Shown one piece after another: positions 1 to 64,000 of a stretch of 64,000 nt of DNA (within the stretch, counting starts at the first letter, position 1; every line of letters begins with the position of its first letter). This DNA comes from Candidatus Falkowbacteria bacterium (GTDB lineage: Bacteria > Patescibacteriota > Patescibacteriia > UBA11705 > JABHMO01): positions 18,020 through 82,019 of the forward strand of contig JACRNX010000031.1 of assembly GCA_016214755.1 (NCBI GenBank), given 5' to 3'. Position numbers and translations under genes: made by a program. The notes under the pieces were generated by a model. That model had not been told where the DNA came from, did no database searches, and saw only the letters and a program-made list of their open reading frames with translations.

Positions 1-589
1 CTGATTTTTGAATTTGCTTAATTAAACGTTTTGTAAAATGCAAACTGGCTGTTGGCGCCGCGGAAGAACCAGTAAATTTAGCGAAGACACTCTGATATTG
101 TCTTTTTAGTTTTATCTGTTTTTCCCTTGATAGGATATATGGGGGTAAGGGCACAAGACCAATTTTGTCTAAAATTGAATAAAAAGACAACTGTTTGCCG
201 TTAAATCGCAATAACCATGTTTTTGCTGACAACTTTCTTATCAGCATTGCTTCCAATTCCCTCTTAAAACGCAATTTTAGGCCTGATTTAGGGTTCCTGC
301 ATTTGAGTAAACTCTCCCAATTATTATCCTCGAATTTACGCAATAAGAGGATTTCCGCTTTACCGCCGCTTTCTTTTTGTCCAAGTAAACGCGCGGGAAA
401 TACTTTGCTGTTATTAAAAACCAGAACATCGTTCGGCGTCAGATATTTAGTCAGATGAAAGAATTTATCGTGGATAATTTTATTACTTTTTTTATCGAAA
501 ATCATCAGCCGCGAATGATCGCGCGGTTTGGTGGGCGTTTGGGCGATTGATGATTTTAACAGAGCGTAGTCAAAAAGGGATAATTTCAT
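1..589 (-). CDS. queA: S-adenosylmethionine:tRNA ribosyltransferase-isomerase QueA (N-terminal part; C-terminus runs off the window start)
   Basis: Minus-strand ORF starts at ATG 589..587 (MKLSLFDYALLKSSIAQTPTKPRDHSRLMIF...) and stays open to position 1, so it is absent from the complete-ORF track. It contains QueA hallmark motifs: RDxSRL near the N-terminus, VFNNSKVFPARL, GLVPLPPYI, and YQSVFAKFTGSSAAPTASLHFT. Confidence 0.85.
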   Translation of the reverse strand, partial: MKLSLFDYALLKSSIAQTPTKPRDHSRLMIFDKKSNKIIHDKFFHLTKYLTPNDVLVFNNSKVFPARLLGQKESGGKAEILLLRKFEDNNWESLLKCRNPKSGLKLRFKRELEAMLIRKLSAKTWLLRFNGKQLSFYSILDKIGLVPLPPYILSREKQIKLKRQYQSVFAKFTGSSAAPTASLHFTKRLIKQIQKS

Positions 590-635
590 AATTTGTCTAA
601 ACGTAGGGACAGGGCATTGCCCTGTCCTATTGTTA

Positions 636-1118
636 TTACAATTCGTTAATTGTCTTTATGATATTTTTCGCTGACAGACGATCATCGTATTTTTTTCCGA
701 CATAAGAATAAAGTAATTTTTGCCGTTTGTCTATCATGAAAATTGAAGGTTTGGCAACGATTTTATTTTTATATTTGGTCTTTATGTTAAAGTATTTAAT
801 CAGCTCCATTTTTTCGTCCGCGATAACGGGAAAATTTAATTTTAAAAAACTCTTCAACAGGCTAGACTTTAGTTTATCGTCATTTGACACGGCCATAACG
901 CAAAAACTCGCTGTTTGAATTTTTTTTAAATAGCGCTGAACGTCAGCTAATTGTTTTTTGCAATGCTGGCACCAGGCGCCGCGGAAAAAAATCAACAGGA
1001 GATTTTTATTTTTTTGAAAATCTGTCAGCTTGAATTTTTCTCCGTTATTATTTTCAAGAATAAAATTTTTAATTGCTTTCATATCAACAGCATTTATCCC
1101 AGTTAATAATGGTGCCAA
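636..1118 (-). CDS. thioredoxin-fold redoxin, AhpC/TSA family (peroxiredoxin or thiol-disulfide oxidoreductase)
   Basis: FFRGAWCQHC carries the CxxC redox motif typical of AhpC/TSA/redoxin proteins. The true start is probably the internal Met at 1082..1080 (MKAIKNF...), which sits 1 nt after the stop of an upstream small ORF (TGA-N-ATG coupling). Confidence 0.6.
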   Translation of the reverse strand: MAPLLTGINAVDMKAIKNFILENNNGEKFKLTDFQKNKNLLLIFFRGAWCQHCKKQLADVQRYLKKIQTASFCVMAVSNDDKLKSSLLKSFLKLNFPVIADEKMELIKYFNIKTKYKNKIVAKPSIFMIDKRQKLLYSYVGKKYDDRLSAKNIIKTINEL

Positions 1119-1242
1119 GTTTTTCTATCTTCTCTTCGTATAATTTAACGCATTTTTCAGAACAAAAATGCACCTCGTATTTTTCAACTAATTCAATGTT
1201 GGTTATCTTTTGTTCACAGATTATGCATTTTTTTATTTTCAT
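1084..1242 (-). CDS. small Cys-rich TRASH/YHS-like zinc-ribbon protein (52 aa), not in the ORF track
   Basis: Own translation of the minus strand: MKIKKCIICEQKITNIELVEKYEVHFCSEKCVKLYEEKIEKLGTIINWDKCC. It has a C-x2-C ... HFCS-x2-C spacing like TRASH/YHS metal-binding domains. Its stop is 1 nt before the internal ATG of the redoxin gene. Confidence 0.35.
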   Translation of the reverse strand: MKIKKCIICEQKITNIELVEKYEVHFCSEKCVKLYEEKIEKLGTIINWDKCC

Positions 1243-1360
1243 AAGATTCAGGATTAAAGTTATAATACAAGATGTACAGATTTATACTGATTTACGGATG
1301 AGGGCGAGAAGATAAGGGATATACTAATATAAAAATAAAAATTTAAATTCGTTTGTGTTT

Positions 1361-1388
1361 ATTATAGCAGATTTGATGGAATTTTCAA
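1361..1388 (-). promoter_or_regulatory. candidate sigma70-type promoter (minus strand): -35 TTGAAA (1388..1383), 16-nt spacer, -10 TATAAT (1366..1361)
   Basis: Read directly from the reverse complement. Lies just downstream of the terminator hairpin and upstream of the small ORF and redoxin pair. Confidence 0.3.
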
Positions 1389-1395
1389 GCATAAC

Positions 1396-1434
1396 AAAAG
1401 AGTCCCGTTTCCGCGGGACTCTTTTTATCTTTTT
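1396..1434. terminator. bidirectional rho-independent terminator
   Basis: Perfect 12-bp stem aaaagagtcccg / cgggactctttt with a 6-nt loop. T-runs follow on the plus strand and a U-rich tail follows on the minus strand. It lies directly 3' of the stop of the minus-strand gene 1438..2580. Confidence 0.65.
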
Positions 1435-1437
1435 CAA

Positions 1438-2580
1438 CTATTTCTTGACTCCTGAATACGCGATTGCTCTCACGATCGCCCATTGATTCGAAGTACTTGG
1501 GTTCTTGCCATAGGTGGCTTTGAATTTGGATATGCCTGCTTTTTCTTTCGTTAAGTCTCTACTTACCGCTCTCAACTTATAAGCAATATAAGCGACACCA
1601 AGTTCATCTGCCGCGTTCTTCAGATTCGCCGATCTCTTAAAGACCTTAGTGAAGTCTTTAAGCGCGGCTGCTTCAGCTTTCGCGGATTTTTCAGCCGGCT
1701 TCTTACTGGACAAGATAGAATTCAATGTTGTCCAATCTTTTTCTGTCTTTGGCACGCCGCCATAAATTTCTTTATAATCCGCTAACACGCCTTTTCTATC
1801 ATTTACCGACAGCTTTCCAGACGCGCTTGTTCCATAGGCCACAAAATGTACTACTTTCCATCCATCACTGCTTGGCAGTGATTGAGTCAATTTCATGTAA
1901 GTTGTTAGGCCTTCTTTTTCTTTCGATACGTCTTTTACTGCTGGCGCGACTGGCACAACTTGTGCCGGAGCAACCGTAGTCGTAGTTGTCGTCGTCGTGG
2001 TCGTCGTGGTCGTCGTGGTTGCCGTCGGAGTTGTCGCCGGCGACGTTGTTGATGTGCCGCCGCCACTGCCGCCCGTGCCGCCGCCGCTTGATGACGCGAT
2101 TGTGAACGTCGCGTTGCTTGGCGTTGGCGTGTAACCTTCGCCGCCTAATGTTCGAACAGATACTGTCGCTGTCGCCGCCGCTGAGCCAGTAGTATAAGCG
2201 TATGTCCACGTTGTTCCACTACCACTCATATATGTAAAGTCGAGCGCGGTAGTAGACCCTTCAACAACTTTTAATTCTGGTGTTGCCGCTGGCGCTGAAC
2301 CGAATGTGGCAGTAATCGTCATGGCGGTAGATGGCGTAACTGAACAGCTTGACGTACAACTGCTATACATTAGCGCGACCGTCGGGCTTGCTTCTGTCCA
2401 ATAGCCGTATCCGTAGCCATATGCGCCGGTTGAATCATAACCATAACCATAACCATCGTTTTGTGTCGCGTACGCTGTTATGTCTGATAGCAAGACAGTT
2501 GATAATACTAAAATTAGGACAAATAATAGTTTGCTTAATTTTTGATTATCTCGTAAAAACAATTTAATCATTTTTTTCAT
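1438..2580 (-). CDS. secreted or cell-surface repeat protein (signal peptide, GYGYGY repeats, long poly-Thr linker, C-terminal globular domain); function unknown
   Basis: N-terminus is Lys-rich followed by a hydrophobic core and an AYA-TQ signal-peptidase-like site. Then YGYGY repeats and a beta-rich Ser/Thr/Ala domain. A tract of about 15 consecutive Thr is flanked by TSTTSPATTPTA. RBS-like aaagga lies about 10 nt upstream of the ATG. Confidence 0.55.
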   Translation of the reverse strand: MKKMIKLFLRDNQKLSKLLFVLILVLSTVLLSDITAYATQNDGYGYGYDSTGAYGYGYGYWTEASPTVALMYSSCTSSCSVTPSTAMTITATFGSAPAATPELKVVEGSTTALDFTYMSGSGTTWTYAYTTGSAAATATVSVRTLGGEGYTPTPSNATFTIASSSGGGTGGSGGGTSTTSPATTPTATTTTTTTTTTTTTTTVAPAQVVPVAPAVKDVSKEKEGLTTYMKLTQSLPSSDGWKVVHFVAYGTSASGKLSVNDRKGVLADYKEIYGGVPKTEKDWTTLNSILSSKKPAEKSAKAEAAALKDFTKVFKRSANLKNAADELGVAYIAYKLRAVSRDLTKEKAGISKFKATYGKNPSTSNQWAIVRAIAYSGVKK

Positions 2581-2726
2581 CTTAATATTCCTTTCACGAT
2601 ATTTCCCAACTTTATACCAGCCGACCTTTGTTTAACTGGTTATGATTTTATGAACTAATCTATTTTCTTAAGAATTTGGCCCAAACAGATTAATTCATTA
2701 CAGTTGGTTTAATTATTTATGTTTTA

Positions 2727-2735
2727 ATTATAGCA
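2727..2735 (-). promoter_or_regulatory. candidate extended -10 promoter (TGcTATAAT on minus strand) for the surface-protein gene
   Basis: The reverse complement reads tgcTATAAT about 145 nt upstream of the ATG at 2580. The -35 is weak. Purely sequence-based. Confidence 0.25.
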
Positions 2736-2802
2736 CAATTTTTTGTTTCGCGCTCCTGCGTTAACCATTCGCCTGTGGATAAAGTTAAAATTAAATTTTT
2801 AG

Positions 2803-2841
2803 AACTTAAAAATCGTTATATGCAATAACGATTTTTAAGTT
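2803..2841. repeat. 17-bp perfect inverted repeat with 5-nt spacer (aacttaaaaatcgttat-atgca-ataacgatttttaagtt); candidate terminator of the glycan locus or an operator site
   Basis: Seen directly. Located 24 nt 3' of the stop of the last locus gene (2865) and upstream of the promoter-like region for the surface-protein gene. Confidence 0.4.
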
Positions 2842-2864
2842 ATTCGACAAAATTCACTCGTCAA

Positions 2865-3851
2865 TCAGGCGTTTTTCAGTTTATGTTTGTATTTTTGGAA
2901 ATATTCAACGGCAAAAGCAGTTAAAAGTCCAAGAATGACGGCTAAACTAAAAGCGGCGATTACATTTCTTCGGCGGTTCGGCGCGATTTTCGCTTTCGGA
3001 GCGATTGGCGCGATTTCTATTTTTGTCTGATTTGTTTCATATTGCTTTTCAAATTCTTTTTGCTGCAACGCTTGATCATTGAGCGAAAGGGCCAGGTTTA
3101 ATTTTGAAATCTCAAATAAAATGCCTTCTTTTTCGGTTTTTAAGGAGGCGACTAGATTAATGTAGCTCTCCACTATTCGGCCCTGCGCTTCTGATTGGGC
3201 GTTGTCTTTTTCTTGAATTTTTGTTTCGTATTTAATAATATCTTTTTCAATTCGTTTTATCACCTCGTTAAGAGCTTTAATGTCAGCTAATGTTTTTTCC
3301 CTGTCTTCCTTTATTAAAATTATTTCGGTTTCAAAAGTTTTTTTGGCGGTGGAAAACAGCTTATCGTGCCGGTCAAAAAGGATTCCGATTATGGCGTTAG
3401 TGTTCTTAACGGCGATTTCCGGCGTCTTGCCTCGGCCTTTTATCATAAGGAAATCCGCGCCTTTGTCTTTTTCAATAGTAAAAAAATTCTTTGCCGTCGA
3501 GTAATCAGATCCTTCCAGCAGTGAGAGCGCCGACGCGATCTGTTTTAAGTATTCATCGCTGTTAAATATTGAAGTAATTTCATTAAAGGTCTCAATAGGT
3601 TTGTTTTTATAGCGTCCAATATAAATTAACGCCCGAGCTTCATAAGTCGAGGGCAGAAGCAGATTAAAAATTATCGCGGCAACCGTGATGATTAGGACGA
3701 TAGAGCCAATAATTATTTTTCTTTTGAGAATTATTTTAATGTAATCCATCAAAATTATGTTATCACTCTCTACCTTTTCTTGATTTTTGATTATTAGCTT
3801 GTCCGCTTCCGGCGACAGCGCTGGTTGATTTGATTCATTTAGGTTTTCCAT
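2865..3851 (-). CDS. polysaccharide co-polymerase / chain-length determinant (Wzz-like)
   Basis: N-terminal TM helix (IIIGSIVLIITVAAIIF), a long coiled-coil-rich soluble region and a C-terminal TM helix (VIAAFSLAVILGLLTAFAV). This is the classic PCP/Wzz topology. It is the last gene of the glycan locus. Confidence 0.55.
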   Translation of the reverse strand: MENLNESNQPALSPEADKLIIKNQEKVESDNIILMDYIKIILKRKIIIGSIVLIITVAAIIFNLLLPSTYEARALIYIGRYKNKPIETFNEITSIFNSDEYLKQIASALSLLEGSDYSTAKNFFTIEKDKGADFLMIKGRGKTPEIAVKNTNAIIGILFDRHDKLFSTAKKTFETEIILIKEDREKTLADIKALNEVIKRIEKDIIKYETKIQEKDNAQSEAQGRIVESYINLVASLKTEKEGILFEISKLNLALSLNDQALQQKEFEKQYETNQTKIEIAPIAPKAKIAPNRRRNVIAAFSLAVILGLLTAFAVEYFQKYKHKLKNA

Positions 3852-3859
3852 AAGCCGTT

Positions 3860-4591
3860 TTAATTAAATAATTTAATTTTATAATAAATAATTCCAATAT
3901 ATTCATGAATGGCAATGGCTGATATTTCAAGATTTTCTGCCGACGGAATTAAATCTAAGACGTTGAATCCGCTTTTTGTTTTATAATCAGAGACCGCGGC
4001 TATTGGTTGAGTATTGAAAGCTCGAAAGGCCATCATCGCTCGGGGCATGTGATAAGCAGAGGTTAACAAAAAAAACGGGTTTTGTCCAATCGCTGGCGCC
4101 AGGTTCCGCGCGCTCTCAAAAGTATTCCTTGATTGTTCGTCCAGTTGAATATACTCAGGTTCTATGCCCACCATTTTAAGCCAGTCGCAGAACTCCGTCA
4201 ATTCATCGTTTTCAGTATCGAACGGGCTTACTCCTGAAATAATGATTTGCACTGTTTGATTGTTTTTTTTATAAAAATTATATAAGCTTAATAATTTTTC
4301 CGCTCGCAATAAATCATTCTCATAGCCGCCGGTCAGAAAGACAATAGTTATTTTATCCTGACTAATATTTTCCTCGCTGATTGGTGGATAATATTTTTCC
4401 AAGGGTGAGATGATGGCCATGGCTATAGGCGTCGTGCTGAACAGATAATATAAAATGGCAACGATTATCAACAAGATTTTTCCTCGCCCGCGCGTTTTTT
4501 CCTTAAAGTTAAGAATTATCGCAATTATCAGGAAAACAAATATAAAAACAATCGGATTCAAAATTTGTTGGATGAGTTTTATGGCCGTCAT
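3860..4591 (-). CDS. DUF218 (YdcF/ElyC/SanA-like) membrane-anchored protein
   Basis: N-terminal TM helices plus the LTSAYHMPRA motif characteristic of DUF218. Confidence 0.55.
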   Translation of the reverse strand: MTAIKLIQQILNPIVFIFVFLIIAIILNFKEKTRGRGKILLIIVAILYYLFSTTPIAMAIISPLEKYYPPISEENISQDKITIVFLTGGYENDLLRAEKLLSLYNFYKKNNQTVQIIISGVSPFDTENDELTEFCDWLKMVGIEPEYIQLDEQSRNTFESARNLAPAIGQNPFFLLTSAYHMPRAMMAFRAFNTQPIAAVSDYKTKSGFNVLDLIPSAENLEISAIAIHEYIGIIYYKIKLFN

Positions 4592-6459
4592 TTTATCATG
4601 CTTAAGTTTGCGTTTGGTATGATTTCCTGAATCAGCTGGATTATCTTATTTTTTTCATTGGCCTCGGCCGCGTTTTTTAATTCGAAAAGTTGTCTCATGA
4701 ACATGTCATCGCCGACTGATTCAAATTTAGAAATGTAAATGCGGTTGTGTTTTGTCGGGCATTCTTCTTTAGTTAAAATTTCTTCAAATAATTTTTCGCC
4801 CGGCCGAATACCGGTAAAAACAATAGGAATGTCAATGTCTGGCTGGTATCCGGCGAGGCGAATCATCTCTTTCGCCAAATCAACAATTTTTATCGGCTCT
4901 CCCATATCCAAAACGAAAATTTCTCCGCCCTCGCCGAGAGCGCTGGCTTGCATTACCAAAAGGCAGGCCTCTTCGGTTACCATGAAGTATCTTTTCATTT
5001 CAGGATGGGTGATTTCAACAGGACCGCCCTTTTTTATTTGATTTTTAAAAATTCCAACGACATTGCCTTGGCTGTCAAGGACATTGCCGAATCGAACGGC
5101 GCAAAATTTCGTTATCCCCTTTTTATCAAGCGAAGTACAAACCATTTCCGCTACTCTTTTACTCGCGCCCATCATTGAAGTCGGATTAATCGCTTTATCG
5201 GTTGATATAAAAACAAATTTTTCCACATTGCTCTTTATCGCCTCCTCGGCCAAAATTAACGTACCAAAAATATTATTCTTTACCGCCTCATCCGGATGAT
5301 CTTCCATCAAGGGAACGTGCTTGTAAGCGGCCGCGTGAAAAACCACCTGCGGTTTATATTGATTTAAAATTGACGCCACTTTATTTCTGTCACCAATATC
5401 GCCGACGATAAATTTTTTATTGATATCCGGATATTGGGTTTTTAGTTCTGTCCAAAGATAAAAGCTTCCGGTTTCGTTATTATCAAGTGAAATTATAAAG
5501 TTTGGTTTAAATTTTAATAATTGCCGATAAAGATGCGAACCAATGGAGCCGGCGCCACCGGTGATAAGGACGTTCTTTCCTTTAATGAAATTATTTATCA
5601 TTTCAGTGTCAATTTCAACTTTGTCGCGGCCTAACAAATCATCAATTTGTATGTCGCGCAAATTGCTAAGCGTGACTTTATCATTCAGCAACTCGTCCGT
5701 GCCGGGAAGGATTTTTATGCTTTTTATTCCCGCTTCGCGCGCGATTTCAACCGCTCGGCAGATAATTTCTTTCGGCGCGGAAGGAGCGGCGATGATAAAT
5801 TCGTTAATGTTATATTTTTGATTGATTTTCGGCACTAAAGATAAATTTCCGATGACTTTTATCCCATGAATCAAAACCCCGCGTTTCATCGGGTTATCGT
5901 CAATTAGCCCGATTAGCTGATGACTGTTATGGCTTAACATGTAGCGAACAAGCTGCTCGCCGGCTTCGCCGGCGCCGAAAATAAGCGCTTTGTTTTTATC
6001 GCCGTTAAGCGGAACATGCTTCAATCCATGAATGTAAATTCTTTTGGCAAAACGCAAGCCACTAAGCATGATCAACGCCAGCAAACCGCTGATAAAAATA
6101 ATTGACCTTGGAAAACCGATGAACGTTTGATAATCTCGCAAAAGAAAAAGCGCGGCGCCAATTATCAGAAATCCAAGTGTTACCGCCCGCAATAAACGCA
6201 ATAATTCCTTCACGCTGACAAACGACCATGATATGTAATACAACCGCTCTCGCCATAGCAGAAAAATTATTATCGGAGCGGATAATAAAATAAAATATCC
6301 AATCATCGGATAATATTTTGGGATTATCTTGCCGTCAAAACGCAAAATAAAACCAAACAAGCAAGAAGCTGATATTATAAAAAAATCAGCTAACAAGAAA
6401 AACGCGGTTCTCTTCGCGGTTGTTCTTTGAAAAAGCCATTTCAGTGCCTTTTTTAACAT
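4588..6459 (-). CDS. membrane-anchored nucleotide-sugar 4,6-dehydratase, CapD/PglF/WbpM family (Polysacc_synt_2)
   Basis: Four N-terminal TM helices, then a Rossmann domain with LITGGAGSIGSHL and a second NAD-binding-like region. 623 aa, typical of the PglF/WbpM/CapD family. Confidence 0.8.
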   Translation of the reverse strand: MLKKALKWLFQRTTAKRTAFFLLADFFIISASCLFGFILRFDGKIIPKYYPMIGYFILLSAPIIIFLLWRERLYYISWSFVSVKELLRLLRAVTLGFLIIGAALFLLRDYQTFIGFPRSIIFISGLLALIMLSGLRFAKRIYIHGLKHVPLNGDKNKALIFGAGEAGEQLVRYMLSHNSHQLIGLIDDNPMKRGVLIHGIKVIGNLSLVPKINQKYNINEFIIAAPSAPKEIICRAVEIAREAGIKSIKILPGTDELLNDKVTLSNLRDIQIDDLLGRDKVEIDTEMINNFIKGKNVLITGGAGSIGSHLYRQLLKFKPNFIISLDNNETGSFYLWTELKTQYPDINKKFIVGDIGDRNKVASILNQYKPQVVFHAAAYKHVPLMEDHPDEAVKNNIFGTLILAEEAIKSNVEKFVFISTDKAINPTSMMGASKRVAEMVCTSLDKKGITKFCAVRFGNVLDSQGNVVGIFKNQIKKGGPVEITHPEMKRYFMVTEEACLLVMQASALGEGGEIFVLDMGEPIKIVDLAKEMIRLAGYQPDIDIPIVFTGIRPGEKLFEEILTKEECPTKHNRIYISKFESVGDDMFMRQLFELKNAAEANEKNKIIQLIQEIIPNANLSMIK

Positions 6460-6480
6460 AATGAAATGAATCTGTATAAA

Positions 6481-6924
6481 TTAATTGCTTTTTATCTTGA
6501 GTTTATAACTAAAAATATTTCCAATTATCGTTAAAATATTGATAATAGCAATGATTATAATTACTCTAGTAGCGCTTAGCTCTATTTTGAGGAAACGAAG
6601 AATAACCAAAGAAAGGACAACAACGCAAATTGACAGAAAAAGGCTAAATATTTGCCGCTCCATCGAATCAAGAGAGGTTATTTTGAAATCAGATTGGCCA
6701 TCACGAGCGAAAGAACGCGTCTCCGGAAAAAACATGAAACTGACGTTCAGTCCTGGAAAATATAAAGTAAAAAAGCCGCCGATGGCAATCGTTAAGGCGA
6801 CGACAAAATCGTACCAAGCCATAAGAAATATGACCATTGTTATGATAGATAATAAAATTATTATTATTTGACTTTGAAATTTATGCCAATCCAATTTTAT
6901 CATAATGATGGCGTGAATTTCCAA
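6481..6924 (-). CDS. small 4-TM membrane protein (possibly GtrA-like)
   Basis: 147 aa with four predicted hydrophobic helices. Overlaps the upstream gene by 25 nt. The GtrA assignment is only from size, topology and context, next to a GT-C-like protein. Confidence 0.3.
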   Translation of the reverse strand: MEIHAIIMIKLDWHKFQSQIIIILLSIITMVIFLMAWYDFVVALTIAIGGFFTLYFPGLNVSFMFFPETRSFARDGQSDFKITSLDSMERQIFSLFLSICVVVLSLVILRFLKIELSATRVIIIIAIINILTIIGNIFSYKLKIKSN

Positions 6925-8549
6925 ACATGCGGGCTGATATTAATGAATTTTTCGTTTTTTTCAATAAAAATTTGGAAAGGAAACCCTTGTTGCTGTTTTG
7001 CGCCGATAAAAAAATAGGTGGGGCTTGCAAAGGTTGAATTTATCATTTCCATTTTTGCTTCTTCATCACTGCCCCTCCAAAATTCCATCCAGCTATCATA
7101 TCCCCAAGGGTCTGGTCCCCAGCCAGGTCCATAGCTTTTCCGTCCGCCGAAGCCGTAAATCCAGGGAGTATAAAAGCTATTTGTCGCGATAATGAACGCG
7201 TCGGATTCCGCCGTCATTGATAAACTTTTTATTTCCTGAAGTTCTTCCGGCGGAATTTGCGGTTGTTTTTTCCAGGCCATAGCGCCAACGTTATAAAAAG
7301 CGCACGCAAGAAAAAGGAACATAATAATTTTTATAATTTTATCATTGGCGAAGCGGCTTATCAACAAATATAAAACAGGCGTGGCGAATATAATAATGAA
7401 TAAATCTAAAATAATCATGAAACGCTGTTGATAGATAACGGGGAAAATTACTAAGGGAAGCAAAATAAAAAACGAAACGTAAAGGAAAATAATGAACGAA
7501 CGCGAAACGTTGTCAGTGTTAAACGCCAATTTCCACAAAGACGGTTTAAGAAGTCCATAGACCGTGAAAGGCAATAGAACGATACTGGTAACGCTTAACG
7601 TTGAAACAGATAGAAACGCGCCCTTAAAGCGCACGATTTCCCAAAATGGAAACGTATTATATAATCCTTTGTGTTCAATAATATATTCATTGAAATATTG
7701 CCACAAAAGTGCGCCCTTAAAAACGATAATAATGATTGACAGGCAGGCGCCGATTATAAAAAGTTTAATCAGATAGCTATTGATTTCTTTTTTACGCGCG
7801 AAACAGTAGACGATATTTATCAACGAAAAAACGAAAAAGGACAACGCGAATAAGCCGAAAGTCGGCAAATGAAAAAGAAATCCGGCCGCGCCGGTAAAAA
7901 TAGCCAAAAGCGGATGGCGAAAGAGCAAAGCGATAGTGATTAACAGGAAAGCCGTGGCGATCATTTGTTGCCCTAACATCCACCAATAAGCGTAAAATTG
8001 CAGAGCGGAAATTGAAAACAGAAAAATCGCGATTGCCGCCAGCGCCGAGCTGTCTTTGGTTTTTGTCGAACGAAACAATATGTAAAGTCCGCCAGCGATA
8101 AGCAGTTGCGAAATCACATAAATGAAAGAAATAGCGTGTAGCGGCGAAAGTCCGAATATGTGCAATGGCACTAGATTTAAATAATAAGCGGATGAGGAGA
8201 GGAACGAGGAGTCGTTCACGTAAAAATTACGGAGATAAAATCCCGTGTCATAACCGAGCGGCGCTTCTCCAAACTGATAGAATGGAATTAATCGCGTAAT
8301 CAAAATGAAAATAAATGAGAATAACATCAAATATCCCCAGAGCGCCGTCTGTTTGTTTTCCGTTCGATTTTTATTGTCCGTCCGCCGGAGCAAAAAGTTA
8401 ATCGTAAAGAAAAGCAACAGAAAATACGCGAAGAACAATAGTTGCCTATTCCAAGCGAGTTCGCTCGGCCGTAAAAGCACGCCGATAAACACGTATATTA
8501 TAAACTGCCATTGTTGTCGGATCGCGGTTAGCCATTGGCGCAAACGCAT
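6900..8549 (-). CDS. large polytopic membrane protein with C-terminal soluble domain (GT-C-like glycosyltransferase candidate)
   Basis: About 12 hydrophobic helices followed by a 110-aa Trp/Gly-rich soluble tail. The architecture resembles ArnT/PMT-type GT-C enzymes. No motif could be confirmed by eye. Confidence 0.35.
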   Translation of the reverse strand: MRLRQWLTAIRQQWQFIIYVFIGVLLRPSELAWNRQLLFFAYFLLLFFTINFLLRRTDNKNRTENKQTALWGYLMLFSFIFILITRLIPFYQFGEAPLGYDTGFYLRNFYVNDSSFLSSSAYYLNLVPLHIFGLSPLHAISFIYVISQLLIAGGLYILFRSTKTKDSSALAAIAIFLFSISALQFYAYWWMLGQQMIATAFLLITIALLFRHPLLAIFTGAAGFLFHLPTFGLFALSFFVFSLINIVYCFARKKEINSYLIKLFIIGACLSIIIIVFKGALLWQYFNEYIIEHKGLYNTFPFWEIVRFKGAFLSVSTLSVTSIVLLPFTVYGLLKPSLWKLAFNTDNVSRSFIIFLYVSFFILLPLVIFPVIYQQRFMIILDLFIIIFATPVLYLLISRFANDKIIKIIMFLFLACAFYNVGAMAWKKQPQIPPEELQEIKSLSMTAESDAFIIATNSFYTPWIYGFGGRKSYGPGWGPDPWGYDSWMEFWRGSDEEAKMEMINSTFASPTYFFIGAKQQQGFPFQIFIEKNEKFINISPHVWKFTPSL

Positions 8550-8562
8550 ATAGTAGAATTTT

Positions 8563-9567
8563 TTAATTTTTCGTCGGCGGATAAACTTGAACCTTCGTGA
8601 TTTTATAAATTAAATACGCAATAAAAAATATTAATAAGAAAACGCCGCCCCAGAAAAAAATCATGTTTTGGCGAAAAAGTGAGACCGCCGTCGCTCCGCC
8701 GAGAATACTTAATAAATCTAATAACAGCACTGGTTTTTTTTCCGATTTTGTGATGACGGCCAGACGATGTGACGTGTGATCTCTTCCGCCCACGCTAATT
8801 TTTTGGTGATTTAATTTCCGCATTACTACAACGAAAGTCATGTCCAACAGCGGGATAAGAAATATAAGTAACGCGACGAATAACATTTTAAGCGGTGTTT
8901 CATTTGTCTGATTAATTGCGCTGATGGCGGCGGTTGCCAAATAAAATCCGATGAAAAGACTGCCAGCGTCGCCCATAAAAATTTTTGCCGGATTAGAATT
9001 GTAAAATAAAAAACCAATCATGGTGGAGAGGAAAATGGCATTGATTATAAAGGGATTTATTTGATTAAAATGAAAGTTTATGATTAGCAGAAATAAACTT
9101 GTGAGCGCGGCGATGCCGGCTGATAGTCCGTCCATGTTATCAATGAGATTAAACGCGTTCGTGATTCCGACAATCCATAAAATCATTATTATCGCGACAA
9201 GCAGAGATATCGGCGCCGAAAAATTAACGCTTAAAATAACAATTATCGCCGCGATTAATATTTGACCGATAAGCTTCGCCCGAGCGCTTATTTTAAATAA
9301 ATCATCAACCAGGCCTAACAAAAAAATTAATGCCAAGCAAAATAATAACGCCTTATTTTGTCCCGTCTGAAGCGCGAAAATGAAGCTTGGAACGATGAAG
9401 GCGATAAAAATTCCAAGCCCGCCCAACAGCGCGGTTTCTTTTTGATGCCATCGGTCAATTCGCGGTTTCGCCGTGAACCCGCTCTTGACCGTCATTTTTA
9501 TGATAACCGGCGTTAAAATCATTATTAACGCGAATGCCAGCGCTGAATAATAAATAGCATTCAACAT
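8563..9567 (-). CDS. UDP-HexNAc:undecaprenyl-phosphate HexNAc-1-phosphate transferase (WecA/TagO/WbpL family, GT4 MraY-like)
   Basis: VDDLFKISARAKLIGQ and NAFNLIDNMDGLSAG motifs with about 10 TM helices. These are the hallmark polyprenyl-phosphate N-acetylhexosamine-1-P transferase motifs. Confidence 0.8.
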   Translation of the reverse strand: MLNAIYYSALAFALIMILTPVIIKMTVKSGFTAKPRIDRWHQKETALLGGLGIFIAFIVPSFIFALQTGQNKALLFCLALIFLLGLVDDLFKISARAKLIGQILIAAIIVILSVNFSAPISLLVAIIMILWIVGITNAFNLIDNMDGLSAGIAALTSLFLLIINFHFNQINPFIINAIFLSTMIGFLFYNSNPAKIFMGDAGSLFIGFYLATAAISAINQTNETPLKMLFVALLIFLIPLLDMTFVVVMRKLNHQKISVGGRDHTSHRLAVITKSEKKPVLLLDLLSILGGATAVSLFRQNMIFFWGGVFLLIFFIAYLIYKITKVQVYPPTKN

Positions 9568-9580
9568 AATAGCTGATGCT

Positions 9581-10540
9581 TTAAGTTATCTGGGATTCTA
9601 TCAACTTATTTATTATATCATTGATTTTCATTGTTGGGGCATAACCAATCGCCGACGCGATTTTCTCGATTGATGGCAGTCGTCGCGCCATATCCTCATA
9701 TCCTTCCGCGTAAGCGTTTTGATATGGAATAAACACGATTTTAGAACTGCAGCCGGTCGCCTTGATCACGCGTTCAGCCAATTCTTTAATGCTAATTTCT
9801 TCTTGACTGCCGATATTATAAACATTGCCGACAGCCATTGGACAATTTATTAATTCAATTAACGCGTTCACGACGTCTTTAACGTAAGTGAAACAGCGCG
9901 TCTGCGTTCCGTCGCCGTAAATCGTAATGTCTTCGTTATTTAAAGCTTGCTTGATAAATCTGGGCAGAACCATGCCGTAGGCGCCGGTTTGGCGCGGACC
10001 GACGGTATTGAATAATCTGACTATTATTGTCGGAATTTTTTTTTCTTTCCAATACAAATACGCCATCACCTCGTCAACGGCCTTGGCGGTCGAATAACTC
10101 CAACGAATTTTTTGCGGGCAGCCCAGAACTCGGTCGCCATCTTCTTTTAATGGAAAATCTTGGCACTTTCCGTAAATTTCCGAGGTGGAAGTCAATAACA
10201 CTTTTTTGCCGAATTGGTTCGCGCTGTTTAACACGTTTTCAGTGCCGTGAATGTTTGTCTTTAACGATTCAAGCGGTTTCTCCATTATTAAATTAACGCC
10301 GACCGCCGCCGCCAGATGAAAAATAAAATCAGCGTCAGCCACGGCTTCATTTACCAATCTTTCATCAAGCACCGAACCTTGAATGAATTGAAAATCTTTG
10401 TTGTCCCGATGATGGGCGATATTTCGCAATGAACCAGTTGATAAATCGTCCAGCGCGACGATTTGGTTTCCTCTTAAAAGCAATTCATCCGCCAAATGAG
10501 AGCCGATAAAACCAGCTCCGCCGGTAATTAAAAATTTCAT
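9581..10540 (-). CDS. NAD-dependent nucleotide-sugar epimerase/dehydratase (UXS/ArnA-C-terminal-like SDR)
   Basis: MKFLITGGAGFIGSHL glycine motif; LLTSTSEIYG and YSTAKAVDE catalytic region resembling UDP-glucuronate decarboxylase family members. Confidence 0.7.
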   Translation of the reverse strand: MKFLITGGAGFIGSHLADELLLRGNQIVALDDLSTGSLRNIAHHRDNKDFQFIQGSVLDERLVNEAVADADFIFHLAAAVGVNLIMEKPLESLKTNIHGTENVLNSANQFGKKVLLTSTSEIYGKCQDFPLKEDGDRVLGCPQKIRWSYSTAKAVDEVMAYLYWKEKKIPTIIVRLFNTVGPRQTGAYGMVLPRFIKQALNNEDITIYGDGTQTRCFTYVKDVVNALIELINCPMAVGNVYNIGSQEEISIKELAERVIKATGCSSKIVFIPYQNAYAEGYEDMARRLPSIEKIASAIGYAPTMKINDIINKLIESQIT

Positions 10541-11682
10541 AATTTATAAAATAATGTTTTTTGATTAAATAGCGATTGATAGAGCGACAGCGTTTGTTCG
10601 TTTATCCGGCGCAGATCAAAGTTTTCGCGGATATGTTTGACGCCGCATTCGCCCATTTTTCTTCGCCGCTCTTTGTCAAACAATTTTATGGTCGCTTCAA
10701 CGAATTGAACGACGCTGTTTGGCGGGAACAGGAAACCAGAACAATTATCGGAAACGACTTCGTCTAATGGCGCGATTTTGCTGGAAATAACCGGAATACC
10801 GCAGGCTTGCGCTTCGGCGAAAACCACGCCAAAACCCTCTCGCCATGTCGGTAAAAAGAAAATATCAAACGCTTGCAAATATGGCAATACGTCGTTTATG
10901 TATCCAAGCAGATGAATTTTTTCATTCAGTCCGCGCGCGGTTATCATTTTTTCAAATTTTTCCCGCTGTTCGCCTTCGCCAAGAATCAAAAATTCCACGT
11001 TAAAATTAGTTTTAAGCGCGTCCGCGCATTCAATTATTGTTTCAATCCCCTTGTCGTTGACCAGTCTTGAAATCGCGCCGACGATGATTTTCTCAATCGG
11101 AATGTTGAGACGCCGGCGAAATTCCACTTTCTGCTCGTCGCCGCATGGCTTGAAGCGTTCAAGATCAATTCCCATGTAAATTTGATGAACCTTGCTTTCA
11201 GGCGCGACCTTGAACGATTGACCGTAACGTTTAACTTCCTTACTGTCAACGATTATCGCGTCGCATAGTTTCCCCGCCAGTTTTTCTAAATATAAATAGT
11301 ACTTTTTTTTCCAAAACGATAAAAATGGATGAAACGGCCAGGCGTGGGCGGTATGGATTATAATAGGCACCTTTTCCGTCCAGGCCGCTATGCGGCCGAT
11401 AAATCCAGCTTTCGCGGTTTGAGTGTGGACCAAATCAAAATTTCCATCCTGAATTATTTTTTTTATTTTGAAAAGAGAAATGATGTCTTTGATCGGATTG
11501 ATTCCGCGCGCGATTTCGATTTCATGGCATTTAAAACCTTGTTGCCGCACGAATTCAGCCTGGCTGCCAATCCCCGCGATTGCTTCAACATAAAATCCCC
11601 GATTCCTTATGAATCGCATGAAATCCAAACTAAATTCTTTTATGCTTGACGGAATAGTCGCGATGAAAAGCACTTTTTTCAT
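10537..11682 (-). CDS. glycosyltransferase family 4 (GT-B)
   Basis: C-terminal EGFGVVFAEAQACGIPVISS (E-x7-E) motif, 381 aa. 4-nt overlap with neighbours. Confidence 0.8.
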   Translation of the reverse strand: MKKVLFIATIPSSIKEFSLDFMRFIRNRGFYVEAIAGIGSQAEFVRQQGFKCHEIEIARGINPIKDIISLFKIKKIIQDGNFDLVHTQTAKAGFIGRIAAWTEKVPIIIHTAHAWPFHPFLSFWKKKYYLYLEKLAGKLCDAIIVDSKEVKRYGQSFKVAPESKVHQIYMGIDLERFKPCGDEQKVEFRRRLNIPIEKIIVGAISRLVNDKGIETIIECADALKTNFNVEFLILGEGEQREKFEKMITARGLNEKIHLLGYINDVLPYLQAFDIFFLPTWREGFGVVFAEAQACGIPVISSKIAPLDEVVSDNCSGFLFPPNSVVQFVEATIKLFDKERRRKMGECGVKHIRENFDLRRINEQTLSLYQSLFNQKTLFYKL

Positions 11683-12671
11683 ATAATTCCTGCGGACTTC
11701 ATGTAATTTATTGTTTCCGCGATACCGCGTTCGTGGCCAATTTTTTCAATTCCGCTTAATTGAAATTCCGCGTTTTTGGTACCGTAAACGCTTGGACATG
11801 TTAAAATTTTGTACGCGACATATGTTATTGGCGACGGCAATTTCAAATAACGAAATCCGCTGCCAACAATGGAAAGCGGCCAGGCGATTGCTTTCGGTAT
11901 AGTGTGAATCTTATTGCTTAATCCAAGCTGTTTTTGCACTAAAACGCAAAACTCACGCCATTCAATGGGCTCATTGATCGAGAATATTTTGTTGTTTTCC
12001 GAATTTTCAGTTTGGGCAAGGGCAAGAAGAGCGCGAATTACGTCGTGAATGTATATTATATTATAGAATGATTTTTGCTCGCCGACAAAACAAAAGTAGC
12101 CACGTTTAATCGCCTTGACGATTCTGAAAAAATTATTATTTTCTTTGGCGCCAGGGCCGTAAATAATGCTCGGTCTAATTATAACAGCCGGAAATCCCAG
12201 TGAAATTTGGTTTCTAATAAAAATCTCGGCCTCGTATTTTGTCTTTTCGTATTGATTTCGAGGGAGGCAAATTGCTTCTTCGCTAATAACTTTTTCTTTG
12301 TGCCTATTTCCAAAAACGCAAATGCTTGAAAGGAAGATGAATTTTTTTATTTTTGCGGAGTCCTTTAGACGCTCAACGATCTTTTTAGTGCCTATTACAT
12401 TAATTTGCGTCATTAGTTTTTTATTGAAATTTTCCACGGCCAAATGAAAGACATAATCGCTGTTTTGCCCAAAATTATTTAAACTAAAAAGGTCGCCATG
12501 GACAATGGTTGTTCTCGTTTGCCAATTAGAAGGCAACGAAGACATTGATTGGCGGGTAAGAATTTCAACGTTGGTGCCGGCGTCAATAAGAAGTTCCGTC
12601 AAGTGTTTACCGACGAAACCAGTCGCTCCGGTAATGGACACGGTTTTATTTTTAAATATTTGATTTAACAT
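11679..12671 (-). CDS. NAD-dependent epimerase/dehydratase family protein (SDR)
   Basis: VSITGATGFVGKHL Rossmann motif and a YxxxK region (YEKTKYEAE). Confidence 0.65.
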   Translation of the reverse strand: MLNQIFKNKTVSITGATGFVGKHLTELLIDAGTNVEILTRQSMSSLPSNWQTRTTIVHGDLFSLNNFGQNSDYVFHLAVENFNKKLMTQINVIGTKKIVERLKDSAKIKKFIFLSSICVFGNRHKEKVISEEAICLPRNQYEKTKYEAEIFIRNQISLGFPAVIIRPSIIYGPGAKENNNFFRIVKAIKRGYFCFVGEQKSFYNIIYIHDVIRALLALAQTENSENNKIFSINEPIEWREFCVLVQKQLGLSNKIHTIPKAIAWPLSIVGSGFRYLKLPSPITYVAYKILTCPSVYGTKNAEFQLSGIEKIGHERGIAETINYMKSAGII

Positions 12672-13955
12672 TTAAATGATTGAAATGTTTATTGTTTTTT
12701 TCTTTGTTAAAAAAGCGGCGTACGCCAAAAGAACAAAAAATATGAACGACGATTCAAGTTGTGGCGCGCTTGAAGTGCTGATAATATAAGACAAAAAACT
12801 TAATAATAAATAATATGGCAACATCTCTGTTTTGTGTTTTTCGTGGAATCGCCATAGCGACACGAGAAGAGAATAGATTAAACCTAAAAACGCTAGAAAA
12901 CCGAATACGCCGCTTTCAATGTAAAAAGCTATTGCCAACGGCAAATCTGAACGGAGTTCGAATTTTGATATTTGGGACATATGTTTCACCACGGCGCCCG
13001 TTCCGTATCCAAGAATTGGTTTTTTCGCGATGTCTTCCAATGTAATTTTCAACCCATCAACGCGTTTGAAAAATGTGCTTTGTTCGCGCTGGATTTTCGT
13101 TACGCTTTCTGAAAATGTGTATTGCCAAAATCCCGCCGGCACGGCCCGGTTGATTATTATGATGGAAACCAAAATTATTGTGGATGACAGTAAAATGTTT
13201 TTAATTTGCTGGCGGGAGAGTTTTTGCAGAAACAATGATATAACGAAAGAAACAGAAACCGCGATAATCGCCGCTCTGACTTGTGTGGTCAGTAACGCAA
13301 GCGCGACCATGATTGTCTCCATCAATTTATAAACTTTCGCTGATTTTTTTTTCTCGCGCAAAAAATCGTAAAGCACTAGAAAAAAAATAATCGAGAAAAA
13401 GAATCCAAATGATTGAGACCCTCCATACGGTCCCTTGCTGACCATAAGCCCTTCTATACGCCATAATTCAAAGTTCAAATTTAAACTCGGATTCGCCAGC
13501 CAAGCGAACCTGAACTGGTCGTAAATTCCGCGCTGTAAAATAAATTCTATTATGGCGACGATGGCCATGCCAACGCCGAGAAAAGTAATCGTCTTAAAGA
13601 TTTTTCGCCATTCTTCGTCTGTTTTAATTTGGTCGCTTAAAATGAAGAAGATTACATAATAATACAGTAAATATCCAATCCAAACAACGGTTGATTGAAT
13701 TAATTTATCCGCCGCGAAAATTGAAATGAATTGAGCGATGATTAATAACAGTAAAAAATTAGTGATGTTGCCTTTATATAAATGAAAGCATTCTCCATGC
13801 ACTGCTTTTTTTATAAGCCAGCTGAATATAAGGAGAATCATTAAAATTCGAGGCAAATCCAACGTGGGCACGCCGTGTCCGAAATAAAAACCTGTTCCTT
13901 GCGGCAAGAAAGGTATGGCAAATATGCAAAAATATAAAAAATATTTAAAAGACAT
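12672..13955 (-). CDS. O-antigen polymerase/ligase-family membrane protein (Wzy or WaaL/O-oligosaccharyltransferase-like)
   Basis: 427 aa, 10-12 TM helices with a larger extracytoplasmic loop in the C-terminal half. Assigned from topology and locus context together with Wzx, Wzz and WecA. Confidence 0.4.
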   Translation of the reverse strand: MSFKYFLYFCIFAIPFLPQGTGFYFGHGVPTLDLPRILMILLIFSWLIKKAVHGECFHLYKGNITNFLLLLIIAQFISIFAADKLIQSTVVWIGYLLYYYVIFFILSDQIKTDEEWRKIFKTITFLGVGMAIVAIIEFILQRGIYDQFRFAWLANPSLNLNFELWRIEGLMVSKGPYGGSQSFGFFFSIIFFLVLYDFLREKKKSAKVYKLMETIMVALALLTTQVRAAIIAVSVSFVISLFLQKLSRQQIKNILLSSTIILVSIIIINRAVPAGFWQYTFSESVTKIQREQSTFFKRVDGLKITLEDIAKKPILGYGTGAVVKHMSQISKFELRSDLPLAIAFYIESGVFGFLAFLGLIYSLLVSLWRFHEKHKTEMLPYYLLLSFLSYIISTSSAPQLESSFIFFVLLAYAAFLTKKKTINISII

Positions 13956-13956
13956 A

Positions 13957-15933
13957 TTATTGTTTCATCAATTTTTCCCAACGCGTCATCGCTTCGTCTA
14001 AATGCCAATACTGCTTGACGAAATACTGAATTTTCTCTCGGTTATTTTGTGACGATTTTAATACCAATTCATTAATTTTCTCTCTTAATTCATCAACGCT
14101 ATATGTTTTCGCATAAAATTCTTCGTGTCCTTTCAGCGGCGACATAAACATCCAAGCGCTTAATACTGGAATCACGACATAACAGCCGAGCGCCAGCGCT
14201 TCCAGCGCCACGGCTGAATCGCCGACTATAAGGATTTTCGCGTTTTGAAGCAATTCATTTATTGGCCTTTGTCTAATGCAAAAATTATTTTCAATGGACT
14301 CGATTTCTAATTTTTTAAAGACGCCATCGAGCGGAAGCGTTGGATGTCCTTTAAACCATATTTTAAATGAATTCGTACCATAAAACGCGCTTTTGACGAG
14401 CGAAATTATTTCTTCTGTCTCCGCGCGGCTGGCTGAAGTCGCGACAACGATTAAGTTATCTTTTGGAGGAAGAATTTGTCTCAACTTTTCATTAAGATAT
14501 AAAAACCGCGTCGCTTCGATTTCTTCCACGCGCGGATAATACGATTGCCTCAATAACGAAGCAGTAATTCCGCCATTGGCCGCGACAACATCATCGACAG
14601 GATAATCATATTTATTTTTTGAAATTTCAACTTGATCGCGGAAATAGAAAAAATAATTCGACGAAACGGAAGTGTGGACATAGCCGATTGTCTCCATCGT
14701 TGGCACGAACATCCGCTTGGCCGCGTTAAGAGCGATTTCCCACGTGTGCATTTCCGCGAAATGCAAGCATTTGCCAGAAAGGGGTAGTCGTTTAAAAGCG
14801 TTGCAAAATAATTCAAGATAGATCAAACTTTCCAATCCCTGCCAACCAACGAAAGAACGGTCGTTCATTTTTTTTATTATCACCGAATAGTCGTTTTGAC
14901 CGAATAACCGCGTGATTTCAGCGTTTAATTTTGTTTTAACCCTTAAATATCTATGTGCCAGCGATGCCCATTGTCGGCAAACGCGCAAAACGCCGGCAAT
15001 AGTTAAAAATTGTTCGAGCAAATAACCATTTTCACCTTTGCTTCGCAGTTGTTTCGCCAGATGAACCGCGTCGCCGTAAGTTCGATTATCAACATAAACG
15101 AACAGCCACAACCAAATAATTTTTTCTTTTATGCTTTTTATCAAGGGTTCGAGTTTCCCCAAAAATTTATTTTCTAATTGTCCATTCTTGACTTTAGCTG
15201 GATCCGCGCACGGAAAATAACTGCAGATTAATAACCCATTATCCTGACTGCCAGCGAATATGGGAATTCGGCCGAGAGCGATTCTTACCTGGATTGCCCG
15301 AATCATCCGGCAGACAAACGTTAAAAAAGCTCTGGCAAAAATTATCGGCAGTCGGTTAGATTGATGCAAGTATCGTTTGATAAGTTTCGATCTTGAAATG
15401 TTTTTCCGCTGTTTACTTTTTAACGCTATGTATTTAATTTTCCGTTGTTGACAAATCGCGCTGATCGCTTGTTTTAATTCCCTATCTTCAACAACGATAC
15501 AGCAATGACTAATATCATAAATGTCAATCGCGCTGGCGATTGCTTCCAGCTGGGCGATCTTAAATAATCCCGAGTTTTTTATCGTATTCTTTTCCGCCAA
15601 TTGCGAGAACCACCAGGCGGAAACATCTCTCCGCGCGATATAAAAATATTGTTTAACATTAACGCCATTGACTATAATTTCACCAGCCGCGCCGATTAAC
15701 TTGGCTATCCTTTCGCGCAGTTTATCAACTTCTCGGTCAATGCTGGCCGCTGTCGGCAGGACTTCCGGATTTATATTGTTTTTTTTAAATAACGCGGATT
15801 TAACAGAGTTAATTATGTCCGGATTCGAAGTCAACGGGAAAAGGAGGCCTTTGCTCTTTGGACAATCCGCTGATTTAATTTTCAATATTGACGACGCGTC
15901 AATCGCATTGTCAAAAATAAATAAATTTTTCAT
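13957..15933 (-). CDS. large soluble protein, possible GT-B-fold glycosyltransferase-like or surface-carbohydrate biosynthesis protein
   Basis: 658 aa. The C-terminal KILIVGDSAVALEALALGCYVVIP resembles the GT-B C-terminal EX7E-like region. No firm family assignment from sequence alone. Confidence 0.3.
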   Translation of the reverse strand: MKNLFIFDNAIDASSILKIKSADCPKSKGLLFPLTSNPDIINSVKSALFKKNNINPEVLPTAASIDREVDKLRERIAKLIGAAGEIIVNGVNVKQYFYIARRDVSAWWFSQLAEKNTIKNSGLFKIAQLEAIASAIDIYDISHCCIVVEDRELKQAISAICQQRKIKYIALKSKQRKNISRSKLIKRYLHQSNRLPIIFARAFLTFVCRMIRAIQVRIALGRIPIFAGSQDNGLLICSYFPCADPAKVKNGQLENKFLGKLEPLIKSIKEKIIWLWLFVYVDNRTYGDAVHLAKQLRSKGENGYLLEQFLTIAGVLRVCRQWASLAHRYLRVKTKLNAEITRLFGQNDYSVIIKKMNDRSFVGWQGLESLIYLELFCNAFKRLPLSGKCLHFAEMHTWEIALNAAKRMFVPTMETIGYVHTSVSSNYFFYFRDQVEISKNKYDYPVDDVVAANGGITASLLRQSYYPRVEEIEATRFLYLNEKLRQILPPKDNLIVVATSASRAETEEIISLVKSAFYGTNSFKIWFKGHPTLPLDGVFKKLEIESIENNFCIRQRPINELLQNAKILIVGDSAVALEALALGCYVVIPVLSAWMFMSPLKGHEEFYAKTYSVDELREKINELVLKSSQNNREKIQYFVKQYWHLDEAMTRWEKLMKQ

Positions 15934-16895
15934 CGGGTAAATAGTTTGTTCAATCGGAAACGAAAATATATTTTTTCTAAAAAATTTATAAAATTTTGCG
16001 GAAAAAATGAAATGACATAGGCGAGAAAAAATTTTATGCTCTTCTTGACATGGGGGCGAAGTGTCCGCCTCGCTTCATGACCGCGGCCTTCAAACCACAG
16101 ACCGAGCCCTTGATAATAGATAGCGACGTCTTCCAGCGCCCGCAATTCATCGCTATATTCAAGACCGATTCTAGAGTCAAGATTTTTTAGGATATCGATT
16201 ATCATTTTCGTTTCCGCGGAATAAAGCAAAAATTTTTTATGCGTCATGCTGTTCGGATTTATGCGCCATTTCGTCAGCGGCTCGGGGACGTATCCAGCGG
16301 AAAAATAATAACACAAACGCAACCACAGCTCCCAGTCCTCGCCAACATGGAAAAGCGGATTAAAGATTGAATTCAGCGAGAGCAAATGTTTTTTCCGGCA
16401 CATGGCCGAAGACAAGGTGATAAAATCTTTTTTTAATAAATGCTCAAAAATTCGTCCGCTTGGCGGCGGTTCATCGTTTTCGCGAAAATCAACGACTTCA
16501 TAATTGTTCTGAAATTTTACTGTGTTAGTGTAAACGAGCGCCAGGTTGTCGTCAGTGCTAAAAATTTGCAGCTGCTTTTCAAGCTTTTCAGGCAGCCAAA
16601 TATCGTCGCAATCAAGGAAGGCGATGAATTCGCCTCGCGCTTCGGCGACCGCTTTATTTCTCGCTTCGCCAAGCGGCAAGTTGATCGCGCCATGAAAATA
16701 TCGCAACCGGCTATCGTAATTTTTCGCAATGCCGGCGCTCGCGTCCGTTGACGCGTTATCCCAAAAAATAATTTCCCAGCCGCTGATTGTCTGCCGGTAA
16801 ACCGAATCAATCGCCTCTTTTAAAAATTCGGCGGAATTGTAGCAATTCATTATTACGCTGACTCTTGGCTGTGTCGCTTGTTTGATTGTTTCCAT
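15930..16895 (-). CDS. glycosyltransferase family 2
   Basis: VSVIMNCYNSAEFL ... WDNASTDAS ... AFLDCDDIW, the classic GT2 DxD-containing N-terminal domain. Confidence 0.85.
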   Translation of the reverse strand: METIKQATQPRVSVIMNCYNSAEFLKEAIDSVYRQTISGWEIIFWDNASTDASAGIAKNYDSRLRYFHGAINLPLGEARNKAVAEARGEFIAFLDCDDIWLPEKLEKQLQIFSTDDNLALVYTNTVKFQNNYEVVDFRENDEPPPSGRIFEHLLKKDFITLSSAMCRKKHLLSLNSIFNPLFHVGEDWELWLRLCYYFSAGYVPEPLTKWRINPNSMTHKKFLLYSAETKMIIDILKNLDSRIGLEYSDELRALEDVAIYYQGLGLWFEGRGHEARRTLRPHVKKSIKFFLAYVISFFPQNFINFLEKIYFRFRLNKLFTR

Positions 16896-16896
16896 G

Positions 16897-17337
16897 TTAT
16901 TTCCATTGATAAGGAATTATTGAGTTGTTGTTTATTTCCGAGGAAATCGCCTCGGTCGGATCATGGGGTTCGTTAATCAAGCTGGCAATCATGGCTGGAA
17001 ACTCGCTAAGACATTTCCATGAATACCAAACGCCAGCCGGCATTTTGATTAAATTGTAAGCGCTTTCCCCACATCCAATTTCCTGGATTTGGCCTTTAGT
17101 CAACGAATCAACACGATCATCAAAGACAACAAATTTAATCGCTCCGATCGGCACACTGAAAAGTTGCGTCGAGCGCGAATGTTTTTTCCATCCTTTGATA
17201 ACACCTGGGTTGATGAAAGAAAAATAAATTTCGCCAAAACGTTCAAAAAACGGCGTGTTTACGTCAGCCATCTTCATTACTTTGCCGCGATTGTCCGCCA
17301 TGATTCTGAGCGGCGCGATTTCAAGACCTTGAATCAT
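16897..17337 (-). CDS. cupin-fold sugar ketoisomerase/epimerase (FdtA/WxcM-like)
   Basis: 146 aa. The pattern D-RG-x-PF-xR-YxxF-GxxxG-H-H...DD parallels FdtA/WxcM-type NDP-4-keto-6-deoxyhexose 3,4-ketoisomerases. Located directly between rfbG and the aminotransferases. Confidence 0.55.
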   Translation of the reverse strand: MIQGLEIAPLRIMADNRGKVMKMADVNTPFFERFGEIYFSFINPGVIKGWKKHSRSTQLFSVPIGAIKFVVFDDRVDSLTKGQIQEIGCGESAYNLIKMPAGVWYSWKCLSEFPAMIASLINEPHDPTEAISSEINNNSIIPYQWK

Positions 17338-17369
17338 AAAAAAGTATTTAATTAAAAATCATTGAAAAA

Positions 17370-18488
17370 TTATTTCGTCCATTCAAGATTTTCGACAGCC
17401 GCCTTGTCAACATAATGGCTAATTTGCGAATTAGCGAAATCGAACATATTTACGCCGCCGAAATAAAAACGCCGATACCAATCCACTGTCAATTTGATTG
17501 TCTCTTCAAAGCCAAGAATCGCGCGCCAATGCAGTTCATTAAGCGCTTTGTCGCAATTTAATTTTAATAAAGTGCATTCTTTCTGTTCTAGGTTTTCCGT
17601 CTCTTGCCGAAAATTTCCTTGACCCCAATGCTTGATGATTTCTTTGACCATTTCAGAAACAGGTTGGATAACCTTATTGTCTGGTCCGAAATTATATGCT
17701 TGCCCGTCATGGCGCGTCGGCTCAATAATTAATTGACGTCCAAGCCATAAATAACCGCTAAGCGGTTCGAGAACATGTTGCCACGGCCGCGTCGCTCTCG
17801 GCGATCGAATGTTAATGATTTCATTCCGACTTAACGAACGTATGCAATCCGGCACGATGCGATCCTCCGCCCAATCGCCGCCGCCAATGACATTGCCGGC
17901 GCGCGTGGTAGCGATGTTCAAGTTCGGATTATTTTTAAAAAATGAGAATTGATACGAACGGCAAGCGATCTCAACGCACGCCTTTGACGCGCTGTACGGG
18001 TCGTCGCCGCCGAGCTCATCGTCTTCGCGATAGCCCCACGCCCATTCTTTATTACGATAGCTTTTGTCGCTCGTAATCACGACCACGGCTTTGATGCAGG
18101 GAGCGTCTTTAACGCATTCAAGCAAATTGACCGCTCCCATTAAATTTGATTCAAATGTCAAACGCGGTTCTTTGAAGGATTTTTTGACAATGGGCTGGGC
18201 CGCCAGATGGAAAATTATTTCCGGTTGGAATTCCATGATCGCGCGCCGTAAAGCGGCCAAATCGCGAGTGTCGTTTTCGTAATGTTTGATTTTATTTTGC
18301 AAATCTAAAACTTGGAAATTGCACGGCGACGACGGCAGGTAAGCCGAATAACCGGCTACCTTGGCGCCAAGCCCCAGCAACCATAAAGCCAACCACGAAC
18401 CTTTAAATCCAGTGTGGCCGGTGATCAGCACGCGCTTGTTTTGATAAATGCCGCCGAATAAATTCAATTGATTTACCATATTTTCCAT
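17370..18488 (-). CDS. rfbG: CDP-glucose 4,6-dehydratase
   Basis: VLITGHTGFKGSWLALWL, ITSDKSYRNKEWAWGYRE, AGNVIGGGDWAEDRIVPD and RPWQHVLEPLSGY are near-identical to RfbG/DdhB signatures. Confidence 0.9.
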   Translation of the reverse strand: MENMVNQLNLFGGIYQNKRVLITGHTGFKGSWLALWLLGLGAKVAGYSAYLPSSPCNFQVLDLQNKIKHYENDTRDLAALRRAIMEFQPEIIFHLAAQPIVKKSFKEPRLTFESNLMGAVNLLECVKDAPCIKAVVVITSDKSYRNKEWAWGYREDDELGGDDPYSASKACVEIACRSYQFSFFKNNPNLNIATTRAGNVIGGGDWAEDRIVPDCIRSLSRNEIINIRSPRATRPWQHVLEPLSGYLWLGRQLIIEPTRHDGQAYNFGPDNKVIQPVSEMVKEIIKHWGQGNFRQETENLEQKECTLLKLNCDKALNELHWRAILGFEETIKLTVDWYRRFYFGGVNMFDFANSQISHYVDKAAVENLEWTK

Positions 18489-19237
18489 TTGGCTTGATTA
18501 TTGTTCCAAAGGTCGTTTAAAAATTTATAGTCACGGTACGTATCCATGCATTGCCAAAATCCATCGTGTTTGTACATTGCCACTTGTTTTTCCGCGGCTA
18601 TTTTCTGCATCGGCTCAACTTCCCATTCGCAATCGCCGTCTATGTAATTTAACGCGTCGCGATTTATGACAAAAAATCCGCCGTTGATATATGATTCCAG
18701 TTGTTTTTTCTCGCTCCAGCCCACGATTTCGCCGTTGATGTCAGTTTCAATCGTAGCGAAACGGGAAATTGGATGAATGCCCGTGAAAGTTACTTTTTTC
18801 CCGTGCGCGTTGTGGAAATCAACTAGATTTTTAATGTTTATGTCAGCAACGCCGTCGCCATATGTCAGCATAAACTTATCAGTAGTAATGTGCGGAGCGA
18901 CGATTTTTAGCCGGCCGCCTTTTTTTGTTTCTTGTCCGGTGTTAACTAACGTTACATTCCAATTTTCCGAATGATTATCGTGATAATACAGCCCTTGCTG
19001 ATTCAGGTTAATCGTGAAACTGGAATTCAAATGCGCGTAACGCATAAAATAATCCTTGATAATTTCTTGCTTGTAGCCGAGGCATAAAATGAAATCATTA
19101 TAGCCATAATGGGCGTATAGTTTCATTATATGCCAGACAATCGGCCGATCGCCGATTTTAATCATTGGTTTCGGCTTGTCATCGGTTTCTTCGCGAATGC
19201 GCATTCCTTGGCCGCCGCATAAAATTACGACCTTCAT
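18473..19237 (-). CDS. rfbF: glucose-1-phosphate cytidylyltransferase
   Basis: MKVVILCGGQGMRIREETDDKPKPM, LTYGDGVADINI, INGGFFV and DGFWQCMDTYRD closely match RfbF/DdhA. Confidence 0.9.
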   Translation of the reverse strand: MKVVILCGGQGMRIREETDDKPKPMIKIGDRPIVWHIMKLYAHYGYNDFILCLGYKQEIIKDYFMRYAHLNSSFTINLNQQGLYYHDNHSENWNVTLVNTGQETKKGGRLKIVAPHITTDKFMLTYGDGVADINIKNLVDFHNAHGKKVTFTGIHPISRFATIETDINGEIVGWSEKKQLESYINGGFFVINRDALNYIDGDCEWEVEPMQKIAAEKQVAMYKHDGFWQCMDTYRDYKFLNDLWNNNQAKWKIW

Positions 19238-19238
19238 A

Positions 19239-20378
19239 TTAGTTTTGATTAAAAAATAATTTTATTTTCTCAATTATATAATTTTGCTGATCGTCTGAAA
19301 TGCCGGGATGAAGCGGAATACTTAAAAGTTCAGAGTAAATCTGTTCGGTCGCAGGCAATTTAGTGGCGCCAGCGCCGTAATATGTCAACAAATGATTGGG
19401 CAAATAATGGACGCCGCATTCAATGTTACAATCAATTAAGTATTGACGCAAATTATCTCGCTGACTATTTAAAATTCGTATTGGAAAAATGTGCGGGACA
19501 ATGGCGTCAAAATCGTTTTGGAATAATTTCACGCCGGGAATTTCTTTAAACGCATTAAAATAATTTTTTGCCAAAACTTGTCTCTTCGGTTTAAATTCAA
19601 GCTCCAGCCGTTCAAGCTGAACTAGTCCAATAGCGGCGAACAAATTGCTCATGTGATAACGGAATCCTTGATTTTTCACGTCAAATTCCCAACTGCGTTG
19701 GCCGGAATATCTTTTTTCCGTGTCTTTTTGCACGCCCAACAAGCGCGCGTCCTTGATGTATCGCAATACATTCCCGTCGTCGGTTACGATCGCGCCGCCT
19801 TCGCCGGACGTGATATTTTTTATGCCGTCAAAGCTGAAACAAATTATATCGCCGAATGAAGCGATTTTTTTATTGTTATAAATGGAGCCAAAAGCGTGCG
19901 CCGCGTCTTCCACCACGCGTAATTTATGTTTTTCCGCGAACTTATATATAACGTCGAGGTCGCCCGGCCGGCTGGCGTAGTGAACGGGCAAAATAACTTT
20001 GGTTTTTTCCGTTATCCTTTTTTCCGCGTCCGCTAAATCAATAGTGCACGTTTCTGGAACAATTTCACACGCGACTGGTTTGAGTCCGGCCGCGGTAATC
20101 GCCTGAAATGTCGCCACGAATGTCAATGACTGCACCAGCACTTCGCTATCAGGCGCCAATCCAAGCGCGGCCAGTCCCAAATGAATGGCGGCGGTGCCGG
20201 AATTAACGCAAACAACTTCTTTTTTTGTTTCAAGATATTCTTGAATTTTTCGTTCAAAGGACTGGACGTGCTTGCCCATGCCGAGATAGCCGTCTTCAAT
20301 TATAACACGCCTCACCGCCTCTGCTTCCTGTTCGCCGACAATAGATTTTGACAAACGGATTTTATCTGCTTCGTTCAT
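19239..20378 (-). CDS. DegT/DnrJ/EryC1/StrS-family PLP-dependent sugar aminotransferase
   Basis: Fold-type I aminotransferase with SFDGIKNITSGEGGAIV (PLP lysine present), 379 aa. Confidence 0.85.
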   Translation of the reverse strand: MNEADKIRLSKSIVGEQEAEAVRRVIIEDGYLGMGKHVQSFERKIQEYLETKKEVVCVNSGTAAIHLGLAALGLAPDSEVLVQSLTFVATFQAITAAGLKPVACEIVPETCTIDLADAEKRITEKTKVILPVHYASRPGDLDVIYKFAEKHKLRVVEDAAHAFGSIYNNKKIASFGDIICFSFDGIKNITSGEGGAIVTDDGNVLRYIKDARLLGVQKDTEKRYSGQRSWEFDVKNQGFRYHMSNLFAAIGLVQLERLELEFKPKRQVLAKNYFNAFKEIPGVKLFQNDFDAIVPHIFPIRILNSQRDNLRQYLIDCNIECGVHYLPNHLLTYYGAGATKLPATEQIYSELLSIPLHPGISDDQQNYIIEKIKLFFNQN

Positions 20379-21669
20379 ATATATATGTTCCTCGCGAGGT
20401 TTTATTAAGCCGCTGTAAAGCGTTAAGCAAAATATGTTTTGGCTTTACGCGGCTATGGGTTGGGATGCTGACAATTTGTTTAGTAATTCTTTCGGCATTT
20501 GGACAGGAGCCAACAGTATAGCCGATGTCTGCAAAATTTGATGAGCGACAGCCGGCGACCGTGGTGAACCAAATACCAAAATCATAGTATTTCTCCAAGT
20601 CGCGGATAAAATCGTCACGATTTTCAACTAATATCGGATAGCGGAGCCAAACACAGTCAAGCTCTTCGTTTTTGAATAATTTTTCATTGACTTCGGTTAT
20701 ATTTTCAAACTCATTGGCGATTCTTTTTCGATCAGCGAGATTTTCAGTTAAGCTGTCCAATTGAGAAATTCCAATTTGACTATGAACATTGGATAAACGC
20801 GCTGGAAACGGATAAGCCGTTGGTTTGGTCAATTTTAAATAATCCGTAATGAACATCGCTATTTTGGTTTTTACCAAAAGAGACAAAAACGACTTACTTA
20901 ACCAATAAACTCGCGGGTGCGTTAAACAATGAAAAATCGCGTATGTGAGAATTTGTCGTCTAATTTGCCAAGAAGATAAAAATTTTGATTCATTATATAT
21001 AATTTCTAATTTTTGCGTTAATGCCGCATCATTACTGACGGCCAGGCCGCCGATGCCAGTGGAGATTACTTTAGTATGGTCGGTGGAAAAGAATGAGGCG
21101 TATCCAAGCGTCCCAACCGGACGGCCTTTTTCTTTCCCGCCGAGCGCGTGCGCACAATCTTCAATTACGGGAATGCCATATTTTTTCCCGATTTCAATTA
21201 TTTCATCAATTAGACACGGAACGCCAAAAGTATGTTGCGCGATGACGGCTCTGGTTCTGGGCGATATTTTCGCCTCCAAATCCTTGGGCTCGGGTCCGAA
21301 CCGTTCCGACTCAATATCGCAGTAAATCGGTTTAGCGCCGGCGTAAATAATCGCGTTCGGAACCACCACGCAGGTGAACGCGGGAATAATGACTTCATCG
21401 CCTGGTCCAATGTTTAGCACTTTCAAAATCGCGTAAAGCGCCATTCGGCCGGTGGAAAAGCTAAAGCATTTTCGAACACCAAGATATTCGGCAAATTTTC
21501 TTTCGTAAACGTCAATTTCAGGGCCGATAGTTAAGCGTTTGCTGAACACGGCGCGCAAGGCGTCGCGAATTTCTCTGTTTGACGTGGTGCCGGAGAAAAT
21601 ATTTGTTTGGAAAAAGCGCTTACGAATAAAAATTTCATTTAATAAATTCAAGGTCGTTTTTACGAACAT
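20362..21669 (-). CDS. DegT/DnrJ/EryC1/StrS-family PLP-dependent aminotransferase with C-terminal extension
   Basis: FFSTDHTKVISTGIGGLAV lysine motif. The ORF track extends to 21753, but the internal ATG at 21669..21667 (MFVKTT...) is preceded by GAGGAAG about 5 nt upstream and leaves a 16-nt gap to the upstream stop. It is therefore preferred. Confidence 0.8.
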   Translation of the reverse strand: MFVKTTLNLLNEIFIRKRFFQTNIFSGTTSNREIRDALRAVFSKRLTIGPEIDVYERKFAEYLGVRKCFSFSTGRMALYAILKVLNIGPGDEVIIPAFTCVVVPNAIIYAGAKPIYCDIESERFGPEPKDLEAKISPRTRAVIAQHTFGVPCLIDEIIEIGKKYGIPVIEDCAHALGGKEKGRPVGTLGYASFFSTDHTKVISTGIGGLAVSNDAALTQKLEIIYNESKFLSSWQIRRQILTYAIFHCLTHPRVYWLSKSFLSLLVKTKIAMFITDYLKLTKPTAYPFPARLSNVHSQIGISQLDSLTENLADRKRIANEFENITEVNEKLFKNEELDCVWLRYPILVENRDDFIRDLEKYYDFGIWFTTVAGCRSSNFADIGYTVGSCPNAERITKQIVSIPTHSRVKPKHILLNALQRLNKTSRGTYIYERSR

Positions 21670-21685
21670 AATATCTTCCTCGTCA

Positions 21686-24109
21686 TTATTGAAAAAACAG
21701 TTCTCGGTAGCGCGCTTGGTATTCGACAAACACCCTGTTACCTTTCTCGTCAAATTTTTCAGCGCGTTTTATGTTTTCCCATTCATCCCTGGAAAATTTA
21801 ACATATAACGGAAATGTTCGCTGAAGACCTTTTAACTCTTCGTAGCTTAACGGTTGATTTCTTAACGGCACGCTGTCAAGCAGTTGATAAACTTTGTCTT
21901 GCGGCGTTAAATAACCTTTCTCAAGACAAAATTTATGTATTTGCGTCCCTTTGTACGGCGTCATTAAATAGCAATTCATCGTACGCGGATTGATTAAACG
22001 GTTGAATTCTATGGTGTCAAATATCAGCTCGCGCGTCTCTTCAGGAAATCCAATGATATTATTAACAGTGTATGATAGGCCGAATTTTTCGACGATTTTC
22101 AGCGCGTTTAGCATTAATTCGTTCGTGCAATGCCGATTAAGCATTCTGGCGCGAAATTGTTCATTGCCGTGCTCAACGCCAAATTGCATGCTGTCGCAAC
22201 CCATCTCCTTCAATATTTTTATTTTTTCTTCGGTGACCGTCTCTGGTCTTGATTGGCACCAAAATGGAATTTTGATTTCTTGATATAAATCAGAAATTTC
22301 TTTCAATTCTTCAACTGTCCTGGCGAGAAAAGATTCAGCGTTGAAATTAACATAGTCCGGATTATATTTGTGTACGAGATGTTTCATCTCGTCAATAATT
22401 TTTTTAGCGGATTTTTTGCGGTAGTATGCGCCGCATTGATTTTGTTGAAATAATTCTCTTAAACGCGGCGCTTCGCAATAAGTGCACGCGTACGGACAGC
22501 CGCGATCAAGTTCAAGATGGACCATGGTGTAGATTTTCCCGAACATCGGCCGGTAAAGCCGCTCTTTGCCGAATATATCAAAATCAATGACTGCGAGTTT
22601 GTCTAAATCAACAAGCGGCCGCAGCGGATTCTTTATAATTTCGCCGTCTGGCCGTTTTATCCATAAATTTTTAATATCGCAATAATTTTGCCCTCGCGCC
22701 ATTCGTTCGCAAAGTTCAACCAGCGCCTCCTCGCCCTCGCCGAGGCAGACGATATTAACAGAGTCGAGATTTATCACCTCTTCCGGCGAAAAGGTGGCAT
22801 AAACGCCGCCGGCGATAACAGGGACATGAAAATCTTTGATGGAATTGAGCAGCGCGCGGCCAAGTTCAAAAGTATCTTCAACTAACGTAATAGCGATTAA
22901 ATCTGGTTTATAATTTTCAACTTTCTGTTTCAAATCATCGCTGATATTCGTCTCTTTTAATTTTATGCCTGTCTTTTCATAGCTAAACGGTTTGACCTGC
23001 AACAACTCAACTTTTTTTAATTCAAAATTGATATTCTCGGTTTTATAAAAAGTGGTGTCAAAGACATCGGTCTCGATTCCCTTTTCTCTAAGGCAGGCGG
23101 ATAATTGACTGATATGCAGTGGAATTAGCGTCGCCATCATTGTGTTTGGATAAATAAACAAAACTTTGAATTTTTTTGAAGCTAAATTTGACTCGTTAAT
23201 ATTTACTGGCTGACTGGTTTTTATCAGCGGTTCTTGACAGCCAGATAATTCATGATGTATCTCTTCAAAACATTGGAGCAATCCCTGTCCCATATCCAAA
23301 TAAAACGAACTGATGTATTTTCGTCCAATCTTCGGATTGTATGAATACGGCGTCACCTGATAATGGTCTTCAGGGTTTTCCTGTCTGAACTCCATCGGGA
23401 ATTTATTGCCCAGCGCTTCATTAATCATGGTCAACATTTCTTTTGATTTTATCGGATGATGGCCGGACAAAATCACATGCTGGTTGATAAAGTTTTGTTC
23501 CAAAATTTCCACCGAGCACCTAGCCGCGTCTTCGACATGAATATATTCCCTCGTTTCTTCACCGCTGCCCCAGTATGAAATTTTTTGTTCTTGAATTATC
23601 TGCTTCAGCAAACGATAAATCGGATTGCTGTCGTCCGCGCGCGGACCGTACAATGAACCATAGCGCACGATCGTGTAAGGGATATTATATTTTTTTGAAT
23701 ATTCCTCAATATACGCCTCGCAGGCCTGTTTGCTGCTTTTATAAAATGAGCCGGCTTTACTATAAACGTAAACCGAAGAAGCAAAAATATAGCGCTCGAT
23801 TTCTTCGTCTTTTATGGATTCAAGAATATGAGCGTTTCCCAAAATATTGCTTTTTATCGTTTCGAGCGGCAAATTTGAAGCCCTGTCTAAATCGGCCAGT
23901 CCGGCGAAATTATAAACAGCCTTGGCTCCGCTGACAGTTTGCTTCACTTTTTCCAAATCCAAAATGTCGCCGATTATCATTGCTTGCCCTGATTTTAAAT
24001 ATTTTGATTCTTTTAAATCGAAAATCACTACCTGATGACCTTTATCGGTCAGCGCATCGGCGACATGGCTGCCGAGAAATCCAGAACCGCCGAAAACAAT
24101 CGCTTTCAT
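21686..24109 (-). CDS. fusion protein: NAD-dependent epimerase/dehydratase (SDR) domain + cobalamin-binding radical SAM domain
   Basis: N-terminal MKAIVFGGSGFLGSHV ... YKSSK is an SDR. The centre has a B12-binding-like Rossmann domain (KVLFIYPN...DLIAITLVEDT). Downstream is ELDRGCPYACTYCEAP, a CxxxCxxC radical SAM cluster motif. The track ORF begins at a TTG (24154); the ATG at 24109 is used here. Confidence 0.75.
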   Translation of the reverse strand: MKAIVFGGSGFLGSHVADALTDKGHQVVIFDLKESKYLKSGQAMIIGDILDLEKVKQTVSGAKAVYNFAGLADLDRASNLPLETIKSNILGNAHILESIKDEEIERYIFASSVYVYSKAGSFYKSSKQACEAYIEEYSKKYNIPYTIVRYGSLYGPRADDSNPIYRLLKQIIQEQKISYWGSGEETREYIHVEDAARCSVEILEQNFINQHVILSGHHPIKSKEMLTMINEALGNKFPMEFRQENPEDHYQVTPYSYNPKIGRKYISSFYLDMGQGLLQCFEEIHHELSGCQEPLIKTSQPVNINESNLASKKFKVLFIYPNTMMATLIPLHISQLSACLREKGIETDVFDTTFYKTENINFELKKVELLQVKPFSYEKTGIKLKETNISDDLKQKVENYKPDLIAITLVEDTFELGRALLNSIKDFHVPVIAGGVYATFSPEEVINLDSVNIVCLGEGEEALVELCERMARGQNYCDIKNLWIKRPDGEIIKNPLRPLVDLDKLAVIDFDIFGKERLYRPMFGKIYTMVHLELDRGCPYACTYCEAPRLRELFQQNQCGAYYRKKSAKKIIDEMKHLVHKYNPDYVNFNAESFLARTVEELKEISDLYQEIKIPFWCQSRPETVTEEKIKILKEMGCDSMQFGVEHGNEQFRARMLNRHCTNELMLNALKIVEKFGLSYTVNNIIGFPEETRELIFDTIEFNRLINPRTMNCYLMTPYKGTQIHKFCLEKGYLTPQDKVYQLLDSVPLRNQPLSYEELKGLQRTFPLYVKFSRDEWENIKRAEKFDEKGNRVFVEYQARYRELFFQ

Positions 24110-24160
24110 ATTAATGATTTTAAAATATTTTCCGAAGGATATAGTCCTGCCCAATTGTTT

Positions 24161-26086
24161 CTATCGTTCGCGTAATACTTTTAATAACTCATCGCTATCA
24201 TTTATTAATCCGCCGCCTGTCGGATTGCCAAGCGTTTGCTTCAACGCGTTAATAAATATTTTCATCTGCTCGACATTGCCAATGCTGACGCGAATGCAAT
24301 CGCTGAGTGGGCAGTTCGCGACGCCGGATTTTATCAGGATTTTTTGTTCGCGCATTTTTTGTTCTAGCTGAACGCTTTTTTCATGACTGCCAACCTTGAT
24401 ATTGATAAAATTCGCGTAGCTTTTATGAAACGGCAGATTCATTTCCGCGAGCGACTTTTCCAAATATTCTTTTCCGGCGGCTGTCTCGCGCAAATTATTT
24501 TCGACGATCCGCGGATGATCAATAATATATTCCGCGAAACGGACGCCGAATGCGTTCGCTTCGTACATTGGCCGGACTTTGTGCAAGCATTCAATTATTT
24601 TTTCATTGCTGACGACAAAACCCAAACGGCCGGCGGCCAGCCCTTGAGCTTTGGAAAATGTTCTAGTTATCATTAAATTCGGATACTTCTTTATTAAATG
24701 AATCGCGGTTTGACTATAATATGGATAATACGCTTCATCTATTAAAACAATTACTCTGTTTGCGGCCGCGCGATTAATAATTTTTTCAAGCTCGGCCGGA
24801 GACAGGACCGTCCCGGTCGGACTGTTCGGATTCGCCAGACAAATTAATTTTGGCTTTTGAATTTCAATTTGATTGATGATTTTTTCCGTGTTAATGCACA
24901 ATCCGTCTTCATAATTAATCAAAATCGCTTTCGCCTGAAACATTTTTGTGTAAACGTCGTACATCGCGTATGTCGGCCAAAGCGTCATTACTTTATCATC
25001 CGGTTCCACAAAAATTTCAAAAGCCGCCTTTATTCCCGCGTCCGAGCCGGCCGTGATATATAAATATTCTTGGGCGACGCCTAAACTCTTGGCTGTCTTT
25101 TTATACAGCGCGTCTAGCTCGGGATAGGCGGAAATAAATTCCGGACTGATTAATCGTTTTATTTCGTCTAAAAATTCAGACGACATTGGTATTAAATTTT
25201 CGTTTTTGTCTAATCTTAAGTATTCTAAACGGCTTTGTTGAGGGTTTCCAACCCGAGTTAAATCCAGCAAATGTTTTTTTGTCGGCAATTTAAAATTTTT
25301 AAAATCGTATGGCGTCGCGCGTTCCGTAAAACCATGTTTATTCAACCAATAAACCACGCCCGGGATTTGCCATTCAAAATCAACATCGCAGCCACCCCAT
25401 TGTTTGAGAGGATAAATTTTTTGCCCCATCCATTTTTGCGGCAATAATCCGCTCGCGAGATTTTCCAAACAACGCGGCCGAACGATGGACACGCCCATAT
25501 CCGCGAACCAAACATCGCCTTGCGAATCGCGGTCGCAATTCAATGTTCTGGGGTCGCCGAATGTTTCAAACGCCACGAACGGCTCCAGCAATCCCTGGGA
25601 ATTTTCCCGGCGCGCGCGCAATGGGCTCCACATGTTGTATGGCGAAACCGTGACCGCTGAATCAAAATCCGGACGTTCCTTTAATACTGCGATCCCCTGG
25701 TCAATTGTTTCTGATAAAATTGTCGCTGCATTGCAAAAAAACAAAACAAGCAATTCAACTTCTTTGCCTTGTTGCCGATAAAATTCCTTGATGATTTGAT
25801 ACCCGTGCGCGAACGCGTCTTCGCCCAGCGCCTGCTTAGTCGCTAATTCAGCCGGCCGATTGATTATTTCCAGCCCATATTTTCGTCCAATCTCTTTGTA
25901 TTCCTCTGAATCAGTGGAAAAAAATATTTTGTCAACGTATTTTGAATTTAATCCAGCTATCATTGGATAAACCATAAGCGGCCGGCCTAACACTTGATAG
26001 GTATTTTTCCCGGGAAACCCGACACTGCCGGCTCTTCCGAGTAAAAGTCCGGCAATAATTCTATTGTTTTCTTTACTGTCCGACAT
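24161..26086 (-). CDS. fusion protein: NeuA/KdsB-like CMP-sugar cytidylyltransferase domain + class I/II (HisC/CobD-like) PLP-dependent aminotransferase/decarboxylase domain
   Basis: N-terminal LLLGRAGSVGFPGKN ... FFSTDSEE matches the acylneuraminate cytidylyltransferase family. The C-terminal half has LRLDKNENLIP and ITRTFSKAQGLAAGRLGFVV, the HisC/CobD-type PLP lysine motif. Confidence 0.7.
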   Translation of the reverse strand: MSDSKENNRIIAGLLLGRAGSVGFPGKNTYQVLGRPLMVYPMIAGLNSKYVDKIFFSTDSEEYKEIGRKYGLEIINRPAELATKQALGEDAFAHGYQIIKEFYRQQGKEVELLVLFFCNAATILSETIDQGIAVLKERPDFDSAVTVSPYNMWSPLRARRENSQGLLEPFVAFETFGDPRTLNCDRDSQGDVWFADMGVSIVRPRCLENLASGLLPQKWMGQKIYPLKQWGGCDVDFEWQIPGVVYWLNKHGFTERATPYDFKNFKLPTKKHLLDLTRVGNPQQSRLEYLRLDKNENLIPMSSEFLDEIKRLISPEFISAYPELDALYKKTAKSLGVAQEYLYITAGSDAGIKAAFEIFVEPDDKVMTLWPTYAMYDVYTKMFQAKAILINYEDGLCINTEKIINQIEIQKPKLICLANPNSPTGTVLSPAELEKIINRAAANRVIVLIDEAYYPYYSQTAIHLIKKYPNLMITRTFSKAQGLAAGRLGFVVSNEKIIECLHKVRPMYEANAFGVRFAEYIIDHPRIVENNLRETAAGKEYLEKSLAEMNLPFHKSYANFINIKVGSHEKSVQLEQKMREQKILIKSGVANCPLSDCIRVSIGNVEQMKIFINALKQTLGNPTGGGLINDSDELLKVLRER

Positions 26087-26148
26087 AACTTTTTATTATC
26101 TAATCTTACACCTTTTTGCTTTTTTTCAAAAATAATTATCAACAGGCG

Positions 26149-28044
26149 TTATTTAATGGATTTTGACCCCGCTGAACTAATTTTCCCAGCGTAAAAATAG
26201 ACAAAACGGTTTTTCATTGGAATCAAAACTTTTTCAAAATATTCAATCATTATTTGTCCATCTTTCGGCCTCCTCGGCATATAATACACGCCGATTTCTC
26301 TGGATGGAATTTCGTTTAATGAGACAACCTTTCCGATTGAAAATAAATTGGCCAATTCTGACGCTTTTTCAGACGGCATATCCGCGGAAATGCCAATTAT
26401 CATCGTATTAGCCGAGCCATAAGTTTCATCGTAATCCCAATGATTTTTCAAATTAGGAAAAGCGTATTCGCGAAGTGGCATTGGGCCGTCAATAATGACT
26501 TTTGCCGGCAAATAGTAATAATCGCTGAAATCGAAATATAAAGCACGATTCTTCGCATTTTGTTGCGACCATTCAATTAAATTGCGATAGGCGCCATATT
26601 CAGGCCGGCGCGCCGGCGTGATAATTTCGCGATTAACTTGGAAAGAAACAGACAACAACGCGAAGATAGTCAAATAAATTAAGACGCTGATTTTTCTTCT
26701 GTCGCTTATCAAATGATTATCTGCGATAAACATGCCAATGATGGCGAAAAACGGCGCCATCAGGCCATAACGCGCGTATGGTTCGCATTCAATTCTAAAA
26801 AAAACAAATAAATACATTAAAAAATATATGGCTAACAATTTTAAAACGAATCGTTTAGCTTCAGTTTGCTCGCGATACCACTGTCGTATTTTCGCGAAAC
26901 GAAACGCGCTCCAACTTTTACGCGAAAAAACATTCAATCCGACGAAAACAAATGATAATAGCAAAAGTAATGCCACTTGAGTAATAAAACCAACGGCCGC
27001 TAATTGATAGCGGTACCAATTATTGTCGCCGTGCAAGGTTGACCAGCGCGTCCATTTTAACCCTAATGCCTCGCGCGCCTTGACAAAATTTTCAGGCAAC
27101 GGAGGAACAACGCTGGTGGTTAAATCGCTTAACATGTTCGGGACGAGACCATGCAAATTCAAATGAAATTGCGTTTTCCCCAGCGAAGCGAGCGTAATTA
27201 TTTGCCACGTTTTAAACCAAGTTTTCGTGTAACGAATTATATGTGAAAATCCTGTTTCTGTCGTTCGAAGTTTGTCATATTCTTTTGAGTAATAATAGAC
27301 CTGCGCCATCTGCAAGAAACCGCCGACGATCGCCAATAAGAGCAGCAGAGCGACAACCTTCTTCCGCTGCCAGCGGGAAATAAGCAAGATAAAACTTACG
27401 GCCAAAGCGAAAACAATGCCGAAGAAATGAATCGCGGACAATAAAAACAACGCGACAGCGGCCATAATTAAATTAAAAATCTGGAAACCGGCTAATAATT
27501 TTGAGGCGTGATACAAAGAGACGCAAAATAATAAAATCAAAAGCGGCATCCAGCGGCTGACTTCGAGATAACTGAAAATCGGCCAAGATAAAAAGAATAA
27601 AAGGCAAATTACGCGCGCGCTGGATTTTTTTTCCGGGAAAATTAAAATTAATAGACGATAGAGAGAATAAAAAGCCAAGCAATTAATTAATATCATCAGT
27701 AATTTTGAGCAAACGAGAAACACGAAAGTGTTATTTAAATTTAAAAACCAAGAAATGCATTTTAATGGCGCGAGATAAAAAAATTGAAAAAGATTACTGA
27801 CGGAAGTGTAAATATAATCATAGCCGTTGACTGGCGCCGATGCCAACGGCGCGGCCAGATTTGACAAATCATTTAAACGCAGAAAAGTCGAGCGCAAGGT
27901 TAAATCAAACCAATGATAATCCGGCGCGTACTCTTCATAATTAAATGGGTGGGGAAATCGGAAAGCAAGCGAAACGGAAATCGCGATTATTATAATGATA
28001 ATCGTCGCCAGCCAAATTTTTTCTAATTTCAAAAACTTATTCAT
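26149..28044 (-). CDS. large polytopic membrane protein with C-terminal soluble domain (GT-C-like or unknown function)
   Basis: 631 aa, about 13 hydrophobic helices, then a 150-aa soluble tail. No recognisable motif. Confidence 0.3.
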   Translation of the reverse strand: MNKFLKLEKIWLATIIIIIIAISVSLAFRFPHPFNYEEYAPDYHWFDLTLRSTFLRLNDLSNLAAPLASAPVNGYDYIYTSVSNLFQFFYLAPLKCISWFLNLNNTFVFLVCSKLLMILINCLAFYSLYRLLILIFPEKKSSARVICLLFFLSWPIFSYLEVSRWMPLLILLFCVSLYHASKLLAGFQIFNLIMAAVALFLLSAIHFFGIVFALAVSFILLISRWQRKKVVALLLLLAIVGGFLQMAQVYYYSKEYDKLRTTETGFSHIIRYTKTWFKTWQIITLASLGKTQFHLNLHGLVPNMLSDLTTSVVPPLPENFVKAREALGLKWTRWSTLHGDNNWYRYQLAAVGFITQVALLLLLSFVFVGLNVFSRKSWSAFRFAKIRQWYREQTEAKRFVLKLLAIYFLMYLFVFFRIECEPYARYGLMAPFFAIIGMFIADNHLISDRRKISVLIYLTIFALLSVSFQVNREIITPARRPEYGAYRNLIEWSQQNAKNRALYFDFSDYYYLPAKVIIDGPMPLREYAFPNLKNHWDYDETYGSANTMIIGISADMPSEKASELANLFSIGKVVSLNEIPSREIGVYYMPRRPKDGQIMIEYFEKVLIPMKNRFVYFYAGKISSAGSKSIK

Positions 28045-28765
28045 ATTCGTCGTCCTTTTTCCCTTTGGACAAATTTAGTTTAGATATAAAATGTAAATTT
28101 TTGTTAAAAAGAAAGCTTGTCAATCGCGGATAAATATTTAACTGATTGATTGTTTCTTGATTGACAAGATTATTTTTTTGAAATAGTAATTTCCATCTCT
28201 GACGCGACAAATAGTTAAAAGGCAGCGGTATATTGTAAAAATAATTGCCAATCCAGTCCATAAGACGGAGCCGGACAATGTCCCAGTGCGTTTCCGCGAA
28301 ATGATCCTTGATTAATAAAAATTGACGCGCGACTCGGCTACATTCAGCTAATAATTTTTCAGGCGATTCAACGTGATGAAGAACATCAACCAGCATAACA
28401 AAATCAAAAGAATCATTCGAGAACGGCAGGTTTTGTCCGTTAAATTCAACTACTTCTATTAACGTGCCTTTTCGGAGATTAATTTCCGCGCCTATTATAT
28501 TGACTGGCGGTTTTTGCGTTCGCATGCGATGGCTGATCTCGCCGGTGCCGCAGCCAACGTCCAGCCCGCTCATTCGCTGATTGTCCGGCAATAATCGGCA
28601 AAGATATCGCGAAATCGAGCGGACGCGGTACTGGTTGATAAAGCGTTGATGCAGTTTTTGACTGATTTTATTTATCATCTTAAATAGTTTATTATCAAGC
28701 GAGTGAGTGAAATGTCCCGCTTTGGCGGGATCATTTCCGAGCGAGCGCAGATAATACAGGTTCAA
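28037..28765 (-). CDS. class I SAM-dependent methyltransferase
   Basis: LDVGCGTGEIS motif I and downstream acidic motif II (VMLVDVLHHV). Confidence 0.75.
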   Translation of the reverse strand: MNLYYLRSLGNDPAKAGHFTHSLDNKLFKMINKISQKLHQRFINQYRVRSISRYLCRLLPDNQRMSGLDVGCGTGEISHRMRTQKPPVNIIGAEINLRKGTLIEVVEFNGQNLPFSNDSFDFVMLVDVLHHVESPEKLLAECSRVARQFLLIKDHFAETHWDIVRLRLMDWIGNYFYNIPLPFNYLSRQRWKLLFQKNNLVNQETINQLNIYPRLTSFLFNKNLHFISKLNLSKGKKDDEYE

Positions 28766-28844
28766 TACCGCGTAGCCTTGCTACGAAATAAAATGGACGA
28801 AGCGAGTTCCTACAAATACCTCGGAACTCTGCTCCGAGGAACCT

Positions 28845-29996
28845 TTATTTTTTCATTGACATGGCGGAAATAAACAACGAAGCGAAAACAACATTGCATC
28901 CAATGATAACGAGTGTCGCGGCGAAAGAAACCCATTCAGGATGCGGTAAAGGCATAAAGGACAATTTAATCCATTGGCTCACGCTCCAAGCGATTATCAC
29001 GGCGCCGCTTAAAAATAAACCGCTGCCACACATGATGCCTGTTTCCAGTTTAAAATATTTATAAAATTTTTCTAGAAACGTATTTTCTTTTTCAAAGCGT
29101 ATGCTCCACGAATAACTTTTCGCGTATAATCCAAGCAAAATGATTTGAAATCCAATAACGCTGAAAATCGTGGCGAAGATTGCCGTCACCGCGCCAAGAA
29201 ACGGGCCACGATAGAGAAACGGCACAATGATTAGACCAAGATGAATTAACAAGCCAGCGGCCAATAAAAATAAGCCGGGCAGGAAAAATACTTTATTCGG
29301 CAAATAAACAAGCATCAATCGCAAACTCCGCCAACCATCGCGAATTGTTCGTAATTTTGAATTCCCTTTTCTTAGCCCAAGCGAAATCGGAATTTCGATT
29401 ATTTTTAGGCCTGATTTCCAAGCATTGATCGCCAGTTCAAGATTAAATTCCATCCCTGGACTAATCGGAACGATTTGTTCGTAAGCTTTTCTGGTGAAAG
29501 CGCGATAGCCGCAATAAACATCAGTGTATTTAACGCCGAAAAAATAGTTTAACATCGTCGTAATCAGCGGATTACCTATAATTCTATGTGAAAACGTAAT
29601 ATTTTTCTTATCGTTCAAAGACAAATATCGGCTGCCGGTCACGAAATCATAACCATCCCGCAGTTTCGTTAGAAAAATCGGGATTTGCGTAAGGTCATAA
29701 GTGTCATCAGAATCAGCCATGATGATAAAATCACCTTTAGCGTTATTAAAACCGATTTTATAAGCATTGCCATAGCCGCGGCAGGGTTCGCGAACAACGC
29801 GCGCGCCCAACGATTCAGCGATTTCCACCGATTTATCTGTTGAACCATTATCGCAAACAACAATTTCTCCATTGAGATTTAATTTCTCGAAAGAAATTTT
29901 AATTTTTCTGATGCACTCGCCAATCGTCTCTTCTTCATTTAAGCACGGCATGACGACCGAGAGAAGCGGTTTTGAAGTTATGTTTTCTTCCGGCAT
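28845..29996 (-). CDS. polyprenyl-phosphate glycosyltransferase (GT2, GtrB/DPM1/ArnC-like) with C-terminal TM helices
   Basis: LSVVMPCLNEEETI ... VVCDNGSTDKS ... IIMADSDDTYD GT2 domain followed by 3-4 TM helices. This is the architecture of Und-P-sugar synthases. Confidence 0.75.
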   Translation of the reverse strand: MPEENITSKPLLSVVMPCLNEEETIGECIRKIKISFEKLNLNGEIVVCDNGSTDKSVEIAESLGARVVREPCRGYGNAYKIGFNNAKGDFIIMADSDDTYDLTQIPIFLTKLRDGYDFVTGSRYLSLNDKKNITFSHRIIGNPLITTMLNYFFGVKYTDVYCGYRAFTRKAYEQIVPISPGMEFNLELAINAWKSGLKIIEIPISLGLRKGNSKLRTIRDGWRSLRLMLVYLPNKVFFLPGLFLLAAGLLIHLGLIIVPFLYRGPFLGAVTAIFATIFSVIGFQIILLGLYAKSYSWSIRFEKENTFLEKFYKYFKLETGIMCGSGLFLSGAVIIAWSVSQWIKLSFMPLPHPEWVSFAATLVIIGCNVVFASLFISAMSMKK

Positions 29997-29997
29997 T

Positions 29998-30903
29998 TTA
30001 TTTTTTTATTATGAAATTTATTATGCCTGTTTTTTTAAATATTTTCGCGATAAAGTTTATTGGAATGAAAACAATCAAAAGTAGATTGTAATATTTCGTT
30101 CTTCCATAGCGCAGTTTGCTCTTGAATAATTTAGTTGACTGAAAATAATTTTGCGCGGACAGCGCCCAGTGTGAAGTATTTAAATTATAAGTTATTTGAC
30201 AATTGTCAAAACCAGCTTGCTGAACTGTTAAGCTCAAAGACGCGGGCGTGAAATCGTACAAATGGCGGGGCGCGTGAAGTCCGCCCCAATATTTTTTAGA
30301 TAAAATAAAATCCCACGACGCGATGTTTGGCAGTTCGCCGATGACGTAACCGCCGGGCTTTAATTTTCTTTTCGCTTTTTTTAATAGTTCGACGGGCGAA
30401 GACACATGTTCAAGCAAATGGTCCATTATCACGAGATCGAAATAATCATCGGGGAAATCAGCGTTCTCAAAAGTGCCAATGTAAATACTTCGCCCTTCGC
30501 TAATGCCGACGTTCGCGATTTCACTGTTAAATTCAACGCCGACGAAATGCCAATTTGTCCTTTTCGCGAAATAATCCATGTAATGTCCGTCTCCACAGCC
30601 GATATCAAGTATCCGGGCATTGTCGCCAATCAACGATTTATAAAAAGCCAATCGTTTTTTTAATCGGAGACGCTGTAATGTATTAAAAATTTTTGATTTT
30701 ACGCGCGCGTAATTATAACCATGATATTCCTTCGGATAAGCTCTAAGTAATTCACCGGTCATGAGTTTCGGCTCGAGTTCGCCTAAGCCGCAGCGCGGGC
30801 ATTGGTAAAGCGAAAAAAATCCCGGGTATTCATATTCGAAATCCTGACAGTTGCTTTCAAGGCGAACCTGTTCATGATTACAGACAGGACAATTATTATT
30901 CAT
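29998..30903 (-). CDS. SAM-dependent methyltransferase with N-terminal zinc-ribbon
   Basis: CPVCNHE...CPRCG four-Cys ribbon followed by ILDIGCGDGHYMDYF (class I MTase motif I). Confidence 0.7.
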   Translation of the reverse strand: MNNNCPVCNHEQVRLESNCQDFEYEYPGFFSLYQCPRCGLGELEPKLMTGELLRAYPKEYHGYNYARVKSKIFNTLQRLRLKKRLAFYKSLIGDNARILDIGCGDGHYMDYFAKRTNWHFVGVEFNSEIANVGISEGRSIYIGTFENADFPDDYFDLVIMDHLLEHVSSPVELLKKAKRKLKPGGYVIGELPNIASWDFILSKKYWGGLHAPRHLYDFTPASLSLTVQQAGFDNCQITYNLNTSHWALSAQNYFQSTKLFKSKLRYGRTKYYNLLLIVFIPINFIAKIFKKTGIINFIIKK

Positions 30904-30914
30904 AAAAAAGACGG

Positions 30915-31943
30915 CTATAAATTTCTATAATAAACCGGCGATTCGTTTGCTTGGTTTATTTTTTTTGTCACGCCATTTATGTAAGCGGCTTCTCCAGCCG
31001 GACGGCAGTATTTATAAGAAGTTTGAAAATATGAAAAGCGAGTCATCTCGCGCCATATATCCTTTATCTCTTCTTGGCGGATATTGCCGAAACTGACATG
31101 ATTTAGGGAACAACCCATGACATCGCCGTACGGCGAAAGGCAAAATTTTTCTCGGCCGGCCGGACATTGCGACCGGCCTTCATAATTCAAAGAAAAACAT
31201 AATCTCATCCGCGGATATTTTTTTATCAAAGCGTCGAGCTGGCGCCAGTCCTCGTCGCTTAATAACACGTCTTCGTTATTTTCCCAATTCCCTACTGGCA
31301 CGGCTGGCGCCGGATTTAGCAGTAGTCCGTTTATCGAAGCGAACTCGCAAATGTCAGCGAGGCGGTTAATGTTTTTATGGGTTATGGTAAAAGAAATCGC
31401 CGTCAATAAAGAATATTTTTTCGCGTATCCAATTACATTCATGGCTTTGTCGAAATGGCCTTGGACGCCCCTTAGTTCATCATTTTCTTCGGCTGTTAAT
31501 CCATCTAAACTGACTTGCAGATAATCAATCATTGATTCTTTAAGCCGGTGAACATCATTTTCGTTGACTGACAAACAATTTGTCAGTAAGCCGATAATCG
31601 TCTTCCGCGGCTGAAGCGCGGCGATGATTTCAAACAAATCCGGCCTCATGAAAGGCTCGCCGCCCGTGATAACAGCGCAAAACGCGTCTAAGCGCAAGCA
31701 TTTTTCCCAGAATAATTTTACTTCCTCGGGCTGAATAAGCGTTTTGCCGCCGCATTTTAATTTGCTGGAAAAACACATTTCGCATTTTGAATTGCAATCC
31801 GGCGTGATTTGAATCTCCACGTTGCGAAGAGGTTTTCGCTTAAGAAATTTGCTTTTTATCACGCCATTAACTAAGCGCTTTGCGGCCAGAGGTTTGCGTC
31901 GCAATAATTCACAATAAGAAATGATTTTTTTTATCGGCAACAT
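30915..31943 (-). CDS. radical SAM enzyme with C-terminal SPASM/twitch-like Cys-rich domain
   Basis: ITPDCNSKCEMC (CxxxCxxC) near the N-terminus. The C-terminal auxiliary cluster region is SQCPAGREKFCLSPYGDVMGCS. Confidence 0.75.
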   Translation of the reverse strand: MLPIKKIISYCELLRRKPLAAKRLVNGVIKSKFLKRKPLRNVEIQITPDCNSKCEMCFSSKLKCGGKTLIQPEEVKLFWEKCLRLDAFCAVITGGEPFMRPDLFEIIAALQPRKTIIGLLTNCLSVNENDVHRLKESMIDYLQVSLDGLTAEENDELRGVQGHFDKAMNVIGYAKKYSLLTAISFTITHKNINRLADICEFASINGLLLNPAPAVPVGNWENNEDVLLSDEDWRQLDALIKKYPRMRLCFSLNYEGRSQCPAGREKFCLSPYGDVMGCSLNHVSFGNIRQEEIKDIWREMTRFSYFQTSYKYCRPAGEAAYINGVTKKINQANESPVYYRNL

Positions 31944-31962
31944 AATTCCGTAATCAGCTCTA

Positions 31963-32634
31963 TTATGTTTTTATAATCAGCATTAAATTACTCGTCATCG
32001 CGGCTAGTTTGAATTTTTTAACCGCTATGGACGCGCCAGCCGGGACTAAATTTAAAAATTTTTTCTTTGACAGCAGATTCAGATTTTCTTTATCGGCGAA
32101 AAAATTTTTTCCAAAAAGACGGCAAATAGCGCGGAACCAGGCGGACGGAAGCCAATGCGCGAGAGGAACCAGAGTGTGAAATTCCAAAGGAAACCAACGA
32201 TTTGGGGTTGAAACGCAAATGGTCTTTCCAACGCGGCACAACTCGCGCATGAACATTTTCTGATTTTCGTTATCGCCGACATGTTCAATGGTGGCAAAAC
32301 TGACTACCAGATCAAAACTATTATCCTTAAAAGGAAGCCGCCGGCCATCAGCTTGAATAAATTTCAACCCGGGAAAATCATGTTCCAAAAAACTCGCGTC
32401 TTGCGCGCCAACCGCGGTTATTTGATTGGCGAAAGGATATAATTTTTCAAAAAAATTACAATCAGCCCGCTCGTCAGAAGTCACGCCGACATCCAACACG
32501 GTCGCTCGCACTGAAGGATTCACGGTTGAAATTATCGTGTCAAACATCTGCCGGCGAACTTGCCATGAAATTTTTTCAATAATCCGATTAAGCCAAGGCT
32601 GGTACTGATGGTAATTGCTGTTGGTCTGGACCAT
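31963..32634 (-). CDS. class I SAM-dependent methyltransferase (Methyltransf_11-like)
   Basis: VLDVGV...DLVVSFATIEHV pattern; 223 aa. Confidence 0.5.
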   Translation of the reverse strand: MVQTNSNYHQYQPWLNRIIEKISWQVRRQMFDTIISTVNPSVRATVLDVGVTSDERADCNFFEKLYPFANQITAVGAQDASFLEHDFPGLKFIQADGRRLPFKDNSFDLVVSFATIEHVGDNENQKMFMRELCRVGKTICVSTPNRWFPLEFHTLVPLAHWLPSAWFRAICRLFGKNFFADKENLNLLSKKKFLNLVPAGASIAVKKFKLAAMTSNLMLIIKT

Positions 32635-32637
32635 AAT

Positions 32638-33606
32638 TTAGACAATGGACTTTTTTATTTCACTATCGCGCAAGAAACAGCCGTCGCAACCAGGAATCGT
32701 GTGCGCCAATCCGGCTTTATGTTTTTCGCGGATTTCGTTTAATCGCGTAGAATGCCACATATCAAAAATTGAAGCGTTTCTGACGTTGCCAAGCGCGATT
32801 AGTTTTTCCTCGTCATGATTGCACGGCAAAAAGGTCCCGTCCCACATCACGGCCGCTCTTTGCCATATTTGCGGGCAAGTCCAATCAGCGCTAATTCCAA
32901 GATGTTTATTTTTCATATCTTTAAAATCAAGGTAGGCGACCTCGTCAGCGCCGTTATCAAGCCAGAAATCCTTGTATTGCTCGTAAACGTCTTTCAATTC
33001 AGGCACGGCGACGGTTTGAATTCTTATTTTCGGATAATCAACTGACAGCGCTTTTTTTCTGGCGACAAGGTTACGTATATTTTGAACCACAATTTCAAAA
33101 TTTGAACCCACGCGATGCTTCTCATATATTTCCTTCGTGTATCCCTCGAAAGAAATTGAAATCCTGTCCAATCGAGCGTCAATCAATTTCCGCGCCATAT
33201 CGTCATTTAACAACAAACCATGCGAATTAAAATAAACATCAATTAATCCCCTGTCTTTCGCGTATCGAACAAATTCGTGAATTTGAGGATGAAGAAGCGG
33301 TTCGCCGCGGAAATTGAACTTAACGCCGCACAATCCTTTGTCCGCGCCTTCGTCAATAATTTTTTTAACTAAGTCGAAGGTTATAAATCCGCCGATGATT
33401 CTCTCTCTATTGTAGCAGAAAGTACACTTTAAGTTGCACGCGCTTGTTGATTCAATATCAATGAACAAAGGAAAACCCCCGACATAAAATGATTTTGGCC
33501 ACTCTTCCCAATGACGGCGATATTGCTTGAATTTTTCGTCATCCTTATCTAAAACGTTTTTTCCGCCCAAAGAATGAAAGTTCGAATTTACGCTGATTGT
33601 CGGCAT
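32638..33606 (-). CDS. radical SAM enzyme with C-terminal SPASM domain
   Basis: ESTSACNLKCTFCYN (CxxxCxxC). The C-terminus has CPQIW...CNHDEEKLIALGN...GCDGCF, a typical SPASM auxiliary-cluster Cys pattern. Confidence 0.75.
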   Translation of the reverse strand: MPTISVNSNFHSLGGKNVLDKDDEKFKQYRRHWEEWPKSFYVGGFPLFIDIESTSACNLKCTFCYNRERIIGGFITFDLVKKIIDEGADKGLCGVKFNFRGEPLLHPQIHEFVRYAKDRGLIDVYFNSHGLLLNDDMARKLIDARLDRISISFEGYTKEIYEKHRVGSNFEIVVQNIRNLVARKKALSVDYPKIRIQTVAVPELKDVYEQYKDFWLDNGADEVAYLDFKDMKNKHLGISADWTCPQIWQRAAVMWDGTFLPCNHDEEKLIALGNVRNASIFDMWHSTRLNEIREKHKAGLAHTIPGCDGCFLRDSEIKKSIV

Positions 33607-33615
33607 AATATTTTA

Positions 33616-35238
33616 TTACATATCTATTTTGTCTGATGAAACGCCGCTCGGCGCCAACGGCGGCTTTTGATAAATTGATTTAATTTTCGCGAGAAACATT
33701 CGAACATAAAAAAGCGTTCTCGGGCGGTCAAAACCAACGGTCAGCCGCGGAACGAAGAAAACAAGTACGACGACGAAAGCGCAGTATAAAATTCCGGAAG
33801 GAAAAATAATCCAAACGCCTAAATCCAGCCCGAACAATGAAAATACTGTTTTAATAATAGTTTTTCCGACTGACATCGAAGCAAGCAATATCAAAACAGA
33901 AATGACTTGATGCCAGACAAATTCCCGATATTTTAATTTTAAATATCGGCAATTGAATAACAGTTGAATGTTGGTAGAAAAAATCACGACCAACACTCCG
34001 GCCATCGCCGCCCCAACCGCGCCCAAACCTAAACCCGGCAAGAAAAAATTTCGAGGCGCCACAAAAAAATAATTCGCGATAATGCCGACTAAAATAAAAC
34101 CAATGCCGATATTCCTGTACAGTTTCGTCCTTTCAGTTGAATAATAAACGGCGCCGTTCATTTGCGCGTATGTCTGATACATCGGATAAAAAGCCATGAT
34201 GGCGATCGGCAATATCGCTCCGCTAAATTCATCGCCGGCGAATAATCGCGTTATCTCCGGCGTGTGAAAAACGAAAAAAATCGCGAGCACGCTGGCTAAA
34301 AAATAAAATAATTTAGCGTTGTCTCGAAAAAGTTTTCGCATGGTTTCAAAATCAGAATTGCCATGCGCTTTGGAAAATTCGCTCATGAAAATCGGCACCA
34401 TTGAAACAGTAAAAATTAAACTGATTGAACTGATTTTATCGGATAAGCCGAAAAAACCTTGCTCCGTTGATCCGCCGACGACCTGCAAAAACCAACGCCC
34501 CCAAAGACCGGCCAAAAGAACTACCACTGAATACAAAAAAAGAGGCGAACTATATTGATAAAAATATCGCGTAAGCGCGGTCGCACTTTTTTTAAATTCC
34601 GTCCAGGAATATTCCGAATGGTCTGCGTCCTTAGCGCAGTAAATAATCGTGTAAACAACAAAGCCAATAGTTTCAAGAATGCAAAAAATAAGAAAAGTGG
34701 TAAGGTCAAGGTATTGGAAGATAAAAAGCGCGACCAAAACCAAAGTGAAAAATACGCGCACTTTTAAGCGAACTATTTCAGAAACAACGGTCAATCCCTT
34801 GGCGTCGGAATAACCAAAAACAATGTTACTAAGCCAAAGCAGCCAACCGAATAACGCGGCCAAATACACGTATTGCATTCGCTGGTCGGGAAAAAAAGTT
34901 TGCTCATAACCAAAAATATTCACTGCAACGATAAAGATTATCAAAATTATCGGAATCGCTAATGAATAAAGTGTGTAAAAAATTACCGCCGCGCCTGATT
35001 TACGATTTTTCGCGCTGTAATTTAAAAAAGCGTTAGACGTGCCTAATTCAAAGAAATTCGTGATCGAAGTAAAAATGCCGGACAAAAACGTAAAATCGCC
35101 ATAATGAGTCGGACCCAGCGCCCGCGGCACCAAGCTTACTTTTGCCGCGTATAAAAACAAACTGACAATACGGACGAACAGCTTGTAAAAATATCTTTTT
35201 TTTATTGAATCACTTCTTTCCATGGCCGATTTTCTCAA
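33616..35238 (-). CDS. oligosaccharide flippase (Wzx-like, MOP/polysaccharide biosynthesis protein family)
   Basis: 540 aa, about 12-14 TM helices, N-terminal basic segment. Assignment from topology plus the Wzy/Wzz/WecA context. Confidence 0.5.
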   Translation of the reverse strand: MRKSAMERSDSIKKRYFYKLFVRIVSLFLYAAKVSLVPRALGPTHYGDFTFLSGIFTSITNFFELGTSNAFLNYSAKNRKSGAAVIFYTLYSLAIPIILIIFIVAVNIFGYEQTFFPDQRMQYVYLAALFGWLLWLSNIVFGYSDAKGLTVVSEIVRLKVRVFFTLVLVALFIFQYLDLTTFLIFCILETIGFVVYTIIYCAKDADHSEYSWTEFKKSATALTRYFYQYSSPLFLYSVVVLLAGLWGRWFLQVVGGSTEQGFFGLSDKISSISLIFTVSMVPIFMSEFSKAHGNSDFETMRKLFRDNAKLFYFLASVLAIFFVFHTPEITRLFAGDEFSGAILPIAIMAFYPMYQTYAQMNGAVYYSTERTKLYRNIGIGFILVGIIANYFFVAPRNFFLPGLGLGAVGAAMAGVLVVIFSTNIQLLFNCRYLKLKYREFVWHQVISVLILLASMSVGKTIIKTVFSLFGLDLGVWIIFPSGILYCAFVVVLVFFVPRLTVGFDRPRTLFYVRMFLAKIKSIYQKPPLAPSGVSSDKIDM

Positions 35239-36049
35239 AAATTAAATTGACGGCGGCGGCAATCGCCCCGCCGCTATTATACCGAGGAATGATATATTTC
35301 ATTAAATACTCTCTATTGTTTGACAATTTGTCTTGATTAACGGTGCAATATAGACGGATTATTTTCTTTAATTGTTTAGTTTTGGACACGATGTGAATTC
35401 TTTTTTTTAATAAATTAATATCTTGGGGCAGTGGTTTTAAATAATCATCGTATAAAATAATTGTTTTATCCGTCGCCATCGCCTCAAACATCGCGGTTGA
35501 ACCAAAATCAAAAATATAAGCGTCGGCGCGATTCATGATATTGATGAATTTTCCGCTTCGGACGTATTGACAATTAGAATATCCTTTATCGCGTATATAT
35601 TCCGGCAAAGGATTATAGGCCGCGTCAGACGCTTGCAATCCTTTGATAATAAACTTTATTTTGGGAAAGAATTTAAAAACATCCACTATTCTTTGTTGTA
35701 GTTTAAATGTTTGAATGTCAGTCCAATTGCTTCTGTGCGAATTCCCATAAAGCAAACTAACGACAAATATTATCGTTGAAAATCTTTTTCTCGGAGAATG
35801 AAGGCGTTGACTTTTTTTAAATAAAGATTCGATTTTCGCCGAACCGACGCTATAAGCGTTTTGCTTTGTTTGTCGTTTAGAATAAAAATTATTTGCTTTT
35901 TTCGCTAACTCTTTATCATATGTTAAAAAAATATCTGCCGTTTTCATGTCAGTTTGTTGCGGGATAGCGTCTTCGCATAATAACGACTTACATTCCTCCA
36001 TGTTCATAGATAACTGTTGGAATATTATTGCTTTTACAAACAGCGGCAA
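35210..36049 (-). CDS. C-terminal half of a GT-B/TagF-like glycosyl- or glycerophospho-transferase (apparently split from 35988..37070)
   Basis: Begins with TTG rather than ATG. Overlaps the upstream ORF by 62 nt in the +1 frame. IFDFGSTAMFEAMATDKTIILYDDY resembles the CDP-glycerol glycerophosphotransferase / GT-B C-terminal region. Confidence 0.4.
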   Translation of the reverse strand: MPLFVKAIIFQQLSMNMEECKSLLCEDAIPQQTDMKTADIFLTYDKELAKKANNFYSKRQTKQNAYSVGSAKIESLFKKSQRLHSPRKRFSTIIFVVSLLYGNSHRSNWTDIQTFKLQQRIVDVFKFFPKIKFIIKGLQASDAAYNPLPEYIRDKGYSNCQYVRSGKFINIMNRADAYIFDFGSTAMFEAMATDKTIILYDDYLKPLPQDINLLKKRIHIVSKTKQLKKIIRLYCTVNQDKLSNNREYLMKYIIPRYNSGGAIAAAVNLIFEKIGHGKK

Positions 36050-37070
36050 TCGCCTGGCTGTTAATATTATAAACGCCGGTGGTTAATAAAATGCGGAAAT
36101 TGAATTTTGCGATTAGCTCTTTCGCTTGCGCGTGAATTTCCAACGCGCGCGGGACTGATTTAATCAGATGTTCTTTGAACGCATTTGCCACTATCGGCCA
36201 GAAATTAACAGCGCAATATGAAAATTGGTTTATGAAATTGTCATCGCGCGTTAACTTTTGCCAGACCTGTTCCCATTCCTCTTGTCGAAACGGGTTTATC
36301 GTTTTGAGTTTAATTGTCCTAAACATATTTGATAAATAAAACGGATATCGCCAATTGGCCGTATCCCAAACAATCAGTTGCTTATTTTGTTTCAAAAGAT
36401 CATTAAGAACGTATTTAAGGTCAAATGTGTAATTTAATGCCAATATTTGCGGTTTTCGCCAGCCGGACAATATGTTTTTTATTGACAAAAATTGTCGCTG
36501 AAAATAAATTTTTCTGACGATTTTATTTTGTTTCATTCTGGAAATTAGATCAGGCAACAAATTTTTTTTTCTCCGACGCGCTTTTTGCGTAATTACCGTC
36601 GGCATGGATAAACTATATTTTTTCGCAATCAACGGAACAAGGGCGCAATCATTGGTTTCTCCATTTGAAAAAAGATATATTTTTTTGATTTGGCCGCGCT
36701 TGTTGGCGAGATAGTTGTCCAATAATTTTATTCTTGTCATGACGCAAGCCAGATTTGAATAGAAATGGACGAATTCGCTTTTGTACGGGGAAAGATTCGT
36801 ATCTTTTAATGAACTTATATTGTCAATTAAATAATTATCAATGTACTCGATAATTCCCTGAAACTTTAAATAATAAAACGCTTTTTCTTTGTCAGTTAAA
36901 ATGATTTGGGAATAATTTTCAAGCGTTTCATATTTAATTTTATGGCGCTCGAGAAAATGACAGGCCTCGGCCGTTAGCGCTATCATTTGGTAACGATCTG
37001 AATCTTCGTCGTTCATTATTTTTACGGCCGATTGAATCTGTTGTTCGTTCTCGACAAAAAATATATTCAT
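35988..37070 (-). CDS. N-terminal half of the same putative GT-B/TagF-like protein (frameshifted relative to 35210..36049)
   Basis: 360-aa ORF ending ...IPTVIYEHGGM at 35988. No independent motif recognised. Paired with the downstream TTG-initiated ORF. Confidence 0.35.
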   Translation of the reverse strand: MNIFFVENEQQIQSAVKIMNDEDSDRYQMIALTAEACHFLERHKIKYETLENYSQIILTDKEKAFYYLKFQGIIEYIDNYLIDNISSLKDTNLSPYKSEFVHFYSNLACVMTRIKLLDNYLANKRGQIKKIYLFSNGETNDCALVPLIAKKYSLSMPTVITQKARRRKKNLLPDLISRMKQNKIVRKIYFQRQFLSIKNILSGWRKPQILALNYTFDLKYVLNDLLKQNKQLIVWDTANWRYPFYLSNMFRTIKLKTINPFRQEEWEQVWQKLTRDDNFINQFSYCAVNFWPIVANAFKEHLIKSVPRALEIHAQAKELIAKFNFRILLTTGVYNINSQAIAAVCKSNNIPTVIYEHGGM

Positions 37071-38971
37071 AAAGAATTTTTTCCTGCCTCTATCCGCAAG
37101 CCGAACCTTTTTTTAAAAACGTCCCGTTGCTTATAAGTGTCATCAACTTCCTGCAATGAGTGATACAGGCGAAACAAATACAGGTCATCAACATTATTAA
37201 ATTGAATCATCGGCGCGTTATAGCCTTCGCTTTTGTCTGAATATATTTTTATAAATTTATTTTTATCGCCGATTTCCATCCACTGCTCTGTCGCACCTGA
37301 ACAATGGCTGGACGTAATTAAGCTATTGGTTAAATTGTGGTGGTTTATTTCGCTTCTATTTATTTTGAATGTTTCAGCTCCGCCGCCGTTATTTGTTTTG
37401 TAATATAACGAACTTATGTCAAAACTTGTCGGAATAACTGTAATAATTCCCGAACGGATTGAACAGGGCTGATCGATAGTCAAATCAAAATCATAAATTA
37501 ATTCGATCATTGGCTCTTCCGAAGATATTCTGATTTCTTTTTTAATCCGGCCGAGCCGTGTCTTTATATCCGCTTGGATTGAATAATAGTTTATCCCGTT
37601 TATTTTAATTTGATTTGCTGTGGGAAAAATAATTTCCAAATCAGTAATCTTAGACGAGCCGAGTGGTTCAATTATCGTTCCGGCGCTGAAAAAATCCGCG
37701 GCGTATGAAATATCGTCGAAGTAGCCATGTTCTATTGTTCCAAATAGCGGTTCCTCGCTAATTTGTTTATAAATAATTTTTTCAATCGCCAGCCCCTTTC
37801 TCGCGTTCATAATCAGTTTAATAAAATCATTTTCAAATTCTAATCTGAACTTATTACGCGATAGGCGCGCGGAATTATCTTCAACGGGAATATATTTGGC
37901 GTTTTCAACTTTCGGCGTAAAAATATTTGCTGTTTTGTCCAGTTCTTCGTTAAATTGGTTCCAACGTCCTTCCTCTATGTGAGTTCTAAAATCGCTGCTC
38001 CAAAGCCAACATAATTTTCTCCAATATTCAGTGTCAACACTGTTCTTTTGCCGCAAATAATTATAAATTTTATAACATCGAGCGTTTATGTCAGCGTCAT
38101 TTCTGCCGCTTACCGCCCAGCGCGTGATATTATATTTGTCTTGTTTTTTAACCGGAATGGGAATACTTGCTGATTCTAGCGACAGGACATTATCGGCATT
38201 TAGATTTATACTCTTTTGCAAGACATCTGACGGCAGAACTAGATTAAAATTTTTAACAGAAAGAATTTGATTGAATAATTGGCTGATTCTATTCCATTCG
38301 CCGTCAGTGTGAATATTTAACTCTGTCATATATCTTCCCGGACGGAAATCAAATATCTCCGCGTCATTGCAGTACAAAGAGAAAAATCTATCTTCATCAC
38401 CCACGTTGCTTGTCAGATATTGAATATATTGGTCAAGCTCGATGTCTCCGTGCGCGTATCTTTGAAATTTTTGAAAAGCAATGCAATTATTCCAAATAAC
38501 GAGCATTGATTGTCCGGATTGATTCATTGCTCTCTGCGGATAATAGCGCCAATTTTTATCCCATTCTTTATGATTGCTATACGGATTATTCCACTCCATC
38601 ACAATCGCCTGATATCCTGTTTTAATATAATGCTCAATTAATCCGCTTGAATACGCCTGTTCGTTAACCAGCGCTGGTGCCGGAACAAGCGGCGCGATTA
38701 CCTGGGAATACCCGCTGCCAATAATTTCAACTAATCCCAAATTAACTAATTTTTTTATTTTTTCAACCAAAGTCGGCGCCAAGTTTAATAATAATTCCAA
38801 TGTTATACCGGAAAATTCGATCCCTGTCGGAATCTTGCTTTCTTCACAAAGATTGACCAGCGGCCAATAACAATTTTCAATAATCTTAATTCTGTCCTGC
38901 TCGGCAATTGACGAATACATTAAGTTCAGATGAAAAATTGTGTATAAATTTAAACGACTCATAAAGTTCAT
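37067..38971 (-). CDS. glycoside hydrolase family 57-like domain protein
   Basis: N-terminal IFHLNLMYSS...EFSGITLELL...GLVEIIGSGYSQVIAPLVP mirrors the GH57 pattern (HNHQP...HFSGPLLEW...GQLEIV..FYEPIL). The canonical HQP is replaced by LNL here. 634 aa. Confidence 0.45.
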   Translation of the reverse strand: MNFMSRLNLYTIFHLNLMYSSIAEQDRIKIIENCYWPLVNLCEESKIPTGIEFSGITLELLLNLAPTLVEKIKKLVNLGLVEIIGSGYSQVIAPLVPAPALVNEQAYSSGLIEHYIKTGYQAIVMEWNNPYSNHKEWDKNWRYYPQRAMNQSGQSMLVIWNNCIAFQKFQRYAHGDIELDQYIQYLTSNVGDEDRFFSLYCNDAEIFDFRPGRYMTELNIHTDGEWNRISQLFNQILSVKNFNLVLPSDVLQKSINLNADNVLSLESASIPIPVKKQDKYNITRWAVSGRNDADINARCYKIYNYLRQKNSVDTEYWRKLCWLWSSDFRTHIEEGRWNQFNEELDKTANIFTPKVENAKYIPVEDNSARLSRNKFRLEFENDFIKLIMNARKGLAIEKIIYKQISEEPLFGTIEHGYFDDISYAADFFSAGTIIEPLGSSKITDLEIIFPTANQIKINGINYYSIQADIKTRLGRIKKEIRISSEEPMIELIYDFDLTIDQPCSIRSGIITVIPTSFDISSLYYKTNNGGGAETFKINRSEINHHNLTNSLITSSHCSGATEQWMEIGDKNKFIKIYSDKSEGYNAPMIQFNNVDDLYLFRLYHSLQEVDDTYKQRDVFKKRFGLRIEAGKNSL

Positions 38972-40254
38972 TTGCTTGAATATTCAATCGGAGCGGCTGA
39001 AAAATATTTTCCGTTGATTTTAAATCGTATCGTGCTATAAATCTTGTCTACCAACGCTTGCGCCGCTTCACGATTCGCGCTAACGACGACAATCACGCCA
39101 GCGCGTTGGCCATGATTTTGAATCACCGGGATGTTGTCGCCAACTTTGTAAAAAAAATTCATTTTTACCACCTCCGGCATTTTTTCAATTTCCTCAACAC
39201 CAACGATTCCCTCCAACGCGCCGGCCGGAGGGAAAAAGTAACGGTTGGCCACTGCTAAATTTTTTGTTGGTTTTAATTTCTCAAAATCAACCGGTTCATC
39301 AAGCGCTATTCGCAATGCGGCTTCAACGTAATTTACGCCCGTGCCCAGCGGCACTAAACTTTCGCAAAAATCGCCGCCGCTAAGGCGCGCCGCCATTTCA
39401 ATCATCATCGGCCCTCGCGATGGATGCAGAACTACATCGCCCTTGGATACTCCTTTAACTATGCCAAACGCTCGAGCGGCTTTTTCCACTAAATCGTTCA
39501 CTTCGGCCCGCGCGCTGCTATTTAAAACGGTCGGCACCCAGCCGCCATTTTCCATAATTTGCGGCCAAAATGCTTGCATATTTTCATAAACCCTGTCGGC
39601 AAAACCCGGCGTGACGCATTTGTCTTTCGTTAAAATTGATTCTGTGCTGATTTGCAATCCGTCAAGATATTCTTCTAATTGCACTTGGCCGATTTTGGAA
39701 TTGCTTAGCGCGTATTGAAACGCTTCTTCAACTTCTTCCTGTTTTTCAATTAAGCGCACGCCGCGCGATCCCGCGCGATCAGTCGGTTTTATGATAACTT
39801 TTTTACAATTCCATTTTTGCCAGCGGTCTTTAATTTCTTGCGCTGAATTTACTAAACTAAATTGGGGAATCGGTATTCCTTTGTCGCGGAAGCGGCATTT
39901 CATTTCATATTTGTTAGTCGCAATCCGCCCCGTCTCTTCGCTCGGACCAACCCAATTAAATGCTTTCGCGATTTTCGCGATAATATGAGGAACGTCGCTT
40001 CCCATCGTCGTCACGCCGCAAACGTTGACCCCTTTATTTTTTAAATCATTGACAAATTCAATAACCTTAGGAATATCGCTAAAATTTATCGGCGCGCTGT
40101 AAGTGGCTAATTTTAAACCTGGCGCGTCGGGATTCGCGTCCAACACCGCTGTTTCGACGCCTAATTCATGCGCTGTTTTGATGATAAACAATTGATCATT
40201 GCTCGCTCCCAGCAATAAAACGCATTTGGGTTTGTTTAAAATAACTCCTGCCAT
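38968..40254 (-). CDS. ATP-grasp domain ligase (carboxylate-amine ligase-like)
   Basis: N-terminal pre-ATP-grasp Rossmann (VLLLGASNDQLFIIKTA). The central region has K/E-rich ATP-binding motifs (KVIIKPTDRAGSRGV). 428 aa. Confidence 0.6.
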   Translation of the reverse strand: MAGVILNKPKCVLLLGASNDQLFIIKTAHELGVETAVLDANPDAPGLKLATYSAPINFSDIPKVIEFVNDLKNKGVNVCGVTTMGSDVPHIIAKIAKAFNWVGPSEETGRIATNKYEMKCRFRDKGIPIPQFSLVNSAQEIKDRWQKWNCKKVIIKPTDRAGSRGVRLIEKQEEVEEAFQYALSNSKIGQVQLEEYLDGLQISTESILTKDKCVTPGFADRVYENMQAFWPQIMENGGWVPTVLNSSARAEVNDLVEKAARAFGIVKGVSKGDVVLHPSRGPMMIEMAARLSGGDFCESLVPLGTGVNYVEAALRIALDEPVDFEKLKPTKNLAVANRYFFPPAGALEGIVGVEEIEKMPEVVKMNFFYKVGDNIPVIQNHGQRAGVIVVVSANREAAQALVDKIYSTIRFKINGKYFSAAPIEYSSK

Positions 40255-42059
40255 ATTGATCTTATTTTGTTTAATGATGATTCAGCGTCAATTTTAGTAT
40301 AAAAACTTAAATAAGTTTTCGGACCAGGTTTGACAAATGCGTCAGGAATGGCAATCCTTATCAGCTTGCACGGATAATTATTGTCGCAAATCATTTCACT
40401 TATTATTGAACCGAATCCAGCGTCAATAACATTTTCTTCCATTGTAATGACATATTTTGTTTTTTGAAAAATGTTTCGCAAACTATTTTCCGGTATTGGT
40501 TTTAACCAACGGATATTAATTATGCCGAAGTTTAAATTATGAATTGCCAGCATTTTTTTTAATTCTATGGCAGTTTCCAAGCGGTTGCCAACTGCTAAAA
40601 TATAACCGACATCTCCTGGACAAATTTCTTGTAAGTCGTTTATATCCAGATTATTTGGACGATATTCATTTTCGCTTGCTGGAATATTTTCATACGGATA
40701 AAAAATAATCATCGGCCCTTGCGGATTTGTCGCTCGTTTTTCAAGAATATATTCCAAATCAAAGCTATGCCCAGGATAGAACATTTTTAAATTTGGAACG
40801 CACCTTAAATATGAAATATCATAAATACCATGGTGAGTGTGGCTGTCCAAACCGGCGAAACCCGACCGCGCCGCCAGAATGGTGACTGGCAGATTCATAA
40901 AACAAATATCATGGATAATTTGGTCAAAAGCTCTCTGCATGAAAGTTGATTGATAGCATACGAAAGGTTTGGCGCCGCTTAGCGCTAAACCGCAAGCCAT
41001 GCCGATGGCGTGCTGTTCGGCCATGCCAACGTCAATGGTTCGTTCAGAAAAATCGGCTAAGCAATTATCCAGGCCAGAAGCATAAGGCGTTGAAGGCGTT
41101 ATGACGATAATATCTTTATCTTGCCGCATCAATTTGCGCAGTTGGTCTGCCGCGACCGTCGCGTAGGTTTTTCCCGCTGGCACGGGCGAGCTGCCCTCAC
41201 CAGTCGCGGGATTAAAAGGCATAGAAAAATGCATTTTATATTTATGATTTTTGGCGATGGCCAATCCTTTTCCTTTTTCGGTTTTAACGTGAACCATGAC
41301 ACAGCCATTTTGAGACATGTCGGACGCTTGTTTAAAAGAAATTATTAAATCGCCAATATTATGGCCGTCGGGCACGGCAATATATTGATGGCCTAATCCT
41401 TCAAAATACGCGCGTGATTTTTCATGCCAGTCATCGCCTGAAAATAAATTCTTTATCCCGCCGACATTAGGCGGAATAGCCATGCCATTATCATTGATAA
41501 CCACAATCATCGACAGTTTGTCAGCTACCGTAAAATTTAGTCCTTCGGCTGACATGCCCTCGACTAATGCGCCGTCGCCGACTATCACCACTACCAGCTC
41601 CTTTTTTTGTTTTATCTTATTATTTAAAGCCATTCCGCTGGCGATTGATATGGCGGTACCGGCGTGCGAGGCGTCAATAATGTCATACTCGCTTTCTTCG
41701 CGGCAGAGAAAGCGCGACAAGCCGCCAGTTTGATTCAATGTTTTAAAAAGCTCCAGGCGGCCAGTTAACAATTTTTGAGTATATCCTTGATGCCCGGTGT
41801 CAAAAATAATTTTATCTTTTGGCGCGTCAAAAACATAATGCAAAGCAACGGTTAATTCGATTACGCCCAAATTCGCCCCGATATGGCCGCCGGTTTTAGA
41901 AATCGTTTCAATGAGAAAACAGCGAATCTCTCCGCAAAGCGCGATAAGTTCGTCAATCGCTAATTTTTTTAAATCAGCTGGATTTTGAATTTTTTCTAGA
42001 ATTGAATACATAAATAATCGCTTCAAATTTTTAGCCAAAATACATTCCTCCATTAACAT
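40236..42059 (-). CDS. 1-deoxy-D-xylulose-5-phosphate synthase-like thiamine-diphosphate-dependent enzyme (DXS/transketolase family)
   Basis: GGHIGANLGVIELTVALHYVFDAPKDKIIFDTGHQGYTQKLLTGR matches the DXS N-terminal signature almost residue for residue. ThDP-binding GDGAL...NDN motif present. ASHAGTAISIASGMA present. 607 aa. Confidence 0.8.
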   Translation of the reverse strand: MLMEECILAKNLKRLFMYSILEKIQNPADLKKLAIDELIALCGEIRCFLIETISKTGGHIGANLGVIELTVALHYVFDAPKDKIIFDTGHQGYTQKLLTGRLELFKTLNQTGGLSRFLCREESEYDIIDASHAGTAISIASGMALNNKIKQKKELVVVIVGDGALVEGMSAEGLNFTVADKLSMIVVINDNGMAIPPNVGGIKNLFSGDDWHEKSRAYFEGLGHQYIAVPDGHNIGDLIISFKQASDMSQNGCVMVHVKTEKGKGLAIAKNHKYKMHFSMPFNPATGEGSSPVPAGKTYATVAADQLRKLMRQDKDIIVITPSTPYASGLDNCLADFSERTIDVGMAEQHAIGMACGLALSGAKPFVCYQSTFMQRAFDQIIHDICFMNLPVTILAARSGFAGLDSHTHHGIYDISYLRCVPNLKMFYPGHSFDLEYILEKRATNPQGPMIIFYPYENIPASENEYRPNNLDINDLQEICPGDVGYILAVGNRLETAIELKKMLAIHNLNFGIINIRWLKPIPENSLRNIFQKTKYVITMEENVIDAGFGSIISEMICDNNYPCKLIRIAIPDAFVKPGPKTYLSFYTKIDAESSLNKIRSIWQELF

Positions 42060-42801
42060 TCAAAGTGTGTCCCGTGATAAAAGAAGCGTCGTCAGAAAGT
42101 AAAAATAACACAGCATCCGCCACTTCCTCCGGTCTGCCCATTCTACCTAACGGAATTTTTGTTTTAGCTTCCAGTTTCAATTCTTCAATCCTTTTATCAT
42201 TGAAAATTGGTGTTTCAATCCAGCCGGGCGCCACCGCGTTAGAGCGAACGCCTTGTTTGCTGGCGATCCGAGCGAGTGAACGCGTCAGACTAATAAGTGC
42301 GGCTTTGCTGGCTGCGTAATCTGACGCCAAATCGCCGCCAGTTTGTCCGCCAACGGACGAAATATTAACAATCGCATCGCCGAATTGCATTTTTGGCAAG
42401 CATTCTTGCGCCAAAATGAAAGCGCTTTTTAAATTCACCGCCAAAGTGCGATCCCATTGTTCATCCGACAGCTCAAAAAAATTACCTTGCTTTAATATGC
42501 CGGCGTTGTTGATCAAATAAGCCACCTGTTGATGCCATTTATCTTCAATCGCGCGCAACAATTCCCGAACCTGTCCGCGCGAGGAAATGTCTTTTTGCAA
42601 AATCAAAAAATCAAATAGCCCTTGTTCTTTAAGCGACTGCTCCATGTCTTTAGCCGCGAACGTGTCTTGGTTAAAACAAACAACCACTTTGGCGTTGTTT
42701 TTTAAAAGCGCGATGGCGATGGCGCGGCCGATTCCCTTGATGCCGCCGGTAACCAAGGCCACTTTGGCATTGAAATTATATTGTTTCATAGTTTTTATCA
42801 A
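42031..42801 (-). CDS. short-chain dehydrogenase/reductase (FabG-like ketoreductase)
   Basis: KVALVTGGIKGIGRAIA glycine motif, NNAG, and the YAASKAAL catalytic motif. Confidence 0.85.
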   Translation of the reverse strand: MIKTMKQYNFNAKVALVTGGIKGIGRAIAIALLKNNAKVVVCFNQDTFAAKDMEQSLKEQGLFDFLILQKDISSRGQVRELLRAIEDKWHQQVAYLINNAGILKQGNFFELSDEQWDRTLAVNLKSAFILAQECLPKMQFGDAIVNISSVGGQTGGDLASDYAASKAALISLTRSLARIASKQGVRSNAVAPGWIETPIFNDKRIEELKLEAKTKIPLGRMGRPEEVADAVLFLLSDDASFITGHTLNVNGGMYFG

Positions 42802-43957
42802 TGTTCAAAATTTTATCTGTTTGTTCTCGGCTGGCACCGTACGCCCAGGCCAAACCGGCGATCTCATCGTTGTTTTTGACAATAGAGTTCTTTTGTTCAT
42901 TATTTTTAACGAATACGCCTTCTACCGCGGCGCTTTTTAATCCGAGTAGTTCAGCCGGATTAAAAATCGTTTTCCAAGCGCCGACTTTTTCGGCTGAATA
43001 AATTTTATATTCGGCATTTGACATGTCGGCACTCACCCATTTGAAAAACTGACGCAGCGGATTAAATTCTCCGAGAAACCCCATTGTACGAACAGTAAAA
43101 ATATCACCGTGAAACCGATTAGTAATTTCATAAACGTAACATTCATTGTCGCGAATGACACAATCGGCCTTGACCGGCCCGTGCGTAATGCCTATGGCGC
43201 GCGCGCCTTGTTCAAGCAGATTATACAACGTCTGCCAGACCGCCAGCGCTAATTGCGAGGGAAAATAACCGTGATGCGGCACAAAGTATGGGAGTTGTGT
43301 AAAAAATCTGTCTCCGATGCCAGCGGGGAAAAATTTTCCCTGCCAAAAAATTCCGTTTACATCATGATGCGTGCCGCGAATATATTGTTCAACGATAACT
43401 TTTCCGTCTCTGGCATAATTGCTAGCTTGATTGAATGCCGCCTCAATTTCAAACGACTCTTTTGCCAACCCGACGCCTTGACTGCCTGAAGCGGCCGTCG
43501 GCTTGATAATGATCGGCCAACCAAAATTGACAGCAAACTTTCTGGCCTCATCTGGTTTTTGGATCACGGCCGAACGCGGACAATTGATTTTATCTAACCA
43601 TCTCTGCTTCATGAGTGCCTTATCAAGACTGCCAAGCACAGCTTCAATTGGTGAATGAAGCAAACCGAGCGCGTCAGATACGATAGCCGCTGTCAACAAG
43701 CCAAAATCACTACCGCAATGGCAGAGGCGGATATTATATTTGACATTATTTTGCAATGCCCAAGTGGTTATTCCACGAACATTCGTCGCATCAAAACTTA
43801 ACGTCAAATCAGCTTTTGCTTTACCGGGCGCATCCGCTTTTTTATCGCTGACAATAACGTGAAAACCAAGTTGTTTGGCCCAGTCAATCGCGGGCATTCC
43901 CAATTCCCCGCCGCCTAAAAACAAAATTGATTTTATGTTTTGCATGCTGATAGCCAA
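42776..43957 (-). CDS. ATP-grasp domain ligase (second paralogue)
   Basis: ILFLGGGELGMPAIDWAKQLGFHVIVSD pre-ATP-grasp domain; 393 aa. Confidence 0.6.
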   Translation of the reverse strand: MAISMQNIKSILFLGGGELGMPAIDWAKQLGFHVIVSDKKADAPGKAKADLTLSFDATNVRGITTWALQNNVKYNIRLCHCGSDFGLLTAAIVSDALGLLHSPIEAVLGSLDKALMKQRWLDKINCPRSAVIQKPDEARKFAVNFGWPIIIKPTAASGSQGVGLAKESFEIEAAFNQASNYARDGKVIVEQYIRGTHHDVNGIFWQGKFFPAGIGDRFFTQLPYFVPHHGYFPSQLALAVWQTLYNLLEQGARAIGITHGPVKADCVIRDNECYVYEITNRFHGDIFTVRTMGFLGEFNPLRQFFKWVSADMSNAEYKIYSAEKVGAWKTIFNPAELLGLKSAAVEGVFVKNNEQKNSIVKNNDEIAGLAWAYGASREQTDKILNIDKNYETI

Positions 43958-45066
43958 TGTTTGTGTAATGGATTTATCTTCAATCTTTGTTTGGCGATGA
44001 ACTTCTCCGCCGCGCGCAGATTAGCCGTGACCGTGGCGCGTTGAAAAATTTTATTTTTGGGTTGAGCGTAAATCAAAGTTGTTGGTTTGAATTTCAACGC
44101 GGTTCGTCTCAGCCTACCTTCAACGGCAAAATCAACAGCCAACTGGAAAAAATTAAATTGCGTATTTGCTTTTGGCCAGAGAACATCGGCGATCAAATCG
44201 CCGCCTAAGTCGGAGTGCAATTCAATAATATATGGTCGGCCGTCTTGATTAACGCGAAACGATAAAATTAAAATGGCGGACAGGCACGGGAATAATTTTC
44301 CAAATCGCTCGACGATTTCTATTATATCTTGCTTGACCTTAGTCTTCTCAATTATTGAAGGCACACTGACGCCAACGCCCTTGATTAAATCGTCACGAGT
44401 TACTCCCACCAGCTCATCGCAAAAACCAATGATTCGCACGCGCCCTTTTCGTACGGTAAAAAAGCAAGAAACATCAAAGCCCTCAATGTATTCTTCTATC
44501 TCAACGAAATGATTGCCAGATGCCTTTGCCGCGGCGGTAAAAGCGGCGGCTAATTGAGTTTGATTGTAAACAATCTTAACTGACTTTTTACCGACCACTG
44601 GAAAGTCCGGTTTGACGATTAACGGAAACTTTAAGGTCGTCAGATGTTCGGGATATCGTTTTGTCCTTATGTTACCGGGCATGCGCAGGCCATGCCGGCG
44701 ACAAAATATTTTCAACTTCGATTTTTCCGTGGCGAGCGGGACTATTTCCGGCGACAGGCCAACCAATTTGTATTGTTTTGCGATCCGCGCGGCTGTTTTC
44801 AAAGCAAAACCAGAGGTGCGTGCGCTCAAACCGACAAGCTGATATTTTTTCCGTAATTTTTCCAATTCTTTAATTATGCCAACGGCGTCGCGAGTGCTTT
44901 TGACGATTTTCTCAGAGGCAAAAGCGAATCCTTGCGCTTCAGGATTGCGATCAATGGCGATAACTTTATATTTCTTCGCGGCTGTTTTGACAAAAGGCAA
45001 CTGTCCGCGCCCGGCGCCAAGACAAATTATTGTTTTAGGCAATTTTTTAGTATCCGACATTCTCAT
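43933..45066 (-). CDS. ATP-grasp domain ligase (third paralogue)
   Basis: IICLGAGRGQLPFVKTAAKKYKVIAIDRN pre-ATP-grasp domain; 377 aa. Confidence 0.55.
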   Translation of the reverse strand: MRMSDTKKLPKTIICLGAGRGQLPFVKTAAKKYKVIAIDRNPEAQGFAFASEKIVKSTRDAVGIIKELEKLRKKYQLVGLSARTSGFALKTAARIAKQYKLVGLSPEIVPLATEKSKLKIFCRRHGLRMPGNIRTKRYPEHLTTLKFPLIVKPDFPVVGKKSVKIVYNQTQLAAAFTAAAKASGNHFVEIEEYIEGFDVSCFFTVRKGRVRIIGFCDELVGVTRDDLIKGVGVSVPSIIEKTKVKQDIIEIVERFGKLFPCLSAILILSFRVNQDGRPYIIELHSDLGGDLIADVLWPKANTQFNFFQLAVDFAVEGRLRRTALKFKPTTLIYAQPKNKIFQRATVTANLRAAEKFIAKQRLKINPLHKHWLSACKT

Positions 45067-46285
45067 AAATTGAAATTATTCTATCTTGCGCAACGCCTAA
45101 ATTGATTAAGGTTTTTCGCATGTCATTTTCAAACGATTGAGACGAAAGTAAAATTTTTCCGAACTCTAAACTTGATATTTGCGCTGGCGAATACACGAGA
45201 TAGCCCATTCTTTTTTTGCCATGATAATATGAATTTTTATCAATTAAGCCGCAAATAACATTTTCAAAATCAATCTGACATAACAATTCCTGCGTGTGGC
45301 AACCAGCGCCGAATATAATTAACTTTTTGCCTTTTCGTTTAAGTTCCGCCACTTCTTTTTCAATCAACAAAATTATTTTTCCCCTGACATCGTTGTTTTT
45401 TCTAAATTGACGACCGATTAACTCATTGACTTTAGATTTTGCGGAAATTATGTCTAACTTTACAGAATCATCGCCTGTTCTTTTCGGGCGGATTAAGCAG
45501 GTCAGCCATTTGCCATAATCATACCTCAGAAGATGAAAACCGGATTGATCAATTAACCAATTAAAATTTTCTAATAGATAATTGCTGGGATGGCCGGCGA
45601 ACATATCAACGAAGCCAGTTGGCGTTAAAAGAATATTGGGAATGGCAATATAGATTTGGCCATCCATTGTTAATATCTGCTTTAATCTGTTTAACTCCTC
45701 GCGCGGAAAGTCAAAATGTTCAAAAACATTATCAAGAATTATAAAATCGTATTTTCTTGACAAATCCAATTGGTCAAAGCGAATATTTTCAAATTCAAAA
45801 TAATTGTTTCCAGACAACGCTCTACCAAGCGGAAGCGAAGGGTCAATTCCTTTGGCTTGTTTAATTTTATCATGATAACAGACACAAATTTCTTTTAACA
45901 TCTTGCCGTTGCCGCAGCCTATTTCTAAAACAGAAATCGGTTCTTGCGATTCAGAAAAAAATTCATTCGCCAATTTGATAAAGGCGTTAAAATGCTGCGC
46001 CGCGCGGGCATCATTTTCTTCGGCGGATGTCTCGGCGGCGTCTATCATCGCCGAGCGATATAATTCATTAAACTGCTCGGAATCTGGATTCGGATTTTTG
46101 TAAATATGCGCGCAATCATCGCAAACAACATAATGCAGTGGCGCGCGATAAATTTCCCCGTTCGCGTCAATATATTTATAGTCAGAGTTAGAATAAAGAG
46201 ATTTAGATTTTAATGAATCGCAAACCGGGCAGTTTCGCTGGTTCATTGTGAATGTGATTTCATTATTTAATACTCTATTACTCAT
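45047..46285 (-). CDS. NDP-hexose C-methyltransferase-like (TylCIII-type three-domain architecture: Zn-ribbon + class I MTase + C-terminal domain)
   Basis: CPVCDS...CDDCAHIY zinc ribbon, VLEIGCGNGKMLKEI motif I, and a C-terminal LIIFGAGCHTQELL Rossmann-like domain. 412 aa, matching the size and organisation of sugar C-3 methyltransferases. Confidence 0.55.
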   Translation of the reverse strand: MSNRVLNNEITFTMNQRNCPVCDSLKSKSLYSNSDYKYIDANGEIYRAPLHYVVCDDCAHIYKNPNPDSEQFNELYRSAMIDAAETSAEENDARAAQHFNAFIKLANEFFSESQEPISVLEIGCGNGKMLKEICVCYHDKIKQAKGIDPSLPLGRALSGNNYFEFENIRFDQLDLSRKYDFIILDNVFEHFDFPREELNRLKQILTMDGQIYIAIPNILLTPTGFVDMFAGHPSNYLLENFNWLIDQSGFHLLRYDYGKWLTCLIRPKRTGDDSVKLDIISAKSKVNELIGRQFRKNNDVRGKIILLIEKEVAELKRKGKKLIIFGAGCHTQELLCQIDFENVICGLIDKNSYYHGKKRMGYLVYSPAQISSLEFGKILLSSQSFENDMRKTLINLGVAQDRIISIYENVGY

Positions 46286-46833
46286 ATTTGATCTTTCACT
46301 CGGATGTCTTCAAGGCCGCATTTCCACGGCTGGCCAGCGGTTTGTTTGATTTTAAATATTTTTTCAGTCGCGAATAAATATACAAATGCGCACAAAACAA
46401 GCGGCAATAAAGTTAAAAATAATGGGAGTGCTAATGCTTGTACGAGACCGATTTTAAACAAATAAAATTTGCTAATACGCTTCAGTTTCCAATCAATCGT
46501 GCAATGAAGCCAATTTTTTATGCCGAAGAATGTTAATAATAAAATTACGTTTTCAAATCCATTAATGTCAAATTGTTTATGCGGAATAATGGCGCTGTCA
46601 TAATGTTGACGTCGTATTTCCAAAATTGTCTTAATACTGATATTGCCAAAGCCGTAATCATCCTTTTCCTTGGTGCAATAAATCCGGCGGATGTTCTTTT
46701 GCGCCTGCAAAAAAGATGTTTGTTTTTTATTGTCCAACAAACAGATATCTGCTTGCGGAAATTCATTCGGCAAACTGCGCAAAAGTAGACCAAGTAAATC
46801 GCATTGAATTGTTCGAATAATCAAAATTTTCAT
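46282..46833 (-). CDS. GT9 (heptosyltransferase)-like N-terminal domain protein, truncated
   Basis: MKILIIRTIQCDLLGLLLRSLPNEFPQADICLL resembles the MKILIIRxxxxGDxxLxxP...FPxAxIdxL start of ADP-heptose:LPS heptosyltransferases. Only 183 aa with a hydrophobic C-terminus. Confidence 0.35.
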   Translation of the reverse strand: MKILIIRTIQCDLLGLLLRSLPNEFPQADICLLDNKKQTSFLQAQKNIRRIYCTKEKDDYGFGNISIKTILEIRRQHYDSAIIPHKQFDINGFENVILLLTFFGIKNWLHCTIDWKLKRISKFYLFKIGLVQALALPLFLTLLPLVLCAFVYLFATEKIFKIKQTAGQPWKCGLEDIRVKDQI

Positions 46834-47787
46834 TTATTTGCCTTTAAAATTAAAGCCAATCGTAATTTTTTCTGCTTGTTCTGGCGTTAGAGCAATTCTC
46901 TCGTTGTATAATCTTGGCGTTTTGGCGAGGCCACTCAACAGCGCCTTTAACAAAACGCTTCGCCGCCGCGAAACGCAATCAACCGCAACGCACCAAGAAT
47001 ATTTTATCAACCAGATTAAGGTTTTTATGTTAAGCGGATAATATTTTAAAACGAACATTAAGCTGCTTCTGGCGGAAGTAAAATTTGCGATTGGATTGCC
47101 GGTTCTATAATTAAACGAGCTGTCAACCGCAAAGCCCCATTTGTTGTCATTTTTTTCAGTGTCGTCCGAGGCAAACGCATGAAAGACATAAAGGTCGCTA
47201 AAATTTTTTGCGATCATGCCCGCTTTCATTACTTTTGCCGAAATTCCCAATTCATACGGCGAAGTGTGCCCCCATTCCTCCCAATAGCCGTATTGTTCTA
47301 CGATTTCCTGGCGATATCCGCCGCCGCAACCAGACCAATAGTAATTTTCTGATTCGCTTTTTGATTCGGCCAAGTGAGCCTCGTCGTAATAATTGGCAAT
47401 AAACGCTTTCTGGTTATAGACATTGAATGCAATCAAGCCAAGCCGCGGATCGCATTCAAATTCCTTTACCATTCGGGTAACGCACTCCCTGCCTGGGAAA
47501 GAATCATCATCCAGCGATACCAAATATTTTCCAGTTGCTTCTCGGCAGGCCATGTTTCTCGCCGCGACTCCGCCGATATTTTCCATCGTTCTTAGACATT
47601 TCACTTGGGAAAATTTTTCTTTAATCGCTTCACTGCTTCCGTCCGAAGAACAATTATCAACGACAATTACTTCAATTGGCCGATAAGATTGTTCGTATAT
47701 TTTTCCCAGAGTTTTTAGTATTTCATCCTTTCGATTGTAGGTCGAGAGAAAGAAGCTGACTAGGGGATTATTCATCGTTGCCACCAT
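46834..47787 (-). CDS. glycosyltransferase family 2
   Basis: LVSFFLSTYNRKDEI ... VVDNCSSDGS ... SLDDDS motifs. Confidence 0.85.
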   Translation of the reverse strand: MVATMNNPLVSFFLSTYNRKDEILKTLGKIYEQSYRPIEVIVVDNCSSDGSSEAIKEKFSQVKCLRTMENIGGVAARNMACREATGKYLVSLDDDSFPGRECVTRMVKEFECDPRLGLIAFNVYNQKAFIANYYDEAHLAESKSESENYYWSGCGGGYRQEIVEQYGYWEEWGHTSPYELGISAKVMKAGMIAKNFSDLYVFHAFASDDTEKNDNKWGFAVDSSFNYRTGNPIANFTSARSSLMFVLKYYPLNIKTLIWLIKYSWCVAVDCVSRRRSVLLKALLSGLAKTPRLYNERIALTPEQAEKITIGFNFKGK

Positions 47788-48367
47788 AAAAATATTTATT
47801 TATCTCTGTTTGTCGCAGATATTTGGCGCGGAACAGCTCCTTAACCATATGCACGATAATCAAATGAGCGTCCTCAATTCGCTCCATGGATTGCGTGTTC
47901 ACCACAATCGCCAAATCAGCTAGTTGCGAAAGTTTTCCGCCCATCTGTCCTTTATAATTGCCAGTTAATCCGATTGTAAAAACTCCTTTGCTTTTGGCGT
48001 ATTCTATGCCGCGTAAAACATTTTCCGAGTTACCGCTGCCGCTAAATCCGATTACTAAATCACTTTCATTCAAGAAAATTTTGAGTTGTCCCTCAAAAAT
48101 ATGTCCATAAGAATCATCGTTGGCGAATGCGGTCACGGCGGCGATATTATCAGTCAAGCAAAGCGTTTTTACTTCCAGGGACTTTGACCAATCGCCAGCG
48201 GCATGCACAGGCGTCGCGGCCGAACCGCCGTTGCCGATGACATAAACGGTTTTCTGCTTTTGCTTAATCTCAAACAATTTCGTGGCGATCGTGTCAATGT
48301 CATTATGACGCAAATTCGTGATCGCTGAAATTAAATCAAGTTGATATTCTTTAGTGTGCGCCTCCAT
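47768..48367 (-). CDS. gmhA: D-sedoheptulose-7-phosphate isomerase (SIS domain)
   Basis: VYVIGNGGSAATPVHAAGDW and IGFSGSGNSENVLRGIEYAKSKGVFTIGLTG match the GmhA SIS-domain signatures. Confidence 0.8.
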   Translation of the reverse strand: MEAHTKEYQLDLISAITNLRHNDIDTIATKLFEIKQKQKTVYVIGNGGSAATPVHAAGDWSKSLEVKTLCLTDNIAAVTAFANDDSYGHIFEGQLKIFLNESDLVIGFSGSGNSENVLRGIEYAKSKGVFTIGLTGNYKGQMGGKLSQLADLAIVVNTQSMERIEDAHLIIVHMVKELFRAKYLRQTEINKYFYGGNDE

Positions 48368-48381
48368 ATGATTTTAGTTTA

Positions 48382-51024
48382 CTAATTTAAATTCCCGTGA
48401 AATTCATTTAAGAAATTTGCTACCATGAGCGGTATCCTTTTACCGTTAAAGAAGGAATATTCCAAACTGTCTTGTTCGCTCTGCGTTGTTCTTGGATGTT
48501 TATAATATCTCATTGCCCACCAAAGGTCATTCAAGCGCGGGAGGTCATCTTCCGTGTACGTCCAAATTTTCTTTTTTAATTCTGGAATTATAAACGGCCA
48601 TTCTACTGCCATAGAAAAAATTTTATGGAGATAGTTTATTTGTCTTGCGTGAGGCACATTAAGAACAGTTCGATCGTGAAAACTAGGCGCCATTGAATCA
48701 AGAAAATCATCAGGGAGCTCTCCCGCCTCCCTCGCGATAGTATTTAAATGCGTTCCAGGATAAGGTGTGCAAATGCCAACCCAGGCAAAATGTGGCTGAA
48801 TTTCCGCATTTAATTCAATAGAATCAAAATCATTTTCCAGCTTTGTTGTAGGAATGCCAACCATGCTATGGGTAGTCAAATTAATTCCGTATTTCATTGC
48901 CGAGCGGCATCCCTGAATAATTCTATCATTTGATATTATCCGGCATAAGACATTTTTTCTAACATTTTCATTGCCGCTTTCCAAACCAACAAAAATCGCT
49001 TCGCAGCCATGCTTTGCCATTTGCTCAAAACTTTCATCATCGCGCGTTTCGAGTCGGCATGAACAGATGAAAGGTTTCGTGATTTTTCTTTTATATTCAT
49101 CAAGAAATAAATAGAGGGTTTCCTTGTTAGGAAAAAATAAATCATCGTGAAAATTAAATTTAGGCGGATCATATTTATCATTAAGATACTGAAGCTCTTC
49201 AATTGTATTTTTAATGCTTACATTCCATTGCTTGCCCTTGCCGGCATAAATTTCATTGTATTTCGAATTAAAACAATATGAACAATGATACAGACAGCCG
49301 CGCGATGCCATAATATTCATCGGCCCGGTTTTATCTTCGTGACGAATGAATAATTCGCGATCAGCCCAAGGAATTTGTTCAGATGGAATTTTATTGCCGA
49401 CAGGATTTTTTACTATTCTCCCGTTGTTTTTTATATGAAGGTTGGGAATGTCATTAAAATCCATTCCCTTTTGAACTCGCTTAGCAAGCTCGGCCATGGC
49501 AATTTCACCTTCGCCAATACAAATAATATCAATTCCGTCCTGTTCAAGTTCTTCGGGGAAAAAGGTTGGATGAGAGCCGCCAACAACGCAAAGGAAATTA
49601 AATTTCTCTTTTAATTTTTTAATAAGACGCCGACACTGAATATGTTCGTGAGCCGTGATATTAAATCCAACGATGTCAGGTTTAAAAGCCATCATTATTT
49701 TTTCTATGTCGTCTCCTAGATTAATCAACGCTCCTTCAACAATATGCCCGTCTTTCTTCAATACAGTTGATAAAATTTGCAATCCTAAGGGAATTTCCTT
49801 TGAAGCGCTTGCAAGCAATATTTTTACAGGGCCTTTTTCCTGCATGCTAAATTGCACTGTCGCTGGTACCTTTTTTTGTTTTGATTGTTTTAATGAGTCA
49901 ACCACATAATGCACTTGAGTTTCATCTAAATATAGGTGTAATGGCAATGACAAAATTTTTTCGTAGGCGTTTTCTGCAATTGGAAAATCGCCCATCCTGT
50001 AGCCCAACGTTTGATACGGCGCAAAATAATGCAGCGGCGTGTAATGAACGCTCGTTTGCACTCCGAGTTCGTTTAATTTATGATAGACGGCATCGCGCGC
50101 TAAACCAAAATCTTTTTCGATCTTTATCACGTAGAAATGCCAAGATGATTTGGCGTAATCTTTTTCATTCGGAATAGTGATGCCCTCAATGTTTTTTAAT
50201 AACTCAGAATATAGTCCGGCCAATTTTTTCCTAATCGCATTGAATCTTTCAACTTTTTTTAATTGAGTGATGCCGACGGCCGCTTGTCCTTCGCTCATTC
50301 GGCAATTATAGCCGACTTGAACGCAATCCCTGAACCATGGTTTCTCCAAAACTGCTGAACCGGCGTAATTGCTCAAATATTTGATTCCATGATTTTGAAA
50401 AAGTTTAATTTTCTCCATCGCCTCGACGGTTGAAGCAGTGACTATGCCGCCTTCGCCCAGCGTTGAAATGTTTTTTTGAGTGTAAAAACTATAGGCCGCG
50501 AAATGCTCAAACGAACCGATTCGTCGAGATTTATGCTCGGCGCCGATTGCGTGGGCCGCGTCGCTGATTACAGGCAAATTGTAATGAGCGGCTAAGTCCA
50601 TTATTTTATCCATATTAGCTGGATGACCTGAATAATGAACTGGCAAAATCGCTTTTGTTTTAGCGGTTATTTTTTCTTCTATCTTATCAGCGTCAATATT
50701 TAAAGTGTCAGGTTCGACATCAACAAAAATTGGTATCGCCTTTTCCAGCATAATGACATTGGCGGTTGCCACCCAGGTGATCGGCGTGGTGATAATTTCG
50801 TCTCCGGGTTGAATGTCAATTCCTTTCAAAGCAAGGTGGAGCGCGGTCGTACAACTGGAAGTTGAAAGCGCGTATTTAGCGCCTGCAAACGCGCTAAACT
50901 CGCGTTCGAATTGCTTAATCACGTCCCATTTATTGTATTCGATCGGTTTTTCCAATAGATCAATGATCGCTTTCTTATCATCATCTTCGTAAATGTTACC
51001 TCGCTGAGCAAAATAAACTTTCAT
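48382..51024 (-). CDS. fusion protein: DegT/DnrJ/EryC1-family aminotransferase domain + cobalamin-binding radical SAM domain
   Basis: N-terminal 390 aa are a fold-type I sugar aminotransferase (ITTPITWVATAN..., SFYTQKNISTLGEGG). Next is a B12-binding-like domain (VKILLASASKEIPLGLQILST...DIVGFNITAHE). Then IMASRGCLYHCSYCFNS (CxxxCxxC). 880 aa. Confidence 0.75.
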   Translation of the reverse strand: MKVYFAQRGNIYEDDDKKAIIDLLEKPIEYNKWDVIKQFEREFSAFAGAKYALSTSSCTTALHLALKGIDIQPGDEIITTPITWVATANVIMLEKAIPIFVDVEPDTLNIDADKIEEKITAKTKAILPVHYSGHPANMDKIMDLAAHYNLPVISDAAHAIGAEHKSRRIGSFEHFAAYSFYTQKNISTLGEGGIVTASTVEAMEKIKLFQNHGIKYLSNYAGSAVLEKPWFRDCVQVGYNCRMSEGQAAVGITQLKKVERFNAIRKKLAGLYSELLKNIEGITIPNEKDYAKSSWHFYVIKIEKDFGLARDAVYHKLNELGVQTSVHYTPLHYFAPYQTLGYRMGDFPIAENAYEKILSLPLHLYLDETQVHYVVDSLKQSKQKKVPATVQFSMQEKGPVKILLASASKEIPLGLQILSTVLKKDGHIVEGALINLGDDIEKIMMAFKPDIVGFNITAHEHIQCRRLIKKLKEKFNFLCVVGGSHPTFFPEELEQDGIDIICIGEGEIAMAELAKRVQKGMDFNDIPNLHIKNNGRIVKNPVGNKIPSEQIPWADRELFIRHEDKTGPMNIMASRGCLYHCSYCFNSKYNEIYAGKGKQWNVSIKNTIEELQYLNDKYDPPKFNFHDDLFFPNKETLYLFLDEYKRKITKPFICSCRLETRDDESFEQMAKHGCEAIFVGLESGNENVRKNVLCRIISNDRIIQGCRSAMKYGINLTTHSMVGIPTTKLENDFDSIELNAEIQPHFAWVGICTPYPGTHLNTIAREAGELPDDFLDSMAPSFHDRTVLNVPHARQINYLHKIFSMAVEWPFIIPELKKKIWTYTEDDLPRLNDLWWAMRYYKHPRTTQSEQDSLEYSFFNGKRIPLMVANFLNEFHGNLN

Positions 51025-53087
51025 AAATTAATTTTATTTAAATTTCGCACTTGATAAAATAAATTTTCTGGTGCGATTTGTTCCGACATCTTTCGGAGCG
51101 ATAGATTTTTCGAGTGGGATTTATATTGGTCGAATAAACTTTTAATTAAACTTTCCTGCGTGTCTGATAAATAGAATTCATATTGAAAGTTTCCGCAAGG
51201 CAAATCGTCTTTATGGCCAGATAAGCGCCAGGTTAAAATATCAAATTCAAACATTTTGATTTTTGAACGAATAAAATCATCGTTTGTTAAGTTAATTTGT
51301 AAGTTATTTGAAAAATCCAAGACATTTTGGCATTGTTTTAAAAATAAATCCGATTGTTTTGTCGCGGCTTCGCTAAAAATTTTCTTAGCGACTTGATAAA
51401 GGAAATCATTAAAAGCGGGTTGTTTTTCCAATAAAATCTTGTAAGTGTACAAATAATTTAATTTGCCGTAATCGCCGCTTCGGAGCCGCGCGAAATTTTC
51501 CTCACGCCGCCAATAATCAAAAAGTTCTTCTTTGGTATCAAACAATTCCAAATTATGATCGCGCGAAAAATCTTTATATAATTCGTTTATTTCATGCTCT
51601 GGCGATGTAATTATCTGACTGGCTCTTAGAATTACTTCTAGCGGATGAACATTTATTTTTTTAAATAAATTCAGGAAATCATAATACCATTTTTTTGACC
51701 ACATAAATTGAATCAAAAAATGGATGAAACGAAATGAACGTAAATCAGCCATTGACATGGTGCTTGTTTCCATAACATTCTCTTCGGCGTCGAACACTTT
51801 TCTGCCCTCATAAATGCCAAAGCTCATATCAAACAATCTCCAAGCCGTGCGGCGAACAAATCTATTTCTTGACTCCTGACTGTCTAAAACCGTTCCTGGC
51901 AGTAAATGCAAATTGTAATTGAAAATTTCCGTTTCCAAATCCATCATCCTTTTGTTTGTCTCAATATGGCTCTCTTTAGTTTCCAAAGGCAGTCCCAAAA
52001 TCAGTTCCGTGGACATACCCAGTTCAGCTTTCTTAAGTTCTTGATGCAGTTTAAGTAGCTCCGACCAAGAAATATTTTTCCTTTTGACCACATCTAGCGT
52101 CGGCTGATGCAGTGTTTGCATTGAGGCGCAATATTTTGTCAATTTGCCGAATTTTTTAATAATTTTCAAAAGCAATTCTGGATTTGATTTATTCCAACAT
52201 ATGTCCACATATCCTGGATAGCTGTATTTTTGACTGCATTCATAAATCTTGTCCGCGATATCAGCGTCTCTTGGGAAAAGACCAAAATTTGCGTCTGCTA
52301 ATTCCAATATTTTGGTTTTTGTGCAACGTTGGCCAATGTATTCAATCTCCAAAATAACGCGTTCCTTACTGAAAGTCGTCACCCTTTTTGATTTTTTCCC
52401 CCAAGCGCAAAAGGCGCATTCATAAGGACAGGAACGATTTGTTTCAATAATCGGAATGTACGGCTGATTGAAAAATTCATCCAACAATCCGGAAAGATAC
52501 GGTGAAGGAATGGAATCAAGATTAACGAATCCGTCAATCAATCCGCCAATCTGAACCGCATTTTCATTAAAGATGTTGTTGACAAGACATCCTGCAATCG
52601 TCTGCTGTCTAAATTTGTTCAAATCTAAATCACATTTTAAGAATTTATCAATAATATTCTTAAATCCAATTTCGCCGGAATCAACCACAAAAGCGTCGCA
52701 ATCTTGATGTTTAGAGAAAAATTTTTTTGCTCCTTCTTCGTTGGCGTTCAGGGAGCTAAATTCTGGACCGCCGCCGACAGTGAGCGTGTCCGGAGAATAT
52801 TGTTTGGTTATTTCAAAAATTCTTTTATTTAATTGATTGACCCAGCAGTAATAAGAGAGTCCGACAACTGTCGGTTTTTCGGCTTTGATGGCGCTGATAA
52901 TTTCAGCCGGACTTTTGAAAAGTTTAATTTCTGTTTTCGGATAAAATTTAAACAAATACGCCGCCACGCTCGCCACGCCCAGCGGGAAAGCCCAGGTGCC
53001 GACTTTTTCCCAATCATGTTCCAAACTGCCTAAAAATATTTTCATCTTTAATATTATTTTATTTGTCAGTCCACCGCAAAAAATCAT
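51021..53087 (-). CDS. cobalamin-binding radical SAM enzyme with about 400-aa C-terminal extension
   Basis: N-terminal B12-binding-like domain (KIFLGSLEHDW...TVVGLSYYCWVNQ), ETNRSCPYECAFCAWG rSAM motif. 688 aa. Confidence 0.7.
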   Translation of the reverse strand: MIFCGGLTNKIILKMKIFLGSLEHDWEKVGTWAFPLGVASVAAYLFKFYPKTEIKLFKSPAEIISAIKAEKPTVVGLSYYCWVNQLNKRIFEITKQYSPDTLTVGGGPEFSSLNANEEGAKKFFSKHQDCDAFVVDSGEIGFKNIIDKFLKCDLDLNKFRQQTIAGCLVNNIFNENAVQIGGLIDGFVNLDSIPSPYLSGLLDEFFNQPYIPIIETNRSCPYECAFCAWGKKSKRVTTFSKERVILEIEYIGQRCTKTKILELADANFGLFPRDADIADKIYECSQKYSYPGYVDICWNKSNPELLLKIIKKFGKLTKYCASMQTLHQPTLDVVKRKNISWSELLKLHQELKKAELGMSTELILGLPLETKESHIETNKRMMDLETEIFNYNLHLLPGTVLDSQESRNRFVRRTAWRLFDMSFGIYEGRKVFDAEENVMETSTMSMADLRSFRFIHFLIQFMWSKKWYYDFLNLFKKINVHPLEVILRASQIITSPEHEINELYKDFSRDHNLELFDTKEELFDYWRREENFARLRSGDYGKLNYLYTYKILLEKQPAFNDFLYQVAKKIFSEAATKQSDLFLKQCQNVLDFSNNLQINLTNDDFIRSKIKMFEFDILTWRLSGHKDDLPCGNFQYEFYLSDTQESLIKSLFDQYKSHSKNLSLRKMSEQIAPENLFYQVRNLNKINL

Positions 53088-54099
53088 CTAAACGCTTATC
53101 GCTTTGCAGCCGCTTTAATTGCAACAAGCGGTGGCAATGATAATCGCGAAACATTTGTTCGCTAAAATTTACTTCTCGAAAAAAATTAACCAGTTCTTCT
53201 CCACCTCGTTCCAAATTCCAAGCCGGTTTATAATAATCTTTTAACTGGTTTAAAATTTTTTTGAAACTGACGCGGTATGTTCGTGAATCGCGGCCGTGCT
53301 CACCGGTAAAAACCAATTCGCTCCCTTTAACAGCCTTTTGAGCAGCTTCAGCCAAATCGCGGACAGTGTAATTGCCATTTTCAATTCCCACATTAAATGA
53401 TTGTCCGGATATTAGCTCTCGCGGCGCCGTTAATCCGGCGATAAACGCGTTGCTCACATCTTGGACGTGAACAACCGGCCGCCATGGCGTGCCGTCGCTT
53501 TTGATTTCAATCTTATGAGTGGTATAGGCGCAAGCAACTAAATTATTAAACACAATGTCGCAACGGAGCCGCGGACTGGCGCCAAAAACCGTTGATGGTC
53601 TCATGCAGACGACAGTAAAATTTTCTGAACAGATTCCTTTTATTGCGCACTCTGCCTGCCATTTTGTTTTCGCGTACGCCGTCAAAGGATTTTTTTCACT
53701 ATTATCCTCATCCAGTTCCTCGCCGCTGTTTGCTATCCCGTACATACTTTGAGAAGACGAATAAACAAATCTTTTAATCCCATTTGCTTTTGCCAATTCG
53801 GCCAGTTTGACTGTTGCTCGAAAATTTATTTCTTCGGTTAATGCGGGATTTAATTCTCCGAGAGGATCGTTAGACAGAGCGGCGAGATGAATAATCGCGT
53901 CAATGCCCCGCAAATCTTCGGCGCAAACATCGCGAATATCTTTGATAATTTGTTTTACCGGATAATCAATTTTTTTCAATCCGCAATCCTGATAAAAATC
54001 CGAGTCATAGCCGATTACATTAAAACCGCCTTCTAAAAGTTTTTTAGACAAGATCGAACCAATATAACCAAGATTGCCAGTGAGCAAGATGTTTTTCAT
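53059..54099 (-). CDS. NAD-dependent nucleotide-sugar epimerase/dehydratase (candidate GDP-heptose dehydratase/epimerase)
   Basis: MKNILLTGNLGYIGSIL Rossmann motif and YAKTKWQAE (YxxxK). It sits immediately next to the heptose activation genes. Confidence 0.7.
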   Translation of the reverse strand: MKNILLTGNLGYIGSILSKKLLEGGFNVIGYDSDFYQDCGLKKIDYPVKQIIKDIRDVCAEDLRGIDAIIHLAALSNDPLGELNPALTEEINFRATVKLAELAKANGIKRFVYSSSQSMYGIANSGEELDEDNSEKNPLTAYAKTKWQAECAIKGICSENFTVVCMRPSTVFGASPRLRCDIVFNNLVACAYTTHKIEIKSDGTPWRPVVHVQDVSNAFIAGLTAPRELISGQSFNVGIENGNYTVRDLAEAAQKAVKGSELVFTGEHGRDSRTYRVSFKKILNQLKDYYKPAWNLERGGEELVNFFREVNFSEQMFRDYHCHRLLQLKRLQSDKRLDDFLRWTDK

Positions 54100-54109
54100 A
54101 AAATTAATT

Positions 54110-55303
54110 TTATTTGATTATCTCGACGGCTATTTGCCATAAATCCTTATCTGACGACACCAAAAAGGTTTTTACCTCGGCCGCTTCACCTGCCTGCCGG
54201 TCGGTTTCATCGTCACCGATATAAATCGCCTCGCTTAAATTAAGATGATGCTCTCGCGCTGCTTGGAAAAACATTCCTGGTTTTGGTTTCCGGCATTCGC
54301 AGTCATCGTCGCTTGAGTGGGGACAATAATAAATGGCGTTTACCTCGATATTGTTTTTCATCAGTTCCTCGTTCATGCGGCGATGAATGTCGTTCAAATC
54401 CTCTATGGTCATCAAGCCACGGCTGATACCCCGCTGATTTGTGACAATGTAAAAAACATATCCGTTTGATTTGAGCAGTTTTAACGCCGGGATAACCGAC
54501 GGCAAAAACTCAAACTCTTCCCATTTTTTGACATAATCATGGCTGGGCATTTTTTTATTAATTACGCCATCGCGGTCGAGAAAAATTACTTTTTTATGAG
54601 CTAAAAAGCTTTCCGCTCTCTTCAGATATTCAATGTTTGTTATCGGATAATAGGGATGGTCCGTTCGATAGCCGATTAATTGATTCTGTTCTATCAATTT
54701 TGGGAAGATAACAGTTTGAAACGAAAAGTTATCAGCCGGCATCATCTCCAGCACTTTCTTGTTTAGGATAAAAAAACCGATTTCCGTTCCGTTTAATCTT
54801 TCGTCTTGACGCGTTTGGTCATAAAAAATAACGCGTCCATCAGCGCCAACCGCAATATTGTTTTCAAATCCGTACTCTCCCGCGCCGTCTTTGTTATTAT
54901 AAACAGTTGTCATCGCCAACACGTTTTTTGAACGATAAAAATTCAGCATCTTCGGCAGATTCATCGGCCAATAATTATCGCCGTACATCACGAGAAACTC
55001 GTCGTGAAGCATGTCAGCAGCATTGTGTATCCGAGCGCCGGTTTCATCTTCAACCGTTCCAATGGAGTATTTTATTAGCAAGCCGAATTTGCTGCCGTCG
55101 CCAAAATATTCAGTGATTTTTTCCGCCAAATATCCCGACAAAATTACGACTTCTTCAATGCCATTTTTTTTAAGCAACTCAATTAAATACTCCAAAAAAG
55201 GTCTTCCGTTTATTGGAATCATCGGCTTCGGAATTGTCTCAGTTAGCGGCCTTAATCTTGCGCCTAATCCGCCAGCTAAAATCACTGCCTGTTTAACGCT
55301 CAT
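54110..55303 (-). CDS. bifunctional D-glycero-D-manno-heptose-1-phosphate nucleotidyltransferase (HddC-like) / D,D-heptose 1,7-bisphosphate phosphatase (GmhB-like HAD)
   Basis: N-terminal AVILAGGLGARLRPLTETIPKPM (sugar-phosphate nucleotidyltransferase). C-terminal VIFLDRDGVINKK ... YYCPHSSDDDCECRKPKPGM ... YIGDDETD are GmhB HAD motifs. The start is placed at the internal ATG 55303 (MSVKQAVILAGG), which leaves a 7-nt gap to the upstream stop; the track ORF begins at 55363. Confidence 0.75.
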   Translation of the reverse strand: MSVKQAVILAGGLGARLRPLTETIPKPMIPINGRPFLEYLIELLKKNGIEEVVILSGYLAEKITEYFGDGSKFGLLIKYSIGTVEDETGARIHNAADMLHDEFLVMYGDNYWPMNLPKMLNFYRSKNVLAMTTVYNNKDGAGEYGFENNIAVGADGRVIFYDQTRQDERLNGTEIGFFILNKKVLEMMPADNFSFQTVIFPKLIEQNQLIGYRTDHPYYPITNIEYLKRAESFLAHKKVIFLDRDGVINKKMPSHDYVKKWEEFEFLPSVIPALKLLKSNGYVFYIVTNQRGISRGLMTIEDLNDIHRRMNEELMKNNIEVNAIYYCPHSSDDDCECRKPKPGMFFQAAREHHLNLSEAIYIGDDETDRQAGEAAEVKTFLVSSDKDLWQIAVEIIK

Positions 55304-55310
55304 ACATGAA

Positions 55311-56309
55311 TTAAAAATGTCTGGAATTATAAATAATTTCACTGCCGTGAGACGAGAGTTCAACTTGCAATTCCTTTAAATCCGCTAATGCTTTCCTCAC
55401 ATTTTCATGATTTTCTGGCTTGCAATAGAAAAGTAAAAAACCGCCGCCGCCTGAACCAAGCAATTTCCCGCCTATCGCGCCCGCCTTGATTGCTCTTTCG
55501 TAATAATCATTAATTGCGTCATTGCTTATTTTACTCGCCAATTCTCTTTTTGCCAGCCAGCCCTGATGCAGAGTATTGCCGATATTATCTAAATTATTTT
55601 GCTTTAATTCTGAACGCAATTGTTCGGCATATCCAACCATTCTGATTAATTTATTTCTAGTTTCTTCTTTAGTTAAAGTATTGGCTTTCTGCTCGCTTAA
55701 AACTGCTTTTGAGTCAGAGTTCATGTTTGTATTGAAAAGAAGCAAATTTTGATTTAAATAGCGCCTGCTTTTATCATCAAGATGAATTGGTTCGGCGATT
55801 ACATTGTCGTCGGCATTGAAACGAAAATAATTCAGTCCGCCAAAAGCGGCCGCGTATTGGTCTTGTTTACCAATCGGCTGGTCCAGCAACTCAATCTCTA
55901 TTTTGCAAGCTTGTTCAGCCAGCATCTCCGGCGAAACTTGAACACCTTTGTACGCGTAAAGAGCGTTTAACACGCCAACGGCAATACTGCTGGAAGAACC
56001 CAACCCTGTTCCCCAATCGTACGGCTGAACATCAGCCATATAAACAATATCTATTCCCTTATTAATGCCGCCAACAAGTTTGAGCGCTTCTCTGATTATA
56101 TTGTGCTGAATTTTTTCTATATCGTAAACCAATTCTGTTTGCGAATAGCTGACGCGGATGTAATCATCAAATTTTTTATTGACAATCACATAAACATATT
56201 TATTAATCGTCGTGCTGACCACGGCGCCGTATCCTGTTTGATAAAAGGCCTTAAGGTCAGAGCCGCCGCCGCTAAAACTCATTCTAAGGGGTGTGCGCGA
56301 AATAATCAT
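55311..56309 (-). CDS. GHMP-family sugar kinase (D-glycero-D-manno-heptose 7-phosphate kinase HddA-like)
   Basis: MIISRTPLRMSFSGGGSDL N-terminus, PxGxGLGSSSS ATP-binding motif (DWGTGLGSSSSIAV), and the GHMP C-terminal GAIGGKLLGSGGGGFLLFY. Confidence 0.8.
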   Translation of the reverse strand: MIISRTPLRMSFSGGGSDLKAFYQTGYGAVVSTTINKYVYVIVNKKFDDYIRVSYSQTELVYDIEKIQHNIIREALKLVGGINKGIDIVYMADVQPYDWGTGLGSSSSIAVGVLNALYAYKGVQVSPEMLAEQACKIEIELLDQPIGKQDQYAAAFGGLNYFRFNADDNVIAEPIHLDDKSRRYLNQNLLLFNTNMNSDSKAVLSEQKANTLTKEETRNKLIRMVGYAEQLRSELKQNNLDNIGNTLHQGWLAKRELASKISNDAINDYYERAIKAGAIGGKLLGSGGGGFLLFYCKPENHENVRKALADLKELQVELSSHGSEIIYNSRHF

Positions 56310-56322
56310 ATTTAATAAATTT

Positions 56323-57075
56323 TCAATTTAAATTTGGCCGATTGTTGACGCAGATAGCAATAAAAGAATAAGCGTCGCGCAGTTCTGTCGTAATTGGGTA
56401 ATTATCGGGCGATAACTCGTTTTGACCTGGAATGTAAAAAATTTTTCTCGTTAAACTGCAAATTGTTTTTGGCAAGTAATTCCTAATTTTAAATGGGTCA
56501 AAATGCCAAAGAAACCGCAGCCGCGCCGAACCGTCATTTTTTAACAAGCCTAGGACATTCAAGACCTTAAATTGCCTGGATAATTCTTCAACCAGCGTGA
56601 TTTTGTCATATTCGCGATAATGAACGGGATTTGTGTTTTTCGTTTTGGCAATGTTCGGCGTAATTACAATCAATGCGCCATTTTCTTTAAGGTGTTTTTT
56701 TATTGTTATTAAATATCTCTGGGGGTCAACCATTTGCTGAATCACGTCCACGGAAATTGCCGCCTCAAAATTTTTATCCGCCAAATCAAAATCATGCAAA
56801 TCCGTCAAAACGAACGAAGTATTGGCGATATTCAAACTATGCGCGATTTCAATCGCTTTTGCGTTTCCGTCTAATCCAACCGCTGACTGAAAATAGGGCT
56901 CTAACAATTTTATTGACCAGCCCGCGCCGCAGCCAGCATCTAATATTTTTTTTCCAAAGACAAACGGTATCAAAAAATTATGCTTTGCTTTATGGATATT
57001 AATTACAACGCTGTCGGTTGTTGCTTTGCCAACGCGCGTTTGTTCGTCTGATTTGGGGTCAATGATTTTCTTCAT
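56323..57075 (-). CDS. class I SAM-dependent methyltransferase
   Basis: ILDAGCGAGWSI motif I; 250 aa. Confidence 0.75.
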   Translation of the reverse strand: MKKIIDPKSDEQTRVGKATTDSVVINIHKAKHNFLIPFVFGKKILDAGCGAGWSIKLLEPYFQSAVGLDGNAKAIEIAHSLNIANTSFVLTDLHDFDLADKNFEAAISVDVIQQMVDPQRYLITIKKHLKENGALIVITPNIAKTKNTNPVHYREYDKITLVEELSRQFKVLNVLGLLKNDGSARLRFLWHFDPFKIRNYLPKTICSLTRKIFYIPGQNELSPDNYPITTELRDAYSFIAICVNNRPNLN

Positions 57076-57151
57076 GGGTTAATGTGGAATAATTATTGAC
57101 TTTTCACAATTAGATTGACAAGATTATCTCTTGGCGAGATAATGGAAGCAT

Positions 57152-57652
57152 ATGAACCATGCTCATACTCTTTCATTATCCCATCGGGATAGAACGGCCA
57201 TGGAGCGCCGGCGGCTTAAAGCCGCGAAGCTCTTCGCCAAAGGTCGTAGACAGGCTGATGTGGCCAGAACCCTCGGAGTTAGCCGTGAGGCGGTTCGCCA
57301 GTGGCATGATATCTGGAAAAAGAAGGGGAAGATTGCTTTGCAAAGCGCCGGCAAACCAGGTCCCAAGTCTCAACTAACGCCCGAAAAATTAAGATTAGTG
57401 AAGAAAGCATTGTTAAGAGGTCCGACGGCCCATGGATTTGCCACTCAGCTGTGGACACTTGAACGGATCGCGGCCATGATCAGGAAAGTGGCCGACGTTT
57501 CTCACGGTACGACGCGGGTGTGGCAGGTGTTACAATCTCTTAATTGGTCGTGCCAAAGGCCTGAAACACGCGCCCATGAACGAAATGAGGCGGCCATCCG
57601 CCGCTGGCAAAACACCGCCTGGCCGCGCATTAAAAAAAAGCAATGCGAATAG
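57152..57652 (+). CDS. IS630-family transposase OrfA (HTH DNA-binding part)
   Basis: RRRLKAAKLFAKGRRQADVARTLGVSREAVRQW helix-turn-helix. Ends just after the A8G slippery run at 57632..57640. Confidence 0.8.
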   Translation: MNHAHTLSLSHRDRTAMERRRLKAAKLFAKGRRQADVARTLGVSREAVRQWHDIWKKKGKIALQSAGKPGPKSQLTPEKLRLVKKALLRGPTAHGFATQLWTLERIAAMIRKVADVSHGTTRVWQVLQSLNWSCQRPETRAHERNEAAIRRWQNTAWPRIKKKQCE

Positions 57653-58206
57653 GCGCAAAATTGGTCTTCTGGGACGAATCCGGCATTTCGCAAAAAGCGA
57701 GCGTCCGGCGAACATGGTCTCCCAAAGGGCGCACGCCGGTTATTGTTTCGACCGGCTCATGGCGGTCGCGGTCGGTTATCGGCATTATTACCTGCACACC
57801 GCGCGGCAGAAAGCCGAAACTGTTTCTAAGGATTTTCAAACACGCCATCAAATATCCGGATATCATTCGATGCCTCAAAGAGCTGCACCGTCATGTCAAA
57901 GAACGAATAATTTTAATGTGGGACGGTTTGCCCGGTCATCGGGCACGCGCTACTCGTTTGTTTCTGATAACGCAGAGACACTGGCTCGAAACGCATCGTT
58001 TCCCCGCCTATGCGCCGGAGTTAAATCCGCCGGAATATCTGTTTTCCGCACTAAAATCCCGCAATCTTACCGGCCTACATGTGGCCACCATCGATGAAAT
58101 TGATGCCCACATTAAAATCGGCAAGCGTCGTCTCCAAAGGCGACCGGATATTCTGAATGGTTTTTTAAAAGAGTCGAGATTGTTTGATAAAGAGTTGTCA
58201 ATCTAA
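57643..58206 (+). CDS. IS630-family transposase OrfB (DDE catalytic part; probably expressed as OrfAB via -1 frameshift)
   Basis: VFWDESGIS ... LMWDGLPGHRA ... PAYAPELNPPEYLFSALK, the DDE/D motifs of the IS630/Tc1 superfamily. This frame is open from 57634, inside the A-run. Confidence 0.8.
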   Translation: MRIGAKLVFWDESGISQKASVRRTWSPKGRTPVIVSTGSWRSRSVIGIITCTPRGRKPKLFLRIFKHAIKYPDIIRCLKELHRHVKERIILMWDGLPGHRARATRLFLITQRHWLETHRFPAYAPELNPPEYLFSALKSRNLTGLHVATIDEIDAHIKIGKRRLQRRPDILNGFLKESRLFDKELSI

Positions 58207-59241
58207 TTGTGAAAAGTCAATAGAGCCGGGCAAATTCTGGTTGACAAGTTCTAATATGCGTTTTTCAATCAGCTCATCAATGGCCTTAACTTCGCCCGGC
58301 CAGCCCTGGCTGTAATCATGAAATATGATCGGCGCGCCATTATTTAAGTGCGGTTGAATATGCTGAAAAATTTCCATGATTTCATCGTAAGTGTGAAATA
58401 AATCAATAAAGGCAAAATCATATATTTCCTTGTTATCCCGCAGAAAATCTTGATATAACATTTTTTGAGGAATTATTACGGCCTTATATTCAGAATTAAA
58501 AGAAATATTCTTAATGAATTCGTCGTAAAAGCTCTCTCCGTATGTTTGCGCAAATTTTTCTTCTATGGCGATGCCTTCCCAACCAAAGGTATCAACTGAA
58601 GTGACTGAACCGCCGTTGTTTTTTAGTACGCCTTTGGCTAAAAAATGTGTGCTTTTGCCACAGGCCGGACCAAGCTCAAGAATTTTTTTGCCTTTTGTCG
58701 CCATAACAGCTTTTTCCAAATATTTTCCCTCTTCTAAAATAAATTGCCCCCGCCGGCTGGAAAAATAATCATACAACGCCAGCTCGCCCAAATCGTTGAC
58801 AGTCGCCATACCGTTTTTGCGGATCGGTTTGAATGCGTTGTAATAATAATTGTCAAAATACCAATCAAATTCAATCGGCGAGTACGACTCGCAATATAAA
58901 CCAATCTCGATAAAATCCTGTGGCTCGCTTAACCCGGAAGCGATCAATGCCTGCGATATTTCTTCCCAATGTCTGGAGGCGATGACAATCAGACATTGAT
59001 TTGACCTGTTGACGCTTTCTTTACGAAATTCTTCAAAGCGAACAATTTTGATTTTGTCAAGATGACAATTTTGGGCATTCTGGTCAATAAATCCTTGAAT
59101 TTGAACATTTAATTCACTTTGCAGAGCTGACTGCAATCGTCCACCCATAAACCCGGCGCCGTAGATCCAAATCGGTCTTTTATTCAAATCAAAAAATGAA
59201 TTTAAAATTTTTAATACACTATCACCGTTTTCGTTTGTCAT
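58198..59241 (-). CDS. SAM-dependent methyltransferase (class I, O-methyltransferase-like C-terminal domain)
   Basis: KKILELGPACGKSTHFLAKG motif I and acidic motif II region (IDLFHTYDEI). The last six codons plus the stop (DFSQLD*) are encoded inside the IS right inverted repeat. Confidence 0.6.
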   Translation of the reverse strand: MTNENGDSVLKILNSFFDLNKRPIWIYGAGFMGGRLQSALQSELNVQIQGFIDQNAQNCHLDKIKIVRFEEFRKESVNRSNQCLIVIASRHWEEISQALIASGLSEPQDFIEIGLYCESYSPIEFDWYFDNYYYNAFKPIRKNGMATVNDLGELALYDYFSSRRGQFILEEGKYLEKAVMATKGKKILELGPACGKSTHFLAKGVLKNNGGSVTSVDTFGWEGIAIEEKFAQTYGESFYDEFIKNISFNSEYKAVIIPQKMLYQDFLRDNKEIYDFAFIDLFHTYDEIMEIFQHIQPHLNNGAPIIFHDYSQGWPGEVKAIDELIEKRILELVNQNLPGSIDFSQLD

Positions 59242-59249
59242 AATTTACT

Positions 59250-61016
59250 TTATGTTATGGCTGAAATAATTCTCTCGGCTACTCTGGTCGCGCCGTTCGC
59301 ATCTATGGCGCCAACTAAACCTTTTTCAATTTGAGACATTTTTGCAAACGCGTTAAAGGTTTTGTGAAATTGTTCTTGGTCAATCTCGCCAATCAGGCCA
59401 AAATATTTAAAATTTTTTGTCTTCAAAAAATTTTTATTTAGTTTTTCTTCGTGTTGCGCTATCGCCAAAACCGGAACCTGCAAATAAAACGCTTCGTAGA
59501 TTGATTGGCCGAATCCCAATATCACGAAATGACAGCCAGCCAGCGCTTCGGCGAACGATTTGTTGTCGCCGAGAACAAAGGTATTCAGATTTAATTTATT
59601 GATTTGCCTTTTCACCTGCGATCTTTTTTTATTAAACGGGCCCAGATATACGCCGAATGGCTGTTTGAATCCCCCGTTATCCAAAAACTTTAGAATTTTC
59701 CAAGTTATGTTTTTAGGGTCAGCGCCGCCACCGCAAATTAAAACATATTTCCCCTTTTTTCTTTTTTGCCTTTTAATCTCGTTTCGGATGATCGCGTATT
59801 GCGCGCCGAAAATTATATTTTTCCATTTAAATGGAATCACGCTGTGGCCATTGGGAATAATGTACAAATCCGCGCCATTTACTTTTTTGTCTAGCCGATC
59901 AATGACAATAACCTTTCTCGCGCCACGCCTGATTTGTTTAATGCTGACATCAAACAGCGTATCAATTATTACTCCAGTAGCGTTGTTTGACTTCAAAAAA
60001 TTATAAAAATCATTTTCTGAATCTATGACAAAATAATTAAAATTATTTTCAGACAATGTCTTTTCCGTCTGTTTGTTTCGTCGGGCGACAAAAGTTATTC
60101 CGCAAAAATATTTGTCTTGCAATTCCTTGGCCAGCGCCATCATTCTTTGCAAATGGCCCAGCCCGATTTTTTCAGAAGCGTCAGTTCTGATTATAAATTT
60201 ATGACTAACGTCTATTTTTGATTTTTGCTTTACTTCCGCGTTGATCAACCACAATTTTTTGTCCTTTTTATAAAGCGCGATTACTTTATTCAGATTAATA
60301 AGCTCTTTTCGATTTTTCCATAAACGATTGTAAATTTCCCTCATAAATCGCAAGTCGGAAATTGTATCAACCGAGAGTCGGAGCATATGTTTATTAAAAG
60401 GAGCGCGCAAATTCACTTCAAACCATTTGAATTTCTCAGAATTTTCTTTTAAATAAATATTCAAATGTTCTTTATGATAGGGCTGACTCGCATTCTGATA
60501 CTGGACTTCAAGCGCGGACATCTTGCAGACATCAAGCCCTTCGTGCTGGCATTGCTGGCCACTTTTTAATTTGGCTGAATCAGCTTTTGTCTTTATCATT
60601 CCCGTGACTACATCGTCAACAAATTTTGGGTCAATCAGCGGACAATCGCCGCAAATGCCGGCAATGATGTCCGCCTTTACCCATTTCGCCGCGGCCAGAA
60701 CGCGACCGACGACATCGTTGATATCGCCGTGATAACGAAAAACTCTGTAACCTATATTTTTGACATATTTTGCCAGCGGATTATCGGTTTTATCGCTCGA
60801 AGTAGCTAAAATTATTTCATCAATCGTTTTAGTTCTTTTTAAACGATCAAAAATATGCCAAATCATCGGTCGGCCGTTGATATCAATTAATGCTTTGCCC
60901 GGCAAGCGCGAGGATGACATTCTCGCCCTGACGATAGCTACAACCCGTGTTCTTTTTTCCATATGTCTCTTGTTTTTAACAATGGCCGCAATCCATCGCT
61001 CGGGTCTGCCCGCCAT
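59250..61016 (-). CDS. fusion: SpsF/PseF-like cytidylyltransferase + PseG-like UDP-sugar hydrolase (UDP-2,4-diacetamido-2,4,6-trideoxy-L-altropyranose hydrolase family)
   Basis: N-terminal VVAIVRARMSSSRLPGKALIDINGRPMIWH (CTP_transf_3 family). Central-to-C-terminal IIRTDASEKIGLGHLQRMMALAKEL resembles the PseG signature (IRADAS..G.GH..RC..LA). Overlaps the upstream NeuB-like gene by 79 nt; the alternative internal Met at 60962 reduces this to 25 nt. Confidence 0.65.
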   Translation of the reverse strand: MAGRPERWIAAIVKNKRHMEKRTRVVAIVRARMSSSRLPGKALIDINGRPMIWHIFDRLKRTKTIDEIILATSSDKTDNPLAKYVKNIGYRVFRYHGDINDVVGRVLAAAKWVKADIIAGICGDCPLIDPKFVDDVVTGMIKTKADSAKLKSGQQCQHEGLDVCKMSALEVQYQNASQPYHKEHLNIYLKENSEKFKWFEVNLRAPFNKHMLRLSVDTISDLRFMREIYNRLWKNRKELINLNKVIALYKKDKKLWLINAEVKQKSKIDVSHKFIIRTDASEKIGLGHLQRMMALAKELQDKYFCGITFVARRNKQTEKTLSENNFNYFVIDSENDFYNFLKSNNATGVIIDTLFDVSIKQIRRGARKVIVIDRLDKKVNGADLYIIPNGHSVIPFKWKNIIFGAQYAIIRNEIKRQKRKKGKYVLICGGGADPKNITWKILKFLDNGGFKQPFGVYLGPFNKKRSQVKRQINKLNLNTFVLGDNKSFAEALAGCHFVILGFGQSIYEAFYLQVPVLAIAQHEEKLNKNFLKTKNFKYFGLIGEIDQEQFHKTFNAFAKMSQIEKGLVGAIDANGATRVAERIISAIT

Positions 61017-61828
61017 TCACGGTCAATTGATTCGCTTTCCTTGCAACGTTTCACTCCGTCGCCGTCGCTAAGGGTGTAATCAGCTGTCAAATTAACATCT
61101 GCCTTGATGTCTCGGATAACTTTTTCAATTTGTTCCGGAAGCCAATTATATCCGCGCGCGAATTCTTCCCCTTTTCCGTCCAAATCCAAATGGAATTCTA
61201 TGCTTGAGGCCTGCCATCTAAACGCGGCGCGCGACAAAACTTTTTCATCAACGCTGTGATCTGACCAGCCGGCCAAACAGTTAAACATTTTTCTGTATGT
61301 TTCCAAGACCGACAAATTGCATTCAGCCGCCGGCGCGGGATAACTGGACACGCAATGGTACAAGGTGATTTCTTTGGCGTCGGATTTTTTTAAAATATTA
61401 ACTGCCTTAGCCACTTCTTCAGTATTGGCCATTCCTGTCGCGAGTTTAATCGGTTTTCCTGTCCACGCGCATTTTTTCAACAATCCCTCCCAAAGAATTT
61501 CGTATGACGCGATTTTAAAATAATCAACATAAGGCGCGAGAATATCCACTGCTTTCTGATAAAACGGCGTGCAGGCGAATTTCAATCCCAACCCGTGGCA
61601 TTCATCAGCCAATTTTGGAATAAATTCAACGGGCAATTCCCATTTTTTCCGGCTGCGATGCTCCTCGCTTGTGGCCAATATCTCGGACGCGAAAAGTTCG
61701 TCAATTTTAAATAATTGGAATTTAACGCCGTCGCAGCCGATTTTTTTCGCGATTTGGATAAATTCCAGACAGCGGCCGAGATTCTGGCTGTGATTGCTTG
61801 AAACTTCGGCGATGAATTCAACATTCAT
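60938..61828 (-). CDS. NeuB-family nonulosonic acid synthase (pseudaminic acid synthase PseI-like), lacking an obvious C-terminal SAF domain
   Basis: IAEVSSNHSQNLGRCLEFIQIAKKIGCDGVKFQ matches the NeuB/PseI/SpsE N-terminal TIM-barrel signature (AE.S.NH.G....A..MI..A...GADAVKFQ). Confidence 0.7.
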   Translation of the reverse strand: MNVEFIAEVSSNHSQNLGRCLEFIQIAKKIGCDGVKFQLFKIDELFASEILATSEEHRSRKKWELPVEFIPKLADECHGLGLKFACTPFYQKAVDILAPYVDYFKIASYEILWEGLLKKCAWTGKPIKLATGMANTEEVAKAVNILKKSDAKEITLYHCVSSYPAPAAECNLSVLETYRKMFNCLAGWSDHSVDEKVLSRAAFRWQASSIEFHLDLDGKGEEFARGYNWLPEQIEKVIRDIKADVNLTADYTLSDGDGVKRCKESESIDREWRADPSDGLRPLLKTRDIWKKEHGL

Positions 61829-61832
61829 AAAA

Positions 61833-63002
61833 TTAACAAAACTTTTTTATTATTGATTTCACATTCTCAATCAAATAACCTTGCTCATCGTCAGTCAATG
61901 AATAATAAATCGGCAAGCTAACGCATTCAGAATAATATCGGTCGGCGTTAATATATTTTTCAGCGTCATAACCTAATTTTTGGTAATACGAATTGCGATT
62001 GATCGGACGATAATGAATTTGCACTTTTATATTTTTCTCATGCAATTCGTCAAAAATTTGGCGGCGCTTGCTGATTAAATAATCATCGGCCAAACGCAAT
62101 ATATAAAGATGCCAAGCCGGATTGTATTTGCCTAAATCATAAAACGGCAATTTTATTCTAGGCTGTAATTCTGCAAAGGCCTCATTATATCGTTCGGCTA
62201 TCATCCGCCGTCTATTTAAAAACAATCCGACTTTTTTTAATTGGGAAATGCCCAGCGCGCACTGAAAATCAGTTAACCGATAATTGAATCCCAATTCGCG
62301 CATATCATAGCACCAAGCGCCTTCAGCCGCTGTCTCCTCATCTTTATAAATACCGTGACTGCGCAGCGCGCATAATTTTTCATATAATTTTTCACCATTG
62401 GTTGTAATCATTCCACCCTCACCGGTTGTCATGAGTTTCACCGGATGAAAACTAAACACCGCCATGTCTGAATGTTCGCAACTGCCGACTTTATGCCATT
62501 TCCCGTCCGCGAAATAATCCGCGCCCAGCGCGTGGCAAGCGTCTTCAATCACGATTAATTTATTCTTTTGGGCGGTTTCATAAATGCTGGGCAAATCAGC
62601 GGGCAATCCAGCAAAATGGACAGGAATAACCGCTTTGGTTTTTTCAGTGATTTTGTTTTGAATCTGCTTCGGGTCAATATTTATATTATTATAATCAATA
62701 TCAGCGAATATCGGCTTAGCGCCGACGTATAAAAGGCAATTCGCGGTCGCGACAAAACTGATCGGCGTGGTAATCGCTTCGTCGCCATACTCGAAACCAG
62801 CGGCTAACGCGGCGAGATGGAGCGCCGCCGTGCCCGATGAGACCGCAATCGCGAATTTTACGCCGCAATATTCAGCGAACGCGTTTTCAAATTCTTTAAC
62901 CCTTGGCCCTTGGGTCAGCCAATCTGAACGGATAACTTCAATCGCGAAATTAACATCCGAATTATCAATAAATTGTTTGCCGTACGGTATTATTTTGTCC
63001 AT
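61833..63002 (-). CDS. pseC: UDP-4-amino-4,6-dideoxy-N-acetyl-beta-L-altrosamine transaminase (PseC-type DegT aminotransferase)
   Basis: IPYGKQFIDNSDVNFAIEVIRSDWLTQGPRVKEFE near the N-terminus is the PseC-type signature. Fold-type I aminotransferase, 389 aa. Overlaps pseB by 38 nt. Confidence 0.8.
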   Translation of the reverse strand: MDKIIPYGKQFIDNSDVNFAIEVIRSDWLTQGPRVKEFENAFAEYCGVKFAIAVSSGTAALHLAALAAGFEYGDEAITTPISFVATANCLLYVGAKPIFADIDYNNINIDPKQIQNKITEKTKAVIPVHFAGLPADLPSIYETAQKNKLIVIEDACHALGADYFADGKWHKVGSCEHSDMAVFSFHPVKLMTTGEGGMITTNGEKLYEKLCALRSHGIYKDEETAAEGAWCYDMRELGFNYRLTDFQCALGISQLKKVGLFLNRRRMIAERYNEAFAELQPRIKLPFYDLGKYNPAWHLYILRLADDYLISKRRQIFDELHEKNIKVQIHYRPINRNSYYQKLGYDAEKYINADRYYSECVSLPIYYSLTDDEQGYLIENVKSIIKKFC

Positions 63003-63972
63003 TTTCGTATTTGTAAATAATATGCCTCAATTCTTCATCAGAAAGCCAGCGATCGTTATTGTTGCTGTGATATCCCTCAAAATCTTCGGGCAAAGATTTT
63101 TCATCATTGGCAACCGGACCGAAATGAGCCGCCAACGGCCTCATAACGAACCGATCTGCTTTTTCAAACGTGTATCTCGCGTCATCCGCGGTCACAAGCG
63201 TCTCGTGCAATTTCTCGCCCGGTCTTATGCCCGTGATTTTAATTTCCGAATTAGGCGCGATCGCTTTGGCGAGATCAACGACGCGCATGCTCGACAATTT
63301 AGGCACGAAAACCTCTCCTCCGCTCATCATGCCCAAACAATTAATCACAAATTCAACTCCTTGCTCCAATTGTATCCAAAATCGCGTCATTCTAACGTCA
63401 GTCACGGGAATGGGCAATCCTTGCATTTTACATTCGTGAAAAAATGGAATCACGCTGCCGCGCGAACCGAACACATTGCCATAGCGTACGACGCTGAACA
63501 TCGTTCTGTTTGGACAAAATTTATTGGCCGCGATGAATATCTTTTCAGCGCACAATTTCGTCGCGCCATACAAATTCACCGGACTCGCCGCTTTGTCAGT
63601 GCTGATGGCGATAACCTTTTCAACATTTTTATCAATGGCGGCGTTAATTACATTTTGCGTGCCGATTATATTTGTCCTAACCGCTTCAAACGGATTATAT
63701 TCCGCGGTTGGAACTATTTTAAAAGCCGCCGCGTGAATCACAATGTCAACATCATCAAAGGCGCGATGCAATCTTTCCGGATCGCGGATGTCGCCGATGA
63801 AAAATCTCACGTCAGCGTGTTTGAATTTTTCCGCCATTTCATACTGTTTCATTTCGTCGCGGCTGAAGATAATGAGTTTCTTCGGGCGATACTTGGACAG
63901 GACAATTTCCGTGAATTTTTGTCCGAACGAACCGGTCCCGCCGGTTATTAGTACGACCTTATGGTCAAGCAT
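62965..63972 (-). CDS. pseB: UDP-N-acetylglucosamine 4,6-dehydratase (inverting), PseB/FlaA1
   Basis: VLITGGTGSFGQKF, RFFIGDIRD, HAAAFKIVPTAEYNPFEAVRTNIIGTQNVI and ISTDKAASPVNLYGATKLCAEK are near-canonical PseB/FlaA1 motifs. Confidence 0.9.
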   Translation of the reverse strand: MLDHKVVLITGGTGSFGQKFTEIVLSKYRPKKLIIFSRDEMKQYEMAEKFKHADVRFFIGDIRDPERLHRAFDDVDIVIHAAAFKIVPTAEYNPFEAVRTNIIGTQNVINAAIDKNVEKVIAISTDKAASPVNLYGATKLCAEKIFIAANKFCPNRTMFSVVRYGNVFGSRGSVIPFFHECKMQGLPIPVTDVRMTRFWIQLEQGVEFVINCLGMMSGGEVFVPKLSSMRVVDLAKAIAPNSEIKITGIRPGEKLHETLVTADDARYTFEKADRFVMRPLAAHFGPVANDEKSLPEDFEGYHSNNNDRWLSDEELRHIIYKYENGQNNTVRQTIY

Positions 63973-64000
63973 TTTTTTGTAATTATTTATTAAGTTTGGT

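Follow-up and report, generated by a model that had tools for sequence, protein, structure and literature searches.

In Geobacillus, S-layer genes are monocistronic and lie near slg clusters, and Ser, Thr or Tyr carry the O-linked glycans (PMC2943079). Within the slg S-layer systems of Gram-positive bacteria, represented by SgsE/WsaB of Geobacillus stearothermophilus and SpaA/WsfB of Paenibacillus alvei, an acidic, secreted protein rich in hydroxy amino acids is encoded by a monocistronic gene close to a polysaccharide-type cluster of O-antigen-like modules, Ser, Thr and Tyr serve as acceptors, and a Wzy_C-type domain is part of the candidate transferase (PMC2943079). The window analyzed here, a 64-kb stretch of DNA from an uncultured, ultra-small Candidatus Falkowbacteria bacterium, is in its entirety one glycan-biosynthesis locus, and the gene at 1438..2580 (minus strand) at its end shares both the type of protein and the genetic setting with the slg systems. 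Unlike these, its GY-type product lacks SLH domains and has an unrelated all-helical domain as anchor candidate; its mature form has only about 35 kDa, the Wzy_C match in the window is sub-threshold, and GY-type relatives use PMT_2-type or unclassified multi-transmembrane (multi-TM) proteins. Our working interpretation, to which we give somewhat less than an even chance, is that it represents an envelope-anchored GY-type protein with its own promoter and leader, which likely serves as O-glycosylation acceptor of the glycan locus.

CPR bacteria (Patescibacteria) are mostly uncultured, and their epibiont life depends on the cell surface; to our knowledge, their ways of displaying and decorating surface proteins are almost unexplored. 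In the literature library searched, which was incomplete, we found nothing relevant on CPR O-glycosylation, CPR leader RNAs or published surface domains of CPR bacteria. As the GY-type protein tracks hypervariable glycan loci, it is a candidate for what would be the first surface glycoprotein known from CPR bacteria.

The gene is a clean ATG open reading frame of 380 aa with its stop codon at 1438..1440. Orthologues spanning the full length (38-59 % identity) occurred exclusively in Patescibacteria, and Pfam and NCBIfam scans of the 380-aa protein returned no matches. The original prediction had described a cleavable signal peptide followed by GY motifs, and both were recovered. The signal peptide (aa 1-38; 2467..2580, minus strand) combines, by hydropathy, an n-region rich in Lys with a hydrophobic core (aa 18-31) and ends in AYA|TQ. 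As AxA|TQ is conserved across the orthologue alignment, we infer with good support that the protein is Sec-exported and that the signal is cleaved at this site. The GY motif (aa 43-60; 2401..2454, minus strand) consists of two blocks, GYGYGY at aa 43-48 and YGYGYGY at aa 54-60, separated by five residues and followed by W-T-E. Judged by the orthologue alignment, in which its length and position do not change, it is a fixed conserved motif and no expanding repeat. AlphaFold2 modeled the motif as two short strands at low confidence (pLDDT 50-63), an observation that does not favor its role as an acceptor. Next in the chain is a Ser/Thr/Ala-rich Ig-like beta-sandwich (aa 63-165; 2086..2394, minus strand; pLDDT about 90), for which Foldseek gave weak Ig-type matches only and which in some relatives is replaced by fn3 or missing. 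A disordered spacer, first Gly-rich and then Thr/Pro/Ala-rich, leads to the C-terminal part (aa 166-216; 1933..2085, minus strand); pLDDT falls below 50 at aa 168-196, and composition together with pLDDT marks the spacer as a Ser/Thr-rich disordered candidate acceptor region.

The remainder of the protein (aa 217-380; 1441..1932, minus strand) is a basic all-alpha domain of a lead-in helix and 3.3 tandem helix-hairpin repeats of about 45 aa, which ends in ..WAIVRAIAYSGVKK at the protein's C-terminus; the corresponding terminal ..RAIAYSGA(K/T)R is near-invariant in the domain family. The domain is confined to Patescibacteria, with several copies per genome, and forms the extreme C-terminus in 75 of the 78 GTDB loci, in host proteins of 153-3,477 aa, most of which carry N-terminal signals. 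Its fusion partners include fn3, Bact_surface_Ig-like, CHB_HEX_C, HYR, Big_13, CARDB, TIG and dockerin/cohesin. The domain has a median pI of 9.5 across the family, the rest of the proteins one of 4.5. When 120 family members were scanned against Pfam at E <= 1, only scattered chance matches appeared, and searching PDB sequences with the profile of the domain gave only chance matches to BiP at E > 0.1. Two possible relatives were rejected: DUF4214, which reached Foldseek E values of 0.7-3 only and never appeared in the Pfam scan of the 120 members, and the pseudomurein-binding repeat (PMBR), which matched three of the 120 at E >= 0.008. The domain is an undescribed surface-protein module of more than 1,000 adhesin-like proteins of Patescibacteria.

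In its layout, the module resembles the repeat wall anchors SLH, CWB2, GW, Cpl-7/CW_7 and PG_binding_1: it is terminal and basic, has about three tandem repeats of 45-55 aa, is joined to diverse extracellular domains by low-complexity linkers, and occurs as many paralogues per genome. It resembles none of these anchors in sequence or fold, and in contrast to them it is confined to Patescibacteria and to the extreme C-terminus; neither SLH nor another known wall-anchoring domain was found in the window protein. The module is a candidate universal display or anchor domain, represented by at least 1,434 protein clusters at 50 % identity, which could define CPR surface proteomes in silico.

The gene directly follows the Wzz-like chain-length determinant at 2865..3851 (minus strand), which ends the glycan operon, exceeds the PF02706 cut-off with 29.7 bits and is the upstream neighbor named in the original prediction; a Wzz-like gene takes the same position in three related loci (L001, L011 and L090). 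The predicted adjacency to a glycan locus recurs throughout the subfamily. In all 13 complete loci, the GY-type gene either directly follows a glycan locus or diverges from one and has glycan or multi-TM membrane-protein genes immediately upstream, and the glycan loci themselves differ radically in content. A truncated copy in L014 adjoins an unrelated cNMP-binding gene.

This adjacency could have a simpler origin. The protein may be an ordinary adhesin or other surface protein anchored in the envelope, neither functionally coupled to the locus nor glycosylated by it, that occupies the boundary of a hypervariable glycan island only because of a flank order inherited within this lineage (GY gene, small Cys ORF, AhpC, QueA). 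Indeed, a downstream block of AhpC-QueA-HD-GT1-GT2-Wzy_C recurs in most GY loci, so that inherited synteny could account for much of the adjacency, and, as is the case at O-antigen loci, the flank persists through turnover of the glycan genes. We nevertheless consider this explanation rather doubtful. In L022 the AhpC/QueA flank is gone and the divergent pairing with a PMT_2 gene is kept, and L043 retains its slot beside the glycan locus despite the loss of the Ig-like domain. Moreover, glycan neighbors distinguish the GY-type members from other carriers of the C-terminal domain: they accompany six of six GY loci in the GTDB set vs three of 55 non-GY loci (Fisher p = 1.5e-6, for loci that are phylogenetically non-independent). 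Should the protein prove unglycosylated, an ordinary linker-containing surface protein with an uncharacterized domain would remain.

Coupling to the locus need not mean covalent modification. The protein might instead bind or organize the polysaccharide of the locus, for example by stacking of the Tyr/Trp-rich GY motif on sugars or by binding of the basic C-terminal domain to an anionic wall glycan, in analogy to SLH domains and their pyruvylated secondary cell-wall polymer. Aromatic-rich segments are commonly carbohydrate-binding, the three tandem helical repeats are reminiscent of SLH, and anionic glycans are implied by the sulfotransferases and the pyruvyl transferase encoded in related loci. 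However, the C-terminal domain is common to hundreds of proteins away from glycan loci, and strong conservation marks both this domain and the GY motif across glycan loci of radically different content, which renders polysaccharide binding without glycosylation quite unlikely.

An acceptor would call for a transferase, and two membrane proteins of the window are candidates. The first, at 12672..13955 (minus strand; 427 aa), is where the original prediction proposed to look for an O-oligosaccharyltransferase signature. A Wzy_C match is present but stays below the gathering cut-off (27.4 vs 31.7 bits), and the protein has neither TPR nor an NCBIfam match; in its Wzx/Wzz setting it is read more simply as a candidate polymerase and less likely as an O-oligosaccharyltransferase of the WsaB/WsfB/PglL type. 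The second, an 11-TM protein at 6900..8549 (minus strand) that is followed by a small DUF1616 membrane protein (6481..6924), is a remote relative of PMT_2-type GT-C glycosyltransferases. Its family aligned with the PMT_2 neighbors of related GY-type genes in hhalign (92.8 %, E 3.9e-7, 340 columns), and three of its 26 members matched PF13231 (PMT_2), a family that takes in lipid- and glycan-modifying enzymes as well. The sequence GYDTGFY is a candidate for the acidic loop-1 motif of GT-C enzymes. NCBI names one homologue 'EpsG family' (polymerase-like), which leaves the function of 6900..8549 ambiguous; proteins of this kind may act on polysaccharide and not on protein. Other searches were negative: PF02366, PF13231 and O-oligosaccharyltransferase profiles had no match in the window, HMMs of the PMT_2 and 10-TM neighbors had none in its six-frame translation, single-sequence hhalign of its membrane proteins was not significant, and PDB sequence searches with 12672..13955, 6900..8549 and 26149..28044 returned nothing. 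That no canonical protein O-glycosyltransferase was detected in the window is a point in favor of an uncoupled adhesin.

Across the GY loci, the multi-TM protein is a canonical PMT_2, a remote PMT_2 relative as in the window, or an unclassified 10-TM protein (as at 7408..9081 in L003), whose family was not significantly similar in hhalign to PMT_2 or to the 6900..8549 family. This variation of the upstream membrane proteins between loci speaks against the acceptor interpretation. In five loci, a canonical PMT_2 directly adjoins the GY-type gene. Actinobacteria use PMT/GT-C enzymes for O-mannosylation of Thr/Pro-rich linkers of secreted proteins. This system has in common with ours the disordered Thr/Pro/Ala-rich spacer in a Sec-exported protein, and the PMT_2 beside the gene in the five relatives or its remote relative in the window. 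It differs in that the Thr run of GY-type proteins is shortest exactly where a canonical PMT_2 adjoins: a link between poly-Thr and PMT_2 was rejected because the longest run is only two residues in all five of these loci.

The spacer of the window protein contains 15 uninterrupted Thr codons (aa 188-202; 1975..2019, minus strand). The original prediction was right about the number, given as about 15, and placed the run at 1985..2035, slightly off its position. The prediction further held that the tract could vary in length by slipped-strand mispairing. If so, the codons would form a contingency-type simple repeat, with frequent changes that produce surface variation. Such instability would fit the length of the run, which at 15 residues is the longest among relatives (2-10 in the others), and three perfect 9-bp units suggest at least one past duplication. 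However, the codons are mixed (ACC/ACG/ACA/ACT), and the sole perfect DNA repeat in the tract comprises 3.2 copies of the 9-mer GTCGTCGTG (1991..2019), with no long perfect tandem array. Comparing tract length among relatives revealed no change within any of four clusters of >=90 % identical sequences (10 T in five sequences, 8 T in two, 5 T in two and 6 T in three), all of which have point substitutions elsewhere; tract instability is thus unsupported. In addition, a second, independent assembly of the region is 100 % identical, and any length change would stay in-frame and inside the disordered spacer. We therefore regard frequent slippage as highly improbable. Between relatives, judged from their sequences, the poly-Thr run is not conserved.

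Under the acceptor interpretation, cleavage at AYA|TQ would expose the acidic N-terminal half with the GY motif and the Ig-like domain, the disordered Gly/Thr spacer would keep this half off the cell, and the basic C-terminal domain with its 3.3 helical repeats would dock the protein non-covalently in the cell envelope. The GY-type subfamily would be the dedicated protein partner of the neighboring hypervariable glycan locus and most likely its O-glycosylation acceptor. The conserved Tyr-rich GY motif would be a better candidate for the acceptor than the non-conserved poly-Thr run, and one of the locus's multi-TM enzymes, in the window 6900..8549 or 12672..13955, would mediate the transfer.

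Both a palindrome and a separate promoter had been predicted upstream of the gene, and both are present. A 17-nt perfect palindrome (2803..2841), a probable AT-rich terminator of the glycan operon, lies past the Wzz stop codon and ahead of the promoter. A sigma-70 scan of the spacer gave no promoter on the minus strand; instead, the extended -10 element TGCTATAAT was identified at 2735..2727 (minus strand), 147 nt upstream of the ATG, and of the 13 related loci examined, the window included, 11 have TGnTA(T/A)AAT upstream. Directly past the stop codon, a strong bidirectional intrinsic terminator (1396..1425) closes the gene. Framed in this way by a terminator-like palindrome and promoter on one side and a terminator on the other, the gene is supported as a separate transcription unit that closes the glycan locus. 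The same arrangement would suit an adhesin uncoupled from the locus.

Solo transcription from the extended -10 would place a structured 5' leader RNA of about 135 nt (2582..2714, minus strand) on the mRNA. This leader is a previously unlisted, conserved and structured RNA with three stems, supported by covariation among related loci and found specifically with GY-type genes. With riboswitches and protein-binding leaders it shares the long 5' UTR, the strict association with one gene family, the three covarying stems and invariant nucleotides restricted to loops. It differs from these in that an Rfam covariance-model search at E <= 1 found no match (window 2581..2735; related locus L097, 3760..3990) and that no obvious terminator or RBS-sequestering expression platform was seen. 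S-layer genes have long stabilizing 5' UTRs, and the leader probably controls mRNA stability or translation. We know of very few cis-regulatory RNAs in Patescibacteria, and this compact, covariation-supported leader is a tractable candidate regulator. A more far-reaching scheme, which we consider unlikely, would unite a hypervariable glycan locus, a GY acceptor possibly glycosylated at Tyr, a phylum-specific anchor and a riboswitch-like leader into a four-part surface-coat module of Falkowbacteria/Kuenenbacteria-type Patescibacteria. In this module, the leader with its three-way junction may set protein synthesis by sensing a metabolite or protein tied to envelope or glycan supply, and the anchor domain may have no detectable fold relative among solved structures; in that case, it would serve CPR bacteria as their general anchor for surface display.

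RNAalifold by itself gave stem P1 only, and P3 and P0 emerged from manual and alignment-free analysis. P0 pairs 2707..2702 with 2611..2606. The core of P1 pairs 2693..2685 with 2663..2655, and its loop holds an invariant CUUAAG (2672..2667). In the window's MFE fold, P3 pairs 2640..2634 with 2622..2616 and has an invariant GGUCG (2626..2622) inside its loop or at the loop's edge. The ribosome-binding site GAAAGGA is located within the leader at 2595..2589.

The GY protein (380 aa, encoded at 1438..2580 on the minus strand) was matched by no family in Pfam and NCBIfam scans. Its N-terminus runs from a Lys-rich segment through a hydrophobic core to AYA↓TQ, and an AxA↓TQ(N/D) motif is kept across the aligned orthologues. 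Motif and composition together suggest a cleavable Sec signal peptide, as originally predicted. There follow two GY blocks (GYGYGY, aa 43-48; YGYGYGY, aa 54-60), a Ser/Thr/Ala-rich segment (aa 63-165), a first Gly-rich and then Thr/Pro/Ala-rich spacer that contains the poly-Thr run, and a Lys-rich C-terminal region. An AlphaFold2 model based on an 84-sequence alignment (mean pLDDT 85) has an Ig-like beta-sandwich spanning aa 68-161 and a C-terminal domain of eight helices spanning aa 218-375; aa 168-196 were modelled as disordered, and the GY region appeared as two short strands of low confidence (pLDDT 50-63). Homologues, Patescibacteria throughout, formed two groups: full-length orthologues with 38-59 % identity, and proteins with only the C-terminal ~150 aa in common, joined to other extracellular modules. 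The Ig-like domain carries a CxxxC pair (CTSSC, aa 75-79; 2344..2358, minus strand) that most orthologues share and that might form a disulfide outside the cell. An N-x-T sequon, TPSN[A/S/N/G]T, lies in its last strand (aa 156-158; 2107..2115, minus strand) and, judged by eye in the alignment, is shared by about 9 of the 11 full-length orthologues; the window yielded no STT3/PglB-type enzyme. Over 1258..17880, GY gene included, the window agrees at 100 % identity with an independent Logan assembly of run SRR12113407. No 100 % identical copy of the GY protein came up in a full-length homology search (best match 59 % identity); the gene is nonetheless present on Logan contig L091, and a neighbour protein of the same MAG is in the searched collection.

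Across the orthologues, the GY blocks are fixed in length and position (xGYGYG-x3-5-YGYGYW(T/S)E). The tandem YGYGY motifs first described are present, but look like a conserved motif rather than a repeat able to expand. The poly-Thr run consists of exactly 15 uninterrupted Thr and lies at aa 188-202 (1975..2019, minus strand), slightly off the predicted 1985..2035. It had been proposed to be both a glycan acceptor and a repeat prone to length variation; neither conservation as an acceptor nor instability of its length was supported. The longest Thr run among the relatives ranges from 2 to 15, and is 2 in all five loci adjoining a gene for a canonical PMT_2 protein (PF13231, a GT-C-type membrane glycosyltransferase family). 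In the tract DNA, a 9-mer is perfectly repeated just 3.2 times (1991..2019). Within four clusters of at least 90 % identical sequences, no change in run length occurred (10 Thr in five sequences, 8 in two, 5 in two and 6 in three), with substitutions present elsewhere. This constancy speaks against a contingency repeat, which we regard as very improbable. Variable across relatives and constant within the clusters, the tract rather appears to be an evolutionarily plastic spacer, neither a conserved family feature nor a demonstrably unstable repeat, and was probably expanded once in the window's lineage by a 9-bp duplication.

More is learnt from the C-terminal domain, which is undescribed and family-defining, than from any other part of the protein. 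It comprises 3.3 tandem helix-hairpin repeats of ~45 aa (single-repeat HMMs recover the other repeats with E down to 1e-11) and was predicted with a pLDDT of 96 and a pTM of 0.89. Its profile matched 1,434 clusters among 1.84 billion representative proteins, 1,006 of them at E <= 1e-30, and among the matches listed the domain nearly always reaches the protein's last residue. Across 79 loci taken from GTDB species representatives, the host ORF terminates exactly in ..IAYSGA(K/T)R in 75 of 78 cases. The host proteins, often several per genome, span 153 to 3,477 aa, usually have an N-terminal hydrophobic signal, and join the domain to adhesin-type modules (fn3, Bact_surface_Ig-like, CHB_HEX_C, HYR, Big_13, CARDB, TIG, dockerin/cohesin). 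The domain is basic (pI 9.8 in the window, family median 9.5) and the remainder of the proteins acidic (median pI 4.5). In the simplest reading, it would dock CPR surface proteins in the envelope, with a role like that of SLH, CWB2 and GW modules but a different fold. Two further observations concern other members of the family. An HU-type DNA-binding gene (PF00216, 93 aa; e.g. 2136..2417 in locus L020) lies convergently, 1-3 genes downstream of non-GY C-terminal-domain genes, in L020 and 13 other loci, probably as conserved synteny of one subfamily. The best-scoring representative, P0163 (681 aa), joins a DEAD-box helicase to the domain, probably through a chimeric gene call or assembly.

As predicted, the GY gene follows a Wzz-like gene (2865..3851) and a perfect 17-nt palindrome (2803..2841) and appears to have its own promoter, an extended -10 element TGCTATAAT (2735..2727, minus strand) located 147 nt before the ATG; at 1396..1425 there is a strong bidirectional terminator. 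A TGnTA(T/A)AAT motif occurs upstream in 11 of 13 related loci examined (window counted), mostly ~100-185 nt from the start codon. Between promoter and gene lies a leader RNA of ~135 nt (2582..2714, minus strand) with stems P0, P1 and P3. Fifteen distinct loci share this conserved 5' UTR although identity between their proteins is only ~40-60 %, and CTTAAG and GGTCG are invariant in all 15. P1 is a 9-bp stem with compensatory changes (RNAalifold) and the invariant CUUAAG in its loop; P3 is a 7-bp second stem, recognized by inspection and single-sequence folding, with GGUCG in or at the edge of its loop; P0 is the outer closing stem in the window's MFE fold (z = -3.5). A covariance model of P1 and P3 recovered from 1.43 Mb of related loci exactly the 15 leader sites, all of them on the sense strand (E 1e-9 to 1e-23; next-best match 0.35). 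In an alignment fitted to the structure, and biased towards it, 89.4 % of cells were paired (79.9 ± 1.2 % when shuffled, 0/500; 31-44 % in slid-partner controls), and 11 of 16 pairs had changes on both sides (3.6 ± 1.4 when shuffled, 0/500). P0 was assessed alignment-free by pairing cognate 5' and 3' flanks against 20,000 permutations, none of which reached the cognate mean. The helices formed by the cognate flanks are 5-12 bp long, differ in sequence and sit at offsets that are mostly consistent (e.g. CCAGCAC/GUGCUGG, CAACAUU/GAUGUUG, CCAACU/AGUUGG, UCAGUAC/GUACUGA). G.U pairs and strand specificity argue for an RNA rather than a DNA operator. The leader had no match in Rfam and was found only upstream of GY-type genes, being absent from three of their loci (L022, L043, L061) and from every non-GY gene. 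Its role may be that of a regulator responding to a metabolite or a protein, or that of an mRNA stabilizer. Together with the undescribed C-terminal domain, this covariation-supported leader makes the locus more interesting than first described.

One glycan-biosynthesis locus, on the minus strand, takes up the whole 64-kb window. It encodes a WecA-like GT4, GT1 and GT2 enzymes, a Wzx-like flippase, a Wzy_C-like protein and Wzz, besides many sugar-nucleotide enzymes, B12/radical-SAM enzymes, methyltransferases and ATP-grasp enzymes. In a survey of every retrieved GY-type gene, all 13 complete loci place it at the 3' end of, or divergent from, a glycan locus. The glycan-locus content is strongly variable. 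The upstream genes are of three types: Wzz/(DUF218)/PglF-like (window, L001, L011, L090), an unannotated 10-TM plus 6-7-TM protein (L003, L006, L013, L043), or a divergent canonical PMT_2 gene (L005, L007, L008, L022, L061). A small Cys-rich ORF, AhpC and QueA follow most GY loci, and inherited synteny therefore contributes to the adjacency; that it is the whole explanation, leaving the GY gene uncoupled from the glycan locus, we consider rather unlikely. L022 keeps the PMT_2 pairing despite completely different downstream genes, and L043 keeps its slot beside the glycan locus despite having lost the Ig-like domain, both of which argue for more than synteny. A glycan-type gene stood at position -1 or -2 of 6/6 GY-type but 3/55 non-GY genes of the C-terminal-domain family (Fisher p = 1.5e-6, from a limited reference set of phylogenetically non-independent loci). 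It is thus the N-terminal GY module that tracks glycan loci; the C-terminal domain, the Ig-like domain and the poly-Thr run do not.

Overall, what was first described is confirmed and the interpretation put on it is borne out in part. Our leading, still tentative interpretation is that the GY protein would be exported by Sec to the cell surface, docked in the envelope by its phylum-specific C-terminal domain, expressed independently and probably tightly, and functionally coupled to the adjoining variable glycan locus, most plausibly as its O-glycosylation acceptor. Non-covalent binding or organization of the glycan by the protein seems distinctly less probable. If the protein is an acceptor, the glycan would more plausibly be attached at the Tyr-rich GY motif, which is conserved, than at the poly-Thr run, which is not. 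Among known systems, the closest parallel is the S-layer glycoprotein of Geobacillus and Paenibacillus with its slg cluster. There the structural gene is monocistronic and sometimes beside the slg cluster, and a Wzy_C-domain transferase attaches O-glycans to Ser, Thr or Tyr of the protein (PMC2943079). The GY locus resembles this arrangement, but the GY protein has no SLH domain, and the transferase is ambiguous.

Canonical PMT, PMT_2, STT3 and PglL profiles had no match in the window. The ORF at 12672..13955, suggested as a place to look for an O-oligosaccharyltransferase signature, gave only a sub-threshold Wzy_C match and, with Wzx and Wzz present, would most simply be a polymerase. A second candidate is an 11-TM protein (6900..8549) followed by a small DUF1616 protein (6481..6924; pair 6481..8549, minus strand). 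Its family profile aligned with the PMT_2 proteins encoded beside other GY genes (92.8 % probability, E 3.9e-7, 340 columns), its invariant GEAPLGYDTGFY loop falling on their invariant WIDEGFT loop, and 3 of 26 family members match PF13231. The protein is thus predicted to be a remote, GT-C-like PMT_2 relative; as one homologue is named EpsG-family by NCBI, it may instead act in polymerization or glycan modification. A 100 % identical database copy is annotated in a Candidatus Falkowbacteria MAG. In L090 the gene pair is found at the same position; it lies 29 kb off in the same mega-locus in the L001 genome, and also recurs in L089. The conserved, unannotated pair directly upstream of other GY genes (10-TM, 490-560 aa, and 6-7-TM, 140-246 aa; L003 7408..9784, L006 7571..9788, L013 6407..8728, L043 6054..8205) had no Pfam match and no significant PMT_2 similarity.

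Downstream of the GY gene, the window encodes a 52-aa Cys-rich ORF (CxxC...CxxxC; 1084..1242, minus strand) and a thioredoxin-fold AhpC/TSA protein (636..1118); genes of 50-52 aa fill the same slot in L003, L007 and L008. The glycan locus itself is unusually large (>60 kb) and elaborate (21686..24154, 48382..53087, 38968..45066), with three B12-binding radical-SAM fusions, two SPASM radical-SAM enzymes, three ATP-grasp ligases, a DXP-synthase-like transketolase and a heptose-type SIS/GHMP-kinase/NTP-transferase set.

What the first reader, a model, noticed from the sequence alone, without database searches (positions are those of the whole stretch)
2865..63972. 61-kb single-strand glycan super-locus combining three nucleotide-sugar pathways with radical SAM and thiamine chemistry
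About 50 consecutive minus-strand genes with 0-20 nt gaps or small overlaps, which indicates translational coupling. They encode three nucleotide-sugar activation routes (pseudaminic acid, GDP-heptose, CDP-6-deoxyhexose). The assembly set (WecA, Wzx, Wzy/ligase-like, Wzz) fits a Wzy-dependent polymer, possibly also used for protein glycosylation. Tailoring enzymes include at least six SAM methyltransferases, GT2/GT4/GT9-like/GT-B/GT-C-like transferases and a GtrB-like Und-P-sugar synthase. Five radical SAM enzymes, a DXS-like ThDP enzyme and three ATP-grasp ligases are interleaved. That is an atypical enzymatic inventory for an O-antigen, capsule or glycosylation island and points to a heavily C-modified, methylated and amidated glycan whose structure is probably undescribed. 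The locus runs off the right edge of the window.
Basis: partly seen in the sequence, partly recalled or inferred. Interest (0 to 1): 0.75.

Follow-up and report, generated by a model that had tools for sequence, protein, structure and literature searches.

The report
Mosaic surface-glycan island of a CPR bacterium
This is a real, roughly 65-kb block of about 53 same-strand genes in an uncultured Candidatus Falkowbacteria bacterium; it joins several separately conserved sugar-building cassettes, two of them chemically uncharacterised, and probably makes an elaborately decorated cell-surface glycan.

Summary
There are 50 consecutive minus-strand ORFs (2865-63972), and 45 of 49 junctions overlap or are 21 nt or less. 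All five radical SAM enzymes keep CxxxCxxC. The locus also has three ATP-grasp ligases, a DXS-like ThDP enzyme, six SAM methyltransferases, and PseB/PseC, RfbF/RfbG and a heptose-type four-enzyme set.

Corrections:
- An intact IS630 element on the opposite strand (57097-58221) splits the run.
- Co-directionality continues through unrelated flanking genes.
- The locus extends about 3.6 kb past the window edge.

The host is a Candidatus Falkowbacteria (CPR) MAG.

The "odd" inventory resolves into conserved modules.
- The DXS-like, SDR, ATP-grasp and short-NeuB genes are orthologues of a cassette in Shewanella and Aliarcobacter flagellin-glycosylation islands. That cassette matches the sfmABCDE gene set, which makes a still-unsolved pseudaminic-acid derivative.
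- The DXS-like clade keeps its ThDP residues but has Y392Q and R478Y in 121/121 members, so it is probably not a DXP synthase.
- The CDP-hexose, cytidylyltransferase, aminotransferase, SDR, B12-rSAM and SPASM-rSAM genes form a second cassette found in 79 MAG/SAG loci of bacteria and archaea. Its function is unknown.

Only one rSAM (TokK/CysS-like) specifically supports C-methylation.

Verdict: a new variant of a known kind, of moderate interest.

The parts
62965..63972 (-). g52 PseB, UDP-GlcNAc 4,6-dehydratase (inverting)
   Evidence: TIGR03589 473.5 bits, cut-off 407.75. 55-56% identical to the first gene of the Shewanella and Aliarcobacter cassettes.
61833..63002 (-). g51 PseC aminotransferase
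   Evidence: TIGR03588 472.1 bits, cut-off 423.5. 39-45% identical to the cassette orthologues.
60938..61828 (-). g50 short NeuB/PseI-like synthase (SfmA type, 296 aa, no C-terminal SAF part)
   Evidence: PF03102 2.9e-54. PseI model 156 bits, cut-off 340, matching only model positions 4-253 of 327. 54-55% identical to the 285-286 aa orthologues.
59250..61016 (-). g49 cytidylyltransferase (CTP_transf_3) fused to a PseG-like hydrolase
   Evidence: PF02348 1.1e-27 at residues 26-228. PseG TIGR03590 107.5 bits, cut-off 153.55, at residues 273-520.
58198..59241 (-). g48 Methyltransf_24 protein; its last codons run into the IS
   Evidence: PF13578 1.1e-15. 347 aa here but 351 aa in the IS-free Logan contig.
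57097..58221 (+). IS630-family insertion sequence. It interrupts the locus and is not part of the pathway.
   Evidence: HTH_33/HTH_23 ORF plus DDE_3 ORF. 26-bp inverted repeats, TA flanks and an A8 slippery run (inverted-repeat comparison). GC 0.50 against 0.40 for the window. Absent from the Logan contig L002 of the same run.
56323..57075 (-). g47 SAM methyltransferase
   Evidence: PF08241 1.8e-14.
55311..56309 (-). g46 GHMP kinase, HddA-like heptose-7-phosphate kinase
   Evidence: GHMP_kinases_N and _C domains. NF049969 153.9 bits, cut-off 600; best hit only.
54110..55363 (-). g45 fusion of a sugar-1-P nucleotidyltransferase (HddC-like) with a GmhB-like HAD phosphatase
   Evidence: PF00483 plus HAD domains. 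GmhB NF006506 171.9 bits, cut-off 178; HddC 102.9, cut-off 300.
53059..54099 (-). g44 NAD-dependent epimerase/dehydratase
   Evidence: PF01370 2.2e-40.
51021..53087 (-). g43 cobalamin-type radical SAM, TokK/CysS/KedN5 family (putative iterative C-methyltransferase)
   Evidence: KedN5 subfamily 175.7 bits. PDB TokK 1e-35 and CysS 7.5e-34. CxxxCxxC at C220. The nearest cluster representative is only 57% identical.
48382..51024 (-). g42 fusion of a DegT aminotransferase with a B12-domain radical SAM
   Evidence: PF01041 7.8e-112, PF02310 and PF04055. The only full-length match among 5.8 billion proteins is itself. The radical SAM part is nearest to AprD4 and OxsB.
47768..48367 (-). g41 SIS isomerase, GmhA-like
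   Evidence: SIS_2 4e-14. gmhA 93.4 bits, cut-off 209.
46834..47787 (-). g40 GT2 glycosyltransferase
   Evidence: PF00535 5.9e-25.
46282..46833 (-). g39 orphan protein (183 aa)
   Evidence: No Pfam hit at E<=1 and no PDB hit.
45047..46285 (-). g38 SAM methyltransferase (412 aa)
   Evidence: PF13489 3.4e-17.
43933..45066 (-). g37 ATP-grasp ligase
   Evidence: PF02655 9e-07. Paralogue of g33.
42776..43957 (-). g36 ATP-grasp ligase
   Evidence: PF13535 1.5e-10. Paralogue of g33.
42031..42801 (-). g35 short-chain dehydrogenase (SfmC type)
   Evidence: adh_short_C2 4e-63. 36-40% identical to the cassette SDR.
40236..42059 (-). g34 DXS-like ThDP enzyme (SfmB type)
   Evidence: dxs TIGR00204 528 bits, cut-off 466. 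51-53% identical to the cassette enzymes. Y392Q and R478Y in 121/121 clade members, with the ThDP and catalytic residues kept.
38968..40254 (-). g33 ATP-grasp L-amino-acid-ligase-like enzyme (SfmE type)
   Evidence: LAL_C2 1.1e-15 and ATP-grasp_3. 32-44% identical to the cassette ligase.
37067..38971 (-). g32 GH57-like protein conserved in the cassette
   Evidence: PF03065 1.6e-07. 35-36% identical over about 630 aa to the Shewanella and Aliarcobacter genes.
35988..37070 (-). g31 orphan protein (360 aa)
   Evidence: No Pfam hit, no NCBIfam hit, no PDB hit.
35210..36049 (-). g30 orphan protein (279 aa)
   Evidence: No Pfam hit and no NCBIfam hit.
33616..35238 (-). g29 Wzx-like flippase
   Evidence: PF01943 24.6 bits, cut-off 28.2. 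13 predicted TM segments. 36.5% identical to the flippase next to the module C genes in L006.
32638..33606 (-). g28 radical SAM with a SPASM/twitch end (module C)
   Evidence: PF04055 plus PF13186. C-terminal part similar to BtrN, 1.3e-8. 39-60% identical in related loci.
31963..32634 (-). g27 SAM methyltransferase
   Evidence: PF08241 3.2e-11.
30915..31943 (-). g26 radical SAM/SPASM protein
   Evidence: PF04055 plus PF13186. PDB SkfB 7e-13 and BlsE 2e-5.
29998..30903 (-). g25 SAM methyltransferase
   Evidence: PF13489 2.8e-23.
28845..29996 (-). g24 GT2 polyprenyl-phosphate sugar synthase-like protein
   Evidence: PF00535. AglJ 146.5 bits; also Dol-P-hexose transferase and ArnC hits. 5 C-terminal TM segments.
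28037..28765 (-). g23 SAM methyltransferase
   Evidence: PF13489 2.5e-16.
26149..28044 (-). g22 polytopic membrane protein (631 aa, 11 TM segments), candidate GT-C or polymerase
   Evidence: No Pfam hit. TM prediction.
24161..26086 (-). g21 fusion of a CTP_transf_3 cytidylyltransferase with a HisC-like aminotransferase (module C)
   Evidence: PF02348 plus PF00155. hisC 251.9 bits, cut-off 276.55. The two halves are separate adjacent genes elsewhere, 56-68% and 35-57% identical.
21686..24154 (-). g20 fusion of an SDR epimerase/dehydratase with a B12-domain radical SAM (module C)
   Evidence: PF01370, PF02310 and PF04055. The radical SAM half is 60-67% identical to about 497-aa stand-alone proteins. 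Nearest PDB hit is AprD4, 2e-15.
20362..21753 (-). g19 DegT-family PLP enzyme (463 aa)
   Evidence: PF01041 3.9e-67. RfbH model 104.9 bits, cut-off 423.
19239..20378 (-). g18 DegT sugar aminotransferase
   Evidence: PF01041 6.1e-97.
18473..19237 (-). g17 glucose-1-phosphate cytidylyltransferase (RfbF)
   Evidence: TIGR02623 315.1 bits, cut-off 300.25.
17370..18488 (-). g16 CDP-glucose 4,6-dehydratase (RfbG)
   Evidence: TIGR02622 470.2 bits, cut-off 278.45.
16897..17337 (-). g15 small cupin, RmlC/ketoisomerase-like
   Evidence: PF00908 20.5 bits, below cut-off. Co-occurs with g16, g17 and g14 in related loci.
15930..16895 (-). g14 GT2 glycosyltransferase
   Evidence: PF00535 2e-32. TuaG-like.
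13957..15933 (-). g13 large conserved protein of module C (658 aa); candidate transferase
   Evidence: No Pfam hit. 23-29% identical homologues in 17 of the 79 related loci. The family profile hits only the KpsC beta-Kdo transferase, weakly (E 0.045). The AF2 model was unusable.
12672..13955 (-). g12 Wzy_C-domain membrane protein (polymerase, ligase or O-oligosaccharyltransferase type)
   Evidence: PF04932 27.4 bits, cut-off 31.7. 8 TM segments.
11679..12671 (-). g11 NAD-dependent epimerase/reductase
   Evidence: PF01370 1.6e-30.
10537..11682 (-). g10 GT4 glycosyltransferase
   Evidence: PF00534 3.7e-36.
9581..10540 (-). g9 NDP-sugar dehydratase/epimerase (LegB/UXS-like)
   Evidence: PF16363 4e-55. 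LegB 188 bits, cut-off 475.
8563..9567 (-). g8 WecA/MraY-family polyprenyl-phosphate HexNAc-1-P transferase
   Evidence: PF00953 1.1e-33. wecA 92.9 bits, cut-off 326. 10 TM segments.
6900..8549 (-). g7 polytopic membrane protein (549 aa, 13 TM segments)
   Evidence: No Pfam hit. TM prediction.
6481..6924 (-). g6 DUF1616 membrane protein
   Evidence: PF07760 34.5 bits.
4588..6459 (-). g5 membrane-anchored PglF/WbpM-like UDP-HexNAc 4,6-dehydratase
   Evidence: PF02719 1.7e-107. 4 N-terminal TM segments.
3860..4591 (-). g4 DUF218/ElyC-like protein
   Evidence: PF02698 4.7e-22. ElyC 85 bits, cut-off 205.
2865..3851 (-). g3 Wzz-type chain-length determinant
   Evidence: PF02706 29.7 bits, cut-off 25.5. 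TM segments at both ends.
1438..2580 (-). g2 secreted Ser/Thr-rich protein; possible glycoprotein substrate (tentative member)
   Evidence: N-terminal hydrophobic segment, a 15-Thr run, and 47% Ser+Thr in residues 100-200. A terminator-like hairpin follows it on the minus strand at 1425-1396, and none was found between g3 and g2.

Best explanation
The region is a cell-surface glycan biosynthesis and assembly island of about 65 kb and about 53 genes. It spans window 2865 to roughly 3.6 kb beyond the right edge and belongs to a Candidatus Falkowbacteria (CPR) bacterium. It was built by juxtaposing separately conserved modules.

Module A (g52-g48 plus g38-g32) is an sfm-type pathway.
- PseB and PseC make UDP-4-amino-4,6-dideoxy-AltNAc.
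- No PseH acetyltransferase is present, so the new amine is probably acylated by ATP-grasp ligases (g33, plus paralogues g36 and g37).
- The acyl group is an acid built by the DXS-like ThDP enzyme g34 (an acyloin-type C-C bond to a non-phosphorylated acceptor), the SDR g35, and methyltransferases.
- The PseG-like hydrolase, the short NeuB-like synthase and the cytidylyltransferase then yield a CMP-activated, N-acylated pseudaminic-acid derivative.

Module B (g47-g40) makes a nucleotide-activated heptose. It is then oxidised or aminated (g44, and the N-terminal half of g42) and radical-modified (g43, TokK/CysS-like, probably C-methylation; and the C-terminal half of g42).

Module C comprises the three genes beyond the edge, g28 and g21-g13. 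It combines CDP-glucose 4,6-dehydratase chemistry with a widely conserved set of unknown product: cytidylyltransferase, HisC-like aminotransferase, SDR, B12-domain rSAM, twitch-rSAM, 2-hydroxyacid dehydrogenase and HAD. Its predicted output is a second CMP/CDP-activated, aminated, radical-modified unit.

Module D (g29, g24, g22, g12-g3) assembles the glycan. It uses a PglF-like dehydratase, a WecA-family initiating transferase, GT2 and GT4 transferases, a Wzx-like flippase, a Wzy_C protein, Wzz, and a polyprenyl-P-sugar synthase with polytopic partners. The polymer is built on a polyprenyl carrier and then delivered to the wall or to a protein.

Shown here: domain identities, orthology and synteny, the active-site substitutions, and assembly integrity. 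Inferred: every substrate, the order of steps, and that all modules feed one glycan.
For: Domain calls.

Host: the 100%-identical database proteins are named Candidatus Falkowbacteria and lie on an 87-kb contig.

Module A:
- The closest homologues of g34 (49-66% identity, about 590 aa) lie in Shewanella halifaxensis and Aliarcobacter cryaerophilus loci beside Maf and flagellin genes. Those loci carry PseB, PseC, CTP_transf_3, short NeuB, methyltransferases, SDR, ATP-grasp and GH57-like genes.
- Reciprocal blastp gives 32-56% identity for eight proteins.
- The S. oneidensis set sfmABCDE has the same composition. It is required for a flagellin O-glycan of 274 Da (mono-N-acetyl Pse) plus 236 Da (plus 1-2 methyls), which was still undefined in 2023.
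- In 121/121 SfmB-like sequences, H49, H80, D152, N181, H299, E370, R398, R420, D427 and H431 (E. coli numbering) are kept, but Y392 is Q and R478 is Y.
- No acetyltransferase domain was found in any window protein.

Module C:
- The radical SAM half of g20 is 60-67% identical to stand-alone proteins.
- Its neighbours in L006-L009 are the same families as g21, g28, g13, g29 and the off-window genes.
- In the 27 loci with at least 55% identity, the counts are: CTP_transf_3 19, SDR 20, g28-type 17, 2-Hacid_dh 17, HAD 15, HisC-type 14, g13-type 10, and RfbF, RfbG and cupin 5-6 each.
- In Omnitrophota the gene order matches the order of the fused halves in the window.

Radical SAM affinities: TokK/CysS for g43, AprD4/OxsB for g20 and g42, BtrN for g28.

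Assembly topology.

Assembly integrity.
Against: - No product has been observed, and the host is uncultured.
- The heptose enzymes, Wzx, Wzy_C, WecA, PseG and PseI all score below their curated cut-offs.
- No recognisable pseudaminic-acid transferase (Maf or other) was found. Five proteins (g7, g22, g30, g31, g39) have no family assignment.
- The modules occur separately in other genomes, so they may serve two or more glycans rather than one.
- The IS630 element, on the opposite strand, separates the first five genes from the rest and could be polar.
- g34 formally passes the NCBIfam dxs equivalog cut-off.
- The clear orthologue of the cassette's 403-aa methyltransferase was not identified in the window: its best hit is g47 at 28% identity over a partial stretch.
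- The roles of Y392 and R478 in glyceraldehyde-3-phosphate binding come from my recollection of the DXS literature. They were not tested here, and the E. coli sequence used for numbering was recalled from memory (checked only by length and residue positions).
Confidence: 0.7

Rival explanations
1. The region holds several adjacent but functionally independent glycan loci rather than one super-locus. One example would be a protein O-glycosylation system using the Pse derivative, next to a separate wall polysaccharide using heptose and CDP-hexose units. On this reading, tight spacing and a common strand reflect CPR genome compaction and strand bias.
For: - Each module is found on its own elsewhere.
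- Unrelated flanking genes share the same strand, and GC skew is uniformly negative.
- There are two polytopic candidates (g7, g22) besides Wzy_C, and both a WecA-type transferase and a polyprenyl-P-sugar synthase.
- The IS splits the run.
Against: - Module genes are interleaved rather than blocked. Module A is split by module B, and module C genes lie at both ends and in the middle.
- Only one Wzx-like, one Wzz and one initiating transferase were found.
- 45 of 49 junctions are 21 nt or less.
Confidence: 0.3
2. g34 is the organism's ordinary DXP synthase (for isoprenoid, thiamine or PLP precursor supply) and merely sits inside the locus, perhaps to supply the polyprenyl carrier.
For: It passes the NCBIfam dxs equivalog cut-offs (528 against 466; 506 against 395). 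Its solved relatives are all DXS. It is named DXS in NCBI.
Against: - Its 120 closest homologues form an approximately 590-aa clade with invariant Y392Q and R478Y.
- The three members whose context was inspected (loci L003, L004, L005) lie between an SDR, an ATP-grasp ligase and Pse genes in flagellin-glycosylation islands. Their hosts, Shewanella and Aliarcobacter, presumably have a separate dxs; this is general knowledge and was not checked here.
- The corresponding S. oneidensis gene is required for flagellin modification.
Confidence: 0.05
3. The SPASM radical SAM enzymes and the interleaved methyltransferases (g23-g28) mature a ribosomal peptide or a cofactor and are unrelated to the glycan.
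For: The best family hits of g26 and g28 are peptide and cofactor maturases such as SkfB, AhbD, PqqE and the tungsten-cofactor maturase.
Against: - All of those hits are far below their cut-offs.
- The junctions in g28-g25 are 3-19 nt, leaving no room for a precursor gene.
- g28 orthologues (39-60% identity) are fixed members of the sugar-gene cassette in 31 of the 79 related loci.
- The C-terminal part of g28 resembles BtrN, and both proteins hit the sugar-nucleoside enzyme BlsE.
Confidence: 0.06
4. The 61-kb run is a chimeric misassembly of several loci from different organisms.
For: It comes from a metagenome-assembled contig. A repeat (the IS630 element) lies inside it, and an independent assembly breaks at that point.
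Against: - Independent Logan contigs from the same run match with 0 mismatches in 5778 bases and 2 in 7671. The IS-free contig itself bridges the g48-g47 junction.
- The 880-aa g42 is also recorded from Logan.
- Tetranucleotide correlation is 0.96-0.99 for every 8-kb block.
Confidence: 0.03

Closest known systems
Shewanella oneidensis sfmABCDE / pseBC flagellin-modification locus, and its counterparts in S. halifaxensis and Aliarcobacter cryaerophilus
   Same: The gene set is the same: PseB, PseC, a short PseI-like synthase, a cytidylyltransferase, a DXS-like ThDP enzyme, an SDR, an ATP-grasp ligase, methyltransferases and a GH57-like protein. Identity is 32-56%. The expected product class is a mono-N-acetyl pseudaminic acid carrying a large methylated acyl-type substituent.
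   Different: - No Maf transferase or flagellin gene is nearby. The cassette sits inside a Wzx/Wzy_C/Wzz-type assembly locus of a CPR bacterium.
- It is split into two blocks by the heptose module.
- It has three ATP-grasp ligases instead of one.
- No clear orthologue of the 403-aa methyltransferase was found.
- I did not align S. oneidensis sequences themselves.
1-deoxy-D-xylulose-5-phosphate synthase (DXS)
   Same: Same three-domain architecture, ThDP motif and catalytic histidines. It passes the NCBIfam dxs cut-offs, and all PDB relatives are DXS.
   Different: Y392Q and R478Y are invariant in the clade. The protein is about 30 residues shorter than E. coli DXS. The genomic context is Pse modification rather than isoprenoid genes.
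Campylobacter jejuni capsule and flagellin glycan loci (GDP-heptose tailoring; ATP-grasp amidoligase Cj1438 with the HisC-like Cj1437 and a HAD phosphatase). This comparison rests on my own knowledge.
   Same: Both combine a GDP-heptose route, nonulosonic acids, methyltransferases, an ATP-grasp amide ligase, a HisC-like aminotransferase, a HAD phosphatase and a UDP-sugar dehydrogenase.
   Different: To my knowledge, Campylobacter has no B12-domain radical SAM enzymes on these routes and no DXS-like enzyme. Assembly there is ABC-transporter or Maf dependent. No sequence comparison was run here.
Aminoglycoside radical SAM sugar tailoring: AprD4/AprD3 deoxygenation and the BtrN dehydrogenase. Also the TokK/CysS/KedN5 iterative cobalamin methyltransferases.
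   Same: These are the nearest solved or curated relatives of g20 and g42 (AprD4), g28 (BtrN) and g43 (TokK, CysS, KedN5). The fusion of an SDR to the radical SAM in g20 parallels the AprD4 + AprD3 pairing.
   Different: Similarity is remote (E 1e-8 to 1e-35, all far below the family cut-offs). The substrates here would be nucleotide sugars for a glycan, not antibiotic intermediates. No activity is known.
CDP-3,6-dideoxyhexose (rfb) pathway of Salmonella and Yersinia
   Same: RfbF and RfbG equivalogs are present above their cut-offs.
   Different: There is no RfbH/E1 dehydrase: the best score is 131 bits against a cut-off of 423. No E3 was found. Two DegT aminotransferases and a small cupin are present instead, so an amino-6-deoxyhexose is more likely than a dideoxyhexose.
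Large single-strand glycan loci such as the Leptospira rfb locus and S-layer glycan (slg) clusters of Gram-positive bacilli. This comparison rests on my own knowledge.
   Same: Tens of co-directional genes that mix several nucleotide-sugar routes, nonulosonic-acid genes, and Wzx/Wzy or ABC export.
   Different: The host is a CPR bacterium. This locus has five radical SAM enzymes and the sfm-type cassette. No comparison was run here.

Membership tests
Pseudaminic acid pathway (PseB, C, H, G, I, F) | PseB, an inverting UDP-GlcNAc 4,6-dehydratase | tested here: met
   g52 scores 473.5 bits on TIGR03589, cut-off 407.75.
Pseudaminic acid pathway (PseB, C, H, G, I, F) | PseC aminotransferase | tested here: met
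   g51 scores 472.1 bits on TIGR03588, cut-off 423.5.
Pseudaminic acid pathway (PseB, C, H, G, I, F) | PseH N-acetyltransferase | tested here: not met
   No GNAT or hexapeptide acetyltransferase domain was found in any window protein, even at relaxed E-values for the orphans.
Pseudaminic acid pathway (PseB, C, H, G, I, F) | PseG hydrolase, PseI synthase and PseF cytidylyltransferase at equivalog level | tested here: inconclusive
   PseG: 107.5 bits, cut-off 153.55. PseI: 156.1 bits, cut-off 340.25, and the C-terminal part is missing. g49 has a CTP_transf_3 domain, but no PseF model appears among its hits.
sfm-type modified-Pse cassette (Shewanella flagellin modification) | Co-located short PseI-like, TPP/DXS-like, SDR, SAM-methyltransferase and ATP-grasp genes | tested here: met
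   g50, g34, g35 and g33 are 32-55% identical to the S. halifaxensis and Aliarcobacter set. The composition matches the published sfmA-E description. Methyltransferases are present, but the orthologue of the 403-aa one is unclear.
sfm-type modified-Pse cassette (Shewanella flagellin modification) | Association with a Maf transferase and a flagellin target | tested here: not met
   No MptE-like/Maf or flagellin domain was found in the window or in the 10 kb upstream.
DXP synthase (EC 2.2.1.7) | Sequence score above the curated family cut-off, with ThDP-binding and catalytic residues present | tested here: met
   528 bits against a cut-off of 466. H49, H80, D152, N181, E370, R398, R420, D427 and H431 are conserved.
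DXP synthase (EC 2.2.1.7) | The glyceraldehyde-3-phosphate-binding residues Y392 and R478 | tested here: not met
   These positions are Q and Y in g34 and in all 120 closest homologues. Both are kept in E. coli DXS (recalled sequence) and in the P. aeruginosa-type PDB chain; the second PDB chain keeps Y392 and has K in place of R478. Their role in binding is from my memory of the literature.
Wzx/Wzy-dependent glycan assembly | An initiating polyprenyl-phosphate sugar-1-P transferase | tested here: met
   g8 matches PF00953 at 1.1e-33 and has 10 TM segments. It is below the wecA-specific cut-off.
Wzx/Wzy-dependent glycan assembly | A Wzx flippase and a Wzy polymerase | tested here: inconclusive
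   g29 scores 24.6 bits on PF01943, cut-off 28.2, with 13 TM segments. g12 scores 27.4 bits on PF04932, cut-off 31.7, with 8 TM segments. Wzy_C also covers ligases and O-oligosaccharyltransferases.
Wzx/Wzy-dependent glycan assembly | A Wzz chain-length regulator | tested here: met
   g3 scores 29.7 bits on PF02706, cut-off 25.5, with TM segments at both ends.
GDP-D-glycero-alpha-D-manno-heptose route (GmhA, HddA, GmhB, HddC) | All four activities encoded together | tested here: inconclusive
   All four are best hits, but each is below its cut-off: 93 against 209; 154 against 600; 172 against 178; 103 against 300. The nucleotide used is not determinable.
CDP-6-deoxyhexose route | RfbF cytidylyltransferase and RfbG 4,6-dehydratase | tested here: met
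   315.1 bits against a cut-off of 300.25, and 470.2 against 278.45.
CDP-3,6-dideoxyhexose route | RfbH/E1 3-dehydrase | tested here: not met
   The best RfbH-model scores are 104.9 bits (g19) and 131.4 bits (g18), against a cut-off of 423.
Cobalamin-dependent (class B) radical SAM methyltransferases | An N-terminal B12-binding domain plus a CxxxCxxC radical SAM core | tested here: met
   g20, g42 and g43 have PF02310 and PF04055, with the motif at C553, C577 and C220.
Cobalamin-dependent (class B) radical SAM methyltransferases | Methyl-transfer activity and cobalamin use | not testable with these tools
   Only g43 groups with proven methyltransferases (TokK, CysS). The nearest solved relative of g20 and g42 is AprD4, which is not a methyltransferase.

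The most novel reading that the evidence does not exclude
Module C is an undescribed pathway shared by many uncultured bacteria (CPR, Omnitrophota, Nitrospirota, Dehalococcoidales, Planctomycetes) and archaea (Methanoregula, Methanomassiliicoccus, DPANN). It comprises a CTP_transf_3 cytidylyltransferase, a HisC-like aminotransferase, an SDR, a B12-domain rSAM, a twitch-rSAM, a 2-hydroxyacid dehydrogenase, a HAD phosphatase and a g13-type putative transferase, and it is often accompanied by RfbF, RfbG and a cupin. On this reading it makes a new CMP/CDP-activated, radical-tailored sugar or sugar acid for surface glycans. In parallel, the SfmB-type DXS-like clade would be a new ThDP enzyme class that forges a C-C bond in the unsolved 236-Da substituent of pseudaminic acid.
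Probability: 0.35. Interest if true: 0.75.

Novelty: new variant of a known kind. Interest (0 to 1): 0.55.

Why it matters
CPR bacteria have very small genomes (on general knowledge about 1 Mb) and live attached to hosts. Spending about 65 kb on one surface-glycan island suggests the glycan is central to their lifestyle.

The analysis ties the locus's strangest genes to two recurring, biochemically unsolved cassettes:
- the sfm-type pseudaminic-acid modification set, whose 236-Da product has been undefined since 2013;
- a radical-SAM/cytidylyltransferase cassette spread across bacteria and archaea.

Both cassettes are defined here by gene content. The DXS-like enzyme also gets a concrete active-site signature (Y392Q, R478Y). 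That gives enzymologists specific targets. It also flags a probable systematic mis-annotation of these proteins as DXP synthase, which would distort isoprenoid-pathway calls in genomes and MAGs.

Tried and rejected
- A genome-contig scan with g43 alone found no relative.
- A single-sequence AlphaFold2 model of g13 was unusable (mean pLDDT 34.5), so no fold search was run.
- Relaxed Pfam scans (E<=1) of g2, g7, g13, g22, g30, g31 and g39 found nothing. PDB sequence searches of g39 and g31 also found nothing.
- The Rfam gathering scan and the tRNA scan of the window found nothing, so there is no riboswitch or tRNA landmark.
- Literature searches turned up nothing further on the sfm genes beyond the 2013 paper and a 2023 preprint. 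No paper in the library pairs 'nonulosonic acid' with 'radical SAM' or 'Candidate Phyla Radiation' with 'pseudaminic acid'. Broader searches on cobalamin rSAM in polysaccharide loci were unproductive. One hit shows only that an uncharacterised radical SAM gene exists in a C. jejuni HS:19 capsule cluster.
- Housekeeping DXS: considered and rejected on clade context and residue changes.
- RiPP maturation by g26 and g28: rejected because there is no room for a precursor gene and the neighbours are conserved sugar genes.
- Misassembly: rejected on the independent contigs and uniform composition.
- 'GT9-like' could not be substantiated.
- A specific product for module C (serinol or amino-acid phosphate, a new ulosonic acid, or an AprD4-like deoxygenation) was considered, but none could be supported. 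The KpsC hit of the g13 family (E 0.045) is only a lead.

Full report
**1. Observation**

ORF listing shows 50 consecutive minus-strand ORFs of at least 146 aa between 2865 and 63972. I numbered them g52 (right end) to g3 (left end).

Of the 49 junctions, 25 overlap and 20 are 0-21 nt. Three are 32-79 nt and one is 1122 nt.

The large gap is not empty. It holds two overlapping plus-strand ORFs, with HTH and DDE_3 transposase domains. They are bounded by 26-bp inverted repeats and TA dinucleotides, and an A8 run lies between the ORFs. This is an intact IS630-family element at 57097-58221.

- five radical SAM proteins, all with CxxxCxxC;
- three ATP-grasp ligases;
- a DXS-like enzyme;
- six SAM methyltransferases;
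- PseB and PseC, and RfbF and RfbG, above curated cut-offs;
- a heptose-type set of isomerase, kinase, phosphatase and nucleotidyltransferase, as best hits below cut-offs;
- a WecA-family transferase, Wzz, and Wzx-like and Wzy_C-like membrane proteins;
- GT2 and GT4 transferases, and an AglJ/ArnC-like polyprenyl-phosphate sugar synthase.

A GT9 domain was not found. 'GT-C-like' rests only on the topology of g7 and g22.

**2. Origin and integrity**

Identical database proteins are named Candidatus Falkowbacteria bacterium, and the contig is 87 kb. The host is therefore a member of the Candidate Phyla Radiation.

Two contigs from an independent assembly of run SRR12113407 match the window, with 2 mismatches in 7671 bases and 0 in 5778. 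Tetranucleotide profiles are uniform, with r of 0.96-0.99. I therefore reject misassembly.

One of those contigs lacks the IS. In its place are 34 nt of different sequence, and g48 is 351 aa rather than 347 aa. The population therefore holds both IS-free and IS-bearing alleles.

The same contig shows what lies beyond the window edge. Three more same-strand genes follow: a HAD hydrolase, a PF04199 cyclase, and a 777-aa fusion of a 2-hydroxyacid dehydrogenase with a UDP-sugar dehydrogenase. An HTH_17 gene and unrelated small genes come next, and two GT4 genes lie about 5 kb further on.

All of these are on the same strand, as are QueA and AhpC at the left end. GC skew is negative throughout. Common orientation is therefore a property of this genome region, not proof of one operon.

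**3. The ThDP / ATP-grasp block is a known, conserved cassette**

g34 passes the NCBIfam dxs equivalog cut-off. Its 120 closest relatives, however, are about 590-aa proteins at 49-66% identity. They come from Shewanella, Aliarcobacter, Sulfurimonas, Omnitrophota and many metagenomes.

In S. halifaxensis and A. cryaerophilus these genes lie in flagellin-glycosylation islands, next to Maf and flagellin genes. The islands carry PseB, PseC, a cytidylyltransferase, a short (285 aa) NeuB-like synthase, methyltransferases, an SDR, an ATP-grasp ligase and a GH57-like protein.

Blastp against the window gives these identities:

| Protein | Window gene | Identity |
|---|---|---|
| PseB | g52 | 55-56% |
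| PseC | g51 | 39-45% |
| short NeuB-like synthase | g50 | 54-55% |
| DXS-like enzyme | g34 | 51-53% |
| SDR | g35 | 36-40% |
| ATP-grasp ligase | g33 | 32-44% |
| GH57-like protein | g32 | 35-36% |

This composition matches S. oneidensis sfmABCDE: a PseI-like protein, a TPP enzyme, a 3-oxoacyl-ACP-reductase-like SDR, a SAM methyltransferase and an ATP-grasp protein. That operon is required for a flagellin O-glycan made of a 274-Da nonulosonic acid plus a 236-Da moiety carrying up to two methyl groups (PMC3765264). A 2023 preprint still describes the large Pse derivative as undefined.

The window's module A is g52-g48 plus g38-g32. It is thus an sfm-type pathway, here with three ATP-grasp paralogues and no Maf or flagellin.

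**4. Is g34 a DXP synthase?**

I aligned g34 and its 120 homologues with E. coli DXS. I recalled the E. coli sequence from memory. I checked it by its length of 620 and by H49, E370, Y392, R398, R420, D427, H431 and R478 all falling on the right residues.

The ThDP-binding and catalytic residues are invariant. Y392 is Q and R478 is Y in all 121 sequences. One of the two PDB DXS chains shown keeps both Y and R; the other keeps Y and has K in place of R.

As I recall the DXS literature, Y392, R420 and R478 bind glyceraldehyde-3-phosphate. Losing two of the three, together with the conserved Pse context, argues that this clade uses another acceptor. The 'DXS' label is then an over-annotation.

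The likely chemistry is inferred, not shown:
- a hydroxyethyl-ThDP carbanion adds to a non-phosphorylated carbonyl;
- the SDR reduces the product;
- methyltransferases methylate it;
- an ATP-grasp ligase forms an amide bond to the free amine left because no PseH acetyltransferase is encoded (none was found).

**5. The radical SAM genes also belong to recurring cassettes**

The radical SAM half of g20 is 60-67% identical to stand-alone proteins of about 497 aa in many anaerobic lineages. In a Smithellaceae-type metagenome locus and a Nealsonbacteria MAG, its neighbours are the families of g21 (both halves), the SDR half of g20, g28, g29, g13 and the off-window dehydrogenase and HAD genes.

A profile scan of species-representative genomes returned 79 loci, all from MAGs or SAGs. 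They include:
- bacteria: Omnitrophota, several CPR groups, Nitrospirota (including Ca. Magnetominusculus), Dehalococcoidales, Planctomycetes, Pelagibacteraceae and Thiomargarita;
- archaea: Methanoregula, Methanomassiliicoccus and DPANN lineages.

In the 27 loci whose radical SAM is at least 55% identical, neighbour counts are:

| Neighbour | Loci (of 27) |
|---|---|
| SDR | 20 |
| CTP_transf_3 cytidylyltransferase | 19 |
| g28-type rSAM | 17 |
| 2-hydroxyacid dehydrogenase | 17 |
| HAD | 15 |
| HisC-type aminotransferase | 14 |
| g13-type protein | 10 |
| GT2 (g14-type) | 9 |
| cyclase | 7 |
| RfbF, RfbG, cupin | 5-6 each |

In Omnitrophota the order is g28, g21N, g21C, g20N, g20C, g13. The window's g21 and g20 are therefore fusions of neighbouring genes.

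This defines module C: the three genes beyond the edge, g28 and g21-g13. Its product is unknown.

The nearest solved relatives are AprD4 and OxsB for g20 and g42. For g28 they are BtrN and the sugar-nucleoside decarboxylase BlsE. For g26 they are SkfB and BlsE. A profile of the g13 family hits only the CMP-Kdo-dependent transferase KpsC, and weakly (E 0.045). This is a lead that the cassette's cytidylyltransferase feeds a CMP-sugar-acid transferase. A single-sequence structure model of g13 failed.

**6. The heptose block**

g43 is the one radical SAM with a specific methyltransferase affinity: the KedN5 subfamily, TokK at 1e-35 and CysS at 7.5e-34. Its clade is small. The nearest cluster representative is 57% identical and the next are 33-44%.

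In 80 metagenome loci, g43-type genes neighbour NeuB-like synthases (17 loci), DegT (13) and PseB (7) far more often than heptose genes (2-5). The heptose context may therefore be special to this genome, or g43 may act on the nonulosonic acid.

The g42 fusion of DegT with a B12-domain radical SAM has no full-length match other than itself among 5.8 billion proteins. A 33%-identical stand-alone relative of its radical SAM half also sits in a polysaccharide locus, next to an SDR.

**7. Assembly**

The assembly genes are:
- g5, a membrane-anchored PglF/WbpM-like dehydratase;
- g9 and g11, SDRs;
- g8, the WecA-family initiating transferase;
- g10, g14, g40 and g24, glycosyltransferases;
- g29, with 13 TM segments;
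- g12, Wzy_C-like with 8 TM segments;
- g3, Wzz;
- g7 and g22, polytopic proteins with no family hit.

Together these fit assembly on a polyprenyl carrier followed by polymerisation or transfer.

CPR bacteria are thought to lack LPS (general knowledge). The acceptor is therefore more likely the cell wall or a protein.

The gene just downstream, g2, encodes a secreted protein with a 15-residue Thr run and 47% Ser/Thr over 100 residues. The only strong terminator-like hairpin on this strand follows g2 rather than g3. g2 is a tentative candidate glycoprotein.

**8. Verdict**

The locus is real and rich. Its unusual content breaks down into conserved modules. One has been genetically known since 2013 and the others are recurrent but uncharacterised.

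It is a new variant of a known kind of system, a surface-glycan island, in an unusual host. The most valuable leads are the SfmB-type ThDP clade signature and the pan-domain module C.

No paper in the searchable library links radical SAM enzymes with nonulosonic acids, or CPR bacteria with pseudaminic acid.

Noticed in passing
window 57097-58221 (+); Logan contig L002, last ~90 bases: There is an intact IS630-family element with 26-bp inverted repeats, TA flanks, an A8 frameshift site and GC 0.50. It sits between g48 and g47 on the opposite strand. An independent contig from the same sequencing run lacks it and carries 34 nt of different sequence instead. Both alleles therefore exist, and the C-terminus of g48 differs between them (347 aa against 351 aa).
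   Followed up: partly
window 1438-2580 (-), terminator-like hairpin 1396-1425: This gene encodes a secreted protein with GYGYGY repeats, a run of 15 threonines and 47% Ser/Thr in residues 100-200. It has no Pfam family. It lies directly downstream of Wzz and is followed by the only strong terminator-like hairpin. It may be the glycosylated substrate.
   Followed up: partly
g34 (window 40236-42059) and proteins P0121-P0240: All 121 members of this approximately 590-aa DXS-like clade have Q at E. coli position 392 and Y at position 478, while keeping the ThDP and catalytic residues. Many are named '1-deoxy-D-xylulose-5-phosphate synthase' by their sources, and g34 passes the NCBIfam equivalog cut-off. 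This points to systematic mis-annotation.
   Followed up: yes
loci L012-L090: The g20-type B12-domain radical SAM and its cassette occur in both bacteria and archaea (Methanoregula, Methanomicrobiales, Methanomassiliicoccus, Woesearchaeota, Nanoarchaeota). All 79 hits are from uncultured-organism records (MAGs, SAGs and other environmental isolates).
   Followed up: partly
loci L091-L170: TokK/CysS-like radical SAM genes related to g43 lie next to NeuB-like nonulosonic-acid synthases in 17 of 80 metagenome loci (many from marine samples, by the contig names that say so). They rarely lie next to heptose genes.
   Followed up: partly
window g20, g21, g42, g45, g49; L002 6351-8684: Six gene fusions occur in one locus: SDR+rSAM, cytidylyltransferase+aminotransferase, DegT+rSAM, nucleotidyltransferase+HAD, PseF-like+PseG-like, and 2-Hacid_dh+UDP-sugar dehydrogenase. 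At least two of them join genes that are separate neighbours in other phyla. The DegT+rSAM fusion has no other full-length match in the 5.8-billion-protein collection.
   Followed up: partly
L002 6115-6357 (about window coordinate 67.6-67.9 kb, off window): A small HTH_17 (excisionase/MerR-like) gene overlaps the start of the first gene of the locus. A 52%-identical copy sits at the edge of the related locus L016. It may be a regulator or a mobility remnant.
   Followed up: no
whole window and L002: At least 80 kb of genes are all on one strand, and GC skew is uniformly negative (cumulative -1.83 over 64 kb). This suggests a strong replication-strand bias in this genome.
   Followed up: no
window 13957-15933 (g13) and alignment A3: The g13-type protein family (about 650 aa, no Pfam domain) has invariant WW, K, G, R, S, P, S and E positions. 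It has only a marginal profile match to the KpsC beta-Kdo transferase. It is an uncharacterised family, conserved beside the cytidylyltransferase.
   Followed up: partly

Follow-up and report, generated by a model that had tools for sequence, protein, structure and literature searches.

The window (the whole 64-kb stretch of DNA that was analysed) comes from an uncultured groundwater bacterium and contains a large cluster for surface sugars, in which one gene on the minus strand (21686..24109, 807 aa plus stop) encodes both an SDR and a B12-radical SAM enzyme. The open reading frame listed for this strand spans 21686..24154 (822 aa), with TTG as its mechanical start. The protein likely begins at the ATG at 24109, giving 807 aa, since its SDR homologues all open with MKxIVFGGSGFLG and the NCBI record of the fused protein (MBI5077292.1) starts at the same ATG.

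The three-domain make-up proposed in an earlier note on this DNA (epimerase, B12-binding and Radical_SAM) was borne out by a Pfam search that placed all three domains above their cut-offs. In the numbering of the 822-aa frame these are Epimerase PF01370 at aa 19-220 (E=4e-43, 148 bits vs a cut-off of 20.9), B12-binding PF02310 at aa 401-481 (E=4.5e-12, 46.3 bits vs 32.1) and Radical_SAM PF04055 at aa 551-717 (E=7e-20, 72.3 bits vs 29.5). The GxxGxxG, YxxxK and CxxxCxxC motifs quoted there are present as GGSGFLG (aa 7-13), YKSSK (aa 123-127) and CPYACTYC (aa 538-545) in the 807-aa numbering, the last within ELDRGCPYACTYCEAP. In the same numbering and on the minus strand, the polypeptide comprises an extended-SDR domain (aa 1-291; 23237..24109) with GGSGFLG, Asp31 and the Ser111/Tyr123/Lys127 triad; a 20-aa polar linker, QEPLIKTSQPVNINESNLAS (23177..23236); a cobalamin-binding-type Rossmann domain (aa 312-471; 22697..23176) whose strand 1, which is conserved, reads FKVLFIYPN and in which GG and GEGE are invariant; the radical SAM core (aa 536-702; 22004..22504), with the cluster motif CPYACTYC at 22475-22498; and a mainly helical C-terminal domain (aa 703-807; 21689..22003) which is kept across the family.

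The product of 21686-24109 is a genuine covalent fusion of an SDR and a B12-radical SAM enzyme. The earlier note had put the linker at 16 aa (about 23150-23250) and raised the chance of indels there; at 20 aa it is slightly longer, its frame is open with neither stop nor ATG, GTG or TTG, and an independent assembly is identical. Across 23177-23236 the SDR and radical SAM homologies share one frame, without stop or frameshift between them, and no homology to the SDR or radical SAM family was found in the remaining two frames over the linker. In related loci the SDR gene ends with its stop codon, and the radical SAM gene starts, at the place taken here by the linker. In the Logan assembly of run SRR12113407, 7671 bp match the window with 99.97% identity, and the fused gene itself is identical end to end. 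In the fused protein, each half keeps the residues that are invariant in its family.

It is very improbable that no fused protein exists and that two separate genes were welded by an error of sequencing or of assembly, through an indel or a stop codon read wrongly. Such an error would fit with the presence of two separate genes at every other locus checked and with a fusion known from a single population, and in one locus (L026) the pair lies in frame, one stop and one codon apart, where a single base change could imitate a fusion. In the window, however, two changes would be required, as the stop is missing and no ATG, GTG or TTG occurs ahead of FKVLFIYPN; the alternative frames lack homology, the public reads give the identical gene with a second assembler, and adjoining genes of the same lineage are fused as well. 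In addition, the SDR of L009, a syntenic locus from Kuenenbacteria, ends in a long polar tail of similar kind, followed in the same frame by a C-terminal relic of the radical SAM enzyme, which is consistent with a fused ancestor.

Junction checks at the DNA level in 25 loci with an SDR directly ahead of a radical SAM gene found the two fused in this genome only; in the unfused loci they are separate genes, often overlapping and mostly in different frames. The rarity of the fusion rests on these 25 checks, the wider survey for fusions being incomplete. Two junction-spanning word-index protein searches returned standalone SDRs and fragments and missed the fused protein of the window itself, hence they are not evidence of absence, and an exhaustive representative search did not list the window's own protein, so that the library searched may conceal fused members. 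The sole long two-stretch matches of the latter search (P0121 and P0125) were rejected as further fusions, being intein-containing radical SAM proteins. A scan of IMG/VR gave distant relatives only (30-43% identity), without the orthologous module and without a fusion, and a distant paralogous pair of an SDR and a B12-radical SAM gene (L112) is separated by 2 nt. Other joinings tie genes of the same module to one another and speak for the coupling, as does the closeness of the L112 pair; they include an SDR-HAD fusion (L001), a 565-aa unknown family fused to a B12-radical SAM domain (P0025), a cytidylyltransferase-aminotransferase fusion in the window and a cytidylyltransferase-aminotransferase-methyltransferase fusion in L009. 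Taken from the sequences compared, the fusion appears to be recent, specific to one lineage and made in frame from two genes that are widespread as a pair and normally encode two proteins. The covalent link is genuine, but the fusion does not stand for a distinct enzyme class.

The functional link between the two halves, also suggested earlier, is strongly backed: at least 23 further loci from several phyla have an SDR ortholog immediately upstream of a radical SAM ortholog, with gaps from -10 nt upwards. Since this tight SDR-then-radical SAM order recurs in many phyla and the two are covalently joined here, it is highly probable that they form a real, fused and functionally coupled pair.

The SDR half matches standalone SDRs of 290-305 aa over their full length with 54-74% identity. 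GGSGFLG, S111 and Y123/K127 vary little or not at all across the SDR family (141 sequences), and the Asp31 that closes strand 2 is invariant; an Asp in this position favours NAD over NADPH. The half is predicted to be a GalE-like, NAD-type extended SDR that works on a sugar carbinol as an oxidoreductase or epimerase. The suggestion that it is a 4,6-dehydratase generating a keto-sugar had to be abandoned. RmlB-type 4,6-dehydratases carry a catalytic Thr-Asp-Glu trio adjoining the active-site Ser/Thr, which is replaced in the SDR half by S111-S/T112-V/I/L113 (motif S-[ST]-[VIL]-Y), and the NDP-hexose 4,6-dehydratase models fell far short (dTDP_gluc_dehyt 83.6 vs 365; LegB 81.8 vs 475). The nearest solved relatives are GalE-type UDP-hexose 4-epimerases (E about 1e-21 to 1e-23), with which the SDR half shares GxxGxxG, the Ser/Tyr/Lys triad and an active-site strand of the S-S-x-x-V-Y type. 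Unlike GalE (310-340 aa), the SDR half is shorter (about 291 aa) and its phmmer matches mostly end at about residue 205-250, which points to a divergent C-terminal substrate-binding part. The galE model TIGR01179 scores 70.5 bits vs a cut-off of 262, and that of the hopanoid-associated sugar epimerase HpnA matches weakly (70 vs 367.65). The SDR half resembles GalE in its active-site motifs and is not a GalE orthologue.

The C-terminal part is predicted to be a cobalamin-type (class B) radical SAM enzyme. The three cluster cysteines of CX3CX2C, the GG (G126-G127), E150 of GEGE and the Cys-loop motif are invariant in 65/65 family members; the GG, GE and Cys-loop motifs have been named for cobalamin-type radical SAM enzymes (PMC9204698). 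The family profile aligns over the B12 domains of MgmA, TsrM, OxsB, CysS and TokK. An AF2 structure, predicted for the radical SAM half only (pLDDT 96, pTM 0.93), retrieved TsrM, OxsB, MgmA, AprD4, CysS and TokK as top Foldseek matches (E 1e-25 to 1e-15, TM 0.6-0.7), all of them enzymes of the B12-radical SAM fold, and the model has the predicted class B fold. Methylases, OxsB and AprD4 are all equally distant from it (TM 0.6-0.7, 15-18% identity). None of the NCBIfam curated families reaches its cut-off on the fused protein. The curated models that score best on the radical SAM half, all far under cut-off, are HpnJ, TIGR04013 and BchE, from the non-methylase part of the superfamily; HpnJ is the top family (121 bits, E=6e-35), with BchE and the ladderane B12-radical SAM enzyme following. 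Curated methylase models give 79/600 (PhpK), 64.5/650 (HpnR), 71/282 (rSAM_ocin_1) and 62/360 (MJ_0865). Members of the radical SAM subfamily share 60-67% identity between phyla, and both halves belong to highly conserved uncharacterised families, with up to 74% (SDR) and 67% (radical SAM) identity across phyla. Literature searches on the fused family or its gene context found no paper and, as the earlier note had supposed, the curated NCBIfam and literature searches turned up no characterised enzyme with the SDR-B12-radical SAM architecture.

The pair recurs with a set of partners. Besides a CTP_transf_3 cytidylyltransferase, a TIGR04326 protein and a SPASM radical SAM enzyme, the set has one of two alternatives, which are a HisC-like aminotransferase or a PGDH-like dehydrogenase together with a HAD phosphatase. 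The most constant neighbour is the cytidylyltransferase, which in the window is fused to a HisC-like class I/II aminotransferase directly upstream (24161..26086, minus strand); the two are separate genes in L007, L008 and L023, and in L009 both are joined to a methyltransferase in one three-part protein. A SPASM-type radical SAM enzyme (32638..33606, minus strand) has 44-69% identity to orthologues beside the pair in other loci. The TIGR04326 'surface carbohydrate biosynthesis protein' (658 aa; 13957..15933, minus strand) lies about 6 kb downstream, past a CDP-hexose cassette, and in L003, L008, L010 and L026 the gene right after the B12-radical SAM gene encodes its homologue; the TIGR04326 protein had no match among solved structures, either as a single sequence or as a profile. 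A 631-aa unknown protein upstream (26149-28044) had been considered as the homologue of the protein trailing the radical SAM gene elsewhere and was rejected, the true homologue being the TIGR04326 protein. The surrounding cluster is devoted to glycan assembly (Wzx, Wzy-like protein, glycosyltransferases), a CDP-glucose pathway lies immediately downstream of the fused gene, and neither hopanoid genes (within the 64-kb window) nor PEP mutase or phosphonate genes were seen. This context suggests that the SDR and the radical SAM enzyme are part of a recurrent surface-glycan tailoring module.

The substrate had been proposed to be an NDP-4-keto sugar. In that generic form the proposal does not hold; a cytidine-nucleotide-linked compound is more likely, because the conserved partner is a CTP_transf_3 cytidylyltransferase. 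The idea that this enzyme is the sole cytidylyltransferase of the cluster, and hence specific for a nonulosonic acid, was rejected, as a second CTP_transf_3 gene lies beside PseB/PseC/PseI-like genes. A CDP-hexose may be the substrate, and is kept as a candidate because of the CDP-glucose pathway directly downstream and the second cytidylyltransferase in the cluster.

The explanation that best accommodates these data, with a probability of roughly 0.4, is a bifunctional fused enzyme that performs consecutive steps, including a C-methylation, on one cytidine-activated sugar or sugar acid. A single cytidine-nucleotide-activated intermediate would be worked on by the two domains in succession: the radical SAM domain would cleave SAM, remove a hydrogen atom from an sp3 carbon that is not activated and transfer a methyl group from methylcobalamin, and the SDR would oxidise or epimerise the hydroxyl next to the modified carbon. 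The SDR step could also prepare transamination by the adjoining HisC-like aminotransferase, following the logic of GenK and then GenQ/GenB1. Two deletions that left the SDR in place make the radical SAM step look like a dispensable decoration: beside an intact SDR there is a C-terminal remnant in L009 and an N-terminal remnant in L026.

As regards the chemistry of the radical SAM domain, GenK/Fom3-like C-methylation is the leading guess, held tentatively at somewhat below even odds. No sequence signature is known that tells methylases from other class B enzymes, and it counts against methylation that no sequence or fold trait was found here that parts methylases from other class B chemistries. 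The C-methylation foreseen in the earlier note is one of three chemistries allowed by the data, the nearest solved relatives including the non-methylases AprD4 and OxsB and the top curated model being HpnJ. [quoted passage not shown]

It is unlikely that the pair instead performs a deoxygenation of the AprD4/AprD3 type, in which the radical SAM domain would act as a 1,2-diol dehydratase converting a sugar diol into a keto-deoxy sugar, with no need for cobalamin, and the SDR would reduce the ketone to the deoxy sugar. AprD4 (6fd2) is the best PDB sequence match (E=2e-15 with the single sequence, 2.6e-28 with the profile, over the radical SAM core and the C-terminal part), it has the top target-normalised TM-score (0.74) against the predicted radical SAM structure, and its dedicated reductase partner AprD3 (PMC5461906) recalls the tight, fusable SDR-radical SAM pair. 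The AprD4 match stops short of the N-terminal domain, however, where the cobalamin domains of MgmA, TsrM, OxsB, CysS and TokK align, and GG and GE, the cobalamin motifs, do not vary among family members; the NCBIfam AprD4 model (NF033070) scores 62.5 bits vs 500, over the core and C-terminal region only, and the invariant Asp31 favours NAD while AprD3 uses NADPH. An intact SDR in the two loci with a deleted radical SAM gene is likewise unexpected for a pure reductase of the radical SAM product, an argument that appears of moderate weight because both deletions look recent. A radical rearrangement of the carbon skeleton, of the HpnJ/OxsB type, is quite improbable. In this case a branched or carbocyclic sugar would arise through contraction or rearrangement of the ring by the B12-radical SAM domain, with the SDR oxidising or reducing the intermediate beforehand or afterwards. 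The leading position of HpnJ among the curated families, its proposed role in contracting a sugar ring (PMC9204698) and the place of OxsB among the top fold matches speak for it; yet the HpnJ score (TIGR03471) is far under the cut-off of 577.6, so that the radical SAM half is not an HpnJ orthologue, methylases are similar to the same degree, and a rearrangement would usually be a committed step, which fits poorly with two independent gene losses from otherwise intact syntenic clusters.

The class B radical SAM family is very large and most of its members lack an assigned reaction; those known to act on sugars are a small set. The fusion serves as a Rosetta stone that links a conserved, widespread radical SAM subfamily to a specific GalE-like SDR and a cytidylyltransferase-centred glycan module, and it narrows the candidate substrates to CMP- or CDP-linked sugars. 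A defined minimal system is available, either the single polypeptide or the two-gene pair of a complete Omnitrophota genome (CP070780.1; L003 9132-11503), and the syntenic Kuenenbacteria locus, which lacks only the radical SAM part, offers a natural knock-out for comparison. A wider and rather doubtful proposal is that the pair is the signature of an undescribed, widespread pathway to a new C-modified (C-methylated, branched or ring-rearranged) cytidine-activated sugar or sugar acid of anaerobe surface glycans, with the fused enzyme carrying out two consecutive steps on a bound intermediate; the carriers would include candidate-phyla bacteria, Omnitrophota, Dehalococcoidales and methanogen-related archaea, and a phage-like element has the module too. 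Should the product be a new C-modified sugar, it would widen what is known of surface-glycan chemistry in bacteria and archaea and enlarge the set of sugar-acting B12-radical SAM enzymes; should the enzyme be another C-methylase, the result would still provide a useful annotation for the several hundred homologues recovered.

Among known systems, GenK and GenD1, the class B C-methyltransferases of the gentamicin pathway, likewise combine a cobalamin domain with a radical SAM domain and act on a sugar, and the neighbourhood logic they share with GenQ/GenB1 is mirrored here by an SDR fused to the radical SAM enzyme and a HisC-like aminotransferase encoded next door; the comparison concerns domains and neighbourhood and not close sequence kinship. 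Unlike these aminoglycoside enzymes, the fused gene lies in a surface polysaccharide cluster with a cytidylyltransferase, its dehydrogenase is covalently joined and its methylation is putative. With Fom3, the class B methylase of fosfomycin synthesis, it has in common a cytidylyltransferase tied to the enzyme, here as the most constant neighbour; Fom3 acts on a phosphonate, however, and the model of the related PhpK family stays far below its 600-bit cut-off. AprD4/AprD3 of the apramycin pathway also pair a radical SAM enzyme having an N-terminal Rossmann-like domain with a nicotinamide-dependent partner and act on a sugar, whereas the family described here keeps the GG and GE cobalamin motifs and its SDR is predicted to be of the NAD and not the NADPH type. 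HpnJ, of hopanoid cyclitol ether synthesis, is a B12-type radical SAM enzyme too and a proposed sugar-ring remodeller; unlike it, the fused gene lies in a glycan-assembly setting free of hopanoid genes.

The bifunctional polypeptide encoded on the minus strand at 21686–24109 (807 aa) is genuine, and its two halves, a GalE-like SDR and a class B-type radical SAM enzyme, are strongly coupled genomically within a cytidylyltransferase-centered glycan module. The mechanical ORF is longer (822 aa, 21686–24154, minus strand, TTG start); this TTG is probably not the true start and the ATG at 24109 is favored, since all homologous SDRs begin with MKxIVFGGSGFLG and the NCBI entry, through which the sequence is already public under a generic name (MBI5077292.1, 807 aa, “NAD-dependent epimerase/dehydratase family protein”, Candidatus Falkowbacteria), also starts there. 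The earlier note had described a three-domain fusion and advised HMM searches, and these bore it out: the Pfam domains Epimerase (E = 4e-43), B12-binding (E = 4.5e-12) and Radical_SAM (E = 7e-20) all score above their curated cut-offs, and the quoted motifs are present (GGSGFLG, YKSSK and ELDRGCPYACTYCEAP). In the 807-aa numbering the protein comprises the SDR (aa 1–291; 23237–24109), a linker (aa 292–311; 23177–23236), the B12 domain (aa 312–471; 22697–23176), the radical SAM core (aa 536–702; 22004–22504) and a helical C-terminal domain (aa 703–807; 21689–22003), all on the minus strand.

The same note cautioned that a frameshift might have joined two separate genes. Homology to SDRs ends at ...HHELSGC and homology to radical SAM proteins begins at KKFKVLFIYPN in the same frame, bridged by QEPLIKTSQPVNINESNLAS; no homology was found in the other two frames at the junction, and a scan of the junction revealed no in-frame stop. 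Nor does any ATG, GTG or TTG occur from the end of the SDR to the first B12-domain strand, a conserved element that nearly all standalone homologs possess downstream of their own start codon. As stop and start codons are both absent, at least two independent errors would be needed to make the fusion from two normal genes. Over 7.7 kb the Logan assembly of run SRR12113407 (L027), whose reads may share a sample with the window assembly, agrees with the window at 99.97% identity, and across the fused gene it does not differ at all; an error specific to one assembler is thereby ruled out. In Kuenenbacteria, the fully syntenic locus L009 has an SDR that bears a similar long polar tail, and the stop of this SDR is followed in the same frame by a relic of the last ~25 radical SAM codons (10957–11082; AEKFDEQGSRIFNEYQERFRNDFLN and a stop), with 15 of 25 residues identical to the window protein by our own reading of the alignment output; tail and relic would fit an ancestor that was already fused. 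The lineage joins adjacent genes freely, as in the upstream neighbor of the fused gene (24161–26086, minus strand), where a HisC-like aminotransferase, scoring 252 bits with the hisC model (cut-off 277), is attached to a CMP-sugar-synthetase-like CTP_transf_3 domain, in an 875-aa L009 protein adding a methyltransferase to these two (7367–9994), in a sugar isomerase-GT2 protein of L009, and in DegT-B12-radical SAM (48382–51024, minus strand) and NTP-transferase-HAD (54110–55363) proteins of the window. The single frame, the missing stop and start, the identical second assembly, the relic and the other fusions make an artefact very unlikely.

The fusion is rare among orthologous loci; distant, non-orthologous proteins that join Epimerase, B12-binding and Radical_SAM domains may exist. 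In the database survey of the architecture that had been recommended, the window protein was the sole fused match among the best 120 to the full-length query, the remainder being standalone B12-radical SAM proteins (~497 aa, 59–67% identity) from Omnitrophota, Nealsonbacteria, Nitrospirae, Syntrophorhabdaceae and other groups. Standalone SDR relatives (~293 aa, up to 74% identity) often occur on the same contigs as the standalone radical SAM relatives. At the DNA level (17 genome loci, 48 metagenome loci and loci from exact look-ups) an SDR ortholog lies directly upstream of a radical SAM ortholog in 25 loci, two of which are fused, namely the window and L027, representing the same population. 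In the other 23 the first gene ends in a stop codon and the second has its own start, and in 20 of them the pair occupies different frames, overlapping or with short gaps. In L026 the two are in frame with only a stop and one codon between them, an indication of how readily such a fusion could come about. Two junction-spanning protein searches that failed their positive control were left out of the rarity count; sub-length protein queries returned neither the window's own 807/822-aa protein nor any full-length radical SAM protein, and the window protein was also missing from an exhaustive search of representatives, so that such surveys may overlook long multidomain proteins. The gene order recurs beyond the orthologous family, again unfused, on a 219-kb IMG/VR contig (L112, 4997–7359), where two distant relatives, an SDR-like gene (329 aa, ~25% identity) and, beginning 2 nt after its end, a B12-radical SAM-like gene (456 aa, ~24% identity), stand in this order.

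In a family alignment the SDR half retains the dinucleotide motif and the Ser111/Tyr123/Lys127 triad, as well as an invariant Asp31 where strand 2 ends. An Asp at this position is characteristic of NAD-type SDRs. No curated HMM family reaches its cut-off for this half. Of the two roles initially suggested for it, formation of a keto-sugar or of an epimer, that of a keto-sugar-generating dehydratase is not sustained, since the Thr-Asp-Glu trio of 4,6-dehydratases is absent and the closest solved relatives are GalE-type 4-epimerases; on sequence grounds this half is most readily interpreted as an oxidoreductase or epimerase that works on a sugar carbinol. The radical SAM half is most likely a class B enzyme that truly binds cobalamin, a prediction based on its fold, the alignment of its cobalamin domain and its motifs. 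The modeled structure, of very high confidence (pLDDT 96, pTM 0.93), is matched in Foldseek by TsrM, OxsB, MgmA (9ccb), AprD4, CysS and TokK (all TM 0.6–0.7, 15–18% identity), the N-terminal domain aligns in profile comparisons with the cobalamin domains of MgmA, TsrM, OxsB, CysS and TokK, and the GG, GE and Cys-loop motifs, which are conserved cobalamin and cluster elements (PMC9204698), are invariant in 65 family members. AprD4 differs in matching the core and C-terminal part, not the cobalamin domain. No curated family model reaches its cut-off for this half (HpnJ 121 against 578, TIGR04013 106 against 251, BchE 91 against 481, AprD4 62.5 against 500).

Comparison with 26 related loci defined the partners that accompany the SDR and B12-radical SAM orthologs: a CTP_transf_3 cytidylyltransferase (55–72% identity), a SPASM radical SAM enzyme (44–69% identity) and either a HisC-like aminotransferase or a phosphoglycerate-dehydrogenase-like 2-hydroxyacid dehydrogenase with a HAD phosphatase, sometimes both. 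Directly after the radical SAM gene lies a TIGR04326 protein or an unrelated protein of ~565 aa. CTP_transf_3 and the HisC-like aminotransferase are separate genes in L007, L008 and L023. Further Rosetta-stone fusions link parts of the same module: the Nealsonbacteria ortholog of the SDR carries a fused HAD phosphatase (L001 3134–4618, 494 aa), and in P0025 (L002 1211–4459, 1082 aa) a ~580-aa member of the 565-aa family (as in L001 9483–11180) is fused N-terminal to the B12-radical SAM enzyme. Three loci (L004 8691–11102, L005 and L006; proteins P0121 and P0125) encode B12-radical SAM orthologs with an intein inside the cluster motif (DRGCPF / CTYCEAP) that includes a NUMOD3 homing-endonuclease part; their contigs appear phage-like (thymidylate synthase, 5′-3′ exonuclease, HNH, PD-(D/E)XK) and keep the module (SPASM radical SAM, CTP_transf_3, methyltransferase, 2-hydroxyacid dehydrogenase, SDR and TIGR04326-like protein). 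The radical SAM gene has been lost independently at least twice with the SDR and the remaining cluster genes intact, in L009 and in L026, where only its first ~22 codons remain (about 9990–10080; MKDNFKVLFIYPNTMMATLVP... and a stop), directly followed by the TIGR04326 gene.

The 64-kb window is almost wholly one minus-strand glycan cluster. Besides GT1 and GT2 enzymes, an initiating Glycos_transf_4 and Wzx- and Wzy-like proteins, it encodes several sugar pathways, among them PseB/PseC/PseI-like genes with their own CTP_transf_3 and a GDP-heptose-type set that comes with two more B12-radical SAM genes. The next genes downstream of the fusion encode a CDP-glucose 4,6-dehydratase (470 bits, over cut-off), accompanied by a glucose-1-phosphate nucleotidyltransferase and two DegT enzymes. 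The 880-aa protein at 48382–51024 combines a PseC-like DegT aminotransferase (aa 13–380) with a B12-binding/radical SAM part (aa ~412–810) that shares 31% identity with the radical SAM half of the SDR fusion; in L003 a B12-radical SAM gene and a DegT gene are adjacent and unfused. The third B12-type radical SAM gene (51021–53087, minus strand, 688 aa) best matches the KedN5 family of methylcobalamin-dependent C-methyltransferases (176 bits, under the cut-off of 700), beside SIS (47768–48367), SDR (53059–54099), NTP-transferase-HAD and GHMP kinase (55311–56309) genes of the GDP-heptose-type set. Two SPASM-type genes (30915–31943 and 32638–33606), interleaved with three class I methyltransferases (28037–28765, 29998–30903 and 31963–32634), all on the minus strand, bring the cluster to five radical SAM proteins, which is unusual in a polysaccharide locus. 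The minus-strand stretch 38968–45066 encodes a DXP-synthase/transketolase-like ThDP enzyme (40236–42059), a classical short-chain dehydrogenase (42031–42801) and three ATP-grasp ligases (38968–40254, 42776–43957 and 43933–45066), which suggest that a sugar is decorated with an amino acid or a two-carbon branch. The otherwise continuous cluster is broken at 57152–58206, the sole stretch with plus-strand ORFs of at least 150 aa (three overlapping, 166–187 aa).

We infer that a single cytidine-nucleotide-linked sugar or sugar acid is processed in turn by the SDR and radical SAM domains. The leading proposal, which is tentative (probability about 0.4), is that the radical SAM domain would C-methylate an unactivated carbon and the SDR would oxidize or epimerize the adjacent hydroxyl, possibly enabling transamination by the neighboring HisC-like enzyme. 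C-methylation is favored on several grounds: the majority of annotated class B enzymes appear to methylate (PMC9204698), GenK with GenQ/GenB1 after it offers a direct precedent on sugars (PMC5461906), a class B methylase can need a cytidylylated substrate, as in Fom3 (PMC8158854), and the radical SAM step resembles a decoration in that the cluster can persist without it. The main rival, an AprD4/AprD3-like deoxygenation, draws on AprD4 being the nearest solved sequence for the radical SAM core and having a dedicated reductase partner, but it is unlikely given that the cobalamin motifs are intact, the SDR half is NAD-type and the SDR is kept where the radical SAM gene is lost. Somewhat less probable again is an HpnJ/OxsB-like rearrangement, to which only the best curated HMM match of the radical SAM half (HpnJ) would point.

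Within the library searched, no paper on this family or its gene context came to light, in agreement with the earlier note, whose author was unaware of a characterized enzyme of this kind, and the combination of SDR, B12-binding and radical SAM domains appears undescribed. The fusion provides a Rosetta-stone link to, and an experimental handle on, a large and conserved class B subfamily without an assigned reaction. SDR or reductase partners are already known for sugar-acting radical SAM enzymes; the fused architecture, rather than a new kind of enzyme, is the lineage-specific covalent form of a widespread two-gene unit.
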